A DNA stretch of 64,000 nucleotides from the NCBI GenBank assembly GCA_965220385.1, contig OZ244825.1:212769-276768 (forward strand). The letters are read 5' to 3'. Under the pieces are notes generated by a model. It was given only the letters and a program-made list of their open reading frames with translations. It searched no databases and had not been told where the DNA came from. This stretch comes from Candidatus Poribacteria bacterium (GTDB taxonomy: Bacteria > Poribacteria > WGA-4E > PCPOR2b). Numbering within the stretch: the first letter of the stretch is position 1; the number at the start of each line of letters is the position of its first letter. The position numbers and the translations under genes were made by a program. This document shows, one piece after another, positions 1 to 64,000 of the stretch.

Positions 1-59
1 AGGAAAAAACTCCAAATCCCGATCCCATCGGGAGTGGTGAGGCGAGAGGTATAAACGAT

Positions 60-527
60 ATGCTAAATCTTGAAAATGATAAACGGAACGATAAACAGGA
101 TGAAGAAATGCCTTCACTGAATCATAGTTATATCTGCCTTCAAATTCTCTGCCAGTTGCTGCAGAATGAGAAGGTTGAACCCCTACCGGAACTTACTCTG
201 GATATTGCAAATGGACTCACGCTGGATATTTCAATTTTCCCCAAGGAGCAAATACACCCAAATTTTTTCCGCGATGTCTCTAAATTTCAACAGATACCGG
301 TCTTAGCAATTGAAGTTATTTCTTCAAGTCAGACTATTGAGGAATTGCTGGAAAAGGCAGCACAATTAATACAAGCAGGAGTCAAGGCCGTCTGGACAAT
401 AGAGCCTCATAGCAGAAGTGTATTCGTGACAACCTCGTCAGAAGAAAAATTGTTCCATGACAGAATTGTTGAGAATGAGGAGATTCAAGTCGATTTCGCA
501 AAAGTATTTGGTCAACAGGCATCGTAA
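60..527 (+). CDS. Uma2/DUF820 family putative restriction endonuclease-fold protein
   Basis: PD-(D/E)xK-like segment LDISIFP...PVLAIEVISSSQ...GVKAVWTIEP; true start may be the ATG at 106. Confidence 0.8.
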   Translation: MLNLENDKRNDKQDEEMPSLNHSYICLQILCQLLQNEKVEPLPELTLDIANGLTLDISIFPKEQIHPNFFRDVSKFQQIPVLAIEVISSSQTIEELLEKAAQLIQAGVKAVWTIEPHSRSVFVTTSSEEKLFHDRIVENEEIQVDFAKVFGQQAS

Positions 528-583
528 CCTAAGAAATTTATAGTAGATTTCAGAATTAACTAGACACTGTAGCGCAAACTGTA

Positions 584-697
584 TGAAGTTTCAGAAAATA
601 ATTCGGTAATTCTATATTTTCCCCAGGCCCGGTAGGTGCGGTTTCCAACCGCACCGGCCATCGCTCGAAGATTACTGAATTAAAAAATTAATCTTCA
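584..697. mobile_element. 114-bp TA-flanked MITE (family A) carrying a GTAG-type REP hairpin (632-655)
   Basis: Imperfect terminal inverted repeats TGAAG..CTTCA, TA on both sides; closely similar inverted copy at 42600-42713. Confidence 0.75.
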
Positions 698-779
698 TAC
701 AGATGGTGGTACAAAAGACTATCTACTTTTCCTGTCTATTTGCTTTTAGAATTCACCATAGTTAGAGGACACAGCTGTT

Positions 780-1631
780 ATGGATTTCGTTCAACTTACT
801 GAAACACAACGACGAGACTTTAACGAAAACGGCTATCTGATTGTGCCTCAAGCCTTGGATCAAGATACGGTTGATCGTCTTATCGAAGGCGGTGACCGAT
901 TGATGGAATCATTTGAGTACGAAGATTACTACGCGCATCGGCGTCCCGGTCTTATCCAAGAGGAAGATGCCTACGCATCACTTATCACGAACGCAAGCAC
1001 AGTACCGCTCATTGTTCAACTGCTCGGTCCCAACATCCACATCACCAATACCGCGCTCATATATAAGCACCCACAAGCACCTGAAACGCCTGCCTTCCGC
1101 AACTGGCACCGCGATGTTGGAGTCCATCTCGATCTTGGACATCAGAAACTGCCCCGTGTCGGGCTGAAAATCGGCTACTGCTTGACAGATTTCAACGGAC
1201 CCAATTCTGGTGCAACCATGTTTGTCCGAAAAAGCAACAACCTCAGCGAGCCGTTGCCTATCCCCAAGGGCAAAGTTGACCCGCTGGAATTTGACGAACC
1301 CATCCTACGTGCTGGAGATGCATACCTATTTGAAAGTCGCCTGTATCACGCCGCTGCCCTTAATTTCACCGATCAGGTTGCCAAGGTTGTGATCTACGGC
1401 TACCACTATTCTTGGGTTAAGCAGGACTACTATCTTCGACATTATAACGGCAAGGTGCAACCGGATGCGGCGTTACTGGATAAATTGGATGACATCGGCA
1501 GACAGCTTCTCGACGCGGAGGAGGGAACTGACGGTCGTTCCGCACCTAACGGCATCCATTGGCCCCTCGCCGAATGGGCAGAACAGCACGGTGTTCTGCC
1601 GGAAGAACAGACGCATGTCGTTGAGGTTTGA
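780..1631 (+). CDS. Phytanoyl-CoA dioxygenase (PhyH) family Fe(II)/2OG dioxygenase
   Basis: F.ENGYLIV N-terminus, WHRD HxD motif, GD.YLF...HAA distal His. Confidence 0.85.
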   Translation: MDFVQLTETQRRDFNENGYLIVPQALDQDTVDRLIEGGDRLMESFEYEDYYAHRRPGLIQEEDAYASLITNASTVPLIVQLLGPNIHITNTALIYKHPQAPETPAFRNWHRDVGVHLDLGHQKLPRVGLKIGYCLTDFNGPNSGATMFVRKSNNLSEPLPIPKGKVDPLEFDEPILRAGDAYLFESRLYHAAALNFTDQVAKVVIYGYHYSWVKQDYYLRHYNGKVQPDAALLDKLDDIGRQLLDAEEGTDGRSAPNGIHWPLAEWAEQHGVLPEEQTHVVEV

Positions 1632-1670
1632 ACAAGCGTTAAACTCCCCTATAGCCCCTCCCGAAAGAAG

Positions 1671-2384
1671 TTGTCCGCCCCCATGAACAAGGAAATTTAC
1701 GTTCGTAAAATCTTCTCATCAATTGCGAAACGGTACGACTTCCTCAATTCTCTATTGAGTTTGCGACGCGATCGGGCGTGGCGGAAATTCACAGTGCGGA
1801 TGAGCGACGTGGCGCGAGGGAGCAGAGTCCTTGATGTTTGCACAGGTACCGGTGAACTCGCACTTGCATATGCCGACAAAATCGGCGATACTGCTGTAAT
1901 TGGCACAGACTTCGTTTATGACATGCTCGCCGTTGGTAAGGATAAAGTTGAAAAACAGGGGCGGACTAACGCTTTCATCCCAATTGAAGCGGATACACTT
2001 GAGCTGCCATTTTCGGACAATACTTTTGATATCGTATCGGTGGGTTTCGGTATCCGCAACGTTGCAGATCTCCGGCTCGGTATCCGCGAAATGTGTCGAG
2101 TCGCTGTGGCAAGCGGGCGGATCGCTATCCTTGAATTCACGCAGCCGACAACGCCGCTGTTTCGCCACCTTTACTACTTCTACTTCAAGGGGCTCCTGCC
2201 GTGTGTCGGAAATCTAATATCAAGGAATAGAGATGACGCCTACGGTTACTTGCCGGATTCCGTCATGCAGTTTCCTGACTGCGAACAGCTCAAGACGATT
2301 ATGGAGGAGTGTGGTCTCACGGATGTCCGATTTTACCGGAAAACCCTTGGCATTGTCGCTATCCATATTGGACGAAAAAAATGA
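1671..2384 (+). CDS. menG: Demethylmenaquinone methyltransferase (UbiE/MenG family)
   Basis: FSSIAKRYDFLN, VLDVCTGTG SAM motif, GFGIRNV, ILEF, Y.YL.DSV..FP. Confidence 0.9.
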   Translation: MSAPMNKEIYVRKIFSSIAKRYDFLNSLLSLRRDRAWRKFTVRMSDVARGSRVLDVCTGTGELALAYADKIGDTAVIGTDFVYDMLAVGKDKVEKQGRTNAFIPIEADTLELPFSDNTFDIVSVGFGIRNVADLRLGIREMCRVAVASGRIAILEFTQPTTPLFRHLYYFYFKGLLPCVGNLISRNRDDAYGYLPDSVMQFPDCEQLKTIMEECGLTDVRFYRKTLGIVAIHIGRKK

Positions 2385-3385
2385 CTCGGCTCCCCTGGAT
2401 TTTCCTAACTATCCCAATCGTGGCGGCTCTTACCGGGTGTGGCGATGATTCTGCAACGATTAAAATTGGGGTCAGCATTCCAGAAACAACGGCACCTACC
2501 TATACCCTCATCAAGCAGGCGATGGTTGATAGCGGAAAAGAGCACGGTGTCAAAGTGGTGTGGAATGGGGTCCGAGATGCCGGTGTCAAGCAGAATCTGG
2601 GGACACTGGAAACGCAACAGATTCGTAGGATGCTTGATGAAGGAATTCAGGTCCTGATATTCAAGGCGGTGGATCGGAAACGGGCGTATCCGATTTTGAA
2701 AGAGGCGGAGGAGAGGAACGTTCCTGTTATCATGTTGGATCAGTTGTTGGTCAGCATAAACGTCCGAGGACATATCGCCATCAATGAAACTGGGTTGGGG
2801 GAAGCAGCTGCCCAATATGCGCTTAAAAAGATCGGCTACAAAGGAAATGTGCTCGTTCTGGAGGAGTCCACCGGGGCAGAATCCTTTCGCAATATCTCGC
2901 TCGGAATCTATACCGTTTTAGACCAGTATGCTGATAAGATTAGAGTGCATTCCCGCGTTTCTCCACTTGACGCAAATGTTGCGTTAGATCTGACGGATCG
3001 TGTCCTGAAAAATTACGCAGGCAATATCCAAGCGATTATCGCTGCGGATAGTATCCTCGCAGTCGGTGCGGTGCGCGGTGTGCAACTGCATGAGCTCACC
3101 GATCAAATTATTACAGTTGGGGTGGGTGCTGGAGAGGAAGCGTGTCGTCAAATTATGTCCAAACAGCACGATGCCGAAGTGGACACAATGCCTTATCAGC
3201 GGGGGCAAGCGACGTTACAAGCCGCGCTCGATGCGGTCAATAAGCGCCCCTTCTCTTTCGATTTTGAATTACCCAACGGAAGAGTTTTGACAAAGACTAA
3301 ATTTGGCGCAATCCGCCTCATTACACCCGCTAACTATTCCGTCGTCAGACCGATGTGGCCCAATCTGTTTGAGGACAAAAAGTAG
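2381..3385 (+). CDS. Sugar ABC substrate-binding lipoprotein (RbsB / Peripla_BP_4 type)
   Basis: Lipobox ALTGC, periplasmic binding fold motifs; ATG at 2381 overlaps menG stop (ATGA). Confidence 0.75.
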   Translation: MTRLPWIFLTIPIVAALTGCGDDSATIKIGVSIPETTAPTYTLIKQAMVDSGKEHGVKVVWNGVRDAGVKQNLGTLETQQIRRMLDEGIQVLIFKAVDRKRAYPILKEAEERNVPVIMLDQLLVSINVRGHIAINETGLGEAAAQYALKKIGYKGNVLVLEESTGAESFRNISLGIYTVLDQYADKIRVHSRVSPLDANVALDLTDRVLKNYAGNIQAIIAADSILAVGAVRGVQLHELTDQIITVGVGAGEEACRQIMSKQHDAEVDTMPYQRGQATLQAALDAVNKRPFSFDFELPNGRVLTKTKFGAIRLITPANYSVVRPMWPNLFEDKK

Positions 3386-3394
3386 GGGATAGAG

Positions 3395-3925
3395 ATGCGA
3401 TATATTTCGTACTTCTTAATAATTGGATTGTTTGTCTTCGCTTCAGTTGCTTCAAATCAAGAGGGGGTGGACGAACCGATCCAAGTGGGTGAGCAGGTTC
3501 CCGATTTCACCTTGCAAGACGCCGAAGATCAGGAACACGCACTTAAGAAGATGCGGGGTAAGGTTGTCTTTCTGATAATGGGGCATCGAAAAATCCGGGA
3601 AGAAGATGATAAGTGGGGACGCGCCTTTCAGGTAGATTATGGGGAGAACGATAGGGTTATCGCATATATTGTCGCTGATATGCGGAGCGTGCCGGCGTTC
3701 GTGCCTAAGGGCTTTATTAAAAGGCAACTCAAGAAAAATAAGCCGCCGGTAACGCTGTTACTCGATTGGAAAGGCAAAGTGCATCAGACGTATCATACGG
3801 AGAAGGAAAAGCCGAATCTCTACCTCATTGACCCCGAAGGAAAACTCGCCTTTCATACAGAATCCAACTTCGACGAGGACACCTATCAAAAGCTGAAAGC
3901 AGTGATTGATGGGTTTACTAACTAA
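3395..3925 (+). CDS. Redoxin/AhpC-TSA-like thioredoxin-fold exported protein lacking CxxC
   Basis: Signal peptide; VGEQVPDFTLQD...GKVVFL; LYLIDPEGK. Confidence 0.7.
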   Translation: MRYISYFLIIGLFVFASVASNQEGVDEPIQVGEQVPDFTLQDAEDQEHALKKMRGKVVFLIMGHRKIREEDDKWGRAFQVDYGENDRVIAYIVADMRSVPAFVPKGFIKRQLKKNKPPVTLLLDWKGKVHQTYHTEKEKPNLYLIDPEGKLAFHTESNFDEDTYQKLKAVIDGFTN

Positions 3926-3931
3926 TAACCA

Positions 3932-4132
3932 TAGGACTTACGCAGTTAAATGGTCAAATCCCTGTAGTTCGGGATTCATCGCCGCCGTTCCCAACGCCCG
4001 ATGAATCCCCGATGAATCGGGATTAAGAAACGGGCAACTACAGTAGGGTTTCAGGTTTGTAGTAGGGCGATTTATCGCCCGTCGTGACGCGCAATGAATT
4101 GCGCTGCTACAAACTGAACTGCGTAACTCCTA
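3932..4132. mobile_element. TA-flanked MITE (family B) with REP hairpins
   Basis: Ends TAGGACTTACGCAGTT / AACTGCGTAACTCCTA (15/16 inverted match); internal hairpins; related copies at 5245-5401 and 33605-33806. Confidence 0.75.
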
Positions 4133-4154
4133 TAAAGATAAGGAACGAATCAAT

Positions 4155-4682
4155 ATGAACAGTGTATCGCCAGATAAACCGTTAGTCAGTATTGTTATGG
4201 GCAGTGATTCTGATCTGGACAAGATGAGCGAGGCTGCCGAAGTCTTAGAAGAATTTGATATCTCTTTTGAAATCACAATCTCGTCTGCACACCGCTCGCC
4301 AGAGCGGACAATGGAATACGCACACGGCGCGAACGATCGGGGTGTGCATGTCATCATCGCCGGCGCTGGACGCGCAGCCCATCTCGCCGGTGTCATTGCC
4401 GCGCATACCACCCTGCCTGTTATCGGTGTCCCTATTGACGGTGGACCGCTCAACGGAGTAGACGCGCTTTATGCCACCGTGCAGATGCCGCCCGGTATCC
4501 CCGTCGGGACAATGGCAATTGGATCCGGTGGTGCGCGTAACGCAGGGCTTTTCGCTGTCCAAATACTCGCACTCAAATTTCCTGAGCTCGGTGAGAAACT
4601 CGATGCGTACAAAGTCAAACTCAGCGACGGTGTAGCAGAGAAAGCCGAGCGGTTAGACGAGGTTGGCTACAAAAACTATTGA
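4155..4682 (+). CDS. purE: N5-carboxyaminoimidazole ribonucleotide mutase
   Basis: IVMGSDSD, SAHRSP, AGAGRAAHLAG, PVIGVP, VQMPPGIPV. Confidence 0.97.
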   Translation: MNSVSPDKPLVSIVMGSDSDLDKMSEAAEVLEEFDISFEITISSAHRSPERTMEYAHGANDRGVHVIIAGAGRAAHLAGVIAAHTTLPVIGVPIDGGPLNGVDALYATVQMPPGIPVGTMAIGSGGARNAGLFAVQILALKFPELGEKLDAYKVKLSDGVAEKAERLDEVGYKNY

Positions 4683-4729
4683 GGTTCCTGTAAACAGAGA
4701 GGGCAAACGTTTCTGCACAGAAGCTACTA

Positions 4730-5221
4730 TTGATTATGACGCAAAATTCAAAAGCAGATTGCTCCACAGATTTCTCAATAAGGGACAAGAAATCTGCCTT
4801 TAGGACGCGTAGCCCCGAGGAAACGCAGGAAATCGGTGTGCGGATTGGGAGCCAACTTAGCCCCGGTGATGTTGTCGCACTCATCGGTGATTTGGGAGCG
4901 GGAAAAACCTGTCTGACGCAGGGCATCGCCCGTGGAGTTGGTGTCTGTCAAGATGAGACCGTCAATAGCCCTTCCTACATCCTCATCAACGAATATGAGG
5001 GAAAAATCCCGATCTACCACATCGATCTCTATCGGCTTGAGCGGATAGGAGATATTGTCGATCTTGGGTTGGAGGAGTATTTAGAGGGAGATGGTATCTG
5101 CGTCATTGAATGGGGGGATCGGATGGGTGAACTGCTGCCCGAAAGCCACATTCAGGTCATAATCACCGCAGAAGATGAATTCACACGCACCATCGAAGTG
5201 TCGCCTATCAGCCCCAAGTAG
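4730..5221 (+). CDS. tsaE: tRNA threonylcarbamoyladenosine biosynthesis ATPase
   Basis: GDLGAGKT, VNSPSY, YHIDLYRL, IEW. Confidence 0.95.
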   Translation: MIMTQNSKADCSTDFSIRDKKSAFRTRSPEETQEIGVRIGSQLSPGDVVALIGDLGAGKTCLTQGIARGVGVCQDETVNSPSYILINEYEGKIPIYHIDLYRLERIGDIVDLGLEEYLEGDGICVIEWGDRMGELLPESHIQVIITAEDEFTRTIEVSPISPK

Positions 5222-5244
5222 CGACGTAAGGACTTTTTACTGTT

Positions 5245-5401
5245 TAGGACTTACGCAGCCAACTGTAGGCGGGGCATCTCCGATGAATCCCCGATGAATC
5301 GGGACAGGCGGGACAGGCGGGACTCCGATAAGCCGGGAGCAGGCAGGCGGGATTCAGAGCAACTTGCCCCGCACCAACTATGCTAAAATGTGCAAGTCCT
5401 A
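5245..5401. mobile_element. Family B MITE containing an interrupted GTAG-REP
   Basis: TAGGACTTACGCA ... TGTGCAAGTCCTA ends; REP halves at 5265-5279 and 5365-5372. Confidence 0.7.
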
Positions 5402-5475
5402 CTGTTATTTCCTTGCGTCTTTGTACCATTGCGACCTTGCGTTAAATATTCTTAGCACCTTTGGGGCACCAAAGA

Positions 5476-6699
5476 ATGGGTGAAACTGTGCAATCCCAGC
5501 GTAACATCTTGTACCTCGATAATGGGTCTGGCATTGGTGGTGGGCAGCGCAGCTTGCTATTGCTCCTCAAACATCTGGACGCGACACGGTTTCGCTCATT
5601 CCTCGGCTGTTTGGGAGACAGTATGCTGGCAGCGGCAGCGCGAAAAGCAGGACCCCCGGTCATCCCACTCAATCTGCCGAAGCAGCACGATAAGGGGGAC
5701 AAGGCACGCCGTTTCACACTCCACGACATCGGACGCGACCTGCAACATATCACGGTAATATTTCAGCTTTTGCGGGTGCTGGAAGAACAGCAAATCGATC
5801 TCCTCCATGCAAACTCTCTGGCTGCGGGTTTAATCGGTGGGGTTGCCGCGAAACTCTACGGCGTTCCAATCGTGATGCACAAACGGTACGCCACCGCGTA
5901 TGGCCTTTTGGATCGGATCTGTGAGGCACTGCTGGATCGTGTGATTCTGGTTTCGGAAGCAACGCGCTGGAAGTTTGCTCCACCCTCGAAGCAGGCGTTG
6001 ATCTATAACGGCGTCGAACTTTCGCCACTTCAATCCTCATCGCAAGTTGAGCGTCAGCGAAATCCCGATCTAATCGGGGTTGGACGTCAGCGAAATCCCG
6101 ATCCAATCGGGGTGGAAACGCTCCGAGCGGATCTCAACCTCGATCCCGATGCAGTGCTAATTGGTATTGTAACGCGCATCACGCCGGAGAAGGGGATTCA
6201 TACCTTAATTGAAGCAACCGCCAAACTCAAAGCATCGCCCCCTATCCAGCTGCTTGTTGTGGGCGGACCTTACTTTCCCAAAGATGCGGAATATATCGAT
6301 TCTCTGAAGGCACAAGCGAAAGAATTGGGAGTCACAGATCGTGTTATCTTCACCGGCTTTCTGGAAGATACGGGTGCGATTCTATCCCTCCTCGACATTG
6401 TTCTGCTTGCGTCAACCATCCCGGAAGCCTGCCCACGCACCATCATCGAAGCGATGGCAGCCGGTGTACCGGTCATTGCCACACCGCTCGGTGGAAGCAA
6501 GGAACTGGTAACACCGGAAACAGGACTCCTCGTCCCCGCTGAGGAGGCGGACGCCTTTGCTGCAGCGATTACCCAACTTGCCGAGGATACCGAGCGACGA
6601 AAACGGATGGGAAAGGCGTGCCGCTTGAGGGCAGAGCAACTGTTCTGTGCGACGCAGAATGCGCGGTTGACTGAAGACCTCTATTTAGATCTGTTGTGA
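5476..6699 (+). CDS. Glycosyltransferase family 4 (GT-B) with in-frame repeat insertion
   Basis: GGGQRS, IYNGV, KGIHTLIEA, EACPRTIIEAMAAGVPVIAT..GG..E. Confidence 0.9.
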   Translation: MGETVQSQRNILYLDNGSGIGGGQRSLLLLLKHLDATRFRSFLGCLGDSMLAAAARKAGPPVIPLNLPKQHDKGDKARRFTLHDIGRDLQHITVIFQLLRVLEEQQIDLLHANSLAAGLIGGVAAKLYGVPIVMHKRYATAYGLLDRICEALLDRVILVSEATRWKFAPPSKQALIYNGVELSPLQSSSQVERQRNPDLIGVGRQRNPDPIGVETLRADLNLDPDAVLIGIVTRITPEKGIHTLIEATAKLKASPPIQLLVVGGPYFPKDAEYIDSLKAQAKELGVTDRVIFTGFLEDTGAILSLLDIVLLASTIPEACPRTIIEAMAAGVPVIATPLGGSKELVTPETGLLVPAEEADAFAAAITQLAEDTERRKRMGKACRLRAEQLFCATQNARLTEDLYLDLL

Positions 6700-6854
6700 A
6701 TAGAGATTGGCAGATATGTCCTAAGACACTCCACCGTTCTTCCCCCTCATTTATTCCTTGTGGATTTTTCCTCATTCTGCTATAATCCCCCGCTAAATCT
6801 TTCAAATCTTCAGCCCAATCAGGCTTTAACAAATACGTGAGAAAGGAAACGACT

Positions 6855-8165
6855 ATGAAAAAACTTGCTTGCTATTTTGCGATACTCATGTTCTCTGTAT
6901 TAATCGTCGCAACACCATCAACAGATGCTCAAGAAAAATTAACGATTGCTTGGGCACAGTGGGATCCCGCGAACTATCTTGATGAACTGTCTAAGGACTT
7001 TACCGCGGAAACCGGGATTGAGGTCGATCTGGTTCAGATCTCTTGGTCCCATTTCCAAGATTCGGTCTTCACCGCATTTGTCGGAAAAAGTGACCGATAC
7101 GATATCGTTATCGGTGATAGCCAATGGCTTGGGAGAAACTCCGTTGGCGGTCACTATGTCGATTTGACCGACTGGATCAACGAAAACATTGATGTTGATT
7201 CGATTTACGCAACCGCCATGGAGGCATTCGCTGAATATCCGAAAGGAAGTGGAAAGTATTGGGCACTCCCCGCAGAGGTGGACGCCAACGGTTTCCTCTA
7301 TCGCACAGATCTCTTTGAGGATGCGGACGAAAAAGCAAAGTTCAAAGAAAAATATGGCTATGAGCTCGCTCCTCCTAAAACCTACGCAGAACTCCGTGAC
7401 ATTGCCGAGTTTTTTACGCGTCCCCCAAACCTCTACGGCATCGCGCCTTGGTACAGCAAAGAGTACGACGGGATCACCATGGGCTTTCAACAGGTGATGT
7501 GGTCGTACGGTGGTTCCTACGGCGATCCCGAAACCTATAAGGTGGAGGGTCACATCAATAGCGACGACGTAGTTGCAGCGCTGGAGTATTACACATCACT
7601 CAGGGAGTTCTCACCACCCGATGCACCCAACTACTACTGGGCGGAAACACTGGATGCGTTCAAAGCGGGAAAAGTTGCGATGGCGATGGACTATTTCGCC
7701 TTCTTCCCGGGGGTAGTCGATTCGAATCAGAATCCCAACTACTACGATAAAACAGGCTTCTTTGTCTCACCCGCCGGTCCGAAGGGACACGCCATCAGCA
7801 TCGGTGGTCAAGGTATGTCAATCTCTGCCTACTCCAAGAACGAAGACATCGCCAAGCGGTATCTGAAATGGTTTATGCAGAAACCGGTACAGGAAAAATG
7901 GGCGCAGCTGGGCGGGTTCACGCCGCATGAAGAGGTCCTCCAATCCGAAGTATTCCTCAACGCAACACCGTTCAACAGAGCCTTTGCTGCCAGTTTTCCT
8001 TACTTGCGTGACTTCTGGGCAGTACCCGAATACGCCGAACTTCTGGAGGCGTGCCAGACCGGATGGAACCAAGTTATCATCGGATCCAAATCTGCCAAAG
8101 AGGCGTTGGACGATATTGCGCGTAAGCATGAAGCAATCTTTGAGGACGCAGGCTATTATGACTAA
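6855..8165 (+). CDS. Sugar ABC transporter substrate-binding protein
   Basis: Signal peptide, SBP_bac_1-like motifs (YDIVIGDSQW, YRTDLF, GGQGMSI). Confidence 0.9.
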   Translation: MKKLACYFAILMFSVLIVATPSTDAQEKLTIAWAQWDPANYLDELSKDFTAETGIEVDLVQISWSHFQDSVFTAFVGKSDRYDIVIGDSQWLGRNSVGGHYVDLTDWINENIDVDSIYATAMEAFAEYPKGSGKYWALPAEVDANGFLYRTDLFEDADEKAKFKEKYGYELAPPKTYAELRDIAEFFTRPPNLYGIAPWYSKEYDGITMGFQQVMWSYGGSYGDPETYKVEGHINSDDVVAALEYYTSLREFSPPDAPNYYWAETLDAFKAGKVAMAMDYFAFFPGVVDSNQNPNYYDKTGFFVSPAGPKGHAISIGGQGMSISAYSKNEDIAKRYLKWFMQKPVQEKWAQLGGFTPHEEVLQSEVFLNATPFNRAFAASFPYLRDFWAVPEYAELLEACQTGWNQVIIGSKSAKEALDDIARKHEAIFEDAGYYD

Positions 8166-8573
8166 TGACCGATGGTGCTAATTTACAGCTATTGATACGC
8201 TCCTGAAAGTGAAACGTGAACACAGTTGGTTCATTGGGTAATTAATGAACTAGTGCTCTGGCATATAAATCATGATAAGTCTCTCACGGCTCGGCTCCGT
8301 TCCGCCTGTCCCGATTTATCGGGGAGAGTCCGAGACCCCGATAAATCGGGATTCAGAGCAACTTGGATAGCCATATCCAAGCCAGCTTTGCGGCGGTGTT
8401 GTGGATTTGTCAATCCACAACGAGCAGGGGCATTAACAATTATCTGACAATGTACTAGTGAACTAATGTACTAATGAACTCTATACGACAGTCTCACCAA
8501 CTAGCATTAAAGGTTAGTAGTATCGTTGGGAAATTAGGCTTACTGCTCACGTACCACTTGCACAGGGGAGGCA

Positions 8574-9479
8574 ATGCGGACCGCACGTTTTTCACGCGGG
8601 TTCAGTGACTACCAGATCAAGATGGCGTTTATCATGCCTACCATGATTCTGCTCATCTTGATGAATATCTTCCCGCTGCTATGGTCATTGTACTTAAGCT
8701 TTCATCGTTATAAGGCTTCCATGCCGAACCGTCCGGCAAAGTTTATCGGTGTCCAGAACTACGCACGGCTACTCACCGATCCGGAGATCTGGGGCTATTT
8801 TCAGACCACCGCCTACTTTGTCGTACTTGCCGTTATCACCCAATTCATCATCGGTTTCGGGTTGGCGCTGCTCCTCAATCGCGAATTTCGATATAAGGGG
8901 CTTGTAACAACGCTGATCCTGTTACCGATGATGCTCTCACCGGTTGTCGTAGGCCTATTCTGGCGGTTTATCTTCGCGTCCGACGCGTCGGGGTTGGTCA
9001 ACTATCTACTGAGCCCGCTGTTCGGAGGACCAATCGGCTGGACGACGGACCCAAAGATCGCCATGCTCGCGGTCGTGATTGTCGATACATGGATGTGGTC
9101 GCCATTCATGATGCTGATCTCTCTGGCTGGCTTGTCCGCTATCCCCAAATATCTCTACGAAGCCGCGGATGTAGACCGCGCCTCCCGATGGTTCAAGTTC
9201 CGTTGGATCACCCTTCCCTTGGTTTCTCCCCTACTACTAATCGCACTGCTGTTCCGCACGATGGATGCCTTCAAAATGTTCGATATTGTCTACGTGCTGA
9301 CCCGCGAAGGGGGACCGGGCATAGCGACGGAAACCGTTTCAATGAATCTGTACAAGCTGGCCTTTCGGAACTATAATACCGGCAAGGCGTGTGCGATGGC
9401 ATACATACTCCTGATTATCATTGTCGCGTTGAGTAACATTTACGTGAAACATCTGAACAAGGTTCGCGGCGAGGCGTAA
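8574..9479 (+). CDS. Sugar ABC transporter permease
   Basis: Multiple TM helices, EAA loop LYEAADVDRAS.WFKF. Confidence 0.92.
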   Translation: MRTARFSRGFSDYQIKMAFIMPTMILLILMNIFPLLWSLYLSFHRYKASMPNRPAKFIGVQNYARLLTDPEIWGYFQTTAYFVVLAVITQFIIGFGLALLLNREFRYKGLVTTLILLPMMLSPVVVGLFWRFIFASDASGLVNYLLSPLFGGPIGWTTDPKIAMLAVVIVDTWMWSPFMMLISLAGLSAIPKYLYEAADVDRASRWFKFRWITLPLVSPLLLIALLFRTMDAFKMFDIVYVLTREGGPGIATETVSMNLYKLAFRNYNTGKACAMAYILLIIIVALSNIYVKHLNKVRGEA

Positions 9480-9480
9480 A

Positions 9481-10635
9481 ATGGCACAGATAGAACGCAG
9501 TAGACTTGGACATTACGTGGCACTCGCTGTAATTGCGGTGGCAGTGCTGGTCTATCTCACCCCGATCTACTGGATTGTCGCAACATCCCTAAAATCGCCC
9601 AGTGATATTATTGCGCAGGTCCCCCAATTCCTGTTTCGGGTCACCCTTGAGCATTACCAGAAACTGATGCCCGATGCAGTGCCCGGGCTCACATACGTCT
9701 TCATTGCAGAAGCGTTGATCGGTATACTCGCCTGTTTCTTACCCGTCCGAAACATGGGGATTGCCCGTCGTTTTGCATTTCTGTGGAACGGCTTGCTGAT
9801 TTTAACCTGTCTTTACGCGCTTGCGACAACGATCAACTACAATTTCCTGATGCTGTCGATTTATACGATCGTCGTCTTCCTGCTGATTTCTCCCCACAGA
9901 TCAACCGAAGCGAGACGGGTTCGCCTGTCCCTCGTCGGTGCTAGTGTATTAGCAATCGTTGCCATCTGCACACTGTTCGCGCACGGAGGATCGAAATATT
10001 TCCACCAACTGCTGAATAGCATCATCATTGGGTTTGGCAGCACCCTGCTCGCCGTTGGGTTTGGGACACTGTCTGCCTATGCGTTCTCACGCTTCAAGGT
10101 CGCAGGCAAGGAGGATCTCCTCTTCTTCATCCTCAGCACACGGATGCTTCCTCCCGTCGTCGTTGTCATCCCAATCTACCTAATGTACAGCGCACTCGGA
10201 CTGCGTGACACCCACCTCGGACTCATCCTGCTCTACACCACTTTCAACGTCTCCTTCGCAGTTTGGCTGATGAAAGGCTTCATCGACGAAATCCCGAAAG
10301 AGTACGAAGACGCCGCCCTTGTTGATGGGTATACCCGCTTTCAAACCTTCGTCAAAGTTGTACTCCCCCAATCTGTGACAGGGATCGCTGCAACAGCCGT
10401 TTTCTGTCTAATCACCGCGTGGAACGAGTTTGCCTTTGCCCTTGTGTTGACCGAAGTTGGCGGCAGGGCGGTAACCGCGCCACCCTCAATTACCAGTGCG
10501 ATCGGATCTAGCGGCATTGATTGGGGCAAGATTGCGGCTGCAACCTTCGTCTTCCTCTTGCCTGTCGCGATTTTTACTTTCCTGATGCGAGGGCACCTCT
10601 TGCGTGGCGTTACATTTGGTGCAGTGAAAAAGTAG
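9481..10635 (+). CDS. Sugar ABC transporter permease with extra hydrophobic insertion
   Basis: EAA loop EDAALVDG.TRFQ.F; about 105 extra hydrophobic residues after TLEHY. Confidence 0.9.
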   Translation: MAQIERSRLGHYVALAVIAVAVLVYLTPIYWIVATSLKSPSDIIAQVPQFLFRVTLEHYQKLMPDAVPGLTYVFIAEALIGILACFLPVRNMGIARRFAFLWNGLLILTCLYALATTINYNFLMLSIYTIVVFLLISPHRSTEARRVRLSLVGASVLAIVAICTLFAHGGSKYFHQLLNSIIIGFGSTLLAVGFGTLSAYAFSRFKVAGKEDLLFFILSTRMLPPVVVVIPIYLMYSALGLRDTHLGLILLYTTFNVSFAVWLMKGFIDEIPKEYEDAALVDGYTRFQTFVKVVLPQSVTGIAATAVFCLITAWNEFAFALVLTEVGGRAVTAPPSITSAIGSSGIDWGKIAAATFVFLLPVAIFTFLMRGHLLRGVTFGAVKK

Positions 10636-10758
10636 AAATGCATTGGCGGACTTGCTGGAGGACGTGTTGACATTTATCGAATTTTGCTGACAAGCCCCCT
10701 TACTTTTAAGGAGGGGAGGTGGTCCGCCAAAATACGTTAATAGGTGAGATAAATAGGG

Positions 10759-10787
10759 TTGATTTTGAAGGTTGAGTCTGGTATAAT
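10759..10787 (+). promoter_or_regulatory. Sigma70-type promoter
   Basis: TTGATT-17-TATAAT with TGn extension; no ORF of 60 aa or more downstream on + before 11693. Confidence 0.6.
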
Positions 10788-10794
10788 CGCTTTA

Positions 10795-11050
10795 AGAAAT
10801 GGATGCACCGCTGAAAATGATTAGCAGGGGTAAAGTCCGCAGTCGTTTTCCCACCCTTCGATGGGAGTATGTTGTGGTGTTTTCCATCTTACCAAAGTTG
10901 CCCTTCGGGGCAGTGGATAGGGCGTTGTCCACTGGAGGAGACACCGTAAGATCCCGATAAATCGGGACAAGTGTCGTTGATACCACAATTCGACCTCCTA
11001 TTGACAATGGGTGAGTATCCCCAACCCTTTAGGATGTGGGAGTACGTCAA
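10795..11050 (+). mobile_element. Non-autonomous IS200/IS605-like element, TnpB omega-RNA-like right end
   Basis: Ends with hairpin TCCCCAACCCTTTAGGATGTGGGA then GTACGTCAA; upstream nested stems GGAGG/CCTCC and GACAC/GTGTC. Left boundary uncertain. Confidence 0.5.
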
Positions 11051-11073
11051 AACATAATATGGTGGCTCATGTA

Positions 11074-11156
11074 AAAACGGAGTGCAATTACGATTAAGGA
11101 ATACAGTGGAGAGCGGGGCAAGATGCCCCGCCTACGGGTTCTATTGCACACTTTCT
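11074..11156. mobile_element. 83-bp TA-flanked MITE-like element with intact GTAG-REP (11113-11135)
   Basis: TA at 11072 and 11157; partial TIR ...GTGCAAT / ATTGCAC...; REP GTAGGCGGGGCATCTTGCCCCGC on minus strand. Confidence 0.55.
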
Positions 11157-11374
11157 TAGCATGAGCCAAATAAGAAAAATAGGCTGCTCTGGGCTTTTTT
11201 AGCGAAAAAGGTAACACGAAAAAGGGAAAAGTTACACAGGTTACGGCATACGGAATTCCGCTGAATTCCCGATAAATTGTCCGATAAATCGAGGCCAGGG
11301 GGACAGGCGGTATTTCGATACGCTCAACTACAGGTTGTCTAGCAACTTGCGTTAATTATTAGACTGATATGTCA

Positions 11375-11671
11375 ATTTTAATCAATTGAGCCAGCCTTGA
11401 TGCGGTCTCCGGTGTGTCATTGGCGGAGAATTAGGCACTTGGTTATATGTGACGCATCAGTGTTAATTGGACATCGGTCTACCTGTTAGGCAATCGGGGT
11501 TTGTGGTCGTTCCATTGCGTTGGATTGTTGAACGCACCTTTTTTCGGTTCGGTTAGTTTCGCCGATTGACTATGGATTATGAACGTTCTGCTGAGACGGC
11601 TGAGGCAATGGTGTACATTGCTTCCATTTACTTGATGCGAAATCGTATCAAATGACTTTTCAAACAGGCTC
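11375..11671 (+). pseudogene. IS5-family transposase 3' remnant with right end
   Basis: One frame reads [41 protein letters not shown] with internal stops; terminal TTTTCAAACAGGCTC followed by TTA. Confidence 0.8.
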
Positions 11672-11692
11672 TTAAGATAAGGAGTATTAACA

Positions 11693-12670
11693 ATGTTAAA
11701 GTTTCAGATGGCTCTGATTGCCCTCTTGATCGGTTGCGTTGCCCTCATCTCCTGCGACCAGCTAGTAGTAGAAACATTAATACCAGCGCCACCAGAGGAT
11801 GATATGCCGGACGACATGATGGTTGGCTTGCCAATGTACATCGCAATGTACACTTCGTGGACGACGAATGTTACCTATCCCGAACCTGTAGGTACCGGTA
11901 ACGTGCACGGCGAAGGGGCTCGTACTGTTTACATCAACGACGTCGGAGCTATGGCGTTGGAAGATGAAAACCTGACCGCTTACCCCGCTGGGACTATAAT
12001 TGTCAAAGAAATCATGGACGACGCGAACACGTTTGTTCAGAAAGTCGCGACAATGAAGAAGACGGACGATTCGCGCCATAACGGGTGGACATACAAGAAA
12101 TATGCTCGCACCGATGAAAACACTGACTATATGCAGGTCGGAGGAGATGGACTCCCAGACGCAGCCGAAGGGTGTCATGCCTGCCACGCTGCAGCCCCCG
12201 TGGACAGTGTCTTCGTCGATTTCTCTATGGACGGCGAAATGCCAACTGACGGCGAAATGCCAACTGATGACACAATGGCAGCAGCGTACACCTCATGGCT
12301 GAGTGCTACACTTCCCACCGCTATCGGTTCCGGTGCTGCACACGGTCAGAACGCTCGCACCATCTATATCAACGATATCGGAGTGATGGCATTGCAGGCT
12401 GGGGAGACCACTTTCCCTGTCGGGACTATAGTGTACAAGGATATCATGGATGCCACGAACACCTCTGTTGTGTTAGTCGAGAGGATGGAAAAAACAGACG
12501 ATCCGATGTATGCTACAGAGAACGGATGGCTATACAACGAGGGTAACAGTCAAGCTGGGTGTCATGGCTGCCACGCGACCGCCGGTGTGGACCCCATCCC
12601 GGGCACAGACGCTGTCTTCACTGTCCCGGCCCTGATGGCTAGCCTCGCTGCCGCTGGCGCGGGTCAATAG
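11693..12670 (+). CDS. Lipoprotein with two tandem cytochrome P460/c'-beta family heme domains
   Basis: Lipobox LISC; two homologous domains, each with H...YIN, P.GT...K(E/D), M.K, GW, CxxCH (CHACH, CHGCH), D.VF. Confidence 0.8.
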   Translation: MLKFQMALIALLIGCVALISCDQLVVETLIPAPPEDDMPDDMMVGLPMYIAMYTSWTTNVTYPEPVGTGNVHGEGARTVYINDVGAMALEDENLTAYPAGTIIVKEIMDDANTFVQKVATMKKTDDSRHNGWTYKKYARTDENTDYMQVGGDGLPDAAEGCHACHAAAPVDSVFVDFSMDGEMPTDGEMPTDDTMAAAYTSWLSATLPTAIGSGAAHGQNARTIYINDIGVMALQAGETTFPVGTIVYKDIMDATNTSVVLVERMEKTDDPMYATENGWLYNEGNSQAGCHGCHATAGVDPIPGTDAVFTVPALMASLAAAGAGQ

Positions 12671-12823
12671 GACCAACGCGTAGCCTGAAAAACTGAAAAA
12701 TTTCTAGGGATACATGCATTGATCGGTGGTACCTAGCATCTCCTGATACCTCCTAAGAGTGCCGATCACAACGTTTTCGCAATTTGAGACAGCGAAGTAT
12801 CGTTTTGCTGCTTAAAAAAATTG

Positions 12824-12852
12824 TTGAAAATTAATGCGAAGTGTGATATATT
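12824..12852 (+). promoter_or_regulatory. Sigma70-type promoter upstream of the MDDG lipoprotein
   Basis: TTGAAA-17-TATATT with TGn. Confidence 0.5.
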
Positions 12853-13023
12853 CTTAGAGAAGTTATGTAGAATATGAATTTGGCAGGTGCCTATCTTTTG
12901 CCGGTTGCGCTTTTCACTGCAACTATCTACCAATAGATGCGTACCTTGTCATTACCTTGCGACGCAGCTTGCAGGTTTCCAACGTTTGCTGCGAAACACA
13001 TTTTAAAATAAGGAGTATTAACA

Positions 13024-13428
13024 ATGTTAAAATTTCAGATGGCTCTGATGTTCCTTCTAATCGGTTGTGTCGCGGTCATGGGTTGTAGCGACTCCGCCAT
13101 GGTGGATATGATGGGCGGTATGATGGACGACGACGACGACGATATGGACGGCATGGATGACGGCATGGATGACGGCATGGACGGCATGGATGACGGCATG
13201 GACGGCATGGATGACGGCATGGACGGCATGGATGACGGCATGGACGGCATGGATGACGGCATGGACGACGGCATGGACGACGGCATGGACGACGGCATGG
13301 ACGGCATGGACGACGGCATGGACGACGGCATGGACGACGGCATGGACGACGGCATGGACGACGGCATGGACGACGGCATGGACGACGGCATGGACGACGG
13401 CATGGACGGCATGGACGACAGTCAGTAA
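13024..13428 (+). CDS. Met/Asp/Gly tandem-repeat lipoprotein (hypothetical)
   Basis: SD AAGGAG, lipobox VMGC, leader nearly identical to that of the 11693 gene; remainder is MDDG/MDG repeats. Confidence 0.75.
   Translation: MLKFQMALMFLLIGCVAVMGCSDSAMVDMMGGMMDDDDDDMDGMDDGMDDGMDGMDDGMDGMDDGMDGMDDGMDGMDDGMDDGMDDGMDDGMDGMDDGMDDGMDDGMDDGMDDGMDDGMDDGMDDGMDGMDDSQ
13144..13419 (+). repeat. Coding tandem repeat of 9- and 12-bp units
   Basis: 7x ATGGACGGC, 6x ATGGATGACGGC, 11x ATGGACGACGGC, 1 partial unit. Confidence 0.95.
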
Positions 13429-13455
13429 TTTCAACCTTGACCTTAAGGGTTGAAA
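13429..13455. terminator. Hairpin after the MDDG gene, possible terminator
   Basis: TTTCAACC / GGTTGAAA stem. Confidence 0.45.
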
Positions 13456-13496
13456 AGCCATACACCAGTTAATGCCTAACAGTATACTTGGCTTAA

Positions 13497-13623
13497 TAAG
13501 CAAGAAGCTGGTAGGTAAAACACCGGTTGTTTTGGCTTGCCTTGTCGGTAGAAGAATTTCATATGCTATAACGAGGGGTTTGAACTGTGAAATCCCTCGC
13601 TTTAGCGTGTGAAAGCATGTCAA
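13497..13623 (+). mobile_element. Short non-autonomous IS200/IS605-like element (PATE-like)
   Basis: Left hairpin after AAGAAG; right end GAAATCCCTCGCTTTAGCGTGTGAAAGCATGTCAA. Confidence 0.5.
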
Positions 13624-13628
13624 TACCT

Positions 13629-14744
13629 ATGCCAACCGTGAAACTTGAAAATCTCACCAAGCGTTTCGATGACATCATCGCGCTTGACGGGATCAACCTT
13701 GATATCTACGATCAAGAATTCTTCGTCCTGCTCGGTCAGACCGGAGCAGGCAAAACAACCACCCTCCGTTGTATCGCCGGATTAGACCTACCTGAAAACG
13801 GCGCAATCTACCTCGATAATCAACAGATTAACCACCTCACACCCGCCGAACGGGATGTCGCTTTTGTATTTCAGGCGCATATCCTATATCCCCACCTAAC
13901 TGTCTACGAAAATATGGCATTCCCGCTACACCCGCGTGGCTTATCAGAGAACGAAATCCGTCTGCGTGTCACGGAAATTGCGTCAATGCTGCACATCGAT
14001 CACCTCCTACAGCGCAAACCGAACCAACTCAGCGGCGGCGAAACACAACGGGTTGGACTCGGCAGGGCAATGGTGCGGCGCCCCCAAATCTTCCTGATGG
14101 ACGAGCCAATCTCGAATCTGGATGCCAAACTCCGCACGGAGATGCGGGCAGAGATTAAGTGGCGGCAGCGCCAACTGGAAACCACTACTCTATACGTGAC
14201 CCATGACCAGATCGAGGCGATGTCGATGGCGGATCGTGTCGCTGTACTGGACGAAGGACGGGTTCAACAGGTCGGCACACCGATGGAGATATACGACCGC
14301 CCAGCGAATCTGTTCGTCGCCAGTTTCATCGGCAATCCAAGCATGAACCTGATTCCCTGTCAACTTGCGACTGCTGGAGAGGTGGTCTATCTGGATCTAA
14401 TTGGAGGGCATCGGATGCCGGTCAAGGACAAAAGAATTGCCCAGACCTTAATCGCGTCCGGAGGCAATCGAAATCTGATCCTCGGTGTGCATCCGGAGGA
14501 TGTGCTCATCAGCACTGACCGTTCCCCAGAAAATATCCCCGTAGAAGTCTATAGCTTTGAACCCCTTGGTGCGGAAACGATTGTGGATCTAACGCTAGGC
14601 AAAGACGAGGCGGGCGACGATATTATCTTAAAATCCAGAGTTGGGATGGCGTTTGAAGTGGGTATCGGGGCGACGTTGTGGATGACCTGTGTACCTGAAC
14701 GGATTCATATCTTCGACAAAGATACAGGTGAGGCGATTTGCTAG
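13629..14744 (+). CDS. Sugar ABC transporter ATP-binding protein (MalK-like)
   Basis: GQTGAGKT, LSGGE, FLMDEP, YVTHDQ, C-terminal TOBE region. Confidence 0.95.
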   Translation: MPTVKLENLTKRFDDIIALDGINLDIYDQEFFVLLGQTGAGKTTTLRCIAGLDLPENGAIYLDNQQINHLTPAERDVAFVFQAHILYPHLTVYENMAFPLHPRGLSENEIRLRVTEIASMLHIDHLLQRKPNQLSGGETQRVGLGRAMVRRPQIFLMDEPISNLDAKLRTEMRAEIKWRQRQLETTTLYVTHDQIEAMSMADRVAVLDEGRVQQVGTPMEIYDRPANLFVASFIGNPSMNLIPCQLATAGEVVYLDLIGGHRMPVKDKRIAQTLIASGGNRNLILGVHPEDVLISTDRSPENIPVEVYSFEPLGAETIVDLTLGKDEAGDDIILKSRVGMAFEVGIGATLWMTCVPERIHIFDKDTGEAIC

Positions 14745-14936
14745 GTTCTGTTGACACTTGGCTGTCGAGATACGGGATAAAATAATACGTAATGCGTTAT
14801 GCGTAAGAAAAAACGGGACGCAGATCTGCGTCCCCTACGAATTGCCCTCGTTGATGAAGGTTTGAGGTCGAGCAAGTCCGAGAATATCCCGTGATCGGGG
14901 CTGCCCGACCTACGGGATATCAGATATCAATACGCC

Positions 14937-15986
14937 CTAATTAATTGGCACAATTTCGCCGGTTCTGACTGATTCCGCTTCTTTATAGCAGAGCAGCAAT
15001 GCGTCCCTCGCGCCAACTCCTGATAGGGCGGTTGGTTCGCTCCCGCTATTGATGGCATCAACCGCATGCTGAATCTCACCCGTAAACGCATCAACGGGAT
15101 CTACCTCCCCCAAATCTACCTCGTGAACTTGCCTATCGTCAGTCAGCAGCGTCAACGGAGTTGAGGTGACAGGTTCGCCGCCAAGCGTTGCGAAATCATA
15201 CAACAGCGTCGCCTTTTCCAGATAAAGTTCGAAACCGTGCGAAAATGCCCGTCCCTGCTGAGATACCGCTCCCGATGAGCAACTAATGGAGAGATCCTTG
15301 TTGTTATAGATATACTGCGTCGTGAGGTATTCGACAAAATTACCGGCGGCGAGTTTGCCTTGTGAGAACACGGCATCAGGGACACCACAGAGCAGTTGAA
15401 TAAAATGCGTATCGTGGATATGCAGGTCAATCCCCGGTCCTCCACTCTTCTCTATATCGGAGAAATCGCGCGTCCATGTCGGTTGAGAGATTACCCGCTT
15501 AAAATGGCCACCGAGTAGCTCCCCGTATTCTCCGCTTTCAACCACCCCCTTCGCGTAAGCGAATTCTGCGAAAAACGGTAGGACATGTGCCACCATGAAC
15601 TGTAGCCCACTTTCCACGCCAACCTGCACCACCTCATTTGCCGCGTCAAGCCGAATCTCAATCGGTTTCTCGACCAGAACATGCTTCCCCGCTTTGAGCG
15701 CAGCAATGCTGACCGATTGGTGCATAAACGTCGGAAGACAGATGTTCACCATGTCAATATCAGGGTCTGCGAGGAGATCCTCAATCTGGTTATACTTCCG
15801 AAGGTGTGAGAGATCTTCGTTCCCGCCACGGGGACCAAAGTTTCCCTGAATGCCCGTCCAATCGCCGTCCAACTTTTTCTGATCCCGTGTACAGATAGCG
15901 ACAACTTCGCCACCTGAGACCTTCTTCGCCCCGTAATAATGAATCATTCCCATGAAACCAATGCCAACAATTCCAATCCGTACCAT
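14937..15986 (-). CDS. Gfo/Idh/MocA family oxidoreductase
   Basis: IGIVGIGFMG, HVLVEKP, DLHIHD. Confidence 0.9.
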   Translation of the reverse strand: MVRIGIVGIGFMGMIHYYGAKKVSGGEVVAICTRDQKKLDGDWTGIQGNFGPRGGNEDLSHLRKYNQIEDLLADPDIDMVNICLPTFMHQSVSIAALKAGKHVLVEKPIEIRLDAANEVVQVGVESGLQFMVAHVLPFFAEFAYAKGVVESGEYGELLGGHFKRVISQPTWTRDFSDIEKSGGPGIDLHIHDTHFIQLLCGVPDAVFSQGKLAAGNFVEYLTTQYIYNNKDLSISCSSGAVSQQGRAFSHGFELYLEKATLLYDFATLGGEPVTSTPLTLLTDDRQVHEVDLGEVDPVDAFTGEIQHAVDAINSGSEPTALSGVGARDALLLCYKEAESVRTGEIVPIN

Positions 15987-16070
15987 TACGTTCCTCCATA
16001 TTTTGTGGTGAAAAATACCCCTACTCGCTTTTGAGGCAAACATATTGTTCCTATCGGTTTGATTAACATC

Positions 16071-16099
16071 TTGACAAGACTATCATAATATGATAGTCT
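16071..16099 (+). promoter_or_regulatory. MTase promoter with embedded perfect 23-bp palindrome (candidate operator)
   Basis: TTGACA at 16071, TGn-TAGTCT at 16094; AGACTATCATA-A-TATGATAGTCT at 16077-16099. Confidence 0.75.
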
Positions 16100-16127
16100 A
16101 TACAAAATTATATTAGGAGATAAAACC

Positions 16128-18809
16128 GTGGCTCAAAAATATAAAGCTGTTTACTTTCCTGAACATCCAGCGGACACATCTCAGAAAAAATCGCTGACCT
16201 TGGCATTTGGTAAGAAAACAGATGAATTATACAAGTATGTTAAGGATCTTTCTAGTGCTGAACTCCGTCAGTTGCTACGGGAAGACTATCAAACCCTTGT
16301 GTCGAAAGCTGAAGCCGATGATTTACCACTAAACACCTATTGTCTTCGTCAATTAAAGCACACCGTAAACCTCATTCGGGAGCACGCTGTTCAGCTTCAA
16401 CTACCAGGCGTTGATGCAAAAACAGAATTATTTGATCCGGTAACTGTGACATTCAAGGGTGGCAAAAAAGAACCCTTTGCTCGATGGTATCCCTACTTAG
16501 AGGGATATTCCACTCAATTCGTGGAATCTATCTTAGAAAAGTATACTCCAAATGCACAGACTATTCTAGACCCATTTGCTGGGACGGGAACCACCGCCTT
16601 CACCGCATCACAACTTAATAAAACTGCTTATTTCTGCGAAATCAATCCTGTCTTGCAGTTTATGAGTTTAACAAAAATACGGGTCAGGCGATTAAAATGG
16701 TCTCAGCGTTCCGCGTTGGCTCGAGTGCTCACTCAAGCGAAGGTCTCATTGAATCAACTGGAAAAGTTCCCGCCAGATTATATCTTGCACCAAACCTACC
16801 TACAAACCTTTGGTAATAGTCTGTTTTTTGATGAGCCTGCTTATGACCAAGTTTTACGGGCGAAATCGTGGATTGATGAAGTGGCTCTTGAAAATCCAAT
16901 ATTGGCAGACCTGATTACTGTTGCAACCTTATCGGCACTTGTACCTGCGTCCCGAATGAAGCGAGCTGGTGATTTGAGATATAAAACGGATACAGAACTT
17001 GAGCGGCAAACAGTGCCACTCGCTGAAGGCATCCGCCAAAATATAGATCGGATAATTCATGATATTCGGGCTGATGTCGAAGGCCTGAAAACTGAGCCGT
17101 TGCTAATATGTGAAAACGCCCGTTCTTTAGGCGGCATATCTCCTCTTGGCATTGACGCTGTAGTAACAAGCCCTCCCTATGTCAACGGGACAAACTATTT
17201 TCGCAACACGAAGATGGAATTATGGTTCTTACGTTGTTTGAAAGAAAATAAGGATTTGAGAACATTTCGTGGAGCAGCCTTAACCGCTGGTATCAACGAT
17301 GTCACTGTTTCCAAAGCACTGTTACCATCTCACCCAGATGTTCAAAAAATCGTCTCTAAATTGGAACAGAATGCCTACGACTCCCGTATTCCTCGGATGA
17401 TTGCCAGCTATTTTAGCGAGATGACGGACATATTCCGGGCAATTCGTTCTCACTTAACCCCAGACGCGATGGTCGCGATTGATATCGGCGATTCTTGCTA
17501 TGCCGGCATTCATGTCCCGGTGGATACACTGCTGTCAGCCTGCTTGGATGAAATCGGTTTTGTTCAAGAGGATTCTGTAACGCTACGAAAACGCAAGTCC
17601 AGAGGCGGGATGTTGCTCAAACAGTCATTACTGGTTTTTAAGCCTGTTTCCAAACACAGAAGCTGCAATCCGCCCGAACAAGTTCCAGACTGGCGTACCG
17701 AATGGGACAGTTTCAAACAAAACCTACCTCATCAGAAAATCCCATTTACAAAACGGAATTGGGGGCATGCTTGGCACTCCCTATGTTCTTATCCCGGTAA
17801 GCTCAAACCTGCCATTGCACACCATTTGGTACGGACATTTGTTCCAGAAGGTGGACGAGTTCTAGATACTTTTGCAGGCGTTGGGACAATCCCACTTGAG
17901 GCGGCATTGGCTGGCAAACACGCCTACGGTTTTGAGATAAGTCCCGCTGCCTTTGCTATCGCTGGCGCAAAGGTTCGCCGCCCTACGGTGCTGGGTTGTG
18001 CGGCAGTTATTGAAACGTTAGAAGATTTCATCAGGTCCCACTCAACTACAGATGTAGAACTCGCTGAAGTGAATAACTTGGGTTTCAATGGCAAGATAGT
18101 TGAATATTACGAACCCCAAACCTTGAGCGAAATCATCTTGGCGCGTCGCTTTTTTCAAGTCCATCCGCCGAAGACTCCTGAAGAGCAATTTGTATGTGCC
18201 TCACTGCTACATATTTTACACGGCAACCGTCCCTACGCTCTCAGCCGCCGTTCTCATCCATTGACACCCTACAAACCAACGGGACCTTATGAGTATCGCT
18301 CGCTGATTGATCGATTACGTGCGAAAGTTGAGAGAGGGTTGGACGAAGGTTTGCCTGCGGATTTTCGTCCCGGCAAGATCTTCTTCCAAGATGCAACAAG
18401 CTGGTGGCCTCGAGAGGTTGATCAGTTGGATGCCGTTATTACATCTCCCCCTTTCTTTGATAGTACCCGATTTTATCTTGCAAACTGGTTACGGCTATGG
18501 TTTTCGGGCTGGTCTGCCCGTGATTTTGAAGCCTGTCCATCAGTTTTTGTTGATGAACAGCAAAAAAGCAGTTTTGATGTCTATATCCCGATTCTTCGCC
18601 AAGCGAAGGAACGGCTTAAATCGGATGGTGTGCTTGTGCTACATCTGGGTAAAAGTGTTAAGTGTGATATGGCTGCTCATTTACAGGAACTTGGTAAACG
18701 GTGGTTTCGTTCAACGGACCTTTTTGATGAAAGTGTTGCTCACTGTGAATCTCACGGTATCCGTGACAAGGGAACGGTTACCTCTCATCAGTATCTTGTT
18801 TTGTATTAG
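16128..18809 (+). CDS. Fused two-domain DNA methyltransferase, probably N4-cytosine
   Basis: Domain 1 DPFAGTG...SPPY; domain 2 DTFAGVG...SPPF. Confidence 0.88.
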   Translation: MAQKYKAVYFPEHPADTSQKKSLTLAFGKKTDELYKYVKDLSSAELRQLLREDYQTLVSKAEADDLPLNTYCLRQLKHTVNLIREHAVQLQLPGVDAKTELFDPVTVTFKGGKKEPFARWYPYLEGYSTQFVESILEKYTPNAQTILDPFAGTGTTAFTASQLNKTAYFCEINPVLQFMSLTKIRVRRLKWSQRSALARVLTQAKVSLNQLEKFPPDYILHQTYLQTFGNSLFFDEPAYDQVLRAKSWIDEVALENPILADLITVATLSALVPASRMKRAGDLRYKTDTELERQTVPLAEGIRQNIDRIIHDIRADVEGLKTEPLLICENARSLGGISPLGIDAVVTSPPYVNGTNYFRNTKMELWFLRCLKENKDLRTFRGAALTAGINDVTVSKALLPSHPDVQKIVSKLEQNAYDSRIPRMIASYFSEMTDIFRAIRSHLTPDAMVAIDIGDSCYAGIHVPVDTLLSACLDEIGFVQEDSVTLRKRKSRGGMLLKQSLLVFKPVSKHRSCNPPEQVPDWRTEWDSFKQNLPHQKIPFTKRNWGHAWHSLCSYPGKLKPAIAHHLVRTFVPEGGRVLDTFAGVGTIPLEAALAGKHAYGFEISPAAFAIAGAKVRRPTVLGCAAVIETLEDFIRSHSTTDVELAEVNNLGFNGKIVEYYEPQTLSEIILARRFFQVHPPKTPEEQFVCASLLHILHGNRPYALSRRSHPLTPYKPTGPYEYRSLIDRLRAKVERGLDEGLPADFRPGKIFFQDATSWWPREVDQLDAVITSPPFFDSTRFYLANWLRLWFSGWSARDFEACPSVFVDEQQKSSFDVYIPILRQAKERLKSDGVLVLHLGKSVKCDMAAHLQELGKRWFRSTDLFDESVAHCESHGIRDKGTVTSHQYLVLY

Positions 18810-19821
18810 CACCCATGGTCTGATGAAGCACTCGTTGATATTCCTGATCGGCTTGACGGATCCAAGCGGGTGAAATGGTTGTGGAATAATCAAAAAAATC
18901 AACCCCTTCGTGCTCCAATACTCGATTGCGTAGTTTGATGATTTCTGCTATGTAGGCCGCGTATTTTGTCAGAAGCTGATCGACCTGTTCAGGAGTCTTG
19001 AGACGTTCAATCGCTTCGGGGTTGTAGTGCGGTGGTCCAGCAAGTGTCTCGTATGGAATACCTGTCCGGACAGCAAGAGTTTTTAACTCATTTTCTGAGT
19101 AGTATGCTGAGGGCCAATTGCCGGATTTCTCACCGTTATGTTCTTGACATAGCAGCGTCGCATTTTCGGTTGTCAAGGGCCATAAAAAGACAGCAGGAAG
19201 TGTGTGGTCAAGCGGGCGTTCTTTGGCATCAACTTTTCGCAGGTCTCTACCACACTTAAAACAACGGTAGCCAAAACGTTTGTAGATTTCTTCGCTGTTG
19301 ATTTTGGTGCTTGCAGATAGGTCGAGATACATTCGCCGCTTTTGCGCTGCTTCGCGGTGCTGATCCGTTAACCGAGTCTTATTTTTAATCGAGTTGTAAA
19401 CTGCTTTGCACAGTCTACATTCTCCTTGGCGCCCTGATTTCCGAGAGCTATGCCGATCAAACAAATGAAGCGGTTTAATTGTATTGCAAATAATGCAATA
19501 CTTATACTCTTGCGCTTCTTCGATGTAATAATCATGCAGAATGGTAAATGTGCCTTCTTCAGTTATAGAATTATCTCTCCGATCTACTAGTTGATACTCA
19601 TAGAACTGAGTTTCGTCCCCTGATAACATAATCATCCCGCAACTTGGACAGGTGATCTCGAAATCATCTCCGATTTCGTTTTTAGGAATAAAAATAAATT
19701 CCTGACACTCACTGTTCAAACACTGAAAACCTTTGAAAACTGTATCTCCCATTCCTCGAACGTGTTGAGCACGAATCTGATTGGTTTTATCGACCTTTGT
19801 ATACGGCTTACGTCTTACCAT
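18778..19821 (-). CDS. HNH endonuclease with multiple zinc-binding motifs (probable restriction enzyme)
   Basis: CFKC...DH...N..LLCQEHNGEK; additional CLNSEC/CPSC and CIIC/CRLC; convergent with the MTase, overlapping it by 32 bp. Confidence 0.8.
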   Translation of the reverse strand: MVRRKPYTKVDKTNQIRAQHVRGMGDTVFKGFQCLNSECQEFIFIPKNEIGDDFEITCPSCGMIMLSGDETQFYEYQLVDRRDNSITEEGTFTILHDYYIEEAQEYKYCIICNTIKPLHLFDRHSSRKSGRQGECRLCKAVYNSIKNKTRLTDQHREAAQKRRMYLDLSASTKINSEEIYKRFGYRCFKCGRDLRKVDAKERPLDHTLPAVFLWPLTTENATLLCQEHNGEKSGNWPSAYYSENELKTLAVRTGIPYETLAGPPHYNPEAIERLKTPEQVDQLLTKYAAYIAEIIKLRNRVLEHEGVDFFDYSTTISPAWIRQADQEYQRVLHQTMGANTKQDTDER

Positions 19822-19894
19822 TTTGGCTCCCACTATTTTATTTTCGATCGATATAAGATCCTTGCGAATCAAGCGTTGTTGGCACGAATTACCC

Positions 19895-20740
19895 TCATGC
19901 CCAGACAAACACCTCATCATCATCTGGCGAATAACCGATAAAGATAGCGAGGACCGTGCGTGGGGATTTGCCTTTAATGCCGGGGACTTCGTGAATACAT
20001 CGGGTATTAAAAAAGTAGAGATCGCCGACCTCTAAATCGACCTGAGTGTTTTCGACCTTGTTCTCTGCTGCATGCTGATGGAAGGTGTTATCTGTGATGT
20101 GGTGAGCGATTTCTGGCTGCCACAGGCAGCGATGGAGAATAGACTGTGCCGTTTCACCCTCAATTTCTGAATTCTGGAAGCAGAGGATCCCAGCCAGCTG
20201 ATGTTCGAAACGATACACCTCATAATTGACGCGATTCTCCCGCCATCTGACCGAATCGAAGTGGGGACTGTAGGAGATACCACCATAGTGGATCCGGAAA
20301 ATCGCAGGTCCATAGCGTCTGCCGTCAGGTTCATAAGCGGTCACGACCCGCTTGCCGGGTGCCAGACGGGCAAGATTTTCATAGAGCGTTGTAACTGGGT
20401 TATCGTATCCGTCGAACAGCGTTTCAAAGAGGGTGTGGGTCTCTACGGCGTGTGAAAAGAAATCCTCCGGTGAGTTGCCCCGATTGCCCAGACTGGTGCC
20501 GATGTCTATCCGCTCTCTTGGAACAATCGACGGATTGTTGTAATGCGTGTCCTGATCATACATCAAATCTTTTTCGATAAACCGTTGGATGAGTCCTTCG
20601 CAGTGTGCGGGGTTGTAAGCCTGACGGATCACCGGTGCCGGTGTGTGCATCTCCGCCAGTGCTTGGATTGGATTTGGATACTTCTCCAGAATCGTTTCCC
20701 AATCCGGCTCAATAGGTATCCACGGATCCTGTTGCGACAT
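19895..20740 (-). CDS. Fe(II)/2OG-dependent oxygenase family protein
   Basis: PHFD HxD motif, GDLYFFNTRCIHEV, distal Arg. Confidence 0.7.
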   Translation of the reverse strand: MSQQDPWIPIEPDWETILEKYPNPIQALAEMHTPAPVIRQAYNPAHCEGLIQRFIEKDLMYDQDTHYNNPSIVPRERIDIGTSLGNRGNSPEDFFSHAVETHTLFETLFDGYDNPVTTLYENLARLAPGKRVVTAYEPDGRRYGPAIFRIHYGGISYSPHFDSVRWRENRVNYEVYRFEHQLAGILCFQNSEIEGETAQSILHRCLWQPEIAHHITDNTFHQHAAENKVENTQVDLEVGDLYFFNTRCIHEVPGIKGKSPRTVLAIFIGYSPDDDEVFVWA

Positions 20741-20833
20741 AATTTACTCCCTGTTATGTGGCTGGGGTTATTCGGCCAGAAGTTACGTGCTTCCAATGTA
20801 GTAGTACAATGAATTGCTTTCTTCCCTCACCCC

Positions 20834-20965
20834 TGTGGGAGGGGCTCCCTACCCTAAAATGACACCTACCCTCTGTGGGAGGGGCTTCCTAGCCCCGATA
20901 CCCCCTTGTAGGAGAGACTTCCTAGACTCGATAATACGTGTCGGGATTTGGAAATCCCTCCTACA
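20834..20965. repeat. Cluster of four GTRG-footed REP hairpins
   Basis: TGTGGGAGGGGC.. x2, TGTAGGAGAGAC.., and an inverted TGTAGGAGGGATTTCCAAATCCCGA. Confidence 0.75.
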
Positions 20966-20988
20966 GAAGAATTGGATTAGTCCTACTT

Positions 20989-21471
20989 TTACAAATCCCG
21001 AATCTCAACCTCCAACGAATCCAAATCTACAACGGCAACTGTGGATCTGCCGGTCGTCCAACCTCCGGTCTCGCCCGGATTCACGATCAGCGTTCCTTCG
21101 TTACGAACATCGATCTCATGGGTATGTCCATAGATCACAATATCGTATTCACCGCTTTTCGCGATCGGTTCGGCAAGTTCCGGGTAGTGCATTGCAGCAA
21201 TCTTGCGGCCTCCCACCTCCACGCTTGCGAGGTTGGGGTGAACCTCTCCAACCTCCTCAAACCTTGCAGAAAGACCGATACGCTCCCCATCGTTGTTACC
21301 GAAGACGCCGACGGCGCGACACTTCAAGTCTGCCATCGCTGCCACTACGAATGGCGCGATAAAATCACCGGCATGTATCACCAATTCTACGCCTTCATTG
21401 TTGAACAGTTCGACCGCTTTCTTGACCATCGGGACGTTGTCGTGACTGTCTGAAAAGACACCAATTTTCAT
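20989..21471 (-). CDS. Metallophosphoesterase (YfcE/MJ0936 family)
   Basis: SDSH, HAGD, GNND, HY, YGHTH, NPG. Confidence 0.92.
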   Translation of the reverse strand: MKIGVFSDSHDNVPMVKKAVELFNNEGVELVIHAGDFIAPFVVAAMADLKCRAVGVFGNNDGERIGLSARFEEVGEVHPNLASVEVGGRKIAAMHYPELAEPIAKSGEYDIVIYGHTHEIDVRNEGTLIVNPGETGGWTTGRSTVAVVDLDSLEVEIRDL

Positions 21472-21554
21472 GTTAACCTCCTAGGATATAATACCAGAAA
21501 TAAAGTTCCCGACTCGTTCTTTTATAATCGCCCAAGTTGTTAGCTGATAAACCA

Positions 21555-21588
21555 AGAAACCGAGTTTTTTCTGCAAAACTCGGTTTCT
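21555..21588. repeat. Perfect 14-bp-stem hairpin
   Basis: AGAAACCGAGTTTT-TTCTGC-AAAACTCGGTTTCT. Confidence 0.7.
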
Positions 21589-21787
21589 CTATGATAGGGC
21601 ACATAGACATTTATATGATGAGTTATGTCTAATCGTAGGTGCTTGCAGCCCGCCTTTCCCGATTCATCGGGGATTTATCGGGGGCGCGGTTGCCTCAACC
21701 ATTGACCAACGATACAGGTTGAGTTGATTGTAGGTCGAGATTCATATCTCGACACTGAATCGTAAGTTGGTCGGTGCAATAAGGAGT

Positions 21788-22654
21788 TTAACCGCTGAAT
21801 TCTTGAGCCTTATGCTCAATTAGATCCGGATTGACATAGCCCTTGTGCAGAACGACGCGATACCAGAACTCAAGTCGCTCATCTTGTGCGAGTTGAAACG
21901 GCTCGTAATAAGCCGGGGACGGATGGAGTATACCGTAGTTATCGCGGTTCCGCACCCACCACGTCGTCGGATGCCGCGGATTGGACGGATGATCAATAAT
22001 CGTTGCGCCGTAGACGCCGCCATCTTCTGCATGTGTTCCAGCAAAACCGCACCACCGACTCTGTTCCCCAAAAATATCCATCGGCTCCGTGCGGCCATCC
22101 CCATCTAACAGTTGTCCGGGTGTGAGCGCGTTGTCGAACCGAATCGTTAAACCGCTGTAGAACAGCCCGCCCCCTCCCGGTTCTCCGCGGTTGAGATCTA
22201 ACGTCACCGCTTCCCCATGTGGCTGAAATTGGAGATGCACATCAATAGCTAAATGATCCGCTCCCGGCGATAACACGGTCGTCCGGCGGGTCTCTACGAG
22301 GTGCGTCACATCTTGCCAATCGATCCACGCATTCTCAACTGTGAATTGTGCTTTCTCTACATCAGTCAACTGCTCCACATTCCGTCGATGGACAATCCTT
22401 CCAAACCCTGTCGGATCTTCGCCCGGCTTCGGCTGTTCCCAAAAGTTCACGCCGTTCACCTTCTTCCATGCAACCCACATCCCCTGATGGTGGACATGAT
22501 CTTCAGGCTGGTTCATCGTCAGCGGCGGTGAGTCCGGTAAACGGAGCGGCTGCCAGTAGGTTCGCTGCCCACCCGTTTGAAAATGGTAGTTCAGCAAAGT
22601 CTGCCCGTCCCAAGTTAAGCCCAATCCATCATTGATCGATTCAAGTGCGAACAT
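21788..22654 (-). CDS. DUF6807 (PmoA-like annotation) family protein
   Basis: PEDHVHHQGMW, NFWE, YSGL..R, DHPSNPRHPT.W. Confidence 0.8.
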   Translation of the reverse strand: MFALESINDGLGLTWDGQTLLNYHFQTGGQRTYWQPLRLPDSPPLTMNQPEDHVHHQGMWVAWKKVNGVNFWEQPKPGEDPTGFGRIVHRRNVEQLTDVEKAQFTVENAWIDWQDVTHLVETRRTTVLSPGADHLAIDVHLQFQPHGEAVTLDLNRGEPGGGGLFYSGLTIRFDNALTPGQLLDGDGRTEPMDIFGEQSRWCGFAGTHAEDGGVYGATIIDHPSNPRHPTTWWVRNRDNYGILHPSPAYYEPFQLAQDERLEFWYRVVLHKGYVNPDLIEHKAQEFSG

Positions 22655-22698
22655 CTATTTTTCCTTTCTGGGAAGAAGTGCGGAATATACTGCCCGAA

Positions 22699-24621
22699 TC
22701 AAGCGTTGCGATAATCAATCATTGTCTGTCGATACGCCTCTGGGACGCCGATGTCGAAACGCCTGCCTTTGACAACGTAACCCGAAAAATTATCCTCTTT
22801 CCGTAATTTATCCAAGCAGGAGGTCAACTGAAATTCGCCACGCTCGCGGAGGCTATGGGTGATGTTTTCTTCAAGGTAGTCAAAGATTTCCGGCACCAAT
22901 ACATACATACCGAATACAGTCAGGAAGTTATCTGCGTCCAATCCCTCCACACGAAGACGCTGCCGCGCGTATTCTACAGCGGGTTTTTCGGAGAATTCTG
23001 TTATTGAAAGAATTGTATCCGACTCTTGCCATGTGCCGGTCGCGCAACCAAAATTGTGAATCTTGTCTGCATGCGTAACTTTCAACCCAACCACGCTATG
23101 TTCCACCCGATCATAGACATCCAAGATCTGTCGTGCACAGGAAACCTCACTGTCGGAGGCATAGAGGTGATCGCCTAACATCAGCAAAAACGGCTCGCCA
23201 TCTACCCATTCTCGTGCACAGAAAACAGCGTGCCCAAAGCCCTCCTGAACATCTTGGGTCACAAACGAAATCCGCTGCCCCAAGTCCATCAGGTACTCGG
23301 AATACTCCTGATCTTCCTTCGATAGCTTGTTGAAATTCTCAATAAACGGAGCCGTCTTAAAAAAACTTTCAAACAGTTCCTGATCTCTGCTTTGCACAAC
23401 AAGACAAACCTCCTCGATGCCGGCATCAATCGCTTCTTCGACAATTGCCATGATCACCGGCTTCGGTTTGCCGGATTTGTCGATGATGGGAAAAAGCTCT
23501 TTCTTTATCGCCTTTGATGCTGGAAAAAGACGGGTCCCAAAACCGGCAGCGGGAATCACCGCTTTTCGCACACGCCGACCTGCCCGAATAACTAATTTCA
23601 AACAGGACATCTTCAGATCCCGTTCAATGATTTCGATAGCCTTCTCTTGGCTCGCTTGGTCCTTAACGATAAATTGTGCGGTGCCATCTCCTTGAGAGCC
23701 GACCCCTTTTCCGCCCAGTATGTACGGCTGAATCGGACCGTAGTTGAGAATTTTATGCAACACAGGCGCCGTGAGTTGTGACGGACACGCGGGCTGAACG
23801 TGCGTATCGAATTCCGACTGTGCTTTTTTCATCAGTTCCCCGATGTGTACCGCATCACCACCCTGTAACGCTTCGTACGCTTCGTGTGTTATCCCGGTGC
23901 TGATTGGACCAAGATATTTTTGAACGTTCCTCTGCATATCGTTCTCGGCAAAGGGATAACAGTGGTTGAGCTGATTCAGTATCTGTCTTGTATCCTTGAC
24001 CGCACCCAGATCAACGATGATGAAGTATAAATCTTTTGATACGTTGATCTCTTCAACGTCGATTCGGTCGCCGTCAAAGGTCATCATGATGGGGCGGTTG
24101 CCGTAAGCGCAGCCCTGATCCATCCGACCACAACGGGAAGGGGTGGTAATCTCGCCGATGTAGGCGTATTCCATTTCGCCACGCACGGTCATCTTCAGGT
24201 CATAAACCCGATTGAATGCGCGAGCGACCAGTACACAGGTTGCAGCACTCGACGAAAGCCCCTTCTTTGAAGGAAGGTCTGTCAGATAATTGTTGATATC
24301 AAGCCCATGCACCTGATAGTGTGTCAGGATCTGGTAGGCGACCCCCGCAGCATAACTGAAAAAGCCGCCCTTCTGTGCTTCGGCGAGAAGTGTCTCACTT
24401 TCCATCGGCACTTCAAACGGGTCCATTCGTGTGCCGTCGCTTAGGGTTGTTCGCAGAATCAGTTTGGTCGGGTGCGGATTAACCTCAGCATGAAGCCCCT
24501 GATTGGTGCTAGCGATGATTGCGTAACCCTTTTCTAAATCGGCATTCACACGCCGATAGCCGCCCGCCCAATCGGTATGTTCACCAAAGAGGCAGATCCG
24601 ACCTGGCACAAAAATTTTCAT
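22699..24621 (-). CDS. GHMP sugar kinase fused to GalU-type nucleotidyltransferase
   Basis: PGRICLFGEHTD, KGLSSSA, GRMDQ; then KAVIPAAGFGTRLFP..K..KE, EGFGHAV, LGDH, EKP. Confidence 0.88.
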   Translation of the reverse strand: MKIFVPGRICLFGEHTDWAGGYRRVNADLEKGYAIIASTNQGLHAEVNPHPTKLILRTTLSDGTRMDPFEVPMESETLLAEAQKGGFFSYAAGVAYQILTHYQVHGLDINNYLTDLPSKKGLSSSAATCVLVARAFNRVYDLKMTVRGEMEYAYIGEITTPSRCGRMDQGCAYGNRPIMMTFDGDRIDVEEINVSKDLYFIIVDLGAVKDTRQILNQLNHCYPFAENDMQRNVQKYLGPISTGITHEAYEALQGGDAVHIGELMKKAQSEFDTHVQPACPSQLTAPVLHKILNYGPIQPYILGGKGVGSQGDGTAQFIVKDQASQEKAIEIIERDLKMSCLKLVIRAGRRVRKAVIPAAGFGTRLFPASKAIKKELFPIIDKSGKPKPVIMAIVEEAIDAGIEEVCLVVQSRDQELFESFFKTAPFIENFNKLSKEDQEYSEYLMDLGQRISFVTQDVQEGFGHAVFCAREWVDGEPFLLMLGDHLYASDSEVSCARQILDVYDRVEHSVVGLKVTHADKIHNFGCATGTWQESDTILSITEFSEKPAVEYARQRLRVEGLDADNFLTVFGMYVLVPEIFDYLEENITHSLRERGEFQLTSCLDKLRKEDNFSGYVVKGRRFDIGVPEAYRQTMIDYRNA

Positions 24622-24683
24622 CTTCTGACTCCGTTTTGTCTACCTTTTCCTAAACACCCCTGACGGTCGATACATAGTGCATT

Positions 24684-26321
24684 CTACCAGCCTACCGCGT
24701 AGCCATCCCGCCGTGGATCTGAGCCGCCGATAAGTGCACCCGAATCTGCGTCAATCTGAATCGCCTGTGCACTGCCGGGGCCGTCCCAATCACCCAAAAT
24801 GCGAAGATCATGGCCCCGTTGAGCGAGTCCACTGCGGACCTCTTCCGGGAATCGCCCTTCTAACTGGAGTGCATCCTCGCAGGTGTGCGGTATGGTCGAT
24901 TCCATCGGGTTCTGGAGGTTACGCCAACGTGGTGCTTCAACGGTCTCTTGCGGCGTCATCCCGAAATCGACGATGTGTGTAATCAACTGAAGGTTGGTTT
25001 GGACCTGCGTATCTGCTCCCGGTGTTCCGCAGGCAAGGAACGGTTTGCCATCCTTTGTTACAATCACAGGGTTCATGGTATGCCGCACACGCTTGCCGGG
25101 CATGAGGCAATTCGGATGGTCTTCCTCGAGATGCCAATACGTCATCCGATTGTTGAGCAAGATACCGGTCTCTCCTGCGATAAGGCTTGAACCAAATCCC
25201 GACTGTATACTCTGCAACACGCAGACCGCATTTCCTGCGCCATCCGCTGTACAAAAGCAGGTGGTGTCCTCAAATTGTTCGGGACCGCCGGATGGAACAT
25301 CAGTTGCTGCTCGGTCGGGATCGATGCGTTCCGCCTGCTTTTTCGCATATTCTTTCGATAACATACCTGTGATGGGAACGTCAACCCAATCCGGATCTGC
25401 CATATATTTCTCCCGATCCGCAAAGGAGAGTTTTTTTGCTTCGACCATCAGGTGAACGCTTTCAGCGGTGTTGCAGCCCATCGACTTCAGATCGAACTGC
25501 TCGACGATGTTCAATTCCTGTAATAGGATATGTCCACTCGAATTGGGTGGCATCTCATACACTTCATATCCCCGATAGTTCGTGTGGATCGGATCGCTCC
25601 AACGGGCGTGGTAATCTGCCAAATCCTTTTCAGTCAACAATCCATCATACTGTTCGCTAAACTCCACAATCGCTCTGGCAATTTCACCTTCATAGAGAGT
25701 GCCACGTCCTTCTGCTGCGATTTTTCGCAAAGTTTCCGCAAGTGCCTTGTTATAGATAATCTCGCCCGGTCCGGGCGGATCGCCATCATTCGTAAATATT
25801 GGACGTGTATATGGATCTGCAGCGAAACGTGGATTTTCGCCTTTGAGTCCCCCAGCAAGGTTGTGGCTGATTGGGAAGCCGTTTTCGCAGAGCGAGATTG
25901 CTGGTTCAAATGCCTGCTCCAATTTAAGGGCACCGTAGCGCTCGTGCGCTTTCAGCCAGCCATCGACAATCCCCGGCACCGAGACGCTGCGGATACCCTT
26001 CATCGGAATCCCGCCATCCCGCAGATACAGTTCGCGGGTCGCAGCGTAAGGTGCTGGACCTGTCGCGTTCACACCTGTTACCGTGCCTGTTTCAGCCCAG
26101 TAGATCAGAATAAATCCATCTCCGCCGACGCCGGATCCTGCCGGTTCGACCACACCCAACGCCGCTGCTGTTGCGACTGCGGCATCAACGGCATTTCCGC
26201 CCGCCGAAATTGCTTGAATCCCAGCCTGTGATGCCAGCATATGTCCAGATGTCACCATGCCGTTCCTACCCATCGCAGAGGGTCGGAATCCTGAAAATTT
26301 AATCCCATGGGGTGATTGCAT
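24684..26321 (-). CDS. ggt: Gamma-glutamyltransferase
   Basis: GGNAVDAA, VVEP..SG.GGDGF, SVPG, PPNS.G, TT nucleophile, HTMNP, GTPG, DPRRDG. Confidence 0.95.
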   Translation of the reverse strand: MQSPHGIKFSGFRPSAMGRNGMVTSGHMLASQAGIQAISAGGNAVDAAVATAAALGVVEPAGSGVGGDGFILIYWAETGTVTGVNATGPAPYAATRELYLRDGGIPMKGIRSVSVPGIVDGWLKAHERYGALKLEQAFEPAISLCENGFPISHNLAGGLKGENPRFAADPYTRPIFTNDGDPPGPGEIIYNKALAETLRKIAAEGRGTLYEGEIARAIVEFSEQYDGLLTEKDLADYHARWSDPIHTNYRGYEVYEMPPNSSGHILLQELNIVEQFDLKSMGCNTAESVHLMVEAKKLSFADREKYMADPDWVDVPITGMLSKEYAKKQAERIDPDRAATDVPSGGPEQFEDTTCFCTADGAGNAVCVLQSIQSGFGSSLIAGETGILLNNRMTYWHLEEDHPNCLMPGKRVRHTMNPVIVTKDGKPFLACGTPGADTQVQTNLQLITHIVDFGMTPQETVEAPRWRNLQNPMESTIPHTCEDALQLEGRFPEEVRSGLAQRGHDLRILGDWDGPGSAQAIQIDADSGALIGGSDPRRDGYAVGW

Positions 26322-26680
26322 ATGTTATCCTCCGAAATTGTAAGCCAACCTATCATAGGTTTTGAATTCTTGGGAGATTTCTCTGCTATTATCAGGCACA
26401 ACCTTAGCACCATTGGCGCTGAAAAATCAAGGGAAACTTATCCACTCTGGGCGCATCACGCAGCGTCAAGGTAAAAGTCACTGCCGCCAAAATTGGAACA
26501 AACCGTTTTTCCCTGTGTGTAAACTATTAAGCATCTTATCACAATTCTAAGCGGCACATCAATTTAATTCTCCGGTTGCTGATGGTCTTGAGGGAACAAT
26601 CAACCGCTTGGATAGCATGTTCCGTTCAGTGCTGCACAAGCGCAGTTCCACGAACTTGAGGAATCAATATCAATCGGCGC

Positions 26681-26709
26681 TTGACACCTTCAAGCAAAGA
26701 TGATAAAAT
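26681..26709 (+). promoter_or_regulatory. Sigma70 promoter of the TPR gene
   Basis: TTGACA-17-TAAAAT with TGn. Confidence 0.7.
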
Positions 26710-26774
26710 GCGCTCACGCTTTTTTAACAAAAACACATCAGCAGGGGCAAACCACACCAACAGGAGTTTGAAAA

Positions 26775-28013
26775 ATGAAAAAATTCATTATTGTAGAGAT
26801 TATCGTTGTCGTAGCCTTGGTAATCGGCTTTTTGGTTGGTAGGGCATCAAATTCAACAAACAACCTCGCCGCCTACTACACAAACGCGGACGCCGCGTGG
26901 GCAAAGGCTCAGAAAGCAGACACGCCTCCCGTAACGCTTGAAGATGAAGATCAGAAGCGTGTAAGCCAGGTCAGGGCTTTATACCGACATGTATTCGAGA
27001 AATACCCTGACAGTCGTTGGGCGGATGATGCTATCTATCAGCTGGCATCGCGGCTTGGACGAACGGATGAGGAGGCTTTTGCCCTATTTCGGCGACTCAT
27101 TAATGCCTACCCTGACAGCGAATGGACGGATGATTCTCTATACACTATCGCCATCGCTTACTATCGAAGGGCAGAAGAAACGAAAAAAACGGACAGCGTT
27201 GAAAGTGCAGATGTCGACTATGACCGGGCATCGGCGATGTTCAATCGACTCATTGAAGATTATCCGGGTAGTGTGCTTGCCGACGAATCGCGTTTCAACA
27301 GAGCGATGTGTCTCTATGGGAAAGAGAAATGGACTGCCGCACTTGAGGCGTTGGGTGTGTTACGGGAAGACTTCATAGGTAATGAGCTCATCCACAGCAT
27401 TGTCTACTACACAGGGGTGATCTTTACCGAGAAGCAAGCCTATGAGGATGCACGGGTTGAATTTCAGAATGTCGTTGATTCAGGACATGAGCAACTTGCC
27501 CCACTTGCACAGTTCGGTATCGGTCAAACCTATTTCGCAGAAGTCAAATATGATGAAGCGATCGACAGCTATCAACAGGTAATTGACAAATTCCCTGATA
27601 CTACAATGGCACAGGATGCACATTTTAACATCGGTTGGGCGTATGAAAAGTTGAAAAAATATGATGAAGCAATTATCCAACTGGAGGGGGCGATAGAGAA
27701 GTATCCGCACAATGCGAATACCTCCAATATGCAGTTCTATGTTGGGCAGATTTATTACGCAAAGGATGATACTGACGGGGCGATTAATGCGTATCGGAAG
27801 GTCGCCGATAATCCAACCTATGATTACGATACGCGGAGGCAGGCGCAATACTGGATTGGTAATATCTACGAAACAGCGGACAGGACGGACGAAGCGATAG
27901 AAGAATACCAGAAACTGCTCAAGGACTTCCCGGAACCCCACCGCACACTCCGCCATCCATCGAACAATATTAACGAGAACTATATTCAGAAACTACGTAC
28001 CGGAGAATTATAA
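26775..28013 (+). CDS. Membrane-anchored tetratricopeptide repeat protein
   Basis: N-terminal TM; repeated YPDS..A..A.Y..G/A TPR units. Confidence 0.85.
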   Translation: MKKFIIVEIIVVVALVIGFLVGRASNSTNNLAAYYTNADAAWAKAQKADTPPVTLEDEDQKRVSQVRALYRHVFEKYPDSRWADDAIYQLASRLGRTDEEAFALFRRLINAYPDSEWTDDSLYTIAIAYYRRAEETKKTDSVESADVDYDRASAMFNRLIEDYPGSVLADESRFNRAMCLYGKEKWTAALEALGVLREDFIGNELIHSIVYYTGVIFTEKQAYEDARVEFQNVVDSGHEQLAPLAQFGIGQTYFAEVKYDEAIDSYQQVIDKFPDTTMAQDAHFNIGWAYEKLKKYDEAIIQLEGAIEKYPHNANTSNMQFYVGQIYYAKDDTDGAINAYRKVADNPTYDYDTRRQAQYWIGNIYETADRTDEAIEEYQKLLKDFPEPHRTLRHPSNNINENYIQKLRTGEL

Positions 28014-28178
28014 ACGACTTCTGGCATCACAAACTTCGGTTTTACAGGCAGGCAAACCTTGTGGAGGTGCTCAACCTTCGCAAGGTTGTGCTCGCTGCAT
28101 CGATTGATTCCACCGTCTACATCTCCAAAACCCCTCCCACGCGATTCCTATCTCTCCCGATAAACCGAATCTTACACC

Positions 28179-28922
28179 TCAACGACGATGGACATCAAGG
28201 TAGATAAACACCCGCTCGATCTGCTCAATGCGTTTCTGCAAAGCTGCCGCGCGCTCAAAGCGTAGAGCGATCGCCTCTTGGTTTCGTTCTATGGTCAGTT
28301 TCTTAATGACCGCTTTATATCTCCCATCCAGTATCCGAATCACATCTCTAATCATCGCACGATACGCTTTACGGTCAACCTTCGCCGCGCAAGGGGCTTG
28401 ACAACGCTTTAAGTGATAACTGAAGCACGGCTTAAAATCTGGCAGTGGGGTGATCGTTCCGTCACAGGTCCGAATCGGAAAAATCCGATGTAAAACCTCA
28501 ATAACCTCCCTTGTCCATCTCAGACTTGAGTACGGGCCAAAATATCGCGCTTTATCAGCTTCCTCCTTGAAAACGATCGTTACCTTGGGGAAATCCTCGT
28601 TGGTAGAGATCTTAATGAACGGAGACCGCCGGACAGATTTCAGACTGGTATTGTACGGGGGTTGGTGATGTTTGATCAGTCGGGATTCCAGCAGTAACGC
28701 CTCTAACTCCGAAGCACAAACCTGATACTCAACCTGTGTGGCGTGCTGCACCAACCGTTTAATCTTGCCCCAACGGTTCTGCTTGGAATTATATAGGTAG
28801 GACCGAACCCGTTTCTTGAGGGATTTTGCCTTGCCGATGTAGAGAATCTCCCCGGACCTGCTGAGAAAAAAATACACGCCCGGCAGCGACGGGAGATTAA
28901 CAACCATTTCCTTAGTAAGCAT
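28179..28922 (-). CDS. Stand-alone UvrC N-terminal module (GIY-YIG + Cys cluster + UVR)
   Basis: PGVYFF...YIGKAKSLKKRV, ALLLE..LIK...P.YN, FGP, four Cys, FERAA. Confidence 0.88.
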   Translation of the reverse strand: MLTKEMVVNLPSLPGVYFFLSRSGEILYIGKAKSLKKRVRSYLYNSKQNRWGKIKRLVQHATQVEYQVCASELEALLLESRLIKHHQPPYNTSLKSVRRSPFIKISTNEDFPKVTIVFKEEADKARYFGPYSSLRWTREVIEVLHRIFPIRTCDGTITPLPDFKPCFSYHLKRCQAPCAAKVDRKAYRAMIRDVIRILDGRYKAVIKKLTIERNQEAIALRFERAAALQKRIEQIERVFIYLDVHRR

Positions 28923-29055
28923 ACTACTTTCAGAAGTGAATGGAGGGTGGAAGGAAAGGAAGGAGGGTGGAAATTGTTTGAACTTTCAGTTCTTCGCTTT
29001 CCGCTATTCAGGTTCTTGCGTGCAGATAGGGTGAATCGAAAAGAGAATCGTGGGC

Positions 29056-29781
29056 TTAATTTGCGAACGGGAAGGTTCCTGCATATCCGCGCGGACGTGA
29101 GACGTGCCAAATCCCGTCATACATCGGTGTCACCTGATAATGGCACACCACGTTACTCCGCTCCATATCGTCCCGTTCTTTCGCGCCTTGGTGGGGAATA
29201 TGGTTGATAAACAGGACGCAGTCGCCCGCTTTGGGGTGGAGCACAACGTGCTCTTGTGCCTCGCACCACGCCTCAAACTTGGGACGGTCCAGGGGATATA
29301 GGTGAGGTGGCTCGACGAGATGTCCGCCCTTGACATACTTCAAATGCCCCGAACCGGGGTCATTGTCCTGAAAATAGTAGGTGGCGTTGAGCCCAATCGG
29401 AGACACCGCGAAGCGATGCTGTTCCGCCGCCCGTTTCTCCTGCCAGTAGCCGTAGAAATCGAGGTGCCATTCCTGAAGGTACGGTCCCGGATTGATATGA
29501 GCGCGCAGACTCCGCAGTTGACACTGTTTCCCCATCATTCCTTCGAGGTATGGACGGACATTTGGATGTCCTATCAATGGGGCATACGTTTCCGGTTCTC
29601 GGTCTAACAGCGTGTCAAACCACATATTTCCTACCGCGTTAAGCCCTTCCTCCCAGCCCATCTCGCGGGCATGGTTGATGCGCTGTCGAATATGTTCCGT
29701 CTCTTCCGGAGATAATGCTCCTTCTATCAGTATGAAGCCGTCCTGCTCTAATCTGTCCAGTTGGTTTTCGATGTTTTCCAT
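29056..29781 (-). CDS. PhyH family dioxygenase
   Basis: LEQDGFILIEGAL, WHLD, AGD.VLF...HQG. Confidence 0.85.
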   Translation of the reverse strand: MENIENQLDRLEQDGFILIEGALSPEETEHIRQRINHAREMGWEEGLNAVGNMWFDTLLDREPETYAPLIGHPNVRPYLEGMMGKQCQLRSLRAHINPGPYLQEWHLDFYGYWQEKRAAEQHRFAVSPIGLNATYYFQDNDPGSGHLKYVKGGHLVEPPHLYPLDRPKFEAWCEAQEHVVLHPKAGDCVLFINHIPHQGAKERDDMERSNVVCHYQVTPMYDGIWHVSRPRGYAGTFPFAN

Positions 29782-30268
29782 GGACCGCGGAGGTCTCCTT
29801 CCCAGTCGTATCAATTTTTGAGGTAACCGATATCACCCTTAGTTTACTACAGCTTGCCGAAATCGTCAATCCACAATTAGCGATAAAAATCATCTGTGGT
29901 CAATTAGGGAGTTACGCATCAAGTCCCCCTGACAAGGGGGATTTAGGGGGTTGCCTTTAATTCAAACTGTCTAAGTAAGTCTAAAATCTACGGGAGCGCC
30001 GAAAACGGAGGATTATTCTCGGTGGTTTAGGATATAAGGAACGGAGATCCTCATTCGCTCCAGTTGATCCGCTCAATATAACCGTCTTTCTGCCGTGCTT
30101 ACCGAGTTGGTATCATCAAAATGTCGATACTCCTGTATTATAAGATTATAGGAATTCGCATGGCAATTTTCTACGCTTGCGAATACCTCTCCAAGTGTGG
30201 TAGAATATCCCATCAAAAGTTTAGTCAAATAGGACTTGCGAAATCTAATTCTTCAAGAGGTTTATAAG

Positions 30269-31279
30269 ATGGATAGGAGTTATCGTGTCGCCATCGTTGG
30301 GGCAACAGGAGCGGTTGGCACGACCATGCGGCAGATTCTGGAAGAACGCGCTTTCCCCATCGATTCACTCAAGTTACTCGCTTCCCATCGTTCTGCCGGT
30401 GAGATTTTAACATTCAAAGATCAACCCATCGTAATCGAAGAGCTAACGCACGATTCATTTGATGATGTCGATTTGGTGTTTTCGTCAGCGGGCGCATCCG
30501 TCAGTCGCGAGTTTATACCGACTGCAATCGAAAAGGAGTGTCTCGTCATTGATAACACCAGTGCGTTTCGGATGGACGCAGATACGCCGTTAGTTATCCC
30601 CGAAGTAAATATGCAAGCAGCAATGCGGCATCAAGGCTTAATCGCCAATCCAAACTGTTCAACCATCCAAATGCTGGTGGCACTCAAGCCGCTCTACGAC
30701 GAAGCAGGCATTAAACGTATCGTTGTTTCGACCTATCAAAGTGTTTCGGGAAAAAGCGGATCCGCTGTCATTGAACTGGTTGATCAGACAACCGCTGCGT
30801 TGGAAGGGCGTCCAATTACATGTGATCAGTTTCCACATCAAATGGCGTTTAACGTTGCCTTCGATTGGCCCTTTGCCGATGATGGTTACAGCGAAGAAGA
30901 ACTGAAAATGGTTAAGGAAACGCACAAGATACTCGAAGACGATACCATTGGCGTTTCAGCGACAACCGTTCGAGTGCCAGTATTCTTTGCCCATTCTGAA
31001 TCCGTTAACATTCAAACAGACAGAAAACTTACCGCTGACGAAGCGCGTCGGATCCTTTCTCAAGCCCGCGGTGTTACTGTTATCGACGATCCGAAAAGCC
31101 GGTCCTATCCTCTGGCTATCAATGCTGCAGGACAGGATGATGTCTATGTTGGACGCATCCGTGAGGATGACTCGATTGAAAACGGCTTAAACTTGTGGGT
31201 CGTTGCAGACAATCTCCGTAAGGGTGCCGCACTGAACGCTATTCAGATTGCTGAGATCTTGGATCAGATTAATGTGTAA
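30269..31279 (+). CDS. asd: Aspartate-semialdehyde dehydrogenase
   Basis: VGATGAVG, DNTSAFRM, PEVN, IANPNCST, STYQSVSG, RVPVF..H, DNLRKGAALNA. Confidence 0.97.
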   Translation: MDRSYRVAIVGATGAVGTTMRQILEERAFPIDSLKLLASHRSAGEILTFKDQPIVIEELTHDSFDDVDLVFSSAGASVSREFIPTAIEKECLVIDNTSAFRMDADTPLVIPEVNMQAAMRHQGLIANPNCSTIQMLVALKPLYDEAGIKRIVVSTYQSVSGKSGSAVIELVDQTTAALEGRPITCDQFPHQMAFNVAFDWPFADDGYSEEELKMVKETHKILEDDTIGVSATTVRVPVFFAHSESVNIQTDRKLTADEARRILSQARGVTVIDDPKSRSYPLAINAAGQDDVYVGRIREDDSIENGLNLWVVADNLRKGAALNAIQIAEILDQINV

Positions 31280-31451
31280 TCGCTACATAGGTGCTCCAGT
31301 CAGCAACCGGTGGGGAACAGCTATCGTTGTTCCCTGCTGAAAGTGCCTAAGTCCCATAGAACCAAAGCAGCACTACAAGTATTTGCCCTCCCCTTGAATC
31401 AAACCGACAAACCAACGCTAACAGAAAACCTCAAGGAGTCAAATCGAACAG

Positions 31452-31661
31452 ATGTCCTCCACACTTGAGAACGAGTTAGGTGAAATCTATGAGCGGGAAG
31501 TCGAAAAACTGATCGAATCTGAGCGCAAATATCACCCAACCCTCGGAGCAGCCGACGTTGCCGCTGTTGTTCAGGCATTTCGATTTGCACTTGAACATGG
31601 AGTCGATAAAGTCACCGTCCAAATGCTCTACGATATGGTCAATGACAGGTCGGGAGATTGA
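31452..31661 (+). CDS. Small helical hypothetical protein (69 aa)
   Basis: SD AAGGAG upstream; stop 3 bp before the SMC-like gene. Confidence 0.6.
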   Translation: MSSTLENELGEIYEREVEKLIESERKYHPTLGAADVAAVVQAFRFALEHGVDKVTVQMLYDMVNDRSGD

Positions 31662-31664
31662 CGT

Positions 31665-33563
31665 ATGCGACTTGAACGTATCATCCTCAAATCTTTCGGC
31701 TGTTTTGACCGCAGAGACTTTGACCTGAGCGACGGGGTGAATCTTATCTTCGGTCCTAATTTCAGTGGCAAAAGTACGCTTGTCAATGCCATTTTCTTCG
31801 CGCTGACAGGCAAGCCGATCGTCCCGAAGGTGGGTTTGCCGGCAATGGCACAATCCGGCGCGACCAGCGGCACCGCCGGACTCAGTTTTCGCAATGGAGA
31901 ACATAGCTATCAACTGTTCCGCTCGACGCAGGGGGAAGTTCAACTCCGCCAGAAGGAAGATAATGAAAAATGGCGTATCCTCTTTACCGGCAAACGTTCG
32001 GCGGACGAAGATCTACGGCAAAAGTTCCATTTCAGCTACCACCAGCTTGCTGCAGCGACATTCCTACGCGAAGGCGAGATTTTTGAGTTCCTTGCACGGC
32101 AGCCCGCTGATCGGCGCGATGTACTACACGCGCTGCTCGGCATCGATCGGTTGATGGAGGTGCGTCAACGCTTCCTTGAAGGACGGCGTATTGCCAGGCG
32201 AGAGGAGAAGCGGATACAGGATCATCAACGCAGCATGCGGGTGACGACTGTCAAGAATCATCGTGAAGAGATTGAACGGACCGGGGCAGAGCTGAAGAAA
32301 TTGGAAGGTCAGTACGAACTGCTTACCGGTAAAGGAAACCAAAGCGGGGACGCAGCACTTGTCACCGAATTGACCCAGGCACAAGAGCGGTTCCAAAAGG
32401 AAATTGACGGACTGATCCAGGAACGGGCCACAGTTCTGAGCGGCTTCACCGATGTTGATCACCTGCGGACCTCCATCAAGGAAATTGAGGCAGCAACCGC
32501 GAGCGCGGGCGGACTGGAAAAGGGGCGGGATGAACTCATCCAACGGATCGGCAGTCTGAACAGTCAAGTCCACACCCTTACGACGGAATGCGAAACCCTG
32601 CGCCAATTGATCGACAGTGATCACGGTCACTGCCCAACCTGCCATCAGCCCGTCCAACAAAAGATCATCGAGGGCATACTTGCTGAGAAAGAGGCGGCAA
32701 AAGCTTCAAGCCAACGAGAACTTGAATCGCAGCAGAAAACCCTCGACAAACAGACTGAGAATATCAATGCCCTGCGCGGACTCAAGCAGCGACATCAATT
32801 GATGCAAGGCAAGGTCGAGCAGCTTGAACGGACCGAAAAGCAGCTTGCCAAACTCCAACGTGATTTCGATGGGATTGCCAGTCGGTTGGGCGCGCTACAG
32901 CCGGCAACACCGCCGCAAATCAGTCCGATATCCGATGCATCTGCCGATCCCGCACAGATCGCGGAGCAACGCCGCCAGCTCAAATACCGAATCGACAGCC
33001 TGCGCCGTCAACTTGACAGACTCAATAGGGAAGAAGCGGTTATTGCCCATAAACTCGAAGAACTACAGCGGGTTCAATCTCAAGCAAATCAGGTTCTACG
33101 CACCCGCCTCAGCTTTGAACTTGCCTGCGATGGCGTTGACAAGACAATTGCTTCCCTCCAACAAACTATCCTCCAACCCGCCGAAAAGGAAATCCAGCGT
33201 TGGTTGGAACGGATGGACCTCACCCGATTCTCTCAGATTGATCTCAAAAGCCAGCACCTACTCCCCTCCCTCAACGTCGAAGGCGTCGAGCGTAACCTAA
33301 TGCTCCTCAGCGGCAGCGAAAAGATGATGCTCTACCTCTGCTTCAAAGCTGCCCTCTCAGAAGCGCTAGGGACTCTCGGTTTCTTTGTCTTCGATGACCC
33401 AACCCTCCACCTTGATCCGGATCGACGCGGCGCGATGATTGACTTCATTCAGCAGCTCGCCGAAGAACATCAGGTTATCGTAACCAGCAATGACCCGGAA
33501 GTTCGCGCTGGATTGCCGGACGCACATCTGATTGAGACAACGCCACACACTTCTCATGTATAA
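31665..33563 (+). CDS. SbcC/Rad50-like SMC ATPase with zinc hook
   Basis: GPNFSGKST, coiled coils, central CPTC, LSGSEK, FVFDDPT.HLD. Confidence 0.85.
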   Translation: MRLERIILKSFGCFDRRDFDLSDGVNLIFGPNFSGKSTLVNAIFFALTGKPIVPKVGLPAMAQSGATSGTAGLSFRNGEHSYQLFRSTQGEVQLRQKEDNEKWRILFTGKRSADEDLRQKFHFSYHQLAAATFLREGEIFEFLARQPADRRDVLHALLGIDRLMEVRQRFLEGRRIARREEKRIQDHQRSMRVTTVKNHREEIERTGAELKKLEGQYELLTGKGNQSGDAALVTELTQAQERFQKEIDGLIQERATVLSGFTDVDHLRTSIKEIEAATASAGGLEKGRDELIQRIGSLNSQVHTLTTECETLRQLIDSDHGHCPTCHQPVQQKIIEGILAEKEAAKASSQRELESQQKTLDKQTENINALRGLKQRHQLMQGKVEQLERTEKQLAKLQRDFDGIASRLGALQPATPPQISPISDASADPAQIAEQRRQLKYRIDSLRRQLDRLNREEAVIAHKLEELQRVQSQANQVLRTRLSFELACDGVDKTIASLQQTILQPAEKEIQRWLERMDLTRFSQIDLKSQHLLPSLNVEGVERNLMLLSGSEKMMLYLCFKAALSEALGTLGFFVFDDPTLHLDPDRRGAMIDFIQQLAEEHQVIVTSNDPEVRAGLPDAHLIETTPHTSHV

Positions 33564-33604
33564 CTGAATCCTTCTACATTGCCACTCATTGATTCTTGTC
33601 TCGT

Positions 33605-33806
33605 TAGGAGTTACGCACTTCAGTAAGGAACAACGATCGTTTTTCCCTACGAACTGTTGATGGGACCTCTATTGTAGTTGCCCGATTCATCGGGCGTCTG
33701 TTCCGTCTGTCCCGATTCCATCGGGGAGACCAGGATTGAGAAGGGTGTTTAGCGGCGATAAATCGCCGAACTACAGGGTTTTGAACGCTCAACTGTGTAA
33801 GTCCTA
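33605..33806. mobile_element. Family B MITE, inverted relative to 3932-4132
   Basis: TAGGAGTTACGCA ... AACTGTGTAAGTCCTA; shares CCCTGTAGTTCG and CGGGCAACTACA blocks with the 3932 copy. Confidence 0.75.
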
Positions 33807-33826
33807 CTCGTATAAGGGGATCAAAG

Positions 33827-34525
33827 ATGAACCGCAAAAAAACAGTACTCGTACTCTCCCTTTTGGCAGCTATCGGTATCATTGCTTTTTTCGTCTATGA
33901 GTTTTCTACTGCGGGTAAGGTTACGGTTAGGAGGGTGCCCCCTGAAAGATATACCGGTCCTCAGACGGTTGAAGCCCTGATGGCAGCGTTTGATGAGAAG
34001 TTTGACCGTCCCTATCTTGACAGGAAGATTGATCGGCAGTACCCCCGCGCGGAATGGCTTGCGATGTGTCTTGATAGAGGAGCCGTGTTTGGGGATTTCG
34101 GTGACTACTCTGATTTGATGAGCCAGCGATGGCTTTTGTTAAGTTTGGAGGAGAAGGGGGATTGGGTCAAAGGAGCTAGAGGCGTACCAGCGACGGATGA
34201 TTGGGAGACATTCAAGGACGCTTATATTGATAGGATGGTTTGGGAACACCAGAAAATTTATGAGGCGCGGCAGATTGACCCGGAAGTGTTCGGTGGGCTG
34301 TTTACCGGTCCTGATAAACGCATCTACCTACCGGGGCGTGCGAATCGCGTCTATGTTAAAAGAGGCAAGAAATCGGCATTTTTTCATGGTGCGCCACTTA
34401 CTGAGCTACAGCAGGTCATGATAACACTGTTAGGAATACACCCGAGAGGCTATGAAATCATCTATATTGATGAAAATGGAACTATCCTCTCCAAGCGTCC
34501 ACGACCCATCCTGCTCCCGATGTGA
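33827..34525 (+). CDS. Membrane-anchored hypothetical protein, paralog of 35626-37107
   Basis: N-terminal TM; shared blocks ERYTGPQTVEALM, YPRAEWLA, FGGLFTGPDKR.YLPG. Confidence 0.8.
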   Translation: MNRKKTVLVLSLLAAIGIIAFFVYEFSTAGKVTVRRVPPERYTGPQTVEALMAAFDEKFDRPYLDRKIDRQYPRAEWLAMCLDRGAVFGDFGDYSDLMSQRWLLLSLEEKGDWVKGARGVPATDDWETFKDAYIDRMVWEHQKIYEARQIDPEVFGGLFTGPDKRIYLPGRANRVYVKRGKKSAFFHGAPLTELQQVMITLLGIHPRGYEIIYIDENGTILSKRPRPILLPM

Positions 34526-34541
34526 TGACCCGTCCTCGCAA

Positions 34542-34580
34542 TTGCCGCCATTTTGTTCTGATAGTGGCGGTATTTTTTTT
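34542..34580 (+). terminator. Intrinsic terminator
   Basis: GCCGCCA / TGGCGGT stem followed by a T run. Confidence 0.6.
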
Positions 34581-34842
34581 AATTTTGCATGAGTGCCTCA
34601 TTACACTTCTCATATATAATCAGATTTGCCGACATCGCCACTCATTTACTGGATTTTTTTGAACGAAAAGATTATATATTCTAGAACGTATTGACATTTT
34701 GCTGTTGCGAATTTAAGAAAAATTGTAACCGTTGCTCTATCTGCCAAAAATTCAGACCTAAATCACCTCCAGGTGCATCAGTATTGGTTCAGTCCATCAA
34801 ATATCAACAAAAAAATAACCCCTCATTTGCTCTCATTCAAAC

Positions 34843-34887
34843 TATTTTCGTCAACTTGAAACTAATAGTTTCAAGTTGACGAAAATA
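34843..34887. repeat. Perfect 45-bp palindrome (22-bp arms)
   Basis: TATTTTCGTCAACTTGAAACTA-A-TAGTTTCAAGTTGACGAAAATA. Confidence 0.95.
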
Positions 34888-35091
34888 AATTTGTATTGTG
34901 TTTAACTCTTCTGGTATCCTTCAAATCGTAGAAAGGAAATTGGTTCAATATGCCCGGTTTCAAGCCTTTTGAGCGGGGGTATTCCTTTCTATAAGATGGT
35001 TATAGTTTGGATACTAACAAGCGCGAACTGTTCCTTTGAACGTTTGCGCGAATCATCAGGTTCTATGAGCCAATACAATGGAGGTTAAACA

Positions 35092-35556
35092 ATGTATCGG
35101 AAAGTTTTGTTTGCAACGCTGGCAGGGTTGTTTATTGTGAGTTTGTGCTTTTTCGTGTATAACCAGGTCCATGCTGCGGTGACTTGTAGTGCGAGTGCCT
35201 CTGCGAATTCCTTTTATGCTAGAGGCTCTGTATCCCCTGGGATTACAAATCTCGAATGGGAGCATAAAGAAGGTCAGAAGTATAATGGCACAGCAACGGT
35301 GAGAGCCGCATGCGGCGGAGATGTCGAGAAGCTGGAGGATGTAACAATTCGTATAAGGGTGGAGAAGGAAGAACACGGTTGGACTACTGGATCATACACG
35401 AATACTACATACGAATTGTATACAGTGAGTGAAGGTGCTAACGTACGGAACTGGGATTGGCCATCAGTTTCCAAAATTGGATACGCAACAGGTTCGATAA
35501 GCGGTGCCAGTGACACTGATCGTGCCGAATATCACTCTAGCGGTTACTACAATTAA
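35092..35556 (+). CDS. Secreted hypothetical protein
   Basis: SD GGAGG; signal peptide ending VHA; two Cys; appears beta-rich. Confidence 0.75.
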   Translation: MYRKVLFATLAGLFIVSLCFFVYNQVHAAVTCSASASANSFYARGSVSPGITNLEWEHKEGQKYNGTATVRAACGGDVEKLEDVTIRIRVEKEEHGWTTGSYTNTTYELYTVSEGANVRNWDWPSVSKIGYATGSISGASDTDRAEYHSSGYYN

Positions 35557-35625
35557 TCGTTCCTAAATTGGAAATTCGGGTGCCTTCAGGGCACCCGAAT
35601 TCTAACCTCATATAGGAAATAAAAG

Positions 35626-37107
35626 ATGAAACGCAAAAGAACAGTGCTAGCACTTTTCCTTTTGGCAACTATCGGTATCATCGCCTTTTTCGTCTTCCGA
35701 GTAAACCGACCAATCTTCCCTTTTCCCGCGTCTGGAGCTGGAGACTTTGTGGATGGAGGTGGACTCCACACGAGTCATCAAAAAGAATTTGAAGATCCGT
35801 GGCAGGCTTGGGTGGAAAAACAGACCGCCGAAACAGTGAAAAATATAGCAGCAGCGTACAAGAAACAGAAACAATCTCCAATGAATGAAAGTCAAATAGC
35901 AGAATGGCGCATCAATATTCATACCAACATGACAGAGTACGCCGAAAAGATGAAAGAGAAGTATTCTTCTCCTGCTGCGATGGAGGCAGGGGGAGATGGA
36001 TTATCCACTAAGGGGAAACTTACGGTTAGGAAAGTGCCCCTTGAAAGATATACCGGACCTCAGACGGTTGAAGCCCTGATGGAAGCATTTGATGCGTATG
36101 ACCGCAGCGGATATACAAATCCCCTAGATGCCTTAGCGGATGAGAAATATCCGCGTGCCGAATGGCTTGCGACGCTGCTTGATAAAGGAGTCATATTTGG
36201 GGATTATGGCGATTACTCTCTTTTTATGAACGAGCGAATAAATTTGGTAAGTTTTGAGCGTGATGAAGACTGGCGGCGATGGGGCGGGGGAAAATTCGAC
36301 GATTGGGAAACATTTAAGGAAGATTATATTGATAGGAGGGTTTGGGAAGAACAGCAAATCGCTGCTGAACGGCAAAGTGATCCAAGCGTGTTCGGTGGAC
36401 TATTTACCGGACCTGATAAGCGCACCTACCTCCCGGGACGTCCAAATCGCGTCTACGTTCAAAGAGAAGGGCGCGGGGCATTTTTTCATGGGGCACCACT
36501 TACTGATAAACAGCAGTGGGATATTATGTTGCAAGGGAAGCACCCGGAAGGGTATGAAATCATCTATGTCGATGAAAATGGGACTATTCTCTCCGAGCCA
36601 CCGCCACCCATCCCACCCCCGACGGGGGAAGAACGACGACAGTTGGAGGCGTGGCTGAAAAGAGGGGAAAGGCAACAGGCAGCCGACGTGCCAGACCAAA
36701 CTTTCGAGGATTTGGACGGTTGGGATAGCGGAGGCCAGGAGGACAGTCCTTCGGGGAACGAAACTGTGAGAGCAGAAGCCCAAGCCGCTCAGAAACGGTT
36801 TGAGCAATCACAAGCGGAGGCTTTAGAACGTGCTACCAAGAACGATACCGAAATAGGGGCAGCACTCGAAAAACAGTTGACACCCGAACTGCCCACAGCA
36901 GCGGGTACCGAAACGCAACTGAGTGAAAGATTCTCCCCTGAACGGTTGGAAAAAGCGCGAGAGGTCTTGGAACGGTATGGACCTGAGGAAGGGATGCGTC
37001 GTCTCAGAGAAGATGATCCCGAAGTTGCAGCGCAGGTTGAACGGACCCGTCGGGATCGGAACCCGGCTGAGAGCGAAACGGATGAACCTGAAAATCCAAC
37101 GCGGTAA
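35626..37107 (+). CDS. Membrane-anchored hypothetical protein, long paralog of 33827-34525
   Basis: Same core with an N-terminal insert and a Pro/acidic C-terminal extension. Confidence 0.8.
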   Translation: MKRKRTVLALFLLATIGIIAFFVFRVNRPIFPFPASGAGDFVDGGGLHTSHQKEFEDPWQAWVEKQTAETVKNIAAAYKKQKQSPMNESQIAEWRINIHTNMTEYAEKMKEKYSSPAAMEAGGDGLSTKGKLTVRKVPLERYTGPQTVEALMEAFDAYDRSGYTNPLDALADEKYPRAEWLATLLDKGVIFGDYGDYSLFMNERINLVSFERDEDWRRWGGGKFDDWETFKEDYIDRRVWEEQQIAAERQSDPSVFGGLFTGPDKRTYLPGRPNRVYVQREGRGAFFHGAPLTDKQQWDIMLQGKHPEGYEIIYVDENGTILSEPPPPIPPPTGEERRQLEAWLKRGERQQAADVPDQTFEDLDGWDSGGQEDSPSGNETVRAEAQAAQKRFEQSQAEALERATKNDTEIGAALEKQLTPELPTAAGTETQLSERFSPERLEKAREVLERYGPEEGMRRLREDDPEVAAQVERTRRDRNPAESETDEPENPTR

Positions 37108-37126
37108 CCTATTCCGCTGCTACAGA

Positions 37127-38005
37127 TTAGGTTGAGCTCTCCAATCCCAACTGCCCTGCAAGGTCATCAACAAATTGACGTGCAACCCGTCCCGATCTGC
37201 CACTCGACGACGCTTCCCACTCCAACGCTCTCCGATGAAGCTCCGCCGTTGAGATAGACAATCCACGCTTTTGGGCGTAGTTGGAGACAATCTGTAGGTA
37301 GGTGTGTTGAGAGAACCGATAGAAGGCGAGTCGCAACCCAAACCGATCACTGAGCGAAACCTTCTCTTCGGTCGTCTCTCGCGGATACAGCTCATCTTCA
37401 TCGGTGTTGGGATATTGGTTTTCTCCGACTTGACGCGGCATCAAGTGACGGCGGTTGGAGGTCGCGTAGATCAGGACATTCTCAGGACGAGCGGCAATCC
37501 CACCCTCCAACATCGCTTTCAACTCCCTATATTCCGCTTCCCCTTCGCTGAAGGAGAGGTCATCGCAAAAGAGGATATATTGTTCCGGGCGATCCCACAG
37601 GAGATCGGCAATCTCTTGCAGATAAAGCAGCCCCTCCCTGTTCACCTCGACCAGCCGCAATCCCTCCGACGCATACCGATGGAGTATCCCTTTGATGAGT
37701 GACGACTTACCTGTCCCCCGATCACCCCACAGCAGCGCGTGGTTCGCAGGTAAACCCTGCAAGAACTGACGTGTATTCCGATCCAACTCCTCAATCTGCC
37801 GATCCACCCCAATCAGGTCCGCAAGTTCGATGAGGTCGGGGTGTTTGACGGGAATCAGACGTTGACTCCGCCACCGAAAGGCGATATGTCCGTCGAGCGG
37901 CTCAGAAGGGGTTTCAATCGCAGCGGTGCTAGCTGTCAAGAGTCCTTCCACTTTGTCGAGCAGCTGCTCCACGCGGGGAATAATTTCTTTCCAATCTTGT
38001 GCCAT
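37127..38005 (-). CDS. DUF815 family AAA+ ATPase
   Basis: LLWGDRGTGKSS, FCDDLSF, YATSNRRHL, EEK.SLSDRFGL, SGR.ARQF. Confidence 0.92.
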   Translation of the reverse strand: MAQDWKEIIPRVEQLLDKVEGLLTASTAAIETPSEPLDGHIAFRWRSQRLIPVKHPDLIELADLIGVDRQIEELDRNTRQFLQGLPANHALLWGDRGTGKSSLIKGILHRYASEGLRLVEVNREGLLYLQEIADLLWDRPEQYILFCDDLSFSEGEAEYRELKAMLEGGIAARPENVLIYATSNRRHLMPRQVGENQYPNTDEDELYPRETTEEKVSLSDRFGLRLAFYRFSQHTYLQIVSNYAQKRGLSISTAELHRRALEWEASSSGRSGRVARQFVDDLAGQLGLESST

Positions 38006-38030
38006 AAGTTCTTTACACTTTTAGTGTTTT

Positions 38031-38939
38031 TCACGCCTCTCCAGAGCGATCCTCTTTCACGGCCTCCGCCAAAATCGAAATCATCTCCGCTAGATCTGGG
38101 AACGCCTCCGAATCTTCAGGCGGGAGATCTGCGAGATGCGTCTCCCCGACCAATCGGTACATATCCGCCACACCCGCTAAAATCTTTGGCGTCAAACCGA
38201 CATGACCAAACGTCGCCGAGATCTCCTCCATCTCACCGATCCACCGTCTGGACTTCGGCGGCATCCCCGGCAATCCGCCCTCCATCCGCTGATACAATGC
38301 CGATTGACTCATCTGAAATTCCGCTTTGAGCGCGTCAGACACCCCCAGCAATTCGGCAGCGGTCAGCAGTTCCGTGCACAGTGCGGTCAGCCCCTTTGTC
38401 AACGAGGCGTAGCACATCTTAATCGCTGAAGCCAATCCAATCCGCTCGCCGAGTGGACGGACATCAAGCCCAAATTTCGTCAACGCTGCAAAATCACGGG
38501 CGTGGACACCTGAGGCGTAGAAGCGGGTCGCCCCCGGTTTTCTGGGCGGGGGGCCGATGATTGACGCATCGACAAAGCGAGCACCGGCTGCCGTGATGAT
38601 TCCAGCCAGTTGGCGCGTGGTTTGTGGGGCGATTGCGTTACAATCGACGTAGGTGAGATCCGTGTCCGTCTCAGCGAGTGCGTCCGCAACCGCTTGGGAG
38701 GCTCCCTTGGCTTCCGCCGGCACCATAATCGACAGGATCATCTCGGCTTCATTTACAAGGGTTTGATACGTCTGCACATCTTCAATCTTCCCTTTTTCAG
38801 CGAGGGTTCGAGTGCGTTCACTTCTCCCCTGAAGACAGGTAATCACGCGCAAGCCGTGTGTAACAAGGACGTGACCGACAACATGTCCCATATCGCCGGG
38901 ACTCAGAAGTCCAACAGTCTTTATTGGCATAATATTCAT
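38031..38939 (-). CDS. NAD(P)-dependent oxidoreductase (6PGD/3-hydroxyisobutyrate DH-like, DUF1932)
   Basis: GLLSPGDMG, VD.NAIAP, SIIGPPP, ASAIKMCYA. Confidence 0.88.
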   Translation of the reverse strand: MNIMPIKTVGLLSPGDMGHVVGHVLVTHGLRVITCLQGRSERTRTLAEKGKIEDVQTYQTLVNEAEMILSIMVPAEAKGASQAVADALAETDTDLTYVDCNAIAPQTTRQLAGIITAAGARFVDASIIGPPPRKPGATRFYASGVHARDFAALTKFGLDVRPLGERIGLASAIKMCYASLTKGLTALCTELLTAAELLGVSDALKAEFQMSQSALYQRMEGGLPGMPPKSRRWIGEMEEISATFGHVGLTPKILAGVADMYRLVGETHLADLPPEDSEAFPDLAEMISILAEAVKEDRSGEA

Positions 38940-38995
38940 CTCTCTTTCAATCTGAGGTTATTTGGATTGATGCTTTCAGTCAATTAGTAGGATAC

Positions 38996-39562
38996 TTATT
39001 CTAAAGGGGTGACGTTTCTATTCTCCCATTCCGAGCGGAGGAGACCGTACAGATACATATCATAGCGTTTCCCATCCCGCTGCAGATGTTCCCGATATAC
39101 TCCTTCATGCTGGAAGCCCAACTTTTCGTACAGCGCGATGGCGCGTTTATTGTAGCTAAACACCGTGAGTTGGACCCGATGCAAATTGAGTTCGTCAAAA
39201 GCAAATCGGAGCATCAGCTGCATGGCTTCGTAACCGTAGCCTTTTCCCCAGTGCTGTGCCTCCCCAATGGCAATGCTTACGCCGCCCGCCCGATGTGTCC
39301 ATAGGATTCCGTCGAGTTCAACATACCCAATGGGTGTATCGCTGTCGAGGGTGCGAATGGCAAAAAGGAAAGCGTCAGTTGCTCTATCCGTGTCGTCTAA
39401 CCGCTGTGCTAACGATGTCTCAGTCTTAGGATAAGCGGGAAGGGCGTCAAGTAGTCGTAAGAATTCGGCGTTCTGATGCCATTTGGCAACAGTTGGGAGG
39501 TCGTCTTGCGTTAATGCTGTGAGCCGGACTCGGCTACCGCGCAAGAGTGTCGAAGGGGTCAT
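38996..39562 (-). CDS. GNAT N-acetyltransferase (RimJ/RimL type)
   Basis: WGKGYG.EAM, LHRV.L.V..YN.RAIALYEKLGF..EG. Confidence 0.92.
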   Translation of the reverse strand: MTPSTLLRGSRVRLTALTQDDLPTVAKWHQNAEFLRLLDALPAYPKTETSLAQRLDDTDRATDAFLFAIRTLDSDTPIGYVELDGILWTHRAGGVSIAIGEAQHWGKGYGYEAMQLMLRFAFDELNLHRVQLTVFSYNKRAIALYEKLGFQHEGVYREHLQRDGKRYDMYLYGLLRSEWENRNVTPLE

Positions 39563-39638
39563 GCATTGTAGTCCTGATGGATTACTCGGCGCGTTGCTGA
39601 TTTCGTTTTTGTCGGTCCAGTCTGTGGGTAGGCGAGTA

Positions 39639-40340
39639 TTACGCTAATTCCGTCTCCTCGTCCGTATCTTTTTCCGTCTCCCTATCCGCACCTACATCTG
39701 TCTCTTCAGTTGTGCCATCGGAATCGCTCGGTCGTTCTGTTTCTTCTGGTTCCACTAATCTCGTCGGTATAAAGAGTATATCTTCGGGGGTGATCTCCTG
39801 CTCTTCCTCCTGCTGTTCTTCCGTGTTATCAACTGTCTCGGACGTATCATCAAGCACAGTGGGCGCTGCCTCTGTCTCACCTTCTTCCGTATTATCTGCT
39901 GTCTCAGATGTGTAGGCAAAAATAGTGGGTTCCGATTCTACCTGACTCTCTTCCATGTTATCACTTACTTCAGACACGTCGTCAAGCACAGCAGGCTCTG
40001 ATTCTACCTGACCTTCTGACCTGTTCTCGACATTGTTGAGCATTGTCATGAGTCCTTCGAGCCGCTCGCGGACTTCCGCTTTCTCTTGATCTACCTCGAG
40101 ACGTTCCTGTTCACGCTCAGCCCGGAGCACCGTTATCTCCGTTTCAAAGTGATTGAGTTCAGCGTTTCGCTGTTCGAGGTTCTGAATCTGGACATCTCGC
40201 TGATCCAAGTCGTTACGAAGCTGATTGTTTTCGGATTCGAGCGCGAGTTTCTCTGCCCTGAGACTGTTAATAGTCCCAATGGCACGTTCAACGCGCTCTT
40301 CCAACAGTGTAAGTACATCGTCACGTAAATCTTCGAGCAT
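39639..40340 (-). CDS. ZapB-like coiled-coil protein with acidic repeat tail
   Basis: L..LEERVERAI..I..LR.E coiled coil; three 22-aa acidic repeats. Confidence 0.65.
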   Translation of the reverse strand: MLEDLRDDVLTLLEERVERAIGTINSLRAEKLALESENNQLRNDLDQRDVQIQNLEQRNAELNHFETEITVLRAEREQERLEVDQEKAEVRERLEGLMTMLNNVENRSEGQVESEPAVLDDVSEVSDNMEESQVESEPTIFAYTSETADNTEEGETEAAPTVLDDTSETVDNTEEQQEEEQEITPEDILFIPTRLVEPEETERPSDSDGTTEETDVGADRETEKDTDEETELA

Positions 40341-40425
40341 TTGAGCCTCCTGATAATTTATGTGATGAAAAGTTTCGGGGAAGGGTTGTCTACGGCTTAC
40401 TACGAAGGGAGTTGAAACTTAATTT

Positions 40426-41292
40426 CTATCCTTCACTCGTTAGCAAATCTTCAAGACCAACCGTCCGGGCATAGTGGAAAAGATACTGCTGGGCGTAACC
40501 GAGGTATTCGCCAAAGTAGTCTTCGGCAAACTCACGAATCTCACGAATTGAGGCTTCACGTTTGAGATAAATCCGTTCTATAATCCGTTTGACCCACACA
40601 TCAATGGGGAGGGCTTGGACATGTCCCAACGAAAACAGGCAGATGCAGTCGGCAACCTTCTCACCAATCCCTTTGAGCCCCATCAATTCCTGTTTTGCAT
40701 CGGTGTAGGGCATATGCTTCAGAGCCTCAAGGTCGAATTCCCCTGCTGCAACCGCCGACGAAACTGTCCACAGGTAAGGGGCACGGTATCCCAGCCCACA
40801 ATCGTACAGCGTCTCGACACCGGCTTCGGCGAGGGCTTGCGGTGTCGGAAAAGCGTAGTCAATCGAGTCATCAAGGGTGATGTTTTCGCCGAATCGTTCA
40901 GAGATAGTGCGGATCATCCCCTTAATCCGGGGCACGTTGTTATTCTGAGACAGGATAAACGAAGCGAGGCATTCCCACACCTCTTGGTTCAAAATCCGCA
41001 TCCCCCGGTACGTCTCAATTGATCGGTGGATAAACGGATCAATTGAGACAGCGTCCAAGATCGACGGTAAATCCCTGTTGAGATCCAAGTAGTGGCGGAG
41101 AAAGGCTTCTAATTGATCGCCTTCTTCATCAGCGGAACTTTCTACGATCAGTGTCCGGTTTTCCTGACGTATCCTCAGCTGCCTACCTTCGACAACGCCG
41201 TAATACCAACCGTTGATTGGCTGCCAACGGAATGATTGCCCGCACTCCAGCGTATGCTTCAGATCAAAATCGGTAACAGGTTCAATTCGGAT
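40426..41292 (-). CDS. 8-oxoguanine DNA glycosylase (OGG1-like); conserved frame extends to an ATC at 41292
   Basis: FDLKHTLECGQSFRW upstream of the called TTG; SQNNNVPRI, GLGYRA, HhH GIGEKVADC, PIDVWV, GYAQQYLF. Confidence 0.85.
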   Translation of the reverse strand: MRIEPVTDFDLKHTLECGQSFRWQPINGWYYGVVEGRQLRIRQENRTLIVESSADEEGDQLEAFLRHYLDLNRDLPSILDAVSIDPFIHRSIETYRGMRILNQEVWECLASFILSQNNNVPRIKGMIRTISERFGENITLDDSIDYAFPTPQALAEAGVETLYDCGLGYRAPYLWTVSSAVAAGEFDLEALKHMPYTDAKQELMGLKGIGEKVADCICLFSLGHVQALPIDVWVKRIIERIYLKREASIREIREFAEDYFGEYLGYAQQYLFHYARTVGLEDLLTSEG

Positions 41293-41607
41293 AAAGCAGC
41301 CCCCTCACGCAAAGATGATAGAATCCCTATTAGCAAAATTATGCGTATTATACAACGAAATTCCAATCAATACAAGGGCAGAAATTACAACAAGAAGGCT
41401 ATTTACTTTTCAGTTTCTTGACCCGTTATGGCAGGTAGCGCATTCCACATTGCAGGCGAGGAGCCTCACCCCGCCCGAAGAATTATGGTAGGTTTTAGAA
41501 TTAATGAGACGCTCCAAACCGAACCGCATGGCCCCTAGGCCCGGTAAGGGCTGTTTCTAACCGCACCGCATCCCGACGCGCCCCCGATTACACAAACGAG
41601 GTTGATA

Positions 41608-42441
41608 TTAATAAGAGGATACATCGGTATCCGGATGTTCTTTGAAAAATCGCGCCTGATTCACGCCGAAATCTTCCTGAAGCTGAATTGTCAGTCCGCC
41701 ATCCACCGCTAGTGCGTGCCCTGTGATAAAAGATGCCTCGTCCGAGCAGAGAAAGTTGATGGCGTTAGCGATGTCAATCGGGCGGCCAACACGGCGCACC
41801 GGATATTGCGCCTCAAAGAAACGTAGCAGCGACGGGTTCTGTTTCCAATGCTCTTCGATCCGCTCGGTTACGATATGACCGGGGCAGATTGCGTTCACGC
41901 GGATACCCATCGGGCCAAAGTCAATCGCCATCTGACGGGTAACCCCGATGACCGAGGATTTACCCGCCTCATATACCAGTTTCTTCGGTGCCATCAGGAG
42001 GCCGTGGACGGACGAGATATTGATGATACTGCCTTTGCCCGTTTTTTCAATCTCCGGCACGGCGAATTTCGCGCCCAAGAACATGGACTTGACTAACACA
42101 TTCATCGCATAATCCCAAGCCTCCTCCGTCAAGTCCACCGCGCTACCGTCCGGTTCTGTGGTGTTGAAAGCGTTGTTGACGAGGATGTTGAGATGACCCC
42201 ATAACTCAACCGCTCTACGGACCATTGCCTCAATATCGTCCCTGCGAGAGACATTGGTCTCAATGACTTCCGCGACACCCCCTGCGTTGCGAATCCGCTC
42301 GGCGTTGGCTTCAGCCGTTTCAACATCCATATCAGCGATGAGGACTTTCGCACCCGATTCAGCGAGCCGTCTCGACGTTGCACCGCCAATACCTTGAGCA
42401 CCGCCTGTGACAATTGCGACCTGATCTGTTAAACTTCCCAT
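41608..42441 (-). CDS. Short-chain dehydrogenase/reductase
   Basis: TGGAQGIG, VNNA, YEAGK, NAICPG. Confidence 0.92.
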   Translation of the reverse strand: MGSLTDQVAIVTGGAQGIGGATSRRLAESGAKVLIADMDVETAEANAERIRNAGGVAEVIETNVSRRDDIEAMVRRAVELWGHLNILVNNAFNTTEPDGSAVDLTEEAWDYAMNVLVKSMFLGAKFAVPEIEKTGKGSIINISSVHGLLMAPKKLVYEAGKSSVIGVTRQMAIDFGPMGIRVNAICPGHIVTERIEEHWKQNPSLLRFFEAQYPVRRVGRPIDIANAINFLCSDEASFITGHALAVDGGLTIQLQEDFGVNQARFFKEHPDTDVSSY

Positions 42442-42599
42442 AATTTCGTCTCCTTGATTATACAGTGTCGATAATTTTTCTATTAATCCAAGTTTTTGCT
42501 TCTCCAAAGTTGAGGTGTTCTATATAACTCAGGTTCCTCGATATTCAAAATCCAATCTATTTTCTGTTGTGGTGCAAGTTACCTGTCTTTCGCTCCAGA

Positions 42600-42713
42600 T
42601 GAAGATTAATTTATTAATTGGGTAATTTCCGAGCGATGTCCGGTGCGGTTGCAAACCGCACCTACCGGGTCTGGGGGAAGATAGAATTACCCGTTTAATT
42701 TTTTAAAACTCCA
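42600..42713. mobile_element. Family A MITE (inverted copy of 584-697) inserted into a CGCTCCAGAGGAGCG repeat
   Basis: 114 bp; the intact target repeat is at 42753-42767. Confidence 0.75.
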
Positions 42714-42918
42714 GAGGAGCGATATGTCTATAGAAAGCAGGTCCAATCTCCGCGCTCCAGAGGAGCGCAATGTGTACGGTGGGAACAAATCACCAGAACC
42801 CAAAAACCAGCGAGACGATAGGTGCTCTGTCTTGATATTTCATAGGTTATGGGTGTGAATTTTCAATGGAGGGCACACGGCGAGGGAACAAATCCGTCCG
42901 GTCTATAAATCCCAAACA

Positions 42919-44892
42919 TCACGGCAAACTCAACGCGATCAGTTCAGCGGCACGATTCGCCCCACCTATCGGGATCAGGATAAACTGCTTGCCATCTGCC
43001 ATGTAGCTTATCGGCGCACCGTGTGCATTACTGGGCAGCTCTGTTCTGGAAATCAACTGCCCGTTATCAGGATCAAACGCCCACAGAAACGGATTTTGGT
43101 CCGTGAAGGATACTTCAATCGCATTACCGCGGGGCGAGTTGCCTGTGCCGTCCCACGACGCTTGTGTCGCCGCAAAAAGCAGCGATTGAGTCAGTAGCGG
43201 GAAGTTGCGCTGTGCCCATCCCAACGGCGGAAGGTCAAGATGCCGCAAGGTGGGATGATCCCTCGGTCCATCTCCGACCGGTTGCATCCACTTATGTTCA
43301 CCCGTATTCAGATCAATGGCTGTGATGCGTCCATAAGGCGGCTTGAATAAAGAGAGACCTCGCGGTCCATTCGGTCCAAACGCGAGGGAGCCGGTATAGG
43401 CGTAATCCGCCTTTGGATCTTTCGCTTTATTTATCGTGATGACGGCAGGGTAGGTAACCGATGGAATATAGATAATCCCTCTGTTTGGATCAACAGCAGC
43501 CCCCGCCCAACTCGCACCGCCGAGGATACCGGGCATGGCGATTACTCCCTTTTCGGTTGGGGGTGTATAGAGCGTTCCATAGTCGTAACCCTCAAGGATA
43601 CTGAGTGCTTGCTCGCGCAATCCCGGCGTGAAATCAATCAAATCATCGGGCGTCACACCTTGGCGATCGAAAGGTGCTGGCTTGGTTGGGGAGGGTTGTG
43701 TAGCCGAGGACGATTCTCCCGGCACAGTTGATTGGGATACGGGGCGTTCTTCAATCGGCCAAACCGGCTCTCCAGTCACGCGGTCGAATACGAAACAGAA
43801 CGCCTGTTTCGTCACTTGGGCGACCGCCTTAATCTCCTTTCCATCGACCGTGATGTCAATCAGATTTGGCGCGGCAGGCGGATCATAATCCCAAAGCCCG
43901 TGATGCAAAATCTGAAAATGCCAAACCCGTTCCCCGGTCTCTGCATTGAGGCAGACAAGGCTATCGGCAAAGAGGTTATCTCCGAGCCGATGTCCGCCGT
44001 AATAGTCGTTGGTGGGCGTACTAACGGGCAGATAGACATAACCCAACTCCTCGTCCGCGCTCATCATCGTCCAGACATTTGTGTTACCGGTCGTCTTCCA
44101 AGAATCCTCCTTCCACGTCTCGTTTCCGTACTCCCCCTCTTGCGGGATGGTATGGAAAATCCAACGTTGCTCGCCGGTCCGTACATCAAACCCCCTGACA
44201 TCTCCCGGCGGCATCAGCTTTTGGGGTGGCTTGTTAACTGCGAAGGAATCGAGTACCGTAGAACCAACGACGACCATATCTCTACAGATAATCGGCGGCG
44301 AGAAAACAGCGTACAGCCGGCGATTCACCGGACGCCGCAACCCTTTCGTCAGATCGACGCGACCGTTTTTACCAAACCCTTGTATCGGCTTCCCTGTTCC
44401 AGCGTCAAGTGCGATCAGGTACCCATCGCCTGTACCGAGTAGCACACGTTTGTCATCGCCGTTCTCCCAATAAGAGACACCGCGATGCACGAAACCTGTG
44501 TTGGCAGGCGTGCCGTCCTTATAGGTCTTGGGATCATACACCCAGATGGTTTCTCCCGTGACAGCGTTGATGGCGGTCACCAGATTGAGCGACGTACTGG
44601 TGTATATGACGCCCCCAATCATGAGCGGTGTGGCTTCGTTCACCATCGTCCATAGATCGGGATTGGCTTCGACGAGCGCATTGTCAGGCGAGTCCCAACG
44701 CCACGCAACCCGAAGATCCTTGACGTTGTCCCTGTTAATCTGATTGAGTGAAATGTATTTAGTGCTGGCTTTATCCGAGCCGTATGCCCGCCATTCCCCA
44801 ACCTCACCGGCATCTGCCGGGAGAACAGTCAGACCGCTTGCACATACGACCGAGACAATATAAAGAAATAGCGAAGAGTATGTTCGGATCAC
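42919..44892 (-). CDS. PQQ-dependent dehydrogenase (soluble, glucose/quinate dehydrogenase-like)
   Basis: Signal peptide; EATPL, HRGV.Y, GDVRGFD..TG...W, HH.LWDYD, PPYG, YMADGKQ. Confidence 0.9.
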   Translation of the reverse strand: MIRTYSSLFLYIVSVVCASGLTVLPADAGEVGEWRAYGSDKASTKYISLNQINRDNVKDLRVAWRWDSPDNALVEANPDLWTMVNEATPLMIGGVIYTSTSLNLVTAINAVTGETIWVYDPKTYKDGTPANTGFVHRGVSYWENGDDKRVLLGTGDGYLIALDAGTGKPIQGFGKNGRVDLTKGLRRPVNRRLYAVFSPPIICRDMVVVGSTVLDSFAVNKPPQKLMPPGDVRGFDVRTGEQRWIFHTIPQEGEYGNETWKEDSWKTTGNTNVWTMMSADEELGYVYLPVSTPTNDYYGGHRLGDNLFADSLVCLNAETGERVWHFQILHHGLWDYDPPAAPNLIDITVDGKEIKAVAQVTKQAFCFVFDRVTGEPVWPIEERPVSQSTVPGESSSATQPSPTKPAPFDRQGVTPDDLIDFTPGLREQALSILEGYDYGTLYTPPTEKGVIAMPGILGGASWAGAAVDPNRGIIYIPSVTYPAVITINKAKDPKADYAYTGSLAFGPNGPRGLSLFKPPYGRITAIDLNTGEHKWMQPVGDGPRDHPTLRHLDLPPLGWAQRNFPLLTQSLLFAATQASWDGTGNSPRGNAIEVSFTDQNPFLWAFDPDNGQLISRTELPSNAHGAPISYMADGKQFILIPIGGANRAAELIALSLP

Positions 44893-45171
44893 CGGTTGGC
44901 CTCCTTCATGTCAATAGCTGATATAGGAATGCTGTTATCCATGTAAACCAAGCCTCCGCCATTATAGCAGATCCAAGCAGTCGAGTCAACAGAATTGGAG
45001 CCGCTTGGGGGACGAAAGCGCACCGCTGATTTTTGGGTTTCTCTTTTCGGGGTAACTATGTTATAATCTTGAGAAATTTGAAAAAATACAATCTCTTTAT
45101 AATGGGAAACCCAAAACCGTGAGGGTTCTCTCAAAAAATCTCATAGCACGTCTAAATGAGGGAGGAAACAG

Positions 45172-46044
45172 ATGATTGATTGTCATTATCTTGAGCCGAC
45201 CTCCGTGTCGGAGGCTTGTGCACTGTTAGCCGAGCACGGAGATGGTGCGAAGGTTGTTGCCGGCGGACAGAGCATGGCGATACTGCTGCGGAATGGATTA
45301 AGTCAACCGTCCCATCTAATCAGTATTCAGCATGTCACCGGATTAGAAGACATAAATGCATCGAGCGAAGGTGCAACAATTGGTGCAAAGGTTACGCTGA
45401 ATCGTTTGAACGGCATAGGTGAGACACATCCGACGCTACGTGCCTTAGATGATGTCGTCAGGGATGTCGCAGACCAACAGATTCGTAACTTTGCAACGCT
45501 CGGCGGAGCAATCTGCGAGGCGCATCCCGCGAGTGACATCACCGTTGCCTTGAGCGCACTCCATGCCACAGTAAAATTGGCGAGCGCGAACGGTGAACGG
45601 ACTGTGCCTATCTGCGACTTCGTCACCGGTGCTTTTGCTACCGCTGTCGGACCGGGTGAGTTACTGACCGAGGTCGTTGTTCCATCGTTCGATCTCGCAT
45701 CCGCTGCAGCCGCACATCGCCGGTTCGCGCTGCGGGCAGGCGATTATCCTGTCGTCGGAGTCGGCGCGTTTGTCAGCCTTGATGGATCAGGAAACTGCGA
45801 GGATGTCCGTATTGTAATTGGTAACTGTTCAGGTGCCCCGGCGCACGCACAGGAGGCGGAAGCGCGACTGAAGGGAAATAGCATCGTTGGAAACAATGGG
45901 GCGCTTGCCGAAGCCGGTGAACTCGCTGCAGCCCATGTTTCACCAGCGGGCGATCCGATGGCGCCGAGCGAATACAAAATAGACCTCGTTAGCGTGCTGA
46001 CCAGAGAAGCATTGGAGGAAGCGGTTACACGCGCAACCGCCTAA
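45172..46044 (+). CDS. Molybdenum hydroxylase FAD-binding (medium) subunit
   Basis: AGGQSM, QIRN.AT.GG, HPASD. Confidence 0.92.
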   Translation: MIDCHYLEPTSVSEACALLAEHGDGAKVVAGGQSMAILLRNGLSQPSHLISIQHVTGLEDINASSEGATIGAKVTLNRLNGIGETHPTLRALDDVVRDVADQQIRNFATLGGAICEAHPASDITVALSALHATVKLASANGERTVPICDFVTGAFATAVGPGELLTEVVVPSFDLASAAAAHRRFALRAGDYPVVGVGAFVSLDGSGNCEDVRIVIGNCSGAPAHAQEAEARLKGNSIVGNNGALAEAGELAAAHVSPAGDPMAPSEYKIDLVSVLTREALEEAVTRATA

Positions 46045-46174
46045 GACATTTACCAAAGTCCCCCTGACAAGTGGTACATCCCGGTTTATCGGGGGCGGGA
46101 TTTAGGGGGTTGGTTCTGTAGTGGAGGCGTATAAGTAGGTCTAAAATCTACCACGGTTATATGGAGGCTTTTTA

Positions 46175-46645
46175 ATGAAATACCCATTATCATTGACTGT
46201 CAATGAGGAAAATTATGACATCCTCGTTGAACCCTACCACACCTTGATGGAGGCTATTCGCGATGGGATTGGGTTAACGGGGACAAAGTGTGCTTGTGAA
46301 GATGGGCGGTGCGGAACCTGCACGGTAATGATCGACGGACAGCTGGTCAAATCGTGTCTGATGCTTGGGCTACAGGCGAATAGGAAATCGGTCCTGACCA
46401 TAGAAGGTATGGGATCACCCGACGATCTGCACCCATTGCAAACTGCGTTTCTTGAACACGGTGCTGTGCAGTGTGGTTATTGTACGCCGGGGATGCTGCT
46501 CACGGCAAAACAGTTGCTGGACGAAAACCCGAACCCAACTGAAGAAGACATCCGATCTGCGTTTGTGGGAAATCTTTGCCGATGTGGAGTCTACACGCAC
46601 GCGACTGAAGCGGTATTGAGCGTCGCAGGGGAGGAGGAGAAATAG
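46175..46645 (+). CDS. Molybdenum hydroxylase 2Fe-2S (small) subunit
   Basis: C..G.CGTC, QCGYCTPG, CRC. Confidence 0.95.
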   Translation: MKYPLSLTVNEENYDILVEPYHTLMEAIRDGIGLTGTKCACEDGRCGTCTVMIDGQLVKSCLMLGLQANRKSVLTIEGMGSPDDLHPLQTAFLEHGAVQCGYCTPGMLLTAKQLLDENPNPTEEDIRSAFVGNLCRCGVYTHATEAVLSVAGEEEK

Positions 46646-46646
46646 C

Positions 46647-48998
46647 ATGGCTGTTGTTGGAACTTCTACCAAACGTATTGATGGTATAGAGAAAGTAACC
46701 GGGACCGCAGAATTTACGACCGATATCGTGCTGCCACGGATGATCCACGCCAAGCTGAAGCGCAGCCCGTATGCACATGCAAAAATTCTGGGGATTGACA
46801 CCAGCAAAGCCGAGCAGATGCCCGGTGTGCGCGCTGTCATTACCGCCGCCGACCTGCCTGACGTGCGGTTAGGTGTCCTAACGTTGGATGAGCATCTACT
46901 CGCCCATGACAAAACACGTCTCGTCGGCGAACCGGTCGCTGCTGTCGCCGCAGATACTCCGGAAATTGCCCGGGCAGCCTGTGAGCAGATCGAAGTCGAA
47001 TACGAAGAACTCGCTCCCCTATTTGATCCGGAAGAAGCGATCAAATTAGATCCGCCGGTGGTGCTGCACGAAGAATACGAAGAATACGAAAAGCTCCTTG
47101 AAATTGCCGAAATGGACGAGCGTCCGCCCAACCTATGGCAAGCCTACCGCATCCGCCATGGCGACATCGACGACGCATTCAAAAAAGCGGAGGACGAAGG
47201 TGGATACATCATCGAAAATCGGTATGCAACCGGTTATGTTCACACCGCATGTATGGAGCCGCACGGCGCAGTAGCACAATGGAGTTCTGACGGATCACTC
47301 ACGCTCTGGGCGGGCGGGCAATCCCCCTACATCGCACGCGACGGTTTAGCGAAAGCACTTGACCTATCGCCTTCCAAGGTCCGCGTTATTGTTCCATTTG
47401 TTGGTGGCGCTTTTGGTGGCAAGTTGACGGTCAAAGAGGGGGCTATCGCCGCTTCACTTGCCCACAAAGCGGGGCGGCCCGTCAAAATCATCTTGACCCG
47501 CGCCGAAGACCTCTCCGCCACAGCTGCACGGACACCGTTCATCTTTGATATAAAGGACGCGGTAACCAAAGATGGTATCCTCATTGGTCGTAAAGTCACT
47601 TCGATCCTCTGGGGCGGTGGTTATAGCGGCGAAGGGATTCTCAAACCAATTTTCTCCACCCATCTCTATCCCGGTTCCTACCGTTTAGCCGCACTCTGGG
47701 TGGACTCCTACGGTGTCTATACCAACCGTGTCTCCGGCGGTGCGTTGCGTGGCTACGGCTGTGCAGAGTCCGCTTGGGCGGTCGAAACCCAGATGGACAT
47801 CATCGCGAGAAAGTGCAATATCGACGCCGTTGAGCTGCGTATAAATAACCTGCTGACCGAAGGCGAGCGCACCGCTATCACCATGCCCGCCCATGCGTTC
47901 AGTGCTCACGAATGTTTGACCAAATGTGCTGATGCAATTGAGTGGGAAACCCCCTCTGAGTCGTTAGAGCAGCCATGGTATCGTGGCAAGGGCATCGCTC
48001 TGGGTAACAAGTATTCCTTTGCTCCGACCGCTTCCAGTACAGAACTAAAGGTTCATGAGGATGCTTCCTGTGAGTTGCGGACCAGCGCGGTCGATTTGGG
48101 ACAGGGTGCTTACACCATTCTCACGCAGATCGTCGCCGATGAGTTCGGGATCGAGATTGATCAGGTCAAACTGGTCACTCCAGACACAGCGATTACGCCG
48201 TTCGATCACGTCGCCGGTTCCAGTCGCCAGACCTTCCATACCGGCAACGCCACCCGCATGGCGTGTGACGATGCGAAACGCCAGATTCGAGAACTCGCTG
48301 CATCCAAGCTGGAGGCGGACCCGGACGACTTAGAGGTTTCCGGTGGACGCATCTCCGTTAAAGGGTCTTCCAAGTCAATCGAGGTTGAAGACCTGTTCGT
48401 GGTTGAGATGTTGGCAGGTAAACGTCCGGCAGTTGATGAAATTATCGGCAAGGCAACTTGGGAAGTTACTGCCAGTCCGCACGACCCAAACACCGGACAG
48501 GGCGAGGAACCGATGGCTTACATGGGGCACGGTGCCCAAGCTGCCGAAGTTGAGGTCAACGTTGAAACGGGTCAGGTCCGTGTTCGGAAGTTCGTCTCTG
48601 CGATTGATGTCGGCAAGGCAATGAACCCGCAAGGGGTCGAGATGCAGAACTACGGCGGCGGGTGCATGGGTATCGGTATCGCACTGCACGAGGACATGTG
48701 CTTTGATACAAACGGAGAGATGACCAACGCCAGCTTGATGGACTATAAGATTCCCTCCATCGTTGAGATGCCGATGAAAGAATATATGGAGTCGATTATC
48801 GTCGAAGTCCCGCACCAGCACGGACCTTACGGTGCCAAGGGTGCCGGTGAAATCGTCGTGGTCCCCACATCGCCCGCAATCGGTAACGCGATCTATGATG
48901 CGATTGGTGTGCGTATCTGGGATCAACCGCTGACGCCGGAGAAGGTCGTCAAAGCGTGGAAAGAAAAGACGGCATCCGGTAACGGTTCTGGATCATAA
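46647..48998 (+). CDS. Xanthine dehydrogenase-family molybdopterin-binding (large) subunit
   Basis: GGAFGGK, ALRGYG, DLGQG, GSSRQT, GPYGAKG.GE. Confidence 0.93.
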   Translation: MAVVGTSTKRIDGIEKVTGTAEFTTDIVLPRMIHAKLKRSPYAHAKILGIDTSKAEQMPGVRAVITAADLPDVRLGVLTLDEHLLAHDKTRLVGEPVAAVAADTPEIARAACEQIEVEYEELAPLFDPEEAIKLDPPVVLHEEYEEYEKLLEIAEMDERPPNLWQAYRIRHGDIDDAFKKAEDEGGYIIENRYATGYVHTACMEPHGAVAQWSSDGSLTLWAGGQSPYIARDGLAKALDLSPSKVRVIVPFVGGAFGGKLTVKEGAIAASLAHKAGRPVKIILTRAEDLSATAARTPFIFDIKDAVTKDGILIGRKVTSILWGGGYSGEGILKPIFSTHLYPGSYRLAALWVDSYGVYTNRVSGGALRGYGCAESAWAVETQMDIIARKCNIDAVELRINNLLTEGERTAITMPAHAFSAHECLTKCADAIEWETPSESLEQPWYRGKGIALGNKYSFAPTASSTELKVHEDASCELRTSAVDLGQGAYTILTQIVADEFGIEIDQVKLVTPDTAITPFDHVAGSSRQTFHTGNATRMACDDAKRQIRELAASKLEADPDDLEVSGGRISVKGSSKSIEVEDLFVVEMLAGKRPAVDEIIGKATWEVTASPHDPNTGQGEEPMAYMGHGAQAAEVEVNVETGQVRVRKFVSAIDVGKAMNPQGVEMQNYGGGCMGIGIALHEDMCFDTNGEMTNASLMDYKIPSIVEMPMKEYMESIIVEVPHQHGPYGAKGAGEIVVVPTSPAIGNAIYDAIGVRIWDQPLTPEKVVKAWKEKTASGNGSGS

Positions 48999-49048
48999 GC
49001 CACGGCGCGATAACCTAGACATTAGAAATACACTATCAGTAGTTTTTT

Positions 49049-49103
49049 AAGGAGGGCGTCCACTTAAAAGCTTCAGTGACGTGGATTTTGCCCTCCTTTT
49101 TTT
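49049..49103 (+). terminator. Intrinsic terminator of the Mo-hydroxylase operon
   Basis: AAGGAGGGC / GCCCTCCTT stem, T7 tail. Confidence 0.7.
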
Positions 49104-49124
49104 ACTAATTGTATAACATTCCTA

Positions 49125-50397
49125 AGCAAGTTTAAGTATACATTTTGAGTTTTTACAGAAGGGTGTGCTGGAGCTGCCCTGATTCATGAATCCCCATCAA
49201 AGATTGGAATCGTGAAAACGGTAATCTATCCAGCCACCCGATGACAGTTTGACAGAGTTGAGAGAAACTGTTGAAAAAATAACTCCTGTTAATTTGATCT
49301 CGCATCAGATGCCACAATCGCTCAATGAGATTCAGATGTGGACTATAAGTTGGCATCGGGACTAAACGCAATCGGTCTTTGTGGTGAATCAGGAAATCGT
49401 CAAGTTTTGCCGTTGTATGACTCGATGCATTATCACGGACGACAAACAGCAACTCATCGGGATACATATCCATTAGGTTTTGCCAATGTGTTTTGATCTG
49501 AAGATGGGTTTTATTGGCATAGATTTCATACAAGCCGGCCCCCGAAGGATACTCTAAGGAGCCGATGAGGTATTTCCGCCGGTTTTTGCCGGGGGTGTTG
49601 ACCTTATATTCAGTGCCTTGCTGTCGATAAATACGTCCACTGTTGGGACACCAAGACACGTTAGCTTCATCAAAGAAAAACAGGCGAGCCGTCTTTTTTT
49701 CGGTCTCAAGTGCAGACAGACCTAAACGCCGAAGTTGGGTATCCGGGAGAATCAACCGAGTCGCCTCACTCGTCAACTCTCCCGTTTTGGCAAACACCTC
49801 AACTCCGTCAGTTGAGTCCGTTTCGCTTGATATTCTGGATCCGGACTGCCAACACGGAGTTTGCTTCGACCGGTGCGGTAGCCTACCCGTCGTAAAGCCA
49901 GATGGATCGCTGGCGGTGTGACCGAAATCTCGTGATACGCTTGGAGATAAACTCTTATCAGCTCAAGCGTCCATTGTCGAGAGTCCGTCTGAAGTTTTTC
50001 GTATTGATTCGGCGTTTGCTCAAGAAGTCGATTCCAGTCCGATTTGCTAAAGTGTGTGATTTTACCACGACGCCCCGGAGGACGCTTAGGCATCAACGCA
50101 TCTAAACCAGAGCTATTGTATGTATGAATATAAGTCCTAACACTCTCATCAGAGAGATTAAACATCTTGGCGAGTTTCGACACGGGCATACGTTCAATGC
50201 CACTAAGTTTGATGATTAGTAAACGCCTATACCATTTCGGGTGTGTCGCTTCACAAAGCGCAACATCAAGACGTTCAACAGCCAAGGAATCGTTAAGTTC
50301 TGCGTAAATCATCAATTAAGACACTCCTTGTGAGATAGATTTACACACAGTATAACGCAAAACTCTATAAATTGGTGATTTATTATTTAATATTGCT
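49125..50397 (-). mobile_element. IS630-family insertion sequence, two ORFs (49773-50315 HTH; 49153-49797 DDE)
   Basis: FFDE, VVRDNASSH, SPHLNLIERLW; TA-flanked ends TAAGCAAGTTT.. and ..AATATTGCTTA. Confidence 0.9.
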
Positions 50398-50399
50398 TA

Positions 50400-50631
50400 A
50401 GCAATATTGAATAATAAACTTTCGATTCTCAGTAGGTGTCGCACCCGTAGGGGCGGGGTTTCCCCGCCCGCCATCGATGTAAAATGTGCATATTTAATAT
50501 TGAAACTTGCTTATGAGAGCAATATTGAATAATAAACTTTCGATTCTCAGTAGGTGTCGCACCCGTAGGGGCGGGGTTTCCCCGCCCGCCATCGATGTAA
50601 AATGTGCATATTTAATATTGAAACTTGCTTA
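50400..50631. repeat. Two identical 114-bp copies (50400-50513, 50518-50631) of an IS630-cognate MITE with REP cargo
   Basis: Direct comparison of both copies; ends match the adjacent IS630 ends. Confidence 0.9.
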
Positions 50632-52677
50632 AAACATCTTAGACCATCTCATATTGAATTGGGGCGTCCGCCCCGACTCAATAGCTTGCGCCCAGTTTAG
50701 CTTCCAATTGTCTCCTATCAGTAAACCGGCGCCCAGATTAACCTTCGGATCAGAGGTGCTGATTTCGCCTAACTTGTCCCATACCCCGCCTGCATCCGTG
50801 AAAAATGTAACGAATACCCCGTCAATGATGTGATGACGATACTCCAAATTGAGTAGGATACCCTGGTTACCAGCAAATTCATAAAGATCATACCCACGAA
50901 GCGATCCAGGACCCCCAAGAATAAATTGACGTTGAACCGGCACCTCCTTTGCTGAAAACCCAACTTTCAAACGGAGGTCAAGCATGTGCCAATCGCCGAT
51001 AGGTTGGTAACGTCTGGAGTGTATCTCAAATCGTGTAAAATCAAAGTCAGAACCCACCGCCGAATTGCTATGCTCCACTGCAAAGGTATTGTACCAACCC
51101 TCGTTCTCAAAACGACTATCAAAATCATATCTCAAAGCGATACTCCGCATTTGTCCGGGCGTTATTGGTGTATTTTTTTCCTTGTCCGATCTCCATCGAA
51201 AGAGGGACCAATCTGTCATTTTGTTCAGGCTTTCGTGATTTTCATTGATTACAGTCAGTTTCAAGGAATGGAGGAGTACCTCCGGTTGCCATCGTAGCGA
51301 GATTTCAGAACCAGCCTTCAGATAATAATCTCGGAAGTCCCCGCCATATAACAGGGCAGTCAGAAGTTGCTCGGTATCGTCTAGTAAAATATCTGGATCT
51401 CTTACCGATGTCAGGCGATGGAATTGAAACCTAACGGTCAGATTCCGGTCAACTCCTCCTAATAATCTTGCCTCTCCACCCGCTTCATAGTTCAACTGTT
51501 TGTTTGAAAAACCGTAGCTCAAAGCCCCAAATAGCTTCGGTTGAAGCGGTATCTCAATCTCCGTAGGTTTCGACAGTTCAAGCCGGGGTCCAAGTCGTAG
51601 CCCCTGTACGCGATTAAACCCACCACTCATTGTGAGGTCCATTACGATGTCCGGTAGGATCTCGTCCTTCGCTGTATTCTCCTCCACTGTAATTGTTACA
51701 ATCCGTTTATCTTCTTCTTGATGGATATGCCAGTCCGCTCGCCTGATATGCGGAAGAATGGCCTTCATTGTTTTGATAGCATTGCTAATGTCATCTGGTC
51801 CCTTTTCAAGCGCCTCTCTGATTTCCGAAGCCTTCACTCTTTGGTTGCCTCGAATCCGAACTTCATTGATTGGTTGCTTTTCCCTATCCATAAAGTGGGT
51901 TGAAGGAAATGAGAACGCTGTGTTCCCGGAGGGTTGATCCGTGATCGAAGGGGTTACACCATTAGGTTGTTTTTCCATCGATTTTGACCGTTCTTTGATA
52001 CCAAACCCGTCTTGATGGTCTTGGAACGGGTTGTCTTCCAAGGCGTTAAGTTGTGGGATGTCCACACCAACGCCTTCAAGGTTTCTTAATAATTCACCAA
52101 TCCGTTGTGGGTGCAGATGTCCGATGATATTCACTAGATGCGCTTCGGTTTCCCCTGTGACCATTACAAAAAGTCCGTCGATTGTCTCTGTATTGAGCAG
52201 TACCCATATTTGAATCTTCTCACTGTCCTCCCTGATTTTGGCAAAGGCTTCCCAACCACGCTTTTTCAACACCCGTTCATAGTAACGGATCATTGGGTCG
52301 AAACTCGTGGCATTACCAGAGTAGCTACGGACATATACTCCCGCTAGCATTGCAATCAATTCGGAAATCTCAGGTTCTTGTTCCGTCGTTTTAGCGACGA
52401 ATGCGATTAACTCACTATCTAGGTTCACTTCGACCTTTGGCTTTAGGGGAATTGGACCATTGAAGGTGACAACACCTCCTGCTGTTTCTTCTCTTTTTCC
52501 GCCTCGTACCCAACCAAGAATGGATTCAATCTGTGGCTTTAAGGGAATCGGAAAATCGAAGGCAATAACACCTCTTGCAGCCTCTTGCGTTTTTGCAGTC
52601 TCTGCCCAGCCAAGAACAGAAAGGGAGAGAATGAGCAGTAGGAAGACGATGGAACGACAGTTTGCATAGCGTTTCAC
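50629..52677 (-). CDS. DUF4252 + single POTRA + Omp85 (BamA/TamA-like) beta-barrel fusion
   Basis: Signal peptide; DUF4252-like block; INEVRIRGNQRV; LGGPGSLRGY, FTDAG, NLGAGL, C-terminal Phe. Confidence 0.8.
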   Translation of the reverse strand: MKRYANCRSIVFLLLILSLSVLGWAETAKTQEAARGVIAFDFPIPLKPQIESILGWVRGGKREETAGGVVTFNGPIPLKPKVEVNLDSELIAFVAKTTEQEPEISELIAMLAGVYVRSYSGNATSFDPMIRYYERVLKKRGWEAFAKIREDSEKIQIWVLLNTETIDGLFVMVTGETEAHLVNIIGHLHPQRIGELLRNLEGVGVDIPQLNALEDNPFQDHQDGFGIKERSKSMEKQPNGVTPSITDQPSGNTAFSFPSTHFMDREKQPINEVRIRGNQRVKASEIREALEKGPDDISNAIKTMKAILPHIRRADWHIHQEEDKRIVTITVEENTAKDEILPDIVMDLTMSGGFNRVQGLRLGPRLELSKPTEIEIPLQPKLFGALSYGFSNKQLNYEAGGEARLLGGVDRNLTVRFQFHRLTSVRDPDILLDDTEQLLTALLYGGDFRDYYLKAGSEISLRWQPEVLLHSLKLTVINENHESLNKMTDWSLFRWRSDKEKNTPITPGQMRSIALRYDFDSRFENEGWYNTFAVEHSNSAVGSDFDFTRFEIHSRRYQPIGDWHMLDLRLKVGFSAKEVPVQRQFILGGPGSLRGYDLYEFAGNQGILLNLEYRHHIIDGVFVTFFTDAGGVWDKLGEISTSDPKVNLGAGLLIGDNWKLNWAQAIESGRTPQFNMRWSKMF

Positions 52678-52741
52678 GGTTTGTTTTTTCCTTCTTATTG
52701 AGGTGTGTAGCTTACCTTGTCATTATCATGTTTTGTGAGAC

Positions 52742-53347
52742 TTATTCTGAGACGGGCAAACGGACACCATACTGTCCGAGATTTGCGTTCAGTTCGGCAA
52801 AGAATTCGGGACGGATATCGCACACGATCCGGACCACATGCATCTCATTGTTTTCAATTGTGACTATGAAGATTCCACGGAACCTGTTTGCATTGTATTT
52901 TGCATAAATGCAGGAACTGTGCTGATCTTCATAAACACGGGTGATTAAGTTCCATTTTTTCTGACGCATCAGTTCCGCGTAGAGGTCAAAAATTTCAGAT
53001 CTATCTGTTTCGGACGATTGATCTAAGATGAAGTGGCTTACTTGGACACTCTTTACTCCACGAATCGTGAGTGTCGCTGCCCGATTTTCTTCTTCGCCCA
53101 AAGATGTTCCAAGGTGTTTGAGTACCCACCAGCCGGGTCCTCCAATACCAAATCCTATCTCTTTGTGAACGTGGCTTAATCGATCCGCGCGACCAGTGTC
53201 CCCACCGCTTCCCAACAGGCAGCCGCAACCGATATTTACCGCGAGGAGGAGAGGGTAGATAAAAAACGAAAAACGTAAAATGTGATTAGCTGATCTATTG
53301 TTCATGATTTTTTTGAAGATTATCAAAACTAATTTGACAAGGTGCAA
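52742..53347 (-). CDS. Divergent DUF4252-like exported/lipoprotein
   Basis: KW.LI.RV.E, GIFIVT, VV.I..DI.PE; start may be the ATG at 53305. Confidence 0.65.
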   Translation of the reverse strand: MHLVKLVLIIFKKIMNNRSANHILRFSFFIYPLLLAVNIGCGCLLGSGGDTGRADRLSHVHKEIGFGIGGPGWWVLKHLGTSLGEEENRAATLTIRGVKSVQVSHFILDQSSETDRSEIFDLYAELMRQKKWNLITRVYEDQHSSCIYAKYNANRFRGIFIVTIENNEMHVVRIVCDIRPEFFAELNANLGQYGVRLPVSE

Positions 53348-53356
53348 AATTTCCCA

Positions 53357-53962
53357 CTACTCTTTCTGGGACTTACTCTTTTCTTCAGGCTTTGATTCGT
53401 TCTCAACCTTGATATCCATACCTTCAACATGAGGTAGACCAAGGTTGTCCAGATTTACAAGTAATTCGCCGATTCGTTCCGGATTGATTTCACCGACGAT
53501 ATTTACGAGGGTCACTTCTGCCTCTCCTGCGACCATGACGAAAAGCCCAAATATGATATCTTCACCGAGTAATATACGTACCTGAACAGTCTCTCCCTCT
53601 TCTTTGACTTTGGCGATGACCTCCCACTTTTCGTGTTCCAGCCTATCCTCATAATGGTGGACCAATTTATTATCAATCGTGGTGTGGTTTTCATAGACGC
53701 GGACATATACGCCTTTCAGCATTTCAAGTAATTCAGTGACTTCTGAGTTCGGTTTTGCGGCTTTGGCAACGAGTGAGATTAACTTACCACTTAAATTGAC
53801 CTCAATTTTTGCCTCCCGAGCGTTCGGAAAATCAAATGCAATAAGCCCTTTTGTTTCTTCCTTCTCTTTTTGGGCTTCAGCAAATGCTTCACCCCTAGGC
53901 ACTATGTCGATAAAAATACACAGACCGACTGCAAGTGTTACAATTTGTAAAATGTGTCTCAT
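53357..53962 (-). CDS. DUF4252 family exported protein
   Basis: EVNLSGKLISL, LKGVYVRVY, WE.IAKVKE, LVNIVGEI.PE.I. Confidence 0.8.
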   Translation of the reverse strand: MRHILQIVTLAVGLCIFIDIVPRGEAFAEAQKEKEETKGLIAFDFPNAREAKIEVNLSGKLISLVAKAAKPNSEVTELLEMLKGVYVRVYENHTTIDNKLVHHYEDRLEHEKWEVIAKVKEEGETVQVRILLGEDIIFGLFVMVAGEAEVTLVNIVGEINPERIGELLVNLDNLGLPHVEGMDIKVENESKPEEKSKSQKE

Positions 53963-54108
53963 AGTTCAGTCCCCTCCAAACAGAACACAGAGGCGTATTA
54001 ATTTCATTTGGATAGCTTGTCTATCAAGCTAAAATTATCGAGAGACAAGGAGTTGAGAATCTAAGGAGGCAAAGTTGCCAATGCTCTTGAACTCCTTGGA
54101 TTGTCGTC

Positions 54109-54690
54109 TTAAATGTCTTCATTTGGTTGGCTTGGTTCAGTGTCAATTTTGAGATCTTTAAGTTGGGGCAGATCTAGGTTCAGATTCATATCTTCCAAGT
54201 TACTGATGACATCACCAACCTTTTCAAAATCGATATGCCCGAAAATATTTACGAGGATCGTTTCCTTAGCTCCGGTGACCATGATAAACACACCGCTAAC
54301 TATCTCTTCATCAAAGAGCAAAGCAACCCGGACAATCCCATCTCCCTCTTTAGCTTTGACGATGGTTTCCCATTTGCCTACTTTCAGTTTGTTCTCATAG
54401 TGACGAAGCATCTGATCAAGATTCTCGCCATTCTCGTATCCCCGAATGTATACCCCTTTGATCATTGCCACTAATTTGCCAATTTCCGACTCGTGCTCCA
54501 CAGATTTGGTAAGGAGTGTGAACAGTTTGCTGCTCACGTTCACTTCAATTATCGCTTCGGATACATCGGAAAAATCGAAATTGATGCGCCCTTTAATATT
54601 TTCGTTTTGTATCTCAGCAATCCCATTTCCGACGGTAAAAAGGAGGGATAGCAGCACAGCAAGTTGTGTGAAGTTTATACATCGTTTCAT
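54109..54690 (-). CDS. DUF4252 family exported protein
   Basis: EVNVSSKLF.L, IKGVYIRGY, WETIVKAKE, LVNIFG.IDFEK. Confidence 0.8.
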   Translation of the reverse strand: MKRCINFTQLAVLLSLLFTVGNGIAEIQNENIKGRINFDFSDVSEAIIEVNVSSKLFTLLTKSVEHESEIGKLVAMIKGVYIRGYENGENLDQMLRHYENKLKVGKWETIVKAKEGDGIVRVALLFDEEIVSGVFIMVTGAKETILVNIFGHIDFEKVGDVISNLEDMNLNLDLPQLKDLKIDTEPSQPNEDI

Positions 54691-54740
54691 GAGTCGTTTT
54701 CTCCTAAATACGTTGAAGGTTATGGAAATGAGGAACAGCA

Positions 54741-55391
54741 TCACTCAGGTGACTGGTTATTGCCAAAATCCTCATCGTTACCAGTGGAACTATCTGTCAA
54801 TTTGTTGAGTATGATGAAGCTACGTTGAATTGTCTCTGAAGAGTTAATTTCATCCATCGTAAGCATTAACGCTCTGCGTGGTGCCTCTCTCACCTGATCG
54901 GCGGAAAGGCGTTTGTCGATAGCCAGTCCTGTTTTATGCATCGCGTAGCGCACCGTGCTCAAAGCATAACTGAGTTCGTGGGCAGCCTGTTCAATTTGTA
55001 AAGATTGCTGGTGCTGCTGGTATGCACCGAATGTCACGAGGATAATGAGGCTAGCAGTGACGGCTCCAACTGTAACCGGACGAATGGACAACCCACGTAG
55101 AGCTTGCTTCAATGAATCAAACCACCCCTGAGTGGTGGGCTGTGGATGAGATCGAACGTAGGCAGCAACGTGGTCAAAAACATCGGAAGGGGGTTCGGGT
55201 TTTGGCACTTCTTGCAACGCCTCACTGAGTTCAAGCGCGAAGTCCAACTCATTTTGGCAATCTTGGCATGTAGCCAGGTGTGTCTCAATTGCTGTTTGAG
55301 CGTCGGCGTTCAGTTCACCGGCAAGGTATTCTTCCAAAACCGAATGCACCTGTTCACAACGTATTGTTTGTGTTGTCGAATGTTGTTGCAT
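54741..55391 (-). CDS. Zinc-binding (ZAS) transmembrane anti-sigma factor
   Basis: HLATCQDC (HxxxCxxC), single TM. Confidence 0.85.
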   Translation of the reverse strand: MQQHSTTQTIRCEQVHSVLEEYLAGELNADAQTAIETHLATCQDCQNELDFALELSEALQEVPKPEPPSDVFDHVAAYVRSHPQPTTQGWFDSLKQALRGLSIRPVTVGAVTASLIILVTFGAYQQHQQSLQIEQAAHELSYALSTVRYAMHKTGLAIDKRLSADQVREAPRRALMLTMDEINSSETIQRSFIILNKLTDSSTGNDEDFGNNQSPE

Positions 55392-55395
55392 CGAG

Positions 55396-55938
55396 TTATC
55401 TCCCCATAAGGTTTCCCAATATATCCCGCAATTTCTTTTTTGCCCGAAACATATTTGATTTCACGGTGCCGACAGGCTGATTTAGCGTTTCCGCAATTTC
55501 CTCAAAACTTAATTCGTTTATTTCCCGCATAATCACGACCGTGCGAAAATGGAGAGGGAGTTGGGCGATTGCCTGTTGAACCAATTGTTGACGTTCCTGC
55601 CTCATATAGAGTTCTTCCGGCGATAGATCTGACGAGTCAGACGCCGTACCCTGATGCTGATGGTGAACCAATGTTTCAATTTCTTCAGTATCTCCCGTCG
55701 TTAACGGCACTTGAAATCTACGCCGGCGCAATAGGTCAATACATAAATTATTGGCGCATTTGAGCAGCCACGAATGGATTGTCTTGAGGCGTAATTCAGC
55801 GTTGGAATGCCACGCTTTGATGAAAGTCTCCTGAGTCACGTCCTTTGCGTCATCTGGGTTATTGAGCAGGTACAGTGCGTGTTGATAGACCTGTGCTTGG
55901 TACTGCTTGACGAGATCAAGAAATACCTCCTCTGGCAT
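55396..55938 (-). CDS. ECF RNA polymerase sigma factor
   Basis: DAKDVTQETF, SWLL..ANN.CID.LRR, EIAE.L..PVGTVKS..FRA. Confidence 0.95.
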   Translation of the reverse strand: MPEEVFLDLVKQYQAQVYQHALYLLNNPDDAKDVTQETFIKAWHSNAELRLKTIHSWLLKCANNLCIDLLRRRRFQVPLTTGDTEEIETLVHHQHQGTASDSSDLSPEELYMRQERQQLVQQAIAQLPLHFRTVVIMREINELSFEEIAETLNQPVGTVKSNMFRAKKKLRDILGNLMGR

Positions 55939-55976
55939 ATCGTGACTCCATGAGCTTTCGTTGAAGCTACTCTTAT

Positions 55977-56002
55977 TACGAATGCCACAATGAAAAGTTG
56001 TA
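55977..56002 (-). promoter_or_regulatory. Candidate ECF autoregulatory promoter
   Basis: TACAAC-N16-CGTA, resembling the SigW-type TGAAAC-N16-CGTA. Confidence 0.55.
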
Positions 56003-56175
56003 TCGGAATCGTGCCTTTTGGACGTATTGTGGCTTTGTACGTTTTCTATTTCGGGTTGCCTTTACTACGAATGACGCAGCGAAAAGTTGCATTAAAGTTT
56101 GAACAATTAGCAAATTGCGAGATGTGGTGGTCTGAGCGAAAAGACGTATCAACATTCCAAAGACAGAAAACCTTC

Positions 56176-56204
56176 TTGACAATTATTTGCCATCATACTA
56201 TACT
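56176..56204 (+). promoter_or_regulatory. Sigma70 promoter of the epimerase-pckA operon
   Basis: TTGACA-17-TATACT. Confidence 0.7.
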
Positions 56205-56301
56205 TAGCCCAAAACAACAATCGGTCAGAAATTTACAACTTCCTTGATGTAATCGGGACGCAATTAAGCGAACATGCTAATAAAAACTTTGCAGCCATTT
56301 T

Positions 56302-57309
56302 ATGAATATCCAACATTATATCACCGACCTCAAACTTGTCTACCCCTTCAAGATTGCCCGACGAGCCGTCGATGAATTCCGTCAAGTGATTTCTGTGGAG
56401 ATTGATGGCGGACTTGGTGAGACGGCTCCCGCGCGTTTCTACGGCGAAACCGTCGAAACGGTTCAGGTCGCATTTGACATCCTTGATGGGGGTCTTGATG
56501 GAAATCTTGACCCCATTGAAAGCGTGATGTCGGAGCTTGAATCGGTTCTCGGACGTAACTACGCTGCAAAGTCCGCGATTGACATGGCGCTGCACGACCG
56601 GCTTGGGAAGAAGTTAGACGCGCCGCTCTATCAGCTCTGGGGACTCGATCCGAAGGCGACGCCGCTAACGACATTCACAATTGGAATTGATGAGCCAGAG
56701 ATCATGCAGCAAAAGGTGCGTGAAGCGGAGCCCTATCCCCTCCTCAAGGTGAAACTTGGCACCGACCGTGATTTAGAGCTCATCCGCGCGCTCCGTGAGG
56801 TCACGGATAAGCCGATCTATGTGGATGCCAATACAGCATGGACCCCCAAAGAGGCGGTTCGTATGATTCGTCAGCTTGCCCCTTACGGTGTCGAACTGAT
56901 CGAGCAACCCACAAAGCCGGACGATCTGGAGGGACTAAAGTTTGTCCGCGAGCACTCAGAGCTCCCGATTTTCGCCGATGAAAGTGTGAAACGTGCCGCC
57001 GATATACCTTCGTTGGTCGGCTGCGTTGATGGTATCAATATTAAGTTGGTCAAATGCGGTGGCTTGCTCGAAGCGATGCGCATCATTCACATTGCGCGAG
57101 CGCATGGGCTGCAAGTGATGATTGGTTGTATGATTGAAAGCTCCCTCGGCATTACAGCAGCAGCACATCTCACACCGCTTGTGGATTACGCAGATCTGGA
57201 CGGGCATCTACTGGTTGCGAATGATCCATATCGCGGCGTAACACTTGAAAAAGGCAAACTCATTTTGCCCGATCTGCCCGGAATTGGGGTCGTTCCAGTT
57301 GAAAATTAG
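56302..57309 (+). CDS. Dipeptide epimerase (L-Ala-D/L-Glu epimerase, enolase superfamily)
   Basis: KVK, VDAN, EQP, DES, NIKLVKCGG, DLDG. Confidence 0.9.
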   Translation: MNIQHYITDLKLVYPFKIARRAVDEFRQVISVEIDGGLGETAPARFYGETVETVQVAFDILDGGLDGNLDPIESVMSELESVLGRNYAAKSAIDMALHDRLGKKLDAPLYQLWGLDPKATPLTTFTIGIDEPEIMQQKVREAEPYPLLKVKLGTDRDLELIRALREVTDKPIYVDANTAWTPKEAVRMIRQLAPYGVELIEQPTKPDDLEGLKFVREHSELPIFADESVKRAADIPSLVGCVDGINIKLVKCGGLLEAMRIIHIARAHGLQVMIGCMIESSLGITAAAHLTPLVDYADLDGHLLVANDPYRGVTLEKGKLILPDLPGIGVVPVEN

Positions 57310-57360
57310 GAGAAATCTGCGTCATCTGTTTAATGCACGATCAGCTTTCAGGAGAACTGC

Positions 57361-58944
57361 ATGAGCAAAGCCCAGTTATTGAGAGACCATAAAATCGGAA
57401 ACATTGATAATTTATATTGGAATTTATCAACACCCACCCTATATGAAGAAGCCCTCAAACGGGGCGAAGGGCTAATTGCTCAATTTGGTCCTTTCATCGT
57501 CGAAACAGGCCCCCACACAGGCCGTTCACCCAACGACAAATTCATCGTTGAACAATCGTCAAGCCGAGATAAAATCTCGTGGGGCAAAATCAACCGTCCC
57601 ATCTCCGAAGAGCACTTCGATCGCGTGTATAATCACATGCTGACCTACATTCAGCGACGTGATGTCTTCGTTCAAGATTGCTACGCCGGCGCCGATCCAC
57701 AGCATCGCATTGCCGTTCGTGCCATCACTGAGTATGCGTGGCACAGCCTGTTCACCCAAAGCCTCCTCATTCCCGCCAACAAGTTGTCTCCAGACCGTTC
57801 ACCCGATTTTACAATTATTGATTTCCCGGGGCTTCATGCCAATCCTGAGTTACACGGCACCAACTCAGCAACCTTTATCCTTATAAATTTTGAACGGAAT
57901 CTGGTGCTTATTGGTGGAACAAAGTATGCCGGAGAGATAAAAAAATCGGCTTTCACATACCTTAACTACCTATTGCCGGGTCAGGGAGTGCTGCCGATGC
58001 ACTGCTCCGCGAACCTGGGACCCGATGGGGATGTCGCCCTTTTCTTCGGGCTGTCCGGAACGGGCAAAACAACGCTCTCCTCCGCGGCAGACAGGAGTCT
58101 CATCGGTGATGACGAACACGGCTGGAGCGATCGCGGCGTTTTCAACTTTGAGGGCGGTTGTTACGCAAAGACAATTAACCTGTCCAAAGAGGCGGAACCG
58201 GAGATTTACGCCTGTACCCATAAGTTCGGAACGGTGCTGGAAAATGTGATTCTCGACCCGGTAACACGCCGAATTGATCTCGATGATGATTCATTAACCG
58301 AAAATACGCGTGCAGGTTACCCAGTGACCCACCTCGATAATATCGTGTCGGAAGGCGTCGGTGGACATCCAAAGAACCTGATTATGCTTACCTGCGATGC
58401 ATTTGGCGTGATGCCTCCGGTCGCTAAACTGACAACCGAACAAGCGATGTACCATTTCCTTTCGGGGTATACCGCGAAGGTCGCCGGCACTGAACAGGGA
58501 CTCGGAGATCGCCCCGAAGCGACCTTCAGCCACTGTTTTGGCGACCCATTTATGCCTTTAGATCCCGCTGTATATGCGGACATGCTTGGCAAAAAGATAA
58601 ATCAACATGGGGTGGATTGCTGGTTAATCAACACCGGGTGGAGCGGCGGTGCCTACGGCGAAGGTTCACGAATGAAAATTGCCTACACCCGTGCCATCGT
58701 TGACGCTGTTTTGAAGGGTAAGTTGTCGGATGTTCCAACAGCGCCGGATCCGATTTTTAGACTCCATGTTCCAACCGCCTGCGAAGGGGTGCCATCTGAA
58801 GTCCTCAAACCGCGTAACACTTGGAAAGATGGTGCGGCTTACGACCGCCAAGCGCGAGAGCTTGCTAAGATGTTTGTGGAAAACTTTGAGCAATTCGCTG
58901 ACAGTGCGACCAAGGCTGTCCGAGCGGCAGGTCCCAAGATCTAA
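57361..58944 (+). CDS. pckA: Phosphoenolpyruvate carboxykinase (ATP)
   Basis: TGRSPNDKF, YAGEIKK, MHCSAN, FFGLSGTGKTT, GDDEHGW, NFEGGCYAK, NTGW. Confidence 0.98.
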   Translation: MSKAQLLRDHKIGNIDNLYWNLSTPTLYEEALKRGEGLIAQFGPFIVETGPHTGRSPNDKFIVEQSSSRDKISWGKINRPISEEHFDRVYNHMLTYIQRRDVFVQDCYAGADPQHRIAVRAITEYAWHSLFTQSLLIPANKLSPDRSPDFTIIDFPGLHANPELHGTNSATFILINFERNLVLIGGTKYAGEIKKSAFTYLNYLLPGQGVLPMHCSANLGPDGDVALFFGLSGTGKTTLSSAADRSLIGDDEHGWSDRGVFNFEGGCYAKTINLSKEAEPEIYACTHKFGTVLENVILDPVTRRIDLDDDSLTENTRAGYPVTHLDNIVSEGVGGHPKNLIMLTCDAFGVMPPVAKLTTEQAMYHFLSGYTAKVAGTEQGLGDRPEATFSHCFGDPFMPLDPAVYADMLGKKINQHGVDCWLINTGWSGGAYGEGSRMKIAYTRAIVDAVLKGKLSDVPTAPDPIFRLHVPTACEGVPSEVLKPRNTWKDGAAYDRQARELAKMFVENFEQFADSATKAVRAAGPKI

Positions 58945-59005
58945 TCGGCTATACAATCTCTGACCCTAGATCTGTTTCACGTATCGGACAGGAAAGGATC
59001 TGAAA

Positions 59006-59716
59006 ATGGCTGAAAAACGATTTGCGGTTGTTACTGGTGGGACCGGTGCGTTAGGAGGGGTCGTTACGGGAGCCCTGCTCAGAGAAGGTTATCAGGTTGC
59101 GGTGCCTTATACCTCCGAACGCAATATCGAGCCATTTGAGCGTCAGATCGGTCCCCTCAAATCTCAAGTAACACTGATTCGTGCAGACCTAACGGTTGAA
59201 ACGGAAGTTCAAAACTTCGTCCAAACCACCTTGGATCAGTTCGGTCAGATCGACATTCTCATAAATACAATCGGTGGCTTTGTCGGCGGCATCCCCGTTG
59301 CCGAGATGCCAGAGGAACGATGGGATTTCATGATGAATCTCAATCTGAAGTCCATTTTTCTCTGCTGTAAAGCGGTTCTGCCACACATGACTGAGCGGAA
59401 GTACGGGAAGATTGTAAACACCTCTGCGCGTGCAGGATTAAGTGGGATCGCTGGATTGGGCGCCTATTCCGTCTCCAAAAACGGTGTGCGAATTCTCACA
59501 GAATCAATCGCAGAGGAAGTGAAAGACGTGGGGATTAACGTCAATTCCCTGCTGGTGAGCATCATCGATACGCCTGCGAACCGCGAAGGGATGCCGGACG
59601 AAGATCACTCCCGTTGGGTCTCGCCCGACGATATCGCCAACGTTATCCTATTCCTTATTTCCGATGCCGCCGCTATCATCAACGGCGCAGCAATTCCTGT
59701 CTACGGCAGAGCGTAA
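59006..59716 (+). CDS. Short-chain dehydrogenase/reductase
   Basis: TGGTGALG, YSVSK, IIDTPANR. Confidence 0.92.
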   Translation: MAEKRFAVVTGGTGALGGVVTGALLREGYQVAVPYTSERNIEPFERQIGPLKSQVTLIRADLTVETEVQNFVQTTLDQFGQIDILINTIGGFVGGIPVAEMPEERWDFMMNLNLKSIFLCCKAVLPHMTERKYGKIVNTSARAGLSGIAGLGAYSVSKNGVRILTESIAEEVKDVGINVNSLLVSIIDTPANREGMPDEDHSRWVSPDDIANVILFLISDAAAIINGAAIPVYGRA

Positions 59717-59735
59717 TTGCCGATAAAGGAGCAAA

Positions 59736-60791
59736 ATGTATCGACAGAAATTTCATCTATGGTTATCCATTTTCTGTATATTGGGTCTGCTGATCTATGG
59801 CTGCGATAATCAAAAAGGTGGGGACAAACAATCGGCCACCCAAGAAGGGACTGCTCAGGAAAGCAAGCCGAAGGAGAAACAGATATGGCTCTCCATCCTC
59901 GGTGGAGCGGTCGGTGGGACGTTTTCACCATTCGCAGGTGGAATTGGTACGGTTGTTTCAAAAGCGGAACCCAGCATCAGGATCTCTGTCGAAGCGTCCG
60001 CCGGCTCCATTGAAAATGTGCGCCGTGTGGACACCGGTGGGGACTATATGGGCGTCGCATTTGCCTCCGATGTCTATCTAGGCTATCATGGCGAGGAGGT
60101 TTTTGCCGAAGAGGGAAAAAAAGAAAATATCCGAGTGGTAACGCTGCTCTATATCGCTTACAATCAATTTGTGACCTTGGCGGGCAGCGATGTACATCAA
60201 TTTGAGGATATTGTCGGGAAGAAAGTGGCGATGGGTGCAGCCGGATCAGGCTCTGCACAGACACTGGAACGCCTCGCGAAAGTTGCAGGAATTCACGGTA
60301 AGTTCGCGCCGGTGTATAAAGGAGGGACAGCAGGAGCGGATGCCCTGCGGGATGGGCAGGTGGCCGGTTTTCAGTGGCTCGTCAATGCGCCCAATTCTGC
60401 CGTCATTTATGTCTCCGAAATCAAATCTGTCCGCCTCATCGACTTCGACGCACCCGCCAAAAAGTACGGATTTTACGAGAAATACCCCTTCTACCTGCCC
60501 GGTCGGCTCCCTGACAAGGCTTACAAAGATGTCCAGCCGGTCAATACATTCCTGATGCCGACAGTCCTCATCGCGCATAAGGATATCAGCGAGGAAACGA
60601 TCTACACCATCCTGAAACATCTTTACGGTCAAGCGGGACATAAAGTTTTGGTGACCACCACCCCCGCCGCGAAAGACATGACACTCGAAAATGCACTGAA
60701 AGCCTTCGTAATCCCGCTCCACCCGGGCGCAGATCGCTTTTGGAAAGAGCAGGGCGTCGAGATCCCAGCAGCAGCGCAACCTGTGGATTAG
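59736..60791 (+). CDS. TAXI-family TRAP substrate-binding lipoprotein
   Basis: LIYGC lipobox; GGTF, S.GS.EN, G..GSG, IPLHPGA. Confidence 0.88.
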   Translation: MYRQKFHLWLSIFCILGLLIYGCDNQKGGDKQSATQEGTAQESKPKEKQIWLSILGGAVGGTFSPFAGGIGTVVSKAEPSIRISVEASAGSIENVRRVDTGGDYMGVAFASDVYLGYHGEEVFAEEGKKENIRVVTLLYIAYNQFVTLAGSDVHQFEDIVGKKVAMGAAGSGSAQTLERLAKVAGIHGKFAPVYKGGTAGADALRDGQVAGFQWLVNAPNSAVIYVSEIKSVRLIDFDAPAKKYGFYEKYPFYLPGRLPDKAYKDVQPVNTFLMPTVLIAHKDISEETIYTILKHLYGQAGHKVLVTTTPAAKDMTLENALKAFVIPLHPGADRFWKEQGVEIPAAAQPVD

Positions 60792-60809
60792 ACCCGCTCA
60801 CCGTCGATT

Positions 60810-61772
60810 CTACCCGCATGTTCGGATGCACGCCAACACCTGGGCGTGCAATTCCCCATTCGTCGCTAAAATTCCACGGTTGTCCGTCATCCGCCTTCCC
60901 TGTGAGAAATCAAGTTTCCGTCCATCGACATCCGTTACCACCCCACCAGCCTCTTCCACCACAATCAGTCCCGCGGCATGATCCCAGATGCACTCACGGT
61001 AGTCCGGCGTCATCGGGTTCGGTAGACGAATATAGACGGACGCTTCGCCCCGCGCAAGTACGCCATACTTCACTTGGCTGTCCATCCGGATCGGCGGTTC
61101 GACAATACCAACCTGTTGAGCGATTTGTGCGTGAGCGTCGAGGTCGCTGTGGCTGGATTCAACGCTCTCTGCAAAGCGATGGGTGGTATGAGAAATGTGA
61201 ACCTCTTCTGAGGATTGCGCATCCAACGATAGCATCCGCGTGCCTACTCCTCTCTGTGCAACGAATAGACAACCGGGTTGTGACCCCGGATCGTCCAATT
61301 TCTGCGTCAGATTCGGGCAGCCCAATAGTCCGAGTTTTACCTCCCCGTCAACTATCAACGCCAGTGCGATGGCGTACTGATCGCCCCGCAAAAATCCTTT
61401 CGTTCCATCAATCGGATCCAACGTCCAAAAGCGTTCTCCCACCTGTCCATTGCCCTGATCGATCCACTCGCGCACCGTTTCAGCTGAAGGCTGCCCTACA
61501 GCAAAGCGGTTGACATACTCAGTTACACGTGCCATCAGTTGCGGGTTTTCTTGCAACGCCTGAGAATCCTCTTCAGCGACAATGATGTCGTCTGGAAATA
61601 CCTCGCGGATCGCTTGACAGATTAGAGCCTGAGATCCAAAATCTGCCACCGTCACCGGGCTTCGATCCGCCTTCTCCACCGCATCCGCCTGCACCATATC
61701 AGCCTGCACCTGCTGACACAGCTGCGCTGCGCTAAATACCGCACTCATTGCAAGCCGTCTCTCTAATATCAT
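60810..61772 (-). CDS. 3'(2'),5'-bisphosphate nucleotidase (HAL2-like inositol monophosphatase family)
   Basis: SPVTVADF, EED, DPIDGTKGF, WDHAAG. Confidence 0.93.
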   Translation of the reverse strand: MILERRLAMSAVFSAAQLCQQVQADMVQADAVEKADRSPVTVADFGSQALICQAIREVFPDDIIVAEEDSQALQENPQLMARVTEYVNRFAVGQPSAETVREWIDQGNGQVGERFWTLDPIDGTKGFLRGDQYAIALALIVDGEVKLGLLGCPNLTQKLDDPGSQPGCLFVAQRGVGTRMLSLDAQSSEEVHISHTTHRFAESVESSHSDLDAHAQIAQQVGIVEPPIRMDSQVKYGVLARGEASVYIRLPNPMTPDYRECIWDHAAGLIVVEEAGGVVTDVDGRKLDFSQGRRMTDNRGILATNGELHAQVLACIRTCG

Positions 61773-61925
61773 AGGATTACAACCTGATATTTGGTTTTTT
61801 TCCTCACGCCAAAAGAAAATGCAAAGTGCGAAGAATGTGACATGCGAAAAATGAACTAATGAACTGATGAACCAATGAACTAAATCGGCTTCTATTGCAC
61901 GATTTCTTAACGTGGGCAAATTCTC

Positions 61926-63482
61926 TTAACCGCCGTATTCAAGGGTGCGACGCAAGATACTCCGATGCCCAAGATTGTTTTCGATATGGTAAATAACAGT
62001 GTACGTCCCCGTTGCAGATCGGAACTGATTGACATCAATAGTAGGGGTGAACCGCAGCACCTCTGACCCGTCGTTTGGGATGTCAAGACGCTGTGAAAAG
62101 GGACCATGACATCGTTCACCCAACGGGTTAAGCACTTTCCACGTGACTTCAAGCCACGTCGGACGCGGATCACGACGGAGGTAAACGACAACCTCATCCG
62201 CCTCCAGTGTGTCTCCGTCGAAACCGAGGACGCCAAGTTCAGAAAGCATTTTGGCTGTCAGTGTCCGCGGGATATGTTCCATATAGCCTCTGCCGGGGAT
62301 CTGCCGCCACACACCGCCTGTTGCCCAAGCGAGTTGCTTTATGGGCAGAAAATTCAGCCCGATCACATCGACACGAACCTCCTGCTGCTGTAGTGTTTCA
62401 ATAACCCCATCTTGGCTATACTCCGATCTGCCGTCGTAGTCTGCATCGTGGAAGGCACCATCGCTCACAAGAACGAAAAATCGTTGAGTGTTGTCTCGAA
62501 ATTTAGTTTTGTTTAGCGCGGCCATCAACGCATCCAGTCCAGATTCGGCGAGATCGCCCCCGCCCTCAAACTTAATCTTATAAAGCCAGTTCTTAAATTT
62601 GCCGTGATTCGTCGTAACCCCCCGAACCTTCGGTCTGTTCTCTGCAGCGTCCGCGAAGGTGACCAAGCCAAAAGCTGTATCGTGCCCTGCGCGTGTAAAG
62701 TGCTCAAACAAGAGGTCGATGTAAGCGCGGATACCACGGACGTTGTCTTCCATGCTCCCTGTCTTGTCGATAACAAAGACTAGATCGACCTCGGTAACGA
62801 TCGCCGCATCTGTCAGATCTCGAGCCAGTTCAGTCATCATCTGGACGTAATTGTCACCCGTAGAGGTCCCCGAAGGAATGCCGCCGCCCGAATTTCCGAT
62901 AGGCATTCCGTCAAGTGTTTCACCGCGTTTTCGTCCAACGCGTAAGGTTGCTACACCGATTTCAGGAGAACTCTCTGATAGATTGCTGTCCCCGTCATTT
63001 ATTTTGATATCCTGATTGGCTGCCAGAGGTGCACCGCTTTCGGACGCTTCTCTCGATACATCTACCGCTGTCACGGGAACCGCTCTGGAATCTGGGCGCG
63101 CTTTTGAGGATAATTCTGGCTGAGAAACAGATTCAACCCTATCCGGCGGGGGAGAGGCATCAACTTTTGACCCAATTGCTTCGCGCTGACTGGTCTTGAG
63201 GGAATCAATCGTCAGCCAATCAGCCGTGGAGGCAGGTTTCGGCTTGGGCGTAGGGGGAGAAACCTCCTGAACAACCTCCACAGGTTCAGGGGGCGGTGAC
63301 TCAACCGGCTTGGGCGGGACAACTACCGGACGTTCAAAATGGGTGATATCGACCTGAACGGTATCATCAAAAAAGGGTAGTTGACGCTGCTCGATCTGTA
63401 ATTGCATCATGATGACTGCAACGATGAGGTGAATGATAAGCGAGTAGATTAAGGCTGGACGGGAACTTCTGCGATGTAACAT
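61926..63482 (-). CDS. Membrane-anchored Pro-rich VWA-domain protein
   Basis: SLIIHL TonB-like anchor, Pro-rich linker, DLVFVIDKTGSM MIDAS, VSDGAFH. Confidence 0.8.
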   Translation of the reverse strand: MLHRRSSRPALIYSLIIHLIVAVIMMQLQIEQRQLPFFDDTVQVDITHFERPVVVPPKPVESPPPEPVEVVQEVSPPTPKPKPASTADWLTIDSLKTSQREAIGSKVDASPPPDRVESVSQPELSSKARPDSRAVPVTAVDVSREASESGAPLAANQDIKINDGDSNLSESSPEIGVATLRVGRKRGETLDGMPIGNSGGGIPSGTSTGDNYVQMMTELARDLTDAAIVTEVDLVFVIDKTGSMEDNVRGIRAYIDLLFEHFTRAGHDTAFGLVTFADAAENRPKVRGVTTNHGKFKNWLYKIKFEGGGDLAESGLDALMAALNKTKFRDNTQRFFVLVSDGAFHDADYDGRSEYSQDGVIETLQQQEVRVDVIGLNFLPIKQLAWATGGVWRQIPGRGYMEHIPRTLTAKMLSELGVLGFDGDTLEADEVVVYLRRDPRPTWLEVTWKVLNPLGERCHGPFSQRLDIPNDGSEVLRFTPTIDVNQFRSATGTYTVIYHIENNLGHRSILRRTLEYGG

Positions 63483-63512
63483 GGGGTCACCTACTCTTGT
63501 GAGTCAGTTAGT

Positions 63513-64000
63513 CTATGAAGCTGATTCCGCAATCCGAATCCCAACATTATGCACCATCTCTATCGGTTCATACGCTGCACGATTTGCGCATCGCGCCGCG
63601 AATTGACCCCGCGGCACCCATGACCCGCCCCGGATGGTCCTGCGCCTGCCCTCGGCTGGGCCGAAGGGATTCTGCGCCGGTGCGTATTTATAAGTCTCCG
63701 GGTGAAACCAATCCATGCACCATTCGTAAACATTACCGCCCATATCGTAGCAGCCATAGGGACTGACACCTTCCGGATAGTTGTCAACGGGTGTTGTTTG
63801 TTTGAGAGCACTTTCCGACGAATTCGTTTTCGATGGATCCCATTCATTCCCCCACGGATACTCTCGCCCATCGGTGCCTCGTGCTGCTTTCTCCCATTCC
63901 GCTTCTGTCGGCAGACGATACGCTTCCCCTGTCAATTGATTAAGATAGCGTAGAAACTCGCGTGCGTCGTACCAACTGACGCCAACCACAGGACGGTCCG
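63513..64000 (-). CDS. FGE-sulfatase (SUMF1/EgtB/PvdO) domain protein, truncated by the window edge
   Basis: PVVGVSWYDA, RLPTEAEWEKAARG, YPWG, DM.GNV.EW, RGGSW. Confidence 0.9.
   Translation of the reverse strand, partial: DRPVVGVSWYDAREFLRYLNQLTGEAYRLPTEAEWEKAARGTDGREYPWGNEWDPSKTNSSESALKQTTPVDNYPEGVSPYGCYDMGGNVYEWCMDWFHPETYKYAPAQNPFGPAEGRRRTIRGGSWVPRGQFAARCANRAAYEPIEMVHNVGIRIAESAS

Follow-up and report, generated by a model that had tools for sequence, protein, structure and literature searches.

A recurring 14-15-base hairpin in Candidatus Poribacteria is the core of tiny REP-like mobile units

We report that a recurring hairpin of 14-15 bases, CCCGAT-N{2,3}-ATCGGG, is the core of tiny REP-like mobile units of 21-85 nt in Candidatus Poribacteria, the sponge symbiont from which the 64,000-nt stretch analysed here (the window) derives. 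The hairpin is no constant component of any single larger element, and its units appear to have entered other repeats recently, at their hairpins, as well as ordinary genes, where they keep the reading frame; gain rather than precise loss is the presumed direction at each site. The explanation we prefer, to which we give an even chance, is that a single-strand HUH nuclease mobilises a REP/BIME-like family of very small non-autonomous elements whose palindromic core is this hairpin. Membership of that family is proposed as a candidate only, because no nuclease gene was seen in the 0.9 Mb sampled and a GTAG tag accompanies 13% of copies. The first-pass annotation recognised no named family; the kind, however, is a known one, being REP/BIME-like in anatomy, genome context and C^T junctions.

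All 11 exact copies listed in that annotation are present (at 18, 4008, 5290, 6064, 6097, 8310, 8337, 10953, 21658, 33681 and 33711), and its chance expectation of 0.008 is matched by a composition-based value of 0.0074; dinucleotide shuffles of the window gave a mean of 0.01 matches, and none of 100 reached 11. Spacers of 0-1 or 4-8 nt between CCCGAT and ATCGGG do not occur in the window, and the 2-nt spacers are RA or its complement only (GA, TC and AA twice each, TT once), so the hairpin unit is asymmetric and used in both orientations. The three degenerate copies proposed earlier proved a mixed group, that at 46080 differing by one mismatch, that at 11268 being a broken pair within 11258-11310, and that at 14888 being a different small palindrome, CCCGTGATCGGGG. 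The reported doublets were confirmed, as a tandem pair of 33-nt units at 6064/6097, an inverted pair with 16-nt arms at 8310/8337 and a direct pair at 33681/33711. The reported satellite sequences also exist, but as unit tails rather than separate entities, GGGACAGGC being ATCGGG followed by (ACAGGCGGG)n and GGGATTCAGAGCAACTTG being ATCGGG followed by ATTCAGAGCAAC and then the target TTG.

The motif is enriched in the Poribacteria lineage, and this enrichment is lineage-restricted. Syntenic loci (given L-numbers below) from relatives 83-97% identical to the window in nucleotide sequence, fetched without reference to the motif, hold 15 copies in 145 kb against ∼0.02 expected. Among the matches listed from a scan of 185,579 species genomes, Poribacteria account for 17 of 117 loci, and the Poribacteria loci carry extra copies. 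The features of the window are as follows.

14-37, minus strand: hairpin copy with a 3-nt spacer (AAATCCCGATCCCATCGGGAGTGG), a motif match of family D13, 22 nt upstream of a Uma2-family nuclease gene (60-527)
3932-4132, plus strand: MITE-1 copy A, TA-flanked, TIR GGACTTACGCAG / CTGCGTAACTCC, with hairpin 4008-4021 and half-copy 3998-4007
5245-5401, plus strand: MITE-1 copy B, its core the 23-nt GTAG REP GTAG-GCGGGGCA-TCT-TGCCCCGC, with the GTAG and 5' arm segment from 5265
5279-5363, plus strand: 85-nt mosaic in the REP loop of MITE-1 copy B, inserted at GGCATC^TTGCCC (filled in the window, empty in L120)
6051-6116, minus strand: tandem pair of 33-nt units (hairpins 6064-6078 and 6097-6111) that keeps the reading frame of a GT4 glycosyltransferase gene (5476-6699)
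8296-8362, plus strand: 67-nt composite, the inverted doublet 8310-8323 and 8337-8350 plus the tail ATTCAGAGCAAC
10953-10966, plus strand: hairpin copy topping a stem GACAC...GTGTC, inside a 290-nt well-folding non-coding region (10780-11070)
11113-11135, minus strand: empty (uninvaded) host REP GTAG-GCGGGGCA-TCT-TGCCCCGC
11258-11310, plus strand: decayed unit CCGCTGAATTCCCGATAAATTGTCCGATAAATCGAGG...GGGACAGGCGG, families D10 and D12
21631-21711, plus strand: MITE-3-type repeat AATCGTAGGTGCTTGCA...CATTGACCAACG, within which lie hairpin 21658-21671 and a half-copy
33605-33806, plus strand: MITE-1 copy C with a direct doublet, hairpins 33674-33695 (GTAG-TT-GCCCGAT-TC-ATCGGGC) and 33711-33725 with GTCTGTTCCGTCTGT between them
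46080-46094, plus strand: one-mismatch copy CCCGGTTTATCGGGG in an intergenic spacer
49153-50315, minus strand: IS630-family transposase (HTH and DDE_3, two ORFs), listed for context only

These features bear out the contexts first described for the motif, namely MITEs, REP loops and a protein gene, with the exception of an IS605-like RNA stem: region 10780-11070 (fold z -2.7, absent from the other syntenic loci compared) matches nothing in Rfam even at E<=1 and has no TnpA/TnpB close by. The MITE-3-type architecture recurs in L034, L045, L067 and L044, and the arrangement of MITE-1 copy C, which includes a further tagged REP (tag at 33774, minus strand), has a homologue in L123.

Six presence/absence events among relatives, found by comparing the syntenic and GrpE loci, confirm the earlier idea of a mobile or recombinogenic module and supply clean filled and empty pairs. 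They comprise a gain of 33 nt in the linker of GT4 (twice over in the window), 21 nt nested within such a unit, 27 nt in GrpE, 67 nt in MITE-2, and the 23-nt GTAG REP loop within MITE-1, which is either empty or holds 26, 45 or 85 nt. The 67-nt composite, which folds into a long hairpin (-20.6 kcal/mol, z -6.6), interrupts the 5' arm of the MITE-2 hairpin (8363-8383) at CTCGGC^TTGGAT; it is missing from L120 and L125, whose 341-nt spacers otherwise match the window nearly base for base. L125 is 94-97% identical to the window. L120 likewise has MITE-1 copy B at the same locus with the 3-nt REP loop intact, where the window carries a mosaic of TCCGATGAATC, hairpin 5290-5303, two copies of ACAGGCGGG, ACTCCGATAAGCCGGG, AGCAGGCAGGCGGG and ATTCAGAGCAAC. 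Three kinds of hairpin thus house units, a GTAG REP (in its loop), a second repeat (in its stem) and, when nested, the unit's own kind, as expected of something said to parasitise other hairpins. What moves is nevertheless longer than the very short module first envisaged: the 14-15-nt hairpin alone never does so, and the gained pieces are either hairpin plus tail (21, 26, 27 or 33 nt) or composites (67 and 85 nt).

The same comparisons bear on the idea, which we consider improbable, that the hairpin cannot move by itself and travels only as an internal component of TIR-MITEs (MITE-1 and others) mobilised by IS630-type DDE transposases. The three TA-flanked MITE-1 copies do contain four of the 11 hairpins in the window, whole MITEs are present or absent among relatives, and the window encodes an IS630-family transposase, likely the kind of enzyme that moves these TA-flanked carriers but not the hairpin units. 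However, the same MITE at the same locus occurs with the hairpin block in the window and without it in L120, and units of 26-33 nt without TIR or TA duplication are found in GT4, GrpE, five other genes, MITE-2 and REP loops; as a complete explanation, carriage inside MITEs is contradicted by this same-locus pair and these TIR-free units. Nor is the hairpin tied to one neighbour, its core being joined to at least five different tails or contexts.

Copies occur in frame in seven unrelated genes, those for GT4, GrpE and five others. The GT4 units sit in an inter-domain linker and are read as RQRNPDLIGVG and RQRNPDPIGVE; orthologs have no unit, one, two, or one with the nested 21 nt, and L126 and L127 have another G/C hairpin at that position. 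A search for the GT4 tail, ATTTCGCTGACGC, found no occurrence outside GT4. A GTTGA/TCAAC repeat is present at both junctions of these units, the apparent repeat arising because the target resembles the 3' end of the unit. GrpE exists with and without 27 nt in proteins otherwise 96-98% identical; this intragenic 27-nt version has a 3-nt spacer and is read P-D-x-I-G. Neither the GrpE nor the GT4 target has a hairpin or homology to the unit.

Genic copies weigh on a further alternative, in our judgement very improbable, in which selection rather than mobility keeps or remakes the motif, either because a dimeric protein binds it or because it acts in RNA as a signal for stability or termination. 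It is palindromic and conserved in sequence, 10 of the 13 copies in the window region are intergenic, and REPs elsewhere in bacteria are reported to bind IHF or gyrase and to stabilise mRNA. Against this, the stem is followed by no U/T tract, the motif is found in both orientations, and copies lie within other repeats as well as in frame in the seven genes. Presence and absence also differ between genomes 94-97% identical, and density ranges from 11 per 64 kb in the window to 0 per 21 kb in each of L127 and L225.

The commonest unit, of 26 nt, is 5'-CCCGAT-RA-ATCGGG-ATTCAAAGCAAC-3' with a 12-nt tail, to which units may add modules such as (ACAGGCGGG)n, or they may pair up as doublets of 67-85 nt. 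A C^T breakpoint is permissible in five of the six events and is the only one possible for the 26-nt event. A left flank of C is seen in 20 of 23 unique tailed units (p 7e-10), and 19 of the 23 have a right junction compatible with C^T, flanked by T/CT (p 5e-7); the filled/empty junctions compared show no target duplication. Boundaries of the 26/27-nt units are identical across unrelated genes and repeats, and tailed units in the host REP loop have the same orientation relative to the GTAG tag in all four insertions.

Such precision has to be set against a second account, distinctly less probable than the preferred one but the strongest of its competitors, in which spread resembles that of SDRs and uses no dedicated transposase. 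As DNA is replicated or repaired, sequences would pass from one folded hairpin to another by template switching, copy-choice or short-patch gene conversion, and microhomology in the CCCGAT/ATCGGG arms, together with nearby G/C-rich stems, would drive shuffling, nesting and swapping. Several observations agree with this. Orthologous MITE-1 interiors differ module by module: copy A, which holds two GTAG-tagged REPs (tags starting at 4059, plus strand, and 4110, minus strand), has other internal hairpin modules in L125 and L123, and L128 has a 42-nt spacer and no MITE. The copy at 18 is shared with L125, and L122 and L128 have a different segment of similar length (cctaCCCGTACAGGGct) in the same place, which makes it a replacement rather than a simple insertion. 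The nested 21-nt hairpin of L122, inside the hairpin of the GT4 unit, breaks C^G or G^A and cannot be placed at C^T. To these may be added the multiple tails on one core, the tandem 9-nt and 33-nt duplications, the other G/C hairpin in GT4 of L126/L127, the lack of a RAYT in the 0.9 Mb sampled, and the cyanobacterial 21-nt SDRs, which insert precisely inside HIP1 by no known enzyme. The strong, specific bias of both flanks, the exact boundaries shared by the 26/27-nt units, and the GrpE and GT4 targets that lack hairpin and homology nevertheless argue against it.

The genome is rich in GTAG REPs, with 12 GTAG-tagged perfect palindromes in the window against 0.2 simulated, hairpin 33681 among them, and with both published REP architectures, the 23-nt S. 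maltophilia type and the Marinomonas type. GTAG lies within 4 nt of the hairpin foot in only 7 of 53 hairpins (13%), the C|T junction is on the strand opposite to the hairpin's own tagged orientation, and copies mostly occur singly, where REPINs would be expected as inverted doublets. No Y1/RAYT gene was found in the window (Pfam on 40 ORFs) or among the genes tabulated for the retrieved contigs with syntenic and GrpE loci, and a crude HUH...Y motif screen detected no RAYT in 0.9 Mb sampled of the ∼6.3 Mb genome. On the REP/BIME-like reading, a Y1 HUH nuclease of RAYT/TnpA-REP type would bind the hairpin on single-stranded DNA and cut at C|T both at the 3' end of the unit (...CAAC|T) and in the target, the strands then being joined without target duplication. 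Preferred targets would be C|T exposed in loops of folded repeats, notably the TC|T loop of the 23-nt GTAG REP; insertion into loops would produce nested mosaics, and carrier MITEs would spread copies further. Genic copies would persist only if their length is a multiple of three, the frame reads P-D-x-I-G and the linker is tolerant. The replacement at 18, the nested insert of L122 and the restriction of the GT4 tail to GT4 count against this reading.

Among known systems, IS200/IS605 elements and their hairpin-ended derivatives (PATEs) share a hairpin-dependent, strand-specific logic, insertion beside a short target resembling the element's own 3' end (TCAAC in GT4), seamless empty sites, and a lack of TIR and target duplication. 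Unlike them, the 26/27-nt unit has one hairpin rather than one per end, the 67-nt unit has its hairpin pair inverted rather than co-oriented, the target is a dinucleotide only, and no TnpA/TnpB was seen in the window or the 0.9 Mb screen. Rickettsia palindromic elements (RPEs) and other intragenic palindromes likewise lie in frame in tolerant regions of unrelated housekeeping genes and encode a conserved peptide, but RPEs are rickettsial and ∼100-150 bp, whereas in Poribacteria 27-33 nt are inserted, encoding 9-11 aa with the core P-D-x-I-G, and the unit is far commoner outside genes. SDRs are reportedly sporadic in orthologous sequences and nested inside MITEs or hairpins. SDR4-6 of Nostocaceae (Elhai et al. 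2008, Genome Res 18:1484), compared by description rather than sequence, are of a similar size class (21-27 nt) and insert with site precision by no known enzyme; they are reported only in Nostocaceae, and SDR5 targets HIP1 (GCG^ATCGC), rare in the window at two copies, as opposed to C^T. REP/BIME systems with RAYTs (REPtrons, REPINs) differ in that only 13% of CCCGAT hairpins are GTAG-tagged at the foot, the usual unpaired end being the 12-nt tail (reverse complement GTTGCTTTGAAT), and in that the Poribacteria copies are mostly singlets, insert into the loops of other REPs and are accompanied by no RAYT in 0.9 Mb; Poribacteria are not among the phyla described, and our literature search found no paper tying them to REP/RAYT systems. 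The likenesses are nonetheless extensive: both are short palindromes with G/C stems, present in many dispersed copies that lie mainly outside genes, with mosaics, doublets, no target duplication and occasional in-frame genic copies, the last also reported as REPs or palindromes inside genes of Opitutus terrae and R. conorii. On single-stranded DNA, RAYTs cleave at a CT dinucleotide on either the 5' or the 3' side of a REP (PMC8266576), and E. coli TnpA-REP cuts TGCC|TGAT (PMC3333891); the C^T position of the Poribacteria junctions is the one at which these nucleases cut. The GTAG palindromes of the window include both the S. maltophilia type (GTAG, 8-bp stem and 3-nt loop, 23 nt; PMC8266576) and, with stems of 5-6 bp and a TTYA loop, the Marinomonas type (5-bp stem and TTTA loop, 2 nt from GTAG; PMC8266576). 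If this kinship holds, the hairpin units add a new family to a type of bacterial selfish DNA that is already known.

All 11 exact copies of the hairpin CCCGAT-N2-3-ATCGGG that the first-pass annotation had placed in the window, at 18, 4008, 5290, 6064, 6097, 8310, 8337, 10953, 21658, 33681 and 33711, are present, against an expectation of 0.01 in dinucleotide shuffles and 0.0074 from base composition. No hairpin copies with spacer lengths other than 2-3 nt were found in the window. Since the 2-nt spacers are only ever RA or its reverse complement, the hairpin unit is asymmetric, and both of its orientations occur; among the few window copies orientation shows no clear bias relative to transcription. 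Nine of the 11 are intergenic, the exceptions being 6064 and 6097, and in 345 kb of Poribacteria DNA 40 of 53 copies lie outside long ORFs; L127 and L225 represent lineages with few hairpins. Of three sites previously called degenerate, two stand, a near-copy with one mismatch at 46080 and a decayed hairpin pair at 11258-11310, but 14888 is a different palindrome. It lies in a 192-nt spacer between ABC ATPase and GFO/IDH genes (14745-14936) that is common to the window, L001 and L125 but measures just 7 nt in L120, L121, L122 and L127 (L-numbers denote the other loci retrieved); the spacer is an inserted repeat with a GTAG REP (GTAG-GGGACGCAG-AT-CTGCGTCCC) as well as this small palindrome.

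When the 53 copies are oriented, they share the consensus C-CCCGAT-RA-ATCGGG-A, which is followed by one of several tails.

Tail classes of the oriented hairpin
ATTCAAAGCAAC
ATGCAAGCACCTACGATT
CAACTACA, the reverse complement of the GTAG tag
(ACAGGCGGG)n
ACTCCGAYAAGCCGRG...

The tail found in the glycosyltransferase gene GT4 is present at that locus only. Folded as single-stranded DNA, the hairpin core is predicted to form a 5-6-bp stem of -4 to -7 kcal/mol. The repeats that carry the units, and the genes concerned, are as follows.

Carrier repeats and related genes in the window
3932-4132, MITE-1 copy A, with TIR and TA duplication
5245-5401, MITE-1 copy B, with TIR and TA duplication
33605-33806, MITE-1 copy C, with TIR and TA duplication
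8363-8383, hairpin of MITE-2
5476-6699, GT4 glycosyltransferase gene
49153-50315, IS630-family transposase gene

Evidence for mobility came from eight loci syntenic to the window (within L120-L128), retrieved via the glycosyltransferase, with a mean nucleotide identity to it of 83-94%, or 94-97% for L125. The GT4 linker reads QVETLR in empty orthologs and Q-VE-RQRNPDPIG-xE-TLR where one 33-nt unit is present; at the DNA level, empty CAAGTTGA^AAC becomes filled CAAGTTGA[GCGTCAGCGAAATCCCGATCCAATCGGGGTTGA]AAC. Only the window has two units, and L122 has one unit plus an extra ACPDEIG, encoded by 21 nt (GCCTGTCCCGATGAAATCGGG) nested inside the first GT4 hairpin. In the spacer between the SBP and permease genes, 67 nt (8296-8362, an inverted doublet plus ATTCAGAGCAAC) are present in the window and missing from L120 and L125, the rest of the 341-nt spacer being near-identical among the three. 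Between TsaE and GT4, L120 has a minimal TA-flanked MITE with the core GTAG-GCGGGGCA-TCT-TGCCCCGC, and the window has an 85-nt mosaic (5279-5363) in the loop of that REP. The same 23-nt host REP is empty at 11113-11135 of the window, in L044 and in L120, holds a 26-nt unit in L123 and, at the identical position, an unrelated 45-nt insert in L055; L068 has a similar 26-nt-filled copy with a variant 3' arm. The spacer between AhpC and AIRC contains an orthologous MITE with differing internal modules in the window, L125 and L123, and lacks the MITE in L128. The hairpin at 18 is common to the window and L125, with another short palindrome in its place in L122 and L128. Finally, a metagenome scan for hairpin plus tail found a GrpE gene, named Candidatus Poribacteria by NCBI, that carries the unit in frame; its relatives are 96-98% identical elsewhere and differ by exactly VALNPDLIG, or 27 nt.

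The pieces gained are 21, 26, 27, 33, 67 and 85 nt long, and among these filled and empty sites the hairpin was never seen to move without a tail. In REPINs the replicating unit is an inverted doublet, and in BIMEs an alternating array. Here the 67-nt inverted doublet was gained as one piece, with a predicted fold into a single extended hairpin (-20.6 kcal/mol, z -6.6), and singlets of 26/27 nt have also been gained; 33681 and 33711 form a direct doublet. Gained units of 21, 26 and 27 nt are nested in MITE-1, MITE-2 and REP loops. The copies are thus polymorphic in presence among relatives and are not all fixed within one larger element, and the idea of a mobile module that invades other hairpins is in part borne out by the filled and empty sites, with two amendments: what moves is the hairpin with its tail, and it belongs to a known kind of repeat.

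Tailed units also occur in frame in genes for a CysG-N-like protein, an integrase, an anti-sigma factor, an IS630 transposase and a membrane protein, as well as GrpE. In every case these have the 3-nt spacer, and thus a length of 27 nt, and the frame is always the one in which the palindrome translates as P-D-x-I-G, whichever its orientation; hairpins with 2-nt spacers are overwhelmingly non-coding. Selection on length and frame explains this N2/N3 dichotomy. A different G/C hairpin occupies the same GT4 position in L126 and L127 (10520-10639), a G/C-only micro-hairpin CCCCCCCGC-TG-GCGGGGGGG that encodes PPRWRGG, and the CysG-N-like gene at 451-1803 of L222 has PPRGQGGWG and PPARGGDKGGG stretches beside VALNPDEIG. 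Because of such stretches in the GT4 and CysG-N-like genes, several hairpin families may be inserting in frame in these genomes.

For six events we enumerated all permissible breakpoints. A C^T junction is permissible in five (TTCAAC^TTGCGA, CTCGGC^TTGGAT, GGCATC^TTGCCC twice, and CAGCC^TCT) and is the sole possible breakpoint for the 26-nt event; only the nested 21-nt event does not allow it. Of 23 unique tailed units, 20 have C on the left (p 7e-10) and 19 have a right-hand junction compatible with C^T (p 5e-7). A stricter rule of TTG after the unit fits only 8 of the 23, leaving C^T alone as general. No target duplication was found at the unit junctions, the TCAAC "repeat" in GT4 being present because the target resembles the 3' end of the unit. 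These junctions suggest that strands are broken between C and T, as in cutting by RAYT (TnpA-REP) nucleases, which bind REPs as single strands and cleave at a CT on the 5' or 3' side of the hairpin (PMC8266576, PMC3333891); the E. coli enzyme cuts TGCC|TGAT (PMC3333891).

REPs themselves are abundant in the window, with 12 GTAG-tagged perfect palindromes compared to 0.2 in Markov-2 simulations (maximum 1). The tag is found on 12 of 32 perfect palindromes, control tetramers scoring 0-8, of which the highest, TAGG (8), is GTAG one base along. The two classes of GTAG-tagged palindrome, including the hairpin at 33681, match the REPs of Stenotrophomonas maltophilia (GTAG, 8 bp and a 3-nt loop, 23 nt in all) and Marinomonas (a 5-bp stem with a TTTA loop, 2 nt from GTAG) (PMC8266576). 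Directly adjoining the IS630-family transposase gene, a 114-nt unit is perfectly duplicated in tandem (50400-50631), and each of its two copies holds a GTAG REP, GTAG-GGGCGGGG-TTT-CCCCGCCC.

From the sequence comparisons, the best-supported reading is that the unit represents a REP/BIME-like family mobilised by a putative single-strand HUH nuclease that cuts at C|T. This enzyme would favour loops in other folded repeats as targets, and MITEs would carry the units secondarily. A serious rival is that units spread without a transposase, by a template-switching process like that of the small dispersed repeats (SDRs) of Nostocaceae, which have no known enzyme. It gains its weight because no RAYT was found, few hairpins are tagged and two events deviate. 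No Y1/RAYT (PF01797) gene occurs among the 40 window ORFs searched with Pfam, none in the gene tables of the syntenic and GrpE-locus contigs retrieved, and none in 0.9 Mb screened crudely by motif; a GTAG no more than 4 nt from the foot is present in 7 of 53 CCCGAT hairpins (13%), the rest having other tails, and in the window tags just one of 11 (33674-33695); and one event is off the C^T rule and another is a replacement. A related and, in our judgement, improbable proposal is that the 26/27-nt hairpin plus tail is a RAYT-independent, self-propagating element, the Poribacteria counterpart of SDRs, which would invade C^T sites laid bare in folded DNA with the help of a host nuclease or repair pathway, or of a nuclease family so far not linked to repeats. 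Were that so, it would rank with the smallest mobile DNAs known and would generate 9-11-aa P-D-x-I-G insertions in symbiont proteins.

The window comes from a Poribacteria chromosome. When a single genome from each species was scanned with the 14-mer CCCCGATRAATCGGG, at least 117 loci were listed, 17 of those listed being in Candidatus Poribacteria MAGs; most of the loci are chance singletons, and they give no census of copy number. Several of these MAGs have more than one locus among the matches listed, with extra hairpin copies there, and this supports an enrichment of the hairpin in the lineage. In metagenomes, 71 of 96 matches to hairpin plus tail are not the unit: about a dozen lie in one conserved gene, and ten belong to a distinct repeat of ~300 nt, found in a single metagenome (Ga0247739; L137, L158, L160, L166, L167, L169, L170, L176, L189 and L211). 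This repeat, from another organism (GC 0.42-0.47), contains ATCCCGAT-GCAAAGCGA-ATCGGGATTCAAAGCAAC, and a 46-nt palindrome is nested in the loop of its hairpin in at least three of the ten copies (L166, L167, L176), with a shorter related insert in L137; it has the same nesting behaviour as the Poribacteria unit and an 18-nt string in common with it. Every metagenome locus is single-copy and without arrays, which argues against hairpin plus ATTCAAAGCAAC being a CRISPR repeat, and all four viral-contig matches lack the hairpin and are chance matches, which argues against phage carriage.

The hairpin at 10953 caps one stem of a strongly structured 290-nt non-coding region (10780-11070; -98.5 kcal/mol, z -2.7). 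The annotation of this region as an IS605-like RNA could not be sustained, as neither an IS605 omega-RNA nor another known RNA finds Rfam support there even at E<=1; at gathering thresholds Rfam gives no hit anywhere in the window, which also has no tRNA or tmRNA. The structured region has no copies in the other loci, is missing from all syntenic relatives, and could represent an unknown RNA or a relic of some inserted element. Beside the hairpins, the genes at 8574-10635 code for ABC permeases rather than for TnpB or a transposase. Other features of the window are these.

Other features of the window
60-527, Uma2-family gene for a putative PD-(D/E)XK endonuclease, which the window, L122, L125 and L128 have and L120, L121, L123 and L126/127 lack; two of the four loci having the gene also have a hairpin 22 nt upstream of it
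13024-13428, 134-aa ORF made almost wholly of 9/12-nt tandem repeats (ATGGACGACGGC / ATGGATGACGGC) encoding (M-D-D-G / M-D-G)n, whose first ~77 nt, ribosome-binding region included, are a duplicate of the beginning of the cytochrome P460-like gene at 11693
16128-18809, gene for a protein of 893 aa that contains two N6_N4 DNA-methyltransferase domains; L121 and L125 have the gene, whereas L120, L122, L126 and L127 lack it
33827-34525 and 35626-37107, paralogous genes of unknown function about 2.1 kb apart, 73-88% identical in blocks that include a signal-peptide-like start

The spread of REP-type repeats in vivo is still described as poorly understood, RAYT activity being known from assays in vitro (PMC8266576). 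Related uncultivated genomes offer natural before-and-after pairs with exact junctions that match the in vitro RAYT cut (C|T), and show 21-27-nt units gained, nested within loops of other REPs, and placed in frame in housekeeping genes (GrpE, the glycosyltransferase and others). Because many complete Poribacteria chromosomes exist, a genome-wide catalogue of events could test the RAYT model or reveal another mechanism. The repeats also serve as markers of variation between strains of an abundant sponge symbiont, and they account for length polymorphisms in its proteins.

Among known systems, SDRs are described as restricted to Nostocaceae, SDR5 inserting within HIP1 (GCG^ATCGC). Like the units reported here, those described are dispersed, 21-27 nt long, sporadic in orthologous sequence and nested in larger repeats, but on the basis of their descriptions, rather than their sequences, the present units are set apart by a Poribacteria host and a C^T target. 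A cyanobacterial origin (HIP1/SDR/Nezha) does not fit a Poribacteria lineage in which HIP1 occurs only twice in the 64-kb window. PATEs, hairpin elements derived from IS200/IS605, have co-oriented subterminal hairpins at both ends, a fixed tetra- or pentanucleotide target and a cognate TnpA, whereas here there is a single hairpin, or inverted hairpins in the 67-nt unit, a target of C^T only, and no TnpA seen in the window ORFs, the retrieved loci or the 0.9-Mb screen. MITEs of the IS630 type have TIR and a TA target duplication, and the hairpin units have neither. The palindromic elements documented inside genes as RPEs resemble the genic copies, but are a feature of Rickettsia. Among the papers searched, none connects Poribacteria with REPs or RAYTs. 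The closest likeness is nevertheless to REPs: the units are short (21-33 nt), palindromic, dispersed and mainly extragenic, in-frame REPs inside genes are already documented, and the junctions at C^T without target duplication resemble RAYT cutting, although most CCCGAT hairpins lack a GTAG tag at the foot of the stem. The unit is REP-like mobile DNA, in a new variant from an uncultivated phylum.

Follow-up and report, generated by a model that had tools for sequence, protein, structure and literature searches.

The closest precedents for the repeats reported here are the SDR elements of cyanobacteria and the REP/RAYT systems, the SDR family being the nearest. SDR1-8 of Nostoc punctiforme and its relatives were reportedly described by Elhai et al. 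in 2008 as "very small mobile repeated elements" of 21-27 nt, and SDR5 is said to insert between nucleotides 3 and 4 of the HIP1 palindrome. To our knowledge, SDRs have no known transposase or mechanism; the spread of both REPs and SDR-type repeats is, as far as we know, still unsettled, with RAYT activity shown in vitro only. Group-3 REPs of S. maltophilia consist of GTAG, a perfect 8-bp stem and a 3-nt loop, 23 nt in all (PMC8266576), and RAYTs cleave single-stranded DNA between C and T and transfer strands in vitro (PMC3333891; PMC8266576). Rickettsia palindromic elements (RPE) are palindromic repeats that lie in frame in unrelated protein-coding genes, to which they add a conserved peptide (PMC10969869).

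The window analysed here, 64,000 nt in length, is ordinary chromosomal DNA with purE, tsaE, a GT4 glycosyltransferase, an ABC sugar transporter, PEP carboxykinase and similar genes (Pfam); it lies within a 6.35-Mb contig of Candidatus Poribacteria, which are uncultured sponge symbionts. The repeat style and a Uma2 gene would have suited a cyanobacterium, a reading that the gene content rejects. The intergenic DNA of the source chromosome is made up of nested small repeats. No Rfam family was detected in the window at the gathering score, nor in the 10.5-11.7 kb interval at E<=1, and the window contained no tRNAs. The glycosyltransferase protein led to syntenic loci in six further Poribacteria genomes, whose genes were 82-94% identical at the nucleotide level. 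Species-representative genomes were scanned for the tail CGGGATTCAGAGCAAC, which yielded 113 loci; about half were Poribacteria loci carrying the hairpin described below, and the rest were chance matches without it.

The locus is probably best explained by two families of non-autonomous micro-elements, T1 and T2, which insert precisely at specific motifs, nest within one another and would be moved in trans by an enzyme acting on single-stranded DNA hairpins. T1 and T2 each carry one hairpin, at the 5' end, of which one written form is CCCGATAAATCGGG. Perfect copies of CCCGAT-N2-3-ATCGGG (loops of 2-3 nt allowed) numbered 11 in the 64 kb, and CCCGATNNATCGGG, with a 2-nt loop, had eight matches in the window with at most one mismatch, against 0.13 expected. 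The family hairpin occurred 125 times in 50 Poribacteria loci (506 kb) and was absent from about 70 unrelated loci; the inserted units appear, by this comparison, to be a Poribacteria-specific family. T2 word depth was hundreds of times the unique depth, a copy number on the order of 10^2. The chance that all this reflects accidental resemblance or an assembly artefact is negligible: nothing but the repetitiveness of the region speaks for such an origin, whereas the motif counts were far above those of shuffles and the same structures were found in independent assemblies and samples. In addition, source runs X1-X4 contained 99-100% of the words sampled from the window, and the unitigs of run X1 flanked the inserts without differences. 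The runs containing the window sequence were sponge or marine metagenomes.

T1 consists of CCCGAT-N2-3-ATCGGG and a 9-18-nt tail (ATTCAGAGCAAC or variants) ending in (C/G)A(A/C)C, typically CAAC, and is 24-33 nt in total. Most often it reads CCCGATAAATCGGGATTCAGAGCAAC (26 nt), and among the variants are ATCCAAAGCGAA, ATTTTCAAC, ATTTCGCTGACGCTCAAC (the gene copy), ATATTCTCGGAC (14876-14899) and ATGTACCAC (46071-46094). T2, 20-21 nt, is CCCGAT-N2-3-ATCGGGACAGGC with the tail ACAGGC. Among 43 simple T1 copies, the left base was C in 40 and the right flank was TTG in 23 and TGG in 12; 35 of the 43 were positioned between C and T(T/G)G, in 22 distinct flanking contexts. All T1 comparisons of filled and empty sites fit an insertion at C^T(T/G)G (^, insertion point), with a 1-nt ambiguity that makes ^CT(T/G)G equally possible. 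T2 was flanked by TC on the left in 20/20 copies and by GG on the right in 17/20, giving TC^GG. The family's own hairpin has this motif as its 3' arm (ATC^GGG), and the motif also forms part of one other small repeat: the host of T2 was another micro-hairpin, split at ATC^GGG in its 3' stem arm, in 11-12 of the 20 copies and a different small repeat (...CTC^GGAAC...) in seven. T1 and T2 were each found in a single orientation relative to the target motif. The two are very probably site-specific mobile micro-elements.

The first filled site is a REP, here called REP1, in the spacer between tsaE and the glycosyltransferase gene (site A). Its features, and the intact copy elsewhere in the window, are as follows.

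5245-5402, plus strand: outer frame that encloses REP1 and has TAGGACTTACGCAG...GTGCAAGTCCTA as inverted ends; a MITE-like carrier
5265-5278, plus strand: 5' part of REP1, with GTAG at 5265-5268, the 8-nt arm GCGGGGCA at 5269-5276 and loop bases TC at 5277-5278
5279-5363, plus strand: insert A, 85 nt, inside REP1; missing from the orthologous sites of L001 and L002
5364-5372, plus strand: 3' part of REP1, with loop base T at 5364 and the arm TGCCCCGC at 5365-5372
11113-11135, minus strand: intact (empty) REP1, GTAG with an 8-bp stem and the 3-nt loop TCT

REP1, as read from the window, is 23 nt long, GTAG-GCGGGGCA-tct-TGCCCCGC (full form GTAGGCGGGGCATCTTGCCCCGC), and its perfect 8-bp stem with a 3-nt loop had a predicted DNA energy of -10.9 kcal/mol (z -4.8). 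As is characteristic of REPs, GTAG stands immediately 5' of the stem at 5265, 11135 (minus strand) and 14913 (minus strand) in REP1 and its sister REP3, and copy number is high, mostly outside genes, with 37 REP1/REP3 copies found; perfect GTAG REPs numbered 109 in 506 kb of Poribacteria DNA. The original prediction had described this REP as intact at 11113-11135 (minus strand) and split by about 85 bp at 5280-5364. Both copies are in the sequence, the insert now being placed at 5279-5363 with an ambiguity of 2 nt. The split copy (5265-5372) has the same arms as the intact copy, and its 5' part (5265-5278) is identical to that of the intact copy and of the orthologous REPs of L001 and L002. 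In alignments of site A, both L001 and L002 had an intact 23-nt REP1 at the exact split position, and the flanks were otherwise collinear. The closest relatives, runs X5, X7 and X9, were all filled as in the window, and the empty site was found only in L001 and L002, which are more distant than these runs. The outer frame, with either an empty or a filled REP1, was present at many loci (L030, L031, L042, L081 and others).

The insertion into this REP is real, but the inserted 85 nt are a nested composite and not the one micro-hairpin that had been proposed. Within insert A, the 5' part of a T1 (TCCGATGAATC) is followed by a T2 (CCCGATGAATCGGGACAGGC, 5290-5309), a 9-nt duplicate GGGACAGGC, a hairpin unit TCCGATAAGCCGGGAGCAGGC and the 3' part of the T1 (CGGGATTCAGAGCAAC, 5348-5363). 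REP1 loops in L035, L110 and L107, all from other Poribacteria genomes, held inserts of the same architecture, and inserts between REP arms in other genomes were graded in length (29, 49, 70 and 88 nt). Such composites are nested in the manner of a Russian doll, with the small hairpin in T2, T2 in T1, T1 in the REP loop and the REP in the MITE-like frame.

Three further filled sites were examined together with their empty counterparts.

8296-8362, plus strand: insert B, 67 nt, in the SBP-permease spacer (site B); empty at the orthologous L002 site
14866-14913, minus strand: filled REP3, GTAG-GTCGGGCA-(gc + 24 nt + t)-TGCTCGACC, of the family gtagGTCGGGCAtctTGCCCGAC, sister of REP1
14876-14899, minus strand: decayed T1, 24 nt, CCCGATCACGGGATATTCTCGGAC, at the REP3 loop position GC^...^T
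29921-29953, plus strand: host repeat AAGTCCCCCTGACAAGGGGGATTTAGGGGGTTG, empty copy
46056-46112: the same host repeat, filled, with a net 24-nt insert at 46071-46094 and one substitution relative to 29921-29953
46071-46094, minus strand: T1-like 24-nt insert CCCCGATAAACCGGGATGTACCAC, at TCCCCC^TTGTCAGGGGGA

Insert B comprises a 24-nt segment with an inverted T2 (8304-8323) and a simple 26-nt T1, CCCGATAAATCGGGATTCAGAGCAAC (8337-8362). The host hairpin is GGCTTGGATA-gcca-TATCCAAGCC, with a 10-bp stem, and the insertion lies in its 5' arm (GGC^TTGGATA-gcca-TATCCAAGCC), not in the loop. Contigs of run X5 contained a joint from 8294 to 8362 that skips exactly the 67 nt. The pair of repeats at 29921-29953 and 46056-46112 was present as predicted, except that the net 24-bp insert, earlier given as 46072-46096, lies at 46071-46094. 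Its insertion point is one base pair inside the stem on the minus strand (TCCCCC^TTGTCAGGGGGA) and thus not strictly in the loop. At the orthologous 46-kb sites, L126 was empty, L125 (98% identical to the window) was filled, and L127 was filled at the same point by a larger nested composite. These lineages are nearly equidistant (89.3, 87.5 and 86.6% identity), so the pattern at 46 kb fits a single gain as well as a gain followed by precise loss. A 24-nt skip at this position was sought in the runs and none was found, and the filled 57-nt form of the repeat is itself multi-copy. The third REP, at 14866-14913, does carry an insert between its arms; an identical filled copy was present in L003, and its family, gtagGTCGGGCAtctTGCCCGAC, also has empty members.

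The original prediction had further held that insertion is directed to hairpin loops. Insertion points were mapped within host repeats, the check that had been proposed for it, and in REP1/REP3 they were not random. Among the 37 copies, 21 were empty, with the loop TCT (or AGA, in five that were read on the opposite strand); the other 16 were filled. In 16/16 filled copies, a T1-family unit lay at TC^T, between loop bases 2 and 3, in one orientation and with at least four tail variants, a regularity expected if an enzyme recognised the host stem-loop and integrated the micro-hairpin into its loop. Other loop hosts had the same geometry (tcgctccTC^Tggagcga and gccccGC^Tggggc), and 3-4 of the 22 distinct T1 contexts were in hairpin loops, compared to 2.1% of the 7,200 C^T(T/G)G sites that held no insert, an enrichment of 7-10-fold (odds ratio about 10, Fisher p about 0.001). 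To this extent the claim of loop insertion stood. Against it, about 18 of the 22 distinct T1 contexts had no hairpin loop and were in unstructured DNA, a stem arm or genes, including unique coding DNA; site B was in a stem arm, as was T2 in 11-12/20 copies; and no filled member was seen in the REP families whose loops (such as gatc, tcc and ttt) lack CT-TG/GG. Many of the insertions in loops go back to a handful of host families and are not independent events: REP1 with its TAGGACTTACGCA frame, the GGCTTGGATA element and the 57-nt 46-kb repeat were all multi-copy as filled units, and since filled hosts multiply as units, the apparent loop preference is inflated. Recognition of the host structure itself is therefore improbable as the rule of insertion. 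Because the T1 motif is contained in REP loops that read ...CA-TCT-TG..., these are repeatedly targeted at one position. Targeting seems to be defined by sequence, loops being preferred, and not to be directed at loops as such; far more copies conform to a short motif than to a structure. We conclude that the main determinant is a short sequence motif and that REP loops are frequent hosts since they display this motif, possibly more accessibly.

Copies were also found in genes. In the window, the GT4 glycosyltransferase gene (5476-6699) has two of them in the linker between its domains.

6046-6078, minus strand: first of two tandem in-frame 33-nt T1b copies, CCCGATT(A/G)GATCGGGATTTCGCTGACG(CT/TC)CAAC
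6079-6111, minus strand: second copy of the tandem pair

The pair encodes RQRNPDLIGVG and RQRNPDPIGVE. The glycosyltransferase orthologue of L009 had no copy, with the empty site GTTTCGGC^TTGCG, and those of L001, L002, L006 and L008 had one; zero-copy proteins were 382-385 aa long and one-copy proteins 393-396 aa. In L123, the gene carried one T1 copy with a nested 21-nt T2, the protein reading ...RQRN(P/L)[ACPDEIG]D(P/L)IG..., and this copy forms a direct filled/empty pair for T2 with the T2-free orthologues. Elsewhere, T1 was found inside at least eight long ORFs (197-843 codons), always in the 27-nt form and in most cases reading ...VALNPDxIG... on the opposite strand. Coding T1 copies were thus 27 or 33 nt long, reading VALNPDxIG or RQRNPDxIG, and the nested T2 was 21 nt, while REP-loop copies were mostly 26 nt. 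Lengths that are multiples of 3 in genes are the pattern expected if in-frame variants alone survive, as with RPE. The likeness to RPE is that T1, too, is palindromic, lies in frame in genes and adds a conserved peptide. RPE are, however, about 100-150 bp long, whereas T1 adds just 9-11 residues (VALNPDxIG or RQRNPDxIG) and also targets REP loops.

These gene copies bear directly on the possibility that filled and empty forms are merely subfamilies of the host repeats, and that the differences at 5265, 8296 and 46071 came about through gene conversion or replacement or through the arrival of hosts already filled. Several observations are consistent with such an origin. The TAGGACTTACGCA-framed REP1, the GGCTTGGATA hairpin element and the 57-nt 46-kb repeat are found in the filled state elsewhere, both at other loci and in other genomes, insert A arrived pre-assembled, as an 85-nt composite akin to that of L107, and the 46-kb site is filled, empty and filled over the three nearly equidistant lineages. 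Subfamilies nevertheless leave the origin of the filled forms unexplained, as they do the T1 copies in at least eight different ORFs and the insertions into unique sequence with orthologous empty sites. The glycosyltransferase gene is unique coding DNA, and recombination between repeats is therefore no explanation for the insertions there. The unitig that holds the left junction of insert A in the source run was single and unbranched, so that no identical donor was evident. We consider conversion or pre-filled arrival unlikely; some paralogous filled/empty pairs, and possibly sites A, B and 46 kb, could owe their difference to exchange between repeat subfamilies and not to new insertion in place. 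Insertion of T1 and T2 is precise, orientation-specific and sequence-specific, and internal cargo is tolerated. Their activity is recent enough that strains about 2-10% apart differ in it.

Terminal inverted repeats were found neither in T1 (CCCGAT.../...GCAAC) nor in T2 (CCCGAT.../...ACAGGC), in which the palindrome is internal and 5'-proximal. No target duplication was found at any junction, the filled/empty alignments showing just a 1-2-nt ambiguity of placement. A DDE_3 transposase is encoded in the window (IS630-like, 49153-50315), and the outer TAGGACTTACGCA...TGCGTAAGTCCTA frames are MITE-like, which would be in keeping with ordinary MITEs mobilised by a DDE transposase such as this one. 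For T1 and T2 this is highly improbable: they have no terminal inverted repeats, no target duplication and in particular not the TA one that IS630/Tc1 elements typically leave, and are just 20-33 nt long. The absence of both features fits a single-strand, HUH-type mechanism.

Movement of T1 and T2 would be catalysed in trans by an enzyme that recognises hairpins in single-stranded DNA, the most likely candidate being a Y1 HUH transposase (RAYT or IS200/IS605 TnpA). Such an enzyme would cut after C and rejoin the ends seamlessly. Neither Pfam searches of the window nor six-frame scans of about 1 Mb of fetched DNA for HUH and Tyr motifs revealed a Y1/HUH gene, a negative that says little with 1-3 such genes expected per 6-Mb genome, and no cognate RAYT gene flanked by REPs was found in the window (Pfam) or in the fetched loci. 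Since no HUH gene was found, the enzyme is one that we infer, and its assignment to the HUH type is tentative, somewhat short of an even chance. If a RAYT acted in cis, T1 copies outside REP loops would be predicted near same-strand GTAG REPs; within 500 nt, this was so for 9%, compared to 20% for the opposite strand and 7% for the control, and no same-strand preference was therefore seen. The T1 junction can be read as lying between C and T, the RAYT cleavage dinucleotide (or as ^CTTG, given the 1-nt ambiguity), and the T2 junction is C^G, so that the match of the T1/T2 junctions to RAYT specificity is partial. The HUH enzyme suggested in the original prediction is still plausible: besides the hairpins of T1 and T2 and their want of terminal inverted repeats and target duplications, canonical GTAG REPs abound in these genomes, an IS605-family right-end relic was found at about 10936-11053, and IS605-family TnpB genes are present. 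The lack of a GTAG 5' of the T1 and T2 hairpins speaks against it.

A bolder interpretation, which we regard as doubtful, is that no smaller site-specific transposable DNA units than T1 and T2 have yet been defined outside cyanobacteria, and that the two are moved as single-stranded DNA hairpins by a RAYT-like HUH enzyme of Poribacteria, which would cut after C and rejoin the ends seamlessly. The filled and empty sites would then be footprints of strand transfer in vivo, including seamless excision (the empty L126 between filled lineages), and proteins would routinely be remodelled in frame by 7-11 residues.

Compared to the systems described above, T1 and T2 resemble the SDRs in their size, about 20-30 nt, in their many copies and in their potential to form hairpins. 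They also differ in presence and absence at orthologous sites of related genomes and insert precisely into other repeats or palindromes, with nesting (REP loop TC^T; ATC^GGG). In contrast to the SDRs, they occur in Poribacteria rather than Nostocaceae, are presumably unrelated in sequence, have two explicit target motifs, C^T(T/G)G and TC^GG, are hosted by canonical GTAG REPs and commonly insert in frame in genes. REP1 and REP3 match the group-3 REP architecture and are very abundant, and RAYT cleavage between C and T fits one reading of the T1 junction. T1 and T2 themselves, unlike REPs, have no 5' GTAG, have a 3' tail and lie inside genes, and the T2 junction is C^G; the bases 5' of their CCCGAT are target-derived and variable except for the last C. 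With IS200/IS605 elements and PATEs, they share hairpin-bearing ends, the absence of terminal inverted repeats and target duplications, sequence- and orientation-specific insertion, and seamless junctions. They differ from IS200/IS605 in having a single hairpin at one end, where those elements have subterminal hairpins at both, in a total length of 20-33 nt, and in conserved target bases mainly 3' of the insertion point instead of a 4-5-nt motif 5' of the left end. T1 and T2 are therefore distinct from REPs, since they lack GTAG, from DDE MITEs, since they lack terminal inverted repeats and target duplications, and from typical IS200/IS605 derivatives, since they have one hairpin only.

No description of such repeats in Poribacteria was found in the papers searched. 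These elements bring a rare class, that of very small mobile elements, to a new phylum. They offer explicit target motifs, exact junctions, gene copies and many filled and empty orthologous sites over dozens of complete chromosomes, which makes the question of how such repeats spread testable by comparative genomics (gains, losses and strand bias) and simple biochemistry. The elements also affect annotation, as real proteins gain 7-22 residues through them, and they break short-read assemblies at every copy.

The micro-hairpin was also found at further positions in the window. GTAG preceded it in a separate subset only, for example at 33674 (gtagttGCCCGAttcaTCGGGC).

4008-4021, plus strand: perfect micro-hairpin CCCGATGAATCGGG, with the tail ATTAAGAAACGGGCAAC followed by TACAG

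More perfect micro-hairpins of the family start at positions 18, 10953, 21658, 33681 and 33711.

The window spacers at 3926-4154 and 33564-33826 are bounded by an outer frame, TAGGA(C/G)TTACGCA...TG(C/T)GTAA(C/G)TCCTA, with inner inverted feet, CTGTAGTT...AACTACAG. Both spacers contain small REPs with GTAG at a distance of 2 nt from a 6-7-bp stem (e.g., gtagttGCCCGAttcaTCGGGC), and the stem sequence is that of the micro-hairpin (CCCGAT-N2-3-ATCGGG) carried by T1, the 24-33-nt micro-element, and by its 20-21-nt sister T2. This identity of stem and micro-hairpin sequence suggests that T1 and T2 may be derived from the small-REP family of these spacers. The second spacer is followed by a gene pair:

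33827-34525 and 35626-37107 (region 33815-37107), two paralogous neighbour genes with shared sequence blocks

The common blocks of the two genes, signal-peptide-like starts among them, are 73-88% identical.

The window stretch at ~10936-11053, which ends in ...GGGAGTACGTCAA|AA, could be aligned to the 3' end (right end) of an IS605-family TnpB element in L047, a locus from another Poribacteria genome. This stretch is a right-end relic without TnpB. It is located 60 nt upstream of the intact copy of REP1, the 23-nt host repeat; Rfam gave no match at the relic, and its micro-hairpin at 10953-10966 occupies the place of another, different stem-loop in L047. The TnpB ORF of L047 (3537-4800) was interrupted in phase by one 27-nt T1, and also in frame by five copies of an ~18-nt repeat (CCTGGTCTCGGAACGGAC) that doubles as a T2 target.

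The glycosyltransferase linker site, held by T1 in the window lineage, appears to be a recurrent target of unrelated small palindromes. At roughly this position, ~3590-3640, the orthologue in L124 carried another small G/C-run hairpin, CCCCCCCGCCAGCGGGGGGG, with the encoded peptide PPLSPPRWRGGK. The SBP-permease spacer (window 8166-8573) was 341-418 nt long in the window, L002 and L006, whereas it was 53-56 nt in L003, L008 and L009, with entry of different ~300-360-nt elements in different lineages.

Two further window genes lie beside repeated sequence:

49153-50315, IS630-like transposase gene broken into a DDE_3 ORF (49153-49797) and an HTH ORF (49773-50315) that overlap
11693-12670, cytochrome P460-like gene, adjoining the repeat ORF 13024-13428

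A 114-nt segment beside the transposase ORFs is perfectly duplicated in tandem (50400-50513 and 50518-50631), and the REP gtagGGGCGGGGtttCCCCGCCC is present in both copies. The segment 11672-11748, comprising the first ~57 nt of the P460-like gene and 21 nt upstream, was repeated at 13003-13079, the start of ORF 13024-13428. Nearly the whole frame of this ORF is made up of 9/12-nt tandem repeats (GACGGCATGGAC...), and its predicted product is a low-complexity protein rich in Asp, Gly and Met.

Follow-up and report, generated by a model that had tools for sequence, protein, structure and literature searches.

How does a conserved enzyme come to carry two tandem palindromes within its coding sequence while its reading frame stays intact? 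The question is raised by a glycosyltransferase gene in a 64-kb stretch of DNA from Candidatus Poribacteria, a group of sponge symbionts; the whole stretch is referred to here as the window. The original prediction, made from the letters alone, was that a palindromic element had been inserted twice and in frame, in the manner of the Rickettsia palindromic elements (RPEs) but much shorter and in another lineage. Our findings make it very probable that a selfish, REP-like micro-element was inserted into the linker of this enzyme, was then duplicated in tandem, and has been tolerated there.

A tandem insert between the two domains of a glycosyltransferase

The host gene encodes a GT4 glycosyltransferase of the GT-B fold, 407 residues long from the ATG at 5476 (ORF 5461/5476..6699(+), with an alternative TTG start at 5461). 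Its family assignment follows from an N-terminal Glyco_transf_4 domain (Pfam, residues 20-183; E 6.2e-12), a C-terminal Glycos_transf_1 domain (residues 214-383; E 6e-37) and solved GT4 relatives, the best of which is 4XSO (E=1.9e-24), with further PDB matches to 3C4Q and 3OKA. The features of the locus are as follows.

5476..6699, + strand: GT4 glycosyltransferase gene, host of the insertion (ORF list, Pfam, PDB, orthologues)
6043..6046, + strand: CAAG, present in empty and filled alleles and the usual left flank of Poribacteria copies of the unit; candidate target or junction microhomology (allele DNA alignment, flanks of dispersed copies)
6047..6079, + strand: copy 1 of the 33-nt unit, TTGAGCG-TCA-GCGAAAT-CCCGAT-CTA-ATCGGG-G (allele alignment, family consensus)
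6080..6112, + strand: copy 2 of the 33-nt unit, TTGGACG-TCA-GCGAAAT-CCCGAT-CCA-ATCGGG-G (unit and allele alignment)

The two tandem 33-nt units, hereafter unit A, had been placed at 6052-6084 (CGTCAGCGAAATCCCGATCTAATCGGGGTTGGA) and 6085-6117 (CGTCAGCGAAATCCCGATCCAATCGGGGTGGAA). They are indeed present, are identical at 30 of 33 positions, and both hold the palindrome CCCGAT-N3-ATCGGG; the empty allele and the family consensus move their natural register 5 nt to the left, such that they read TTGAGCG...ATCGGGG after the pre-existing CAAG. Copy 1 contains the mini-hairpin GCGTCAGC at 6051-6058 and the main hairpin at 6064-6078. Copy 2 departs from the family consensus in its 5' block (GAG to GGA) and has no CAAG directly before it; it probably arose from copy 1 by duplication in tandem and not through a second insertion. 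Hence, of the proposed double insertion, the insertion itself stands, but the second copy more likely arose by local tandem duplication. A 32-nt consensus, allowing up to three mismatches, matched only these two places in the window (0 expected from 100 shuffles); Tandem Repeats Finder, run on the window, did not report the two-copy 33-nt array.

Since unit A is 33 nt long and free of stops in this frame, the ORF stays open and, exactly as had been read from the letters, encodes RQRNPDLIGVG and RQRNPDPIGVE, preceded by IYNGVELSPLQSSSQVE in the ORF translation. The 22 inserted residues (193-214) occupy the gap between the two Pfam domains, and PDB alignments of the C-terminal domain begin at residue 213-214, in agreement with the predicted inter-domain position. 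An AlphaFold2 model built from a shallow 40-sequence alignment, used for local confidence only, gave a pLDDT of ~30 at the insert and a helix after it at 210-219. We infer that the insert forms a disordered surface loop or linker, a view that leans mainly on the domain boundaries because the model is poor overall (mean pLDDT 57).

Allelic states of the insertion site

Orthologues were compared at 80 syntenic Poribacteria loci. The gap of 11-22 residues that had been foreseen is present, close relatives carrying no, one or two units. Two units occur in the window and in L001, one unit in L002 and L003, and one unit with a nested 21-nt repeat, B, in L005 and L007; the site is empty in L004, L006, L008-L010, L012-L016 and all distant loci except L019, which has a different insert there. 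An equally long linker of the same sequence, named beforehand as the observation that would count against an insertion, was found in none of the distant orthologues. The empty-site DNA reads CAA-GTG-GAA, and the empty linker, IYNGV-12 aa-ETLR, has the same length as that of the solved homologue 4XSO.

The 119 nearest protein clusters extend this picture, with 40 empty sites, 16 with one unit A, three with two, three with A+B, one with A+B+C, and 56 with family D, a G/C palindrome unrelated to unit A that occupies the identical position in other lineages. Direct reading of the DNA confirmed the A+B+C allele (L138/P0114), in which two 21-nt hairpin repeats are nested in unit A. Insert lengths at this site are multiples of three in every case. 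Besides the window, two-copy alleles are restricted to the closest relatives (L001, P0016 and P0017); their presence in four different sequences from separate assemblies argues that the array is not an artefact. At the level of sequence, these alleles document the entry of a first copy and, in some lineages, the later nesting of repeats B and C. Close relatives display the successive stages of the insertion: an empty site, a single unit, and from there either a second unit or the nesting of first one and then a further repeat within the single unit.

The history is not a simple one. In a tree of 1549 concatenated amino acids, alleles bearing unit A do not follow the tree, and L007 (A+B) forms a sister pair with L008, whose site is empty (99% bootstrap). 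This mismatch implies that one insertion is not enough and that recombination, precise loss or repeated insertion is also needed.

It is tempting to speculate that the insert has become functional, its hairpin or peptide now being kept by selection, either as a longer hinge that tunes opening and closing of the GT-B domains or as a brake on translation or transcription, formed by mRNA or DNA structure where the two domains meet. Across seven alleles, pairwise divergence is 6.7% in the insert against 14.8% in 300 nt of flanking coding DNA, which could mean constraint; the peptide RQRNPDPIG is almost invariant across the 16 one-copy clusters, the hairpin is intact in nearly all insert-bearing alleles, and the two-unit RNA fold has a z-score of -2.2. 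However, low divergence fits equally well with young age, spread by recombination, or homogenisation against other genomic copies, and single units have modest fold z-scores (-0.95 to -2.1). Furthermore, some close relatives whose enzymes are 83-86% identical lack the insert entirely, and others have an unrelated palindrome or further nested repeats in the same place; such varied inserts imply that no particular sequence or length is required. Of the alternatives to a tolerated selfish insert this one survives best, and we consider it improbable. The insert appears instead to be selfish or neutral DNA that is kept because the linker is a permissive surface loop, and not a designed part of the enzyme.

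Unit A is a dispersed repeat of composite structure

The family consensus of unit A, (C)AAGTTGAGCG-N(N)A-GCGAAAT-CCCG..CGGG, comprises three parts. The first is a conserved 5' block, (C)AAGTTGA, and the second a mini-hairpin, GCG-N(N)A-GC. The third, which the spacer GAAAT separates from the second, is the main hairpin; its CCCG/CGGG foot is invariant and its inner stem covaries. The palindrome had been taken to be the element and is conserved, but so is the stretch GTTGAGCG-N(N)A-GCGAAAT beyond it. A scan of the genome collection with GCGAAATCCCGATNNNATCGGG found 57 loci, some 44 of which also have the upstream block GTTGAGCG that the query did not impose. A further scan that used the 5' block as its anchor returned at least 67 distinct copies, after which come CCCG...CGGG hairpins whose inner stems covary. 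Among the matches listed, the N(N)A gap produces GCGNAGC or GCGNNAGC in 59 of 67 copies, as the variants GCGAAGC, GCGTAGC, GCGCAGC, GCGTCAGC and GCGTAAGC, and the centre of the unit is predicted to fold as a mini-hairpin.

Judged by these matches, unit A is a dispersed repeat abundant in one clade of Candidatus Poribacteria, and its motif is also present in many other phyla. The notion of a coding-insertion element is supported. In the related MAG SRP119689_co1_304, nine of 17 sampled copies lie inside ORFs, most of which belong to known gene families (Pfam and PDB), and in this MAG the unit is in frame in at least eight real genes other than the GT gene; copies in the window's own clade, however, lie mainly between genes, as REPs do. 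The A+B composite recurs at the non-GT loci L187, L207 and L208, and family D at eight other loci.

The window itself is rich in related hairpins. The palindrome CCCGAT..ATCGGG (spacer N0-12) occurs 11 times against 0.11 expected, nine of these occurrences being intergenic, and stems of at least 7 bp are concentrated in the 14% of the window outside ORFs. The B and C modules of the composite at 5276..5356 are the ones that, in relatives, have nested within the unit A copy of the GT gene.

5276..5356, - strand: intergenic composite of repeats B (CCTGTCCCGAT-TC-ATCGGGG) and C (CCTGCTCCCGGCTTATCGGAG), compared with L005, L007 and L138/P0114
11312..11328, - strand: decayed unit A 5' block GTTGAGCGTATCGAAAT, then ACCGCCTGTCCCCC; intergenic (regex search, up to 3 substitutions)
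8305..8350, + strand: two intergenic CCCGAT-NN-ATCGGG hairpins, the first of type B with a CCTGT left flank
33681..33725, + strand: two intergenic CCCGAT-N2-3-ATCGGG hairpins, the second of type B
4008..4021, + strand: intergenic hairpin CCCGATGAATCGGG, with a tandem 11-nt copy before it
10953..10966, + strand: intergenic hairpin CCCGATAAATCGGG
21658..21671, + strand: intergenic hairpin CCCGATTCATCGGG, with a tandem 11-nt follow-on
18..32, + strand: hairpin CCCGATCCCATCGGG, 5' of the ATG at 60 of a Uma2-family gene

Relatives of unit A outside this clade introduce a second alternative, that unit A represents a piece of a structured RNA gene or of an RNA-level mobile element, for example a three-way junction that is small and ribozyme-like or stems from a retroelement. 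An RNA intermediate would then account for its spread, and the GT copy would have been retro-inserted. In Desulfobacterales the motif lies within a dispersed element of ~245 nt that has a closing helix or a 15-bp terminal inverted repeat and internal stems with compensatory and G-U-compatible changes; in Poribacteria, many copies are flanked by short covarying inverted sequences. There is also a superficial resemblance to a hammerhead (outer stem, conserved strand, GNRA-like mini stem-loop, GAAA, hairpin), but the CUGANGA core and the A15.1-U16.1 pair are missing and the Rfam hammerhead models do not match, so we reject that reading of the motif. No Rfam family fits: the Rfam 15 scan gave no hits in the window and insert region and only tRNA in eight related loci, the Desulfobacterales element was likewise without a family, and the best sub-threshold match, RAGATH-7, scored 19 bits where the cut-off is 111.8. 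Moreover, no reverse transcriptase was found among the clustered ORFs neighbouring unit A copies, the copies have mixed orientation relative to neighbouring genes, and GCGNAGC is best known as a DNA and not an RNA hairpin (PMC13037366). An RNA origin is thus distinctly unlikely. A coding interpretation of the Desulfobacterales motif (KQVERSEIP...) was rejected, no forward ORF of at least 80 aa covering the motif.

A possible route of movement

One unit A copy entered the GT4 gene at ...CAAG|TGGAA..., in the loop joining the N- and C-terminal Rossmann-like domains. According to the favoured explanation, a selfish REP-like insert, the unit would afterwards have been duplicated with a period of 33, probably via slipped-strand mispairing or unequal exchange. 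Comparison of empty and filled alleles reveals no target-site duplication at the GT4 site. Two insertions can be read, A after CAAG and B after CCCG, and neither shows a target duplication, with junctions ambiguous by up to 5 nt and n=2.

Our best guess, which we would put somewhat short of an even chance, is that unit A moves in trans as single-stranded DNA by means of an HUH/Y1 enzyme of IS200/IS605 or RAYT type. Such an enzyme would recognise both hairpins and insert the unit 3' of a short specific sequence. A close relative does contain a complete IS200/IS605 element (Y1_Tnp, 1.3e-36, with TnpB), lying ~300 nt from one unit A copy. Against the model, this proximity is a single case, the terminal hairpins of this sole IS200/IS605 element differ from unit A, and clustering of ORFs within 0.4-1.5 kb of unit A copies revealed no recurrent transposase or other gene. 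The ORFs near these copies are only housekeeping genes and spurious ORFs over repeats. A search for an autonomous version, with an ORF between inverted 5' blocks, gave nothing convincing, and phmmer with Y1 seeds over ~2 Mb of scattered Poribacteria loci retrieved one IS200/IS605 tnpA and no RAYT. The related word TGAGCGAAGCGAA may adjoin multicopy GIY-YIG genes, and is given no weight here. A literature search on this word returned unrelated papers only, and one combining Poribacteria with "palindromic" returned only papers on CRISPR.

Movement might alternatively involve template switching during replication, with microhomology as the guide; there is a match at seven of eight positions between the empty site CAAGTGGA and the 5' end of the element CAAGTTGA. 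The same match, together with the resemblance of copy 2 to a local tandem duplication (period exactly 33, no CAAG before it), could be cited for a purely local origin by slippage or duplication of the native linker, the palindrome being a genome-favoured word and no mobile element being involved, but we give this almost no credence, for the empty allele holds no precursor of the 33-nt unit, near-identical units that include the non-palindromic 5' block recur in other phyla and at dozens of loci unrelated to this gene, and the nested B and C modules are dispersed repeats too.

More speculatively, unit A may represent the smallest module of a hitherto undescribed family, one of ssDNA-structured micro-elements across many bacterial phyla, a proposal that we regard as doubtful and offer tentatively. 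The module would consist of the mini-hairpin GCGN(N)AGC, GAAAT and the CCCG-foot hairpin; the family would spread in a sequence-targeted manner without duplication, possibly with the help of the replication machinery or of HUH enzymes encoded by the host or an IS, and in some lineages would routinely write new 11-aa loops into conserved proteins. A cross-phylum module containing a known ssDNA mini-hairpin would offer a handle on the movement of gene-less micro-repeats.

The consequences reach beyond this gene. REP-like "extragenic" elements can colonise coding DNA if their length is a multiple of three and a permissive loop is available. Spurious indels or low-complexity loops in MAG proteins may have such an origin, which bears on annotation, and occupied sites would serve protein engineering as naturally validated insertion-tolerant positions in GT-B enzymes and other folds.

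Comparison with known systems

Unit A has much in common with the REP/REPIN-RAYT system, in which imperfect palindromes of ~20-40 nt occur in hundreds of mostly extragenic copies, form intergenic clusters and nested arrays, and show no obvious target duplication (PMC3116915). The short, highly repeated and mostly extragenic palindromes of the window agree with this description, and unit A copies in Poribacteria are likewise for the most part intergenic. However, unit A has GTTGAGCG..GCGAAAT and no 5' GTAG, the REP-typical GTAG being found in other repeat families of the window and its relatives. It occurs as single units and not as inverted doublets, an inverted partner being absent near most copies, and in the GT gene the copies are in direct tandem. 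No RAYT gene flanks unit A in the ~2 Mb of scattered Poribacteria loci, and the copy studied is intragenic and in frame with the ORF. Unit A is, furthermore, conserved across phyla, whereas REPs are usually species-specific (PMC3116915).

The ends of IS200/IS605 elements and their gene-less derivatives, the palindrome-associated transposable elements, resemble unit A in their subterminal hairpin and in the conserved ~16-19 nt between a short conserved left flank and the hairpin foot. Elements of this type insert 3' of a short specific sequence without duplication, with which the A-CAAG and B-CCCG events would be consistent (n=2, ambiguous junctions); one close relative carries a family member that has both tnpA and tnpB. 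They differ in that unit A is one 33-nt end-like module with no second end, and the hairpins of the IS found are unlike it, leaving the enzymatic link putative. Classical MITEs, with their IS-derived terminal inverted repeats and target-site duplication, differ from unit A, which left the GT site without such a duplication and, its internal hairpin apart, lacks terminal inverted repeats. Repeats of that kind, 15 bp long, are present in the 245-nt Desulfobacterales relative. The small dispersed repeats (SDRs) of heterocystous cyanobacteria, reportedly mainly intergenic, are said to be likewise mobile hairpin repeats of tens of nucleotides that nest within each other as well as within other repeats and have no known transposase; they differ from unit A in sequence and lineage. 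To our knowledge, neither cross-phylum conservation nor a mini-hairpin module has been reported for SDRs.

The mini-hairpin GCGNAGC / GCGNNAGC is an ssDNA motif described by Hirao and co-workers (reviewed in PMC13037366), and the variable centre of unit A fits it exactly in 59 of 67 copies among the matches listed. In nature it is known from priming sites on the single-stranded DNA of phages or plasmids, and not from dispersed chromosomal repeats (PMC13037366).

The closest parallel in terms of phenomenon is provided by the RPEs, described in PMC10969869 (summarising Ogata et al. 2000 Science 290:347) as elements of ~100-150 bp that encode 30-50 aa in frame in unrelated genes. Both are dispersed palindromic selfish repeats that lie in frame in unrelated genes and add a peptide at apparently permissive surface positions, and the proportion of intragenic copies in one related MAG, about half of those sampled, is comparable to the frequency reported for RPEs. 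Unit A differs in its length (32-33 nt, or 11 aa), in its mainly intergenic location in the window's clade, and in the nested micro-repeats and tandem duplication inside a gene. It is found in Poribacteria and other phyla and not in Rickettsia, and the two are likened by phenomenon, with no known sequence relationship. The analogy drawn in the original prediction holds at that level because the unit is dispersed and in frame in at least eight other genes, with the ORF open in the GT gene as well. Our findings therefore support a much smaller variant of the RPE phenomenon in another lineage, one that would rank among the smallest selfish repeats known to make peptide segments in conserved proteins.

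Two hairpin units fill the inter-domain linker of a glycosyltransferase

The window carries a GT4 (GT-B fold) glycosyltransferase gene, hereafter GT, whose coding sequence holds two adjacent 33-nt units, 30/33 identical and each with CCCGAT-N3-ATCGGG:

6052-6084, + strand, first unit (CGTCAGCGAAATCCCGATCTAATCGGGGTTGGA)
6085-6117, + strand, second unit (CGTCAGCGAAATCCCGATCCAATCGGGGTGGAA)

The original prediction had described two tandem palindromic units that leave the frame open at the GT-B inter-domain linker, and each part of this description holds. The units are in frame in ORF 5461/5476-6699(+), translated RQRNPDLIGVG-RQRNPDPIGVE, and the resulting 22 residues (193-214) exactly occupy the gap between the Pfam domains Glyco_transf_4 (residues 20-183) and Glycos_transf_1 (residues 214-383). 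Alignments of the C-terminal domain to PDB structures begin at residue 213-214, and 4XSO, a solved relative, has 12 residues from IYNG to the next helix, the same number as alleles without an insert. The AF2 model is poor (mean pLDDT 57), with pLDDT ~30 over the insert, then a helix at 210-219. Within the window the 32-nt unit consensus, allowing up to 3 mismatches, matches these two units and nothing else (0 expected), and the 64 kb contain 11 instances of the CCCGAT..ATCGGG palindrome (spacer of 0-12 nt), where 0.11 are expected.

Alleles at the linker

All 80 syntenic GT orthologues come from Candidatus Poribacteria, the nearest being 94% identical. Their allele states, from protein and DNA alignments, are listed below, the 33-nt repeat being termed unit A.

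Allele states at the GT linker (L001-L080, orthologue loci)
Two units: window, L001
One unit: L002, L003
One unit whose palindrome holds 21 additional nt within its 5' arm: L005, L007
Empty (...TCATCGCAA GTG GAAACC...): L004, L006, L008-L010, L012-L016
Different palindrome (CCCCCCCGC-TG-GCGGGGGGG), net +18 nt: L011, L017
Yet another insert, distinct from the others: L019
No insert at the site: L018, L020-L080

A wider census of the 119 nearest GT protein clusters at 90% identity found the site empty in 40, filled by the G/C palindrome (family D) in 56, by one A in 16, by two in 3, by A with a nested 21-nt repeat (A+B) in 3, and by A+B+C (+25 aa) in 1, where another 21-nt module sits within B. 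Insert lengths (18, 21, 21, 33 and 33 nt) are all divisible by three. The expected orthologue gap is therefore seen as empty, one-unit and two-unit alleles; an equally long linker of the same sequence in distant orthologues can be set aside, L018 and L020-L080 having no insert.

A dispersed family with a mini-hairpin

When one genome per species was scanned for the word GCGAAATCCCGATNNNATCGGG, 57 loci were found against ~4 expected by chance, ~44 of them with GTTGAGCG-N(N)A directly upstream, though the pattern did not demand it. Many were non-GT loci within Poribacteria; 12 lay in one Chitinophagaceae MAG, 4 in a Verrucomicrobiales MAG, and single copies in Ignavibacteria, Armatimonadetes, Bacteroidia, Neomarinimicrobiota and gammaproteobacterial MAGs. 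With CAAGTTGAGCG-N2-3-GCGAAAT as anchor, at least 116 loci were found (~35 expected by chance), including, among the matches listed, 67 distinct copies with a downstream CCCG/CGGG-foot hairpin. In these 67 listed copies the inner stem pairs covary (CCCGC/GCGGG 22, CCCGAT/ATCGGG 14, CCCGA/TCGGG 6, plus others), and the gap is N(N)A in 59, giving a centre of GCGNAGC or GCGNNAGC. This centre matches in sequence "mini-hairpin DNA", an ssDNA hairpin of exceptional stability that is known from G4-type phage primase sites and ssiA of RSF1010 (PMC13037366). Folded in ViennaRNA with DNA parameters, the first GT copy is predicted to form both hairpins; z-scores of single-unit folds (n=4) range from -0.95 to -2.1. 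No Rfam family matches unit A.

Copies also occur in larger arrangements. The 12 in the Chitinophagaceae MAG S7_bin.6 (L084, L090-L092, L100, L104, L105, L113, L115, L119, L123, L124) lie within a longer conserved repeat (..ATCATCGTCTGTTGTTGAGCGAAGCGAAATCCCGATGMAATCGGGACGGCGCATTATTAACCCAACTGCATTACT..) that alternates with related modules, e.g. TGAGCGAAGTCGAAGG. A Neomarinimicrobiota MAG (L229, 384-545) has four 40-nt copies head-to-tail (CAAGTTGAGCGAAGCGAAATCCCGACGGATGTCGGGAAGC). In Desulfobacterales MAGs (L242 ~6420-6670(-), L150, L151, L155, L172, L201, L203, L213, L221, L222, L231) the motif lies inside a ~245-nt dispersed element with 15-bp terminal inverted repeats (AACCTAAGTTGAGCG / CGCTCAACTTAGGTT), compensatory changes in internal stems and an AT-rich 3' hairpin; no Rfam family matched it, and no gene was conserved beside it.

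History of the insertion

Filled GT alleles gain 33 nt between CAAG and TGGAA, and comparison with empty alleles reveals no target duplication. Because the family consensus itself starts (C)AAGTTGAGCG, the exact junction could lie anywhere in CAAGT; at 7/8 positions the empty site CAAGTGGA agrees with CAAGTTGA, the 5' end of the element. We read the second unit as a tandem duplication, since no CAAG precedes it, the consensus GAG of the 5' block is GGA here, which breaks the mini-hairpin, and two-copy alleles are confined to the closest relatives.

Absence of A is the ancestral state, because every outgroup is without it. In a bootstrapped NJ tree of a 1549-aa concatenated alignment, empty L004 is sister to {window, L001, L003} (94% and 100%), a placement that fits one insertion in this subclade. 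However, L007 (A+B) is sister to empty L008 (99%), at odds with a simple single insertion. The GCGTCAGC variant is rare, yet common to all GT alleles; most other sampled copies have a 2-nt gap that would give a 32-nt, frame-breaking unit. Repeated insertion seems less likely than a single origin with later recombination or precise loss. The insert diverges by 6.7% against 14.8% in the coding flanks, which leaves room for constraint or recent spread.

How the unit may move

Neither a recurrent neighbour gene of unit A copies nor an autonomous version was found in our searches. A close Poribacteria relative (L194, 5500-7540(-)) carries a complete IS200/IS605 element (Y1_Tnp, 1.3e-36, plus TnpB); HUH enzymes therefore exist in the clade:

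6783-7193, - strand, tnpA
5560-6777, - strand, tnpB

Its end hairpins (ATCCCCG..CGGGGAT and CCTCG..GCGGGG; terminus TATGTCAAC) differ from unit A. About 300 nt upstream of the element, and on its strand, is an A copy inside a GGGCAACC/GGTTGCCC stem, a single case. It is tempting to speculate that unit A undergoes single-strand, HUH-type mobilisation. This reading best fits several features: no duplicated target, a short left flank that is conserved, nesting at fixed positions and two ssDNA hairpins; we hold it tentatively, as somewhat short of probable. The main alternative is microhomology-guided template switching.

Coding insertions elsewhere

In MAG SRP119689_co1_304 (CAZOAL01...; the Poribacteria-related organism of L019; loci L149, L157, L174, L175, L196, L204, L215, L230), 9 of the 17 A copies sampled are in frame and well within real genes, in ORFs of at least 200 aa, translated as QVERSEIP(Q/R)SG, KLSEAKSR or antisense ..GGISLRST... 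Pfam and PDB searches identified these hosts:

Protoporphyrinogen oxidase, 11-residue gap against 3I6D
Two Reg_prop/HisKA (hybrid histidine) kinases
TonB-dependent receptor
Gfo/Idh/MocA oxidoreductase, insert between the first strand-helix and second strand
Beta-helix protein

By analogy, this frequency of coding insertion can be called RPE-like. A GH31 enzyme is the host in a Bacteroidales MAG. Furthermore, a second GT loop (after ...LRAELF) in distant Poribacteria (L048, L070) holds in-frame REP-like inserts with 5' GTAG, which derive from further hairpin repeats of the GTAG type, GTAGGCGAGGTTTCTAACCGCGCC and GTAGTAGCGCAATTCATTGCGC.

Related repeats and the window

Types B (CCTGTCCCGAT-NN(N)-ATCGGGG) and C (CCTGCTCCCGGCTTATCGGAG) also occur in intergenic regions of the window. 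The A+B composite recurs at three non-GT loci (L187, L207, L208), B always following CCCG of A's arm, and family D at 8 loci besides the GT site. Of 52 perfect window hairpins with stems of at least 7 bp, 34 lie outside ORFs (14% of the sequence), as do 9/11 CCCGAT..ATCGGG hairpins, which are intergenic. Compared with L001-L018, the tsaE-GT spacer (5222-5475) varies from 28 to 712 nt across close genomes and that downstream of the solute-binding protein gene (8166-8573) from 56 to 765 nt, owing to small repeats. These spacers contain differing mixes, e.g. AGGACTTACGCAG..., AAGTCCCCCTGACAAGGGGGATTTAGGGGGTT and GGTGCGGTT-NNN-AACCGCACC.

Further features of the window were recorded:

4060-4112, REPIN-like pair (GTAGTAG-GGCGATTTATCGCCC and GCGCAATGAATTGCGC-TG-CTAC): oppositely oriented hairpins, both bearing the outward GTAG/CTAC that is the hallmark of RAYT-type REPs
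34843-34887, intergenic 45-nt perfect palindrome, 21-bp stem (TATTTTCGTCAACTTGAAACTAATAGTTTCAAGTTGACGAAAATA)
50400-50631, 118-nt unit perfectly duplicated in tandem, hairpin GGGCGGGGTTTCCCCGCCC in each copy, adjoining a 696-aa ORF (50629-52719(-))
13147-13419, tandem array, period 12 nt (GACGGCATGGAC), ~24 copies, 86% matches, overlapping ORF 13057-13626(-), which has no Pfam match
16089-18809, protein of 906 aa carrying a DNA methylase domain (N6_N4_Mtase)
60-524, Uma2-family putative restriction endonuclease; this and the preceding gene are possible restriction-modification or defence genes

Comparison with known systems

A literature search found no published description of these repeats in Poribacteria. 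The unit A family resembles the small dispersed repeats of cyanobacteria. It also behaves like REP/REPIN elements, although it is without GTAG, doublets or a known RAYT (PMC3116915). The original prediction of a much shorter analogue, in another lineage, of Rickettsia palindromic elements is supported: the phenomenon of coding insertion matches theirs, with an element roughly one quarter as large and hosts from other phyla (PMC10969869).

Follow-up and report, generated by a model that had tools for sequence, protein, structure and literature searches.

What is the conspicuous folded, promoter-driven and ORF-free stretch that lies upstream of a cytochrome-P460 lipoprotein gene in a Candidatus Poribacteria genome? 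The initial annotation of the 64-kb piece of DNA analyzed here (hereafter, the window) proposed an orphan omega-RNA-like structured RNA, either a stand-alone guide RNA usable in trans or a decayed non-autonomous element. In TnpB omega-RNAs, the scaffold ends at the right-end boundary of the transposon and the guide corresponds to the flanking DNA. We looked at the locus itself, at the same site in related genomes and at the ends of tnpB-bearing elements.

Results

A promoter and a stable predicted fold upstream of the P460 gene

The promoter described in the initial annotation (TTGATT-17-TGn-TATAAT) is present, with TTGATT at 10759-10764, a 17-nt spacer, TG at 10779-10780 and TATAAT at 10782-10787, which amounts to 10 of 12 consensus matches. 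Promoter-like sites were not more numerous than expected by chance in the region 10400-11900 (1 found versus 2.1 expected); the significance of this site rests on its homology to the left-end promoter of the transposons described below. From the promoter to 11050, the longest ORFs comprise 53-71 aa, in keeping with the claim of about 260 nt without a substantial ORF. Strain SNPs showed no third-position bias in the + strand frame 10799-10960, the only frame checked, and pseudo-ORF translations of the RNA region had no match in viral contigs, GTDB genomes or 5.8 billion predicted proteins. A small protein (the 53-aa ORF at 10799) was rejected, as SNPs had no codon periodicity in its frame and it had no homologs.

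The nested stems that had been described could all be located, namely GGAGG (10934-10938) with CCTCC (10994-10998) and GACAC (10940-10944) with GTGTC (10971-10975), the latter around the CCCGAT hairpin. The claimed end, GTACGTCAA at 11042-11050, was also found, together with its terminal hairpin. The + strand fold of 10794-11063 reached -93.3 kcal/mol (z = -3.20), a value that none of 200 shuffled sequences equalled; the z value for the - strand was -1.67. We infer that the RNA starts about 7 nt past the -10 box and that its 3' limit is the right-end boundary of the transposon. No Rfam model matched the whole window at gathering threshold, and the three matches obtained in the region 10600-11700 with E up to 10 were at chance level and irrelevant. 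No tRNA or tmRNA was found. A riboswitch, RNase P or a 6S-like RNA was discarded as no model matched and the segment turned out to be an insertion. The features of the locus are listed in Table 1.

Table 1. Features of the insertion and its surroundings, in window coordinates
Feature	Positions	Strand	Basis or remark
Intergenic gap, 1057 nt			Between the ABC-transporter permease gene (9481-10635) and the lipoprotein gene with two cytochrome-P460 domains (11693-12670)
Native P460 -35 box TTGACA	10667-10672	+	Matches TTGAAC/TTGAAG in relatives
Target / transposon-adjacent motif TTTA	10673-10676	+	Directly 5' of the element
Whole element, 374-bp tnpB-less IS200/IS605-family derivative (PATE-like)	10677-11050	+	Empty-site comparison, end likeness
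Left-end subterminal hairpin CCCCCTTA-CTTT-TAAGGAGGG	10695-10715	+	Aligns with tnpB-element left ends; DNA fold
Element-borne sigma-70-type promoter	10759-10787	+	Aligns with tnpB-element left-end promoter consensus ttgaatttgtaggtaaaatatggtata
Predicted structured RNA scaffold	10794-11050	+	Fold z -3.2 (+) versus -1.67 (-); strain SNPs
Stretch resembling tnpB-element 5' UTR (weak similarity)	10846-10862	+	TTTTCCCACCCTTCGAT versus CTTCCCACACCCTATCGAA
REP-like hairpin CCCGATAAATCGGG	10953-10966	+	Nested in GACAC/GTGTC stem; genome-wide family
Right end: linker, terminal hairpin (about 11018-11041), AGTACGTCAA	11004-11050	+	nhmmer, alignment, covariance model
Guide-equivalent flank AACATAATATGGT, then start of foreign repeat	11051-11070	+	Empty-site comparison
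High-copy hairpin repeat (MITE/REP-like), ends GGCTCATG...CATGAGCC	11064-11170		Outside the element; interrupts the old -10 box

The element is inserted between the -35 and -10 boxes of the P460 promoter

Relatives found through the P460 protein keep the gene order of the window (binding protein, two permeases, P460, acidic repeat protein, ATPase), with an intergenic gap of only 317-518 nt and without the RNA. The RNA was also missing from all 80 metagenome loci found through the upstream permease, the closest of which (L006, 92% at the amino acid level) has different downstream genes. An intact promoter, TTGAAC-ATTTACACGGAATATGG-TATATT, is present in relatives L144, L082, L084 and L085. The empty site in related genomes reads TTGAACATTTA/CACGGAATATGGTATATT (the slash marking the insertion point), compared with TTGACATTTA/374 bp/AACATAATATGGT in the window. 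For L144, the permease gene of which shares 88% identity with that of the window, the comparison is between TTGAACATTTA/CACGGAATATGG and TTGACATTTA/element/AACATAATATGG, with no target-site duplication. Around the insertion point L144 has ...CGTTGAACATTTA/CACGGAATATGGTATATTCAC..., with TTGAAC as -35 and TATATT as -10 box, and the window has ...TGTTGACATTTA/10677-11050/AACATAATATGGT. Strains lacking the repeat that starts at 11064 continue with ATATTGACAACAAGTTTGTGTAGAATATGA, thus matching the relatives past the -10 box.

The empty-site comparison thus indicates an insertion of 374 bp directly 3' of TTTA, with no duplication, within the -35/-10 spacer of the P460 promoter, separating the native -35 box from its -10 box. 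The L144 empty site contains TTTA, and the site of L084 that is empty where L082 carries a tnpB element reads ...GATTTA/. In most of the 47 full-length tnpB copies that were aligned, the left end is likewise preceded by TTA, the sequence being variable further upstream. Taken with the ends described below, these comparisons show the identity, boundaries and target of the element. Its start is 82 nt upstream of the one initially claimed (10759), as indicated by both the L144 empty site and the left-end alignment; these two also overruled a left boundary at about 10774 derived from a TGGTATAWT repeat. The alternative put forward in the initial annotation, a decayed non-autonomous element, is in line with this clean insertion after TTTA and with the resemblance of the left part to the left end of the family.

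The right end is that of a tnpB family of Poribacteria

Relative L082 has a tnpB nearby. About 35 nt past the stop codon, a hairpin (CCCAAGC-ATTCAT-GCTTGGG) is followed by AGTACGTCAA, and this right end has a 14-mer in common with the 3' end of the window element, in the same orientation. A search of GTDB genomes with the L082 TnpB yielded 56 tnpB loci, all from Candidatus Poribacteria, which were assigned by Pfam OrfB_IS605 plus Cas12f1-like_TNB. All but one of them end with ...ATCCCAAnnCTTTAGnnTTGGGAGTACGTCAA, followed by unrelated flanks; in the same 55 of 56 loci ...AAGAATCCCAAnnCTTTAGnnTTGGGAGTACGTCAA is found 47-76 nt past the tnpB stop codon, with an unrelated flank from the next base on. 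In the 55 loci that bear the terminus, the flank is variable directly past ...GGGAGTACGTCAA (TCAA). The lone locus without it, L105, has a foreign repeat inserted there. The terminus of these 55 loci and of L082 recurs at 11017-11050 of the window, which is almost identical to the right-end variant of L102 (ATCCCCGCCCTTTAGGGTGTGGGAGTACGTCAA) and near-identical to the right end of L139.

When an nhmmer profile of 47 full-length tnpB elements was run against the whole window, the best match was 11004-11054 (E = 5e-5). The homology to tnpB-associated right ends that had been predicted is thus found at 11004-11050, and tnpB loci with homologous 3' ends, which the initial annotation proposed to look for in the genome of the window, exist in Poribacteria genomes. 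By this likeness, 11004-11050 corresponds to the 3' end of an omega-RNA scaffold. In L141, which has the same right end, a Y1_Tnp gene lies directly upstream of tnpB, which indicates that the family is of the IS605 type. This IS200/IS605 tnpB family is abundant in Candidatus Poribacteria, which are uncultivated sponge symbionts. It is greatly expanded in some of the genomes, with more than 25 loci in OZ242335.1 (loci L086-L141 are from OZ242335.1 and others). In viral contigs, the pattern ATTCGAC...GGGAGTACGTCAA gave two chance matches only, both within coding regions. A literature search retrieved no paper mentioning Poribacteria together with TnpB.

A left-end match colinear with the right end, and a divergent interior

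The sole other nhmmer match was 10669-10792, on the same strand as the right end and colinear with it; its E-value was 14 for the whole window and 0.17 in an 800-nt region, and it is not significant alone. The left-end alignment covers TTA, hairpin and promoter, the same layout being found in L088, L102, L130 and others. The left hairpin aligns with CCCCCATCCTTTAGGGTGGGG of these three loci, equidistant from TTA, and had a multi-copy depth in run X15 (10695-10715). Direct alignment of the left ends gave, in addition, a short 5' UTR match, TTCCCACCCTTCGAT. Both end hairpins of the window element are imperfect compared with those of active copies.

A covariance model (R1) of 23 tnpB-linked 170-nt 3' ends was run on both strands of the whole 64-kb window with the filters off. 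The best match, 10896-11050 on the + strand, ended at the right-end boundary with 14.6 bits (E about 0.01), a score carried by the last ~50 nt, compared with 177-208 bits for true tnpB-linked copies. The covariance search that had been suggested as a check thus agrees with the proposal as to the position of the 3' end, but its score stays far below the 75-208 bits of real copies. Convincing alignment with tnpB-linked omega-RNAs is limited to the last ~50 nt. When the interior (10858-11003) was aligned globally with the omega-RNA scaffold, the similarity was not significant (z = 0.9), and no homolog of these ~150 nt was detectable in Rfam or in tnpB elements. A consensus fold was obtained for the tnpB 3' region; some of its pairs are compensatory, and a long-range GACG/GAUG...CGUC pairing is predicted. 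A GAUG...CGUC pairing is possible in the window RNA. We also considered the possibility that the interior was a nested MITE bounded by GTTGTGGT/ACCACAAT; this was rejected since a diverged relative shares sequence across that boundary.

Another tnpB-less copy, with full left end, promoter and right end, was observed at L123:4716-5203 (Poribacteria genome OZ242335.1). Its 3' part (L123:5016-5203) scores 75.5 bits with R1, over all 170 positions, and its stem A is fully compensated (CAGGGTGGC...GCCACCCTG). The window element resembles this copy in having the left-end type TTA/ACAAAAAACCTTTAGG..., the hairpin, the promoter, the right end and no ORF; unlike it, it lacks a full match to the tnpB-linked model.

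tnpB and tnpA are absent from the window

Pfam scans of 54 of the 55 non-overlapping window ORFs of at least 110 aa, and of the repeat-protein ORF 13024-13428, which overlaps the 55th, disclosed neither tnpB nor tnpA. tblastn with Poribacteria TnpB gave no match in the window, not even TnpB remnants. The absence of tnpB reported earlier therefore holds for the window. In run X5, which contains the window sequence at 100%, no contig was at least 80% similar to a tnpB element. The Y1 transposase gene of the family was seen in another genome (L141). Since the window element has no genes but a guide-scaffold right end, any use of it needs TnpA and TnpB in trans.

The element contains and adjoins other repeats, into one of which the proposed guide runs

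The CCCGAT hairpin is indeed present in the GACAC/GTGTC stem, as initially described, but it is one of the 7 window copies of a REP-like repeat that occurs genome-wide. The palindrome, CCCGATnnATCGGG, is found at 4008, 5290, 8310, 8337, 10953, 21658 and 33681 (0.01 copies expected), often as part of a longer unit (for instance CCGATGAATCCCCGATGAATCGGGACAGGCGGG). In some strains, the REP-like hairpin is followed at 10966 by a longer repeat. In other Poribacteria genomes, this hairpin is inserted in the tnpB right ends of L095, L097, L104, L108 and L119-L125.

Depth was measured from public-run contigs that contain the window sequence. The depth of 10790-11062 equalled that of the flanks in four DNA runs, indicating that the element is single-copy. 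By contrast with the flanks, 11064-11170 had a 10-50x higher depth, and its edges, at 11063/11064 and 11166-11170, are break points of contigs from many different contexts. The core of this repeat, GCGGGGCAAGATGCCCCGCCTACGGGTTC, is also contained in another repeat, at L105:3683-3958. The latter is ~270 bp long and ends in inverted repeats (TAGGGTCATTTA...TAAATGACCCTA); it is inserted, with duplication of a 9-bp target (TTGGGAGTA), in the right end of a tnpB element, and its end TCTAATTCACCATAAATGACCC joins window position 10738 in a contig of run X15. Further multi-copy segments lie upstream of the P460 gene, at 11214-11290 and 11359-11672. The depth of 11500-11675 was 1000-2900 in metatranscriptome contigs, which means that this repeat either reaches a very high level in RNA or is part of many transcripts.

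As to the guide, 11051-11063 corresponds to the promoter spacer CACGGAATATGGT of the empty site, and in strains without the 11064 repeat the flank continues with ATATTGACAACAAG..., which is the -10 box. As the repeat begins at 11064, the guide proposed in the initial annotation enters foreign DNA after 13 nt: these first nucleotides stand, as old promoter spacer, and the remainder belongs to the high-copy repeat. The guide-equivalent flank had no second match within the 64-kb window. In the reconstructed empty site, TTTA is directly followed by the guide-equivalent sequence, and the predicted target of a guide would be TTTA + AACATAATATGGTATATT, the window's own variant being ...GGTGGCTCAT.

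Strain variation, RNA contigs and diverged relatives

Related strains in other runs differ from the window at 17 SNP sites within 10794-11063. Thirteen of these are at paired positions of the minimum-energy fold, with pairs kept at 10 for the + strand versus 3 for the - strand. Among transitions at paired sites, 10 of 11 keep the + strand pair (58% expected; P ~0.02); no double compensatory change was found among the strain SNPs. In one diverged strain, the permease gene contains 28 differences in its final 236 coding nt, all at third-codon positions, versus only 4 differences plus one 1-nt insertion in 10794-10966. For this strain pair, the divergence is thus ~2% in 10794-10966 compared with ~35% at neighbouring third-codon positions. 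The low divergence and the kept pairs suggest a constraint on the + strand RNA; the low divergence could also be due to recombination between strains rather than to selection.

RNA evidence consists of assembled metatranscriptome contigs, and these cover the upstream permease gene as well. At contig ends in other runs, the same right-end hairpin was found joined to diverged copies of the interior (...CGATTCGACACCTTAAAGGAACGGGTAAAA/ and ...GCACAATTCGACACACCAATCGGTGACGGA/; CACAATTCGACCTCCTATTGACAATGGGTGAGT in the window), and a 99-nt contig with a depth of ~216 in one RNA library matched 10891-10930 at 87%. In the source sample, the genome of the window had a depth of 150 (run X1) and 116 (X3). 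The same sample contained a 17-kb contig with a tnpB-less omega-like 3' end (depth 182 in X1 and 127 in X3) and a second tnpB clade (142 in X1 and 66 in X3) with a UUCG-capped hairpin after AAAGTATC, which is reminiscent in sequence of the window's CAAAGTTGCCCTTCGGGGC. This second clade (zinc-finger NRNYTCTCG, UUCG-capped hairpin A) was absent from the best 120 protein matches, all of which were clade 1, and none was found in viral contigs or among the Poribacteria loci gathered.

Discussion

A probable gene-less transposon derivative with an omega-RNA-type end

The conspicuous folded stretch is explained as a transposon derivative. Probably, 10677-11050 is a non-autonomous derivative of a tnpB-bearing IS200/IS605 family mobilized by Y1 TnpA, with an omega-RNA-type end. 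This is a known kind of element (PATE-like) rather than a new RNA class. A link that we did not encounter in the literature searched is that Poribacteria carry large tnpB families together with gene-less copies that have guide-RNA ends, one of which landed inside a promoter and has probably replaced it.

Drawing on established IS200/IS605 and TnpB biology, we propose that the left-end promoter would transcribe the element into a ~257-nt folded RNA, the 3' part of which would be the omega-RNA scaffold end. Read-through past the boundary would add a guide matching the flanking DNA. Loaded with this RNA, a TnpB produced at another locus of the genome could cut the vacated TTTA + AACATAATATGG... 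site, so that excision by TnpA, followed by cleavage by TnpB and recombination, would restore the element and favour its retention. This role in trans is deduced from that biology and, if it takes place, would be an example from nature of a guide that is encoded apart from its nuclease. The element promoter probably also drives the downstream P460 genes, because the insertion split their native promoter. Weighing against the transposon-derivative explanation as a whole are the depth, which indicates a single copy, atypical of an element that is spreading actively, the confinement of the convincing omega-RNA alignment to the last ~50 nt, the left-end match that is not significant alone, and the lack in run X5 of a contig at least 80% similar to the tnpB element.

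Other interpretations of the element

The RNA might also have been co-opted by the host, the element promoter having replaced the split promoter of the P460 and acidic-lipoprotein genes and the RNA being an mRNA 5' leader or a by-product. We regard this as possible, if doubtful. The element separates the -35 from the -10 box of a promoter found intact in relatives, its own promoter is co-directional with the P460 gene, the -10 remnant is broken further by the 11064 repeat, the sequence is conserved across strains, and no clear cognate tnpB was seen in the runs with the window strain. Yet, ~640 nt of other repeats separate 11050 from the gene start at 11693; they include stable hairpins that may stop transcription and may hold other promoters, and nothing links the fold to regulation, no Rfam riboswitch having matched. 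Should TnpB not use the RNA, its strong conservation would speak for the promoter and leader of a transposon having been co-opted by the host. That the element is instead a dead fragment without present function, its fold resulting from the end hairpins and inserted palindromic repeats, appears unlikely to us. This would account for its single copy, for the imperfect left and right hairpins, for the nested REP-like hairpin and for the further insertion tolerated at 10966 in some strains. It fits poorly with the ~2% divergence found where nearby third-codon positions differ by ~35% in the same strain pair, with the 10 of 11 transitions that keep + strand pairs (P ~0.02), or with the diverged relatives of the interior found elsewhere, one at high depth in an RNA library.

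Selection may have kept a domesticated element, the interior scaffold of which evolved without coding constraint. The product would be a stand-alone guide or regulator acting, for instance, with a single diverged TnpB-like protein of the same genome or, without TnpB, in the control of the P460 operon. We consider this rather improbable; if true, the diverged and highly expressed relatives seen in sponge metatranscriptomes would be a new orphan family of transposon-derived RNAs in Poribacteria. Last, the segment could be a new structured RNA of independent origin, namely a small regulatory RNA or a riboswitch, resembling a transposon end by chance, which would explain why its interior has no homolog in Rfam, in tnpB elements or, as pseudo-ORFs, among 5.8 billion proteins. 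This is very improbable: the 3' 47 nt match the transposon profile with E = 5e-5, the left part is colinear, and the segment is absent from relatives as one block with transposon-type boundaries. Boundary and end homology thus largely refute such an origin.

Comparison with known systems

HEARO, the IscB omega-RNA (Rfam RF02033), has its guide at the 5' end and is located upstream of iscB. The predicted window RNA shares with it the character of a large transposon-borne scaffold of the guide-RNA type but, unlike it, has no Rfam match. Meers et al. (bioRxiv 10.1101/2023.03.14.532601) describe PATEs (palindrome-associated transposable elements), which are gene-less IS200/IS605 derivatives and "often encode omega-RNAs" for use in trans. 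Like them, the window element is gene-less, has ends that resemble those of full-length members and is inserted at the family target without duplication. Unlike them, it is single-copy, its ~150-nt interior is not recognisable as the parental scaffold, its site is the spacer of a promoter, and a REP-like hairpin is nested in it.

The TnpB omega-RNA, or right-end RNA of IS605-family elements, is exemplified by that of ISDra2 (Karvelis et al., 2021, PMC8612924). As in omega-RNAs of the ISDra2 type, the predicted scaffold of the window element ends at the right-end boundary and its guide would be the flanking DNA, with a terminal hairpin followed by a short conserved tail; its possible GAUG...CGUC pairing resembles the GACG/GAUG...CGUC pairing predicted in tnpB-linked copies. 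In contrast to these omega-RNAs, it does not overlap a tnpB reading frame and its covariance score is only 14.6 bits. Compared with the local omega consensus, hairpin D is missing and the interior topology is different. TldRs are nuclease-dead TnpB repressors with guide RNAs (PMC10705468). Their guide RNAs are transposon-derived and can act at promoters, and the guide-equivalent sequence of the window similarly overlies a -10 region. However, TldR guides adjoin a tldR gene, which is not the case here, and the promoter overlap merely reflects the insertion site.

Other features of the window

The region 11693-13428 encodes a cytochrome-P460 lipoprotein with two domains and an acidic lipoprotein of 134 aa that consists of D-G-M-D repeats. 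Both genes lie inside a sugar ABC-transporter operon, between the permeases and a MalK-type ATPase, an arrangement conserved in relatives, and they have a duplicated promoter, leader and signal-peptide start (11672-11748 versus 13003-13079, 84%). An IS630-like transposase at 49153-50631 is split into a helix-turn-helix ORF (49773-50315) and a DDE_3 ORF (49153-49797), and beside it are two identical 114-nt units (50400-50513 and 50518-50631) with starts 118 nt apart. Paralogous genes at 33815-34525 and 35614-37107 are 73-88% identical over several blocks; they have no Pfam match and both start with a signal-peptide-like segment. Finally, an 81-nt inverted repeat pair (618-698 and 42599-42679), 89% complementary and 42 kb apart, is probably another dispersed repeat family.
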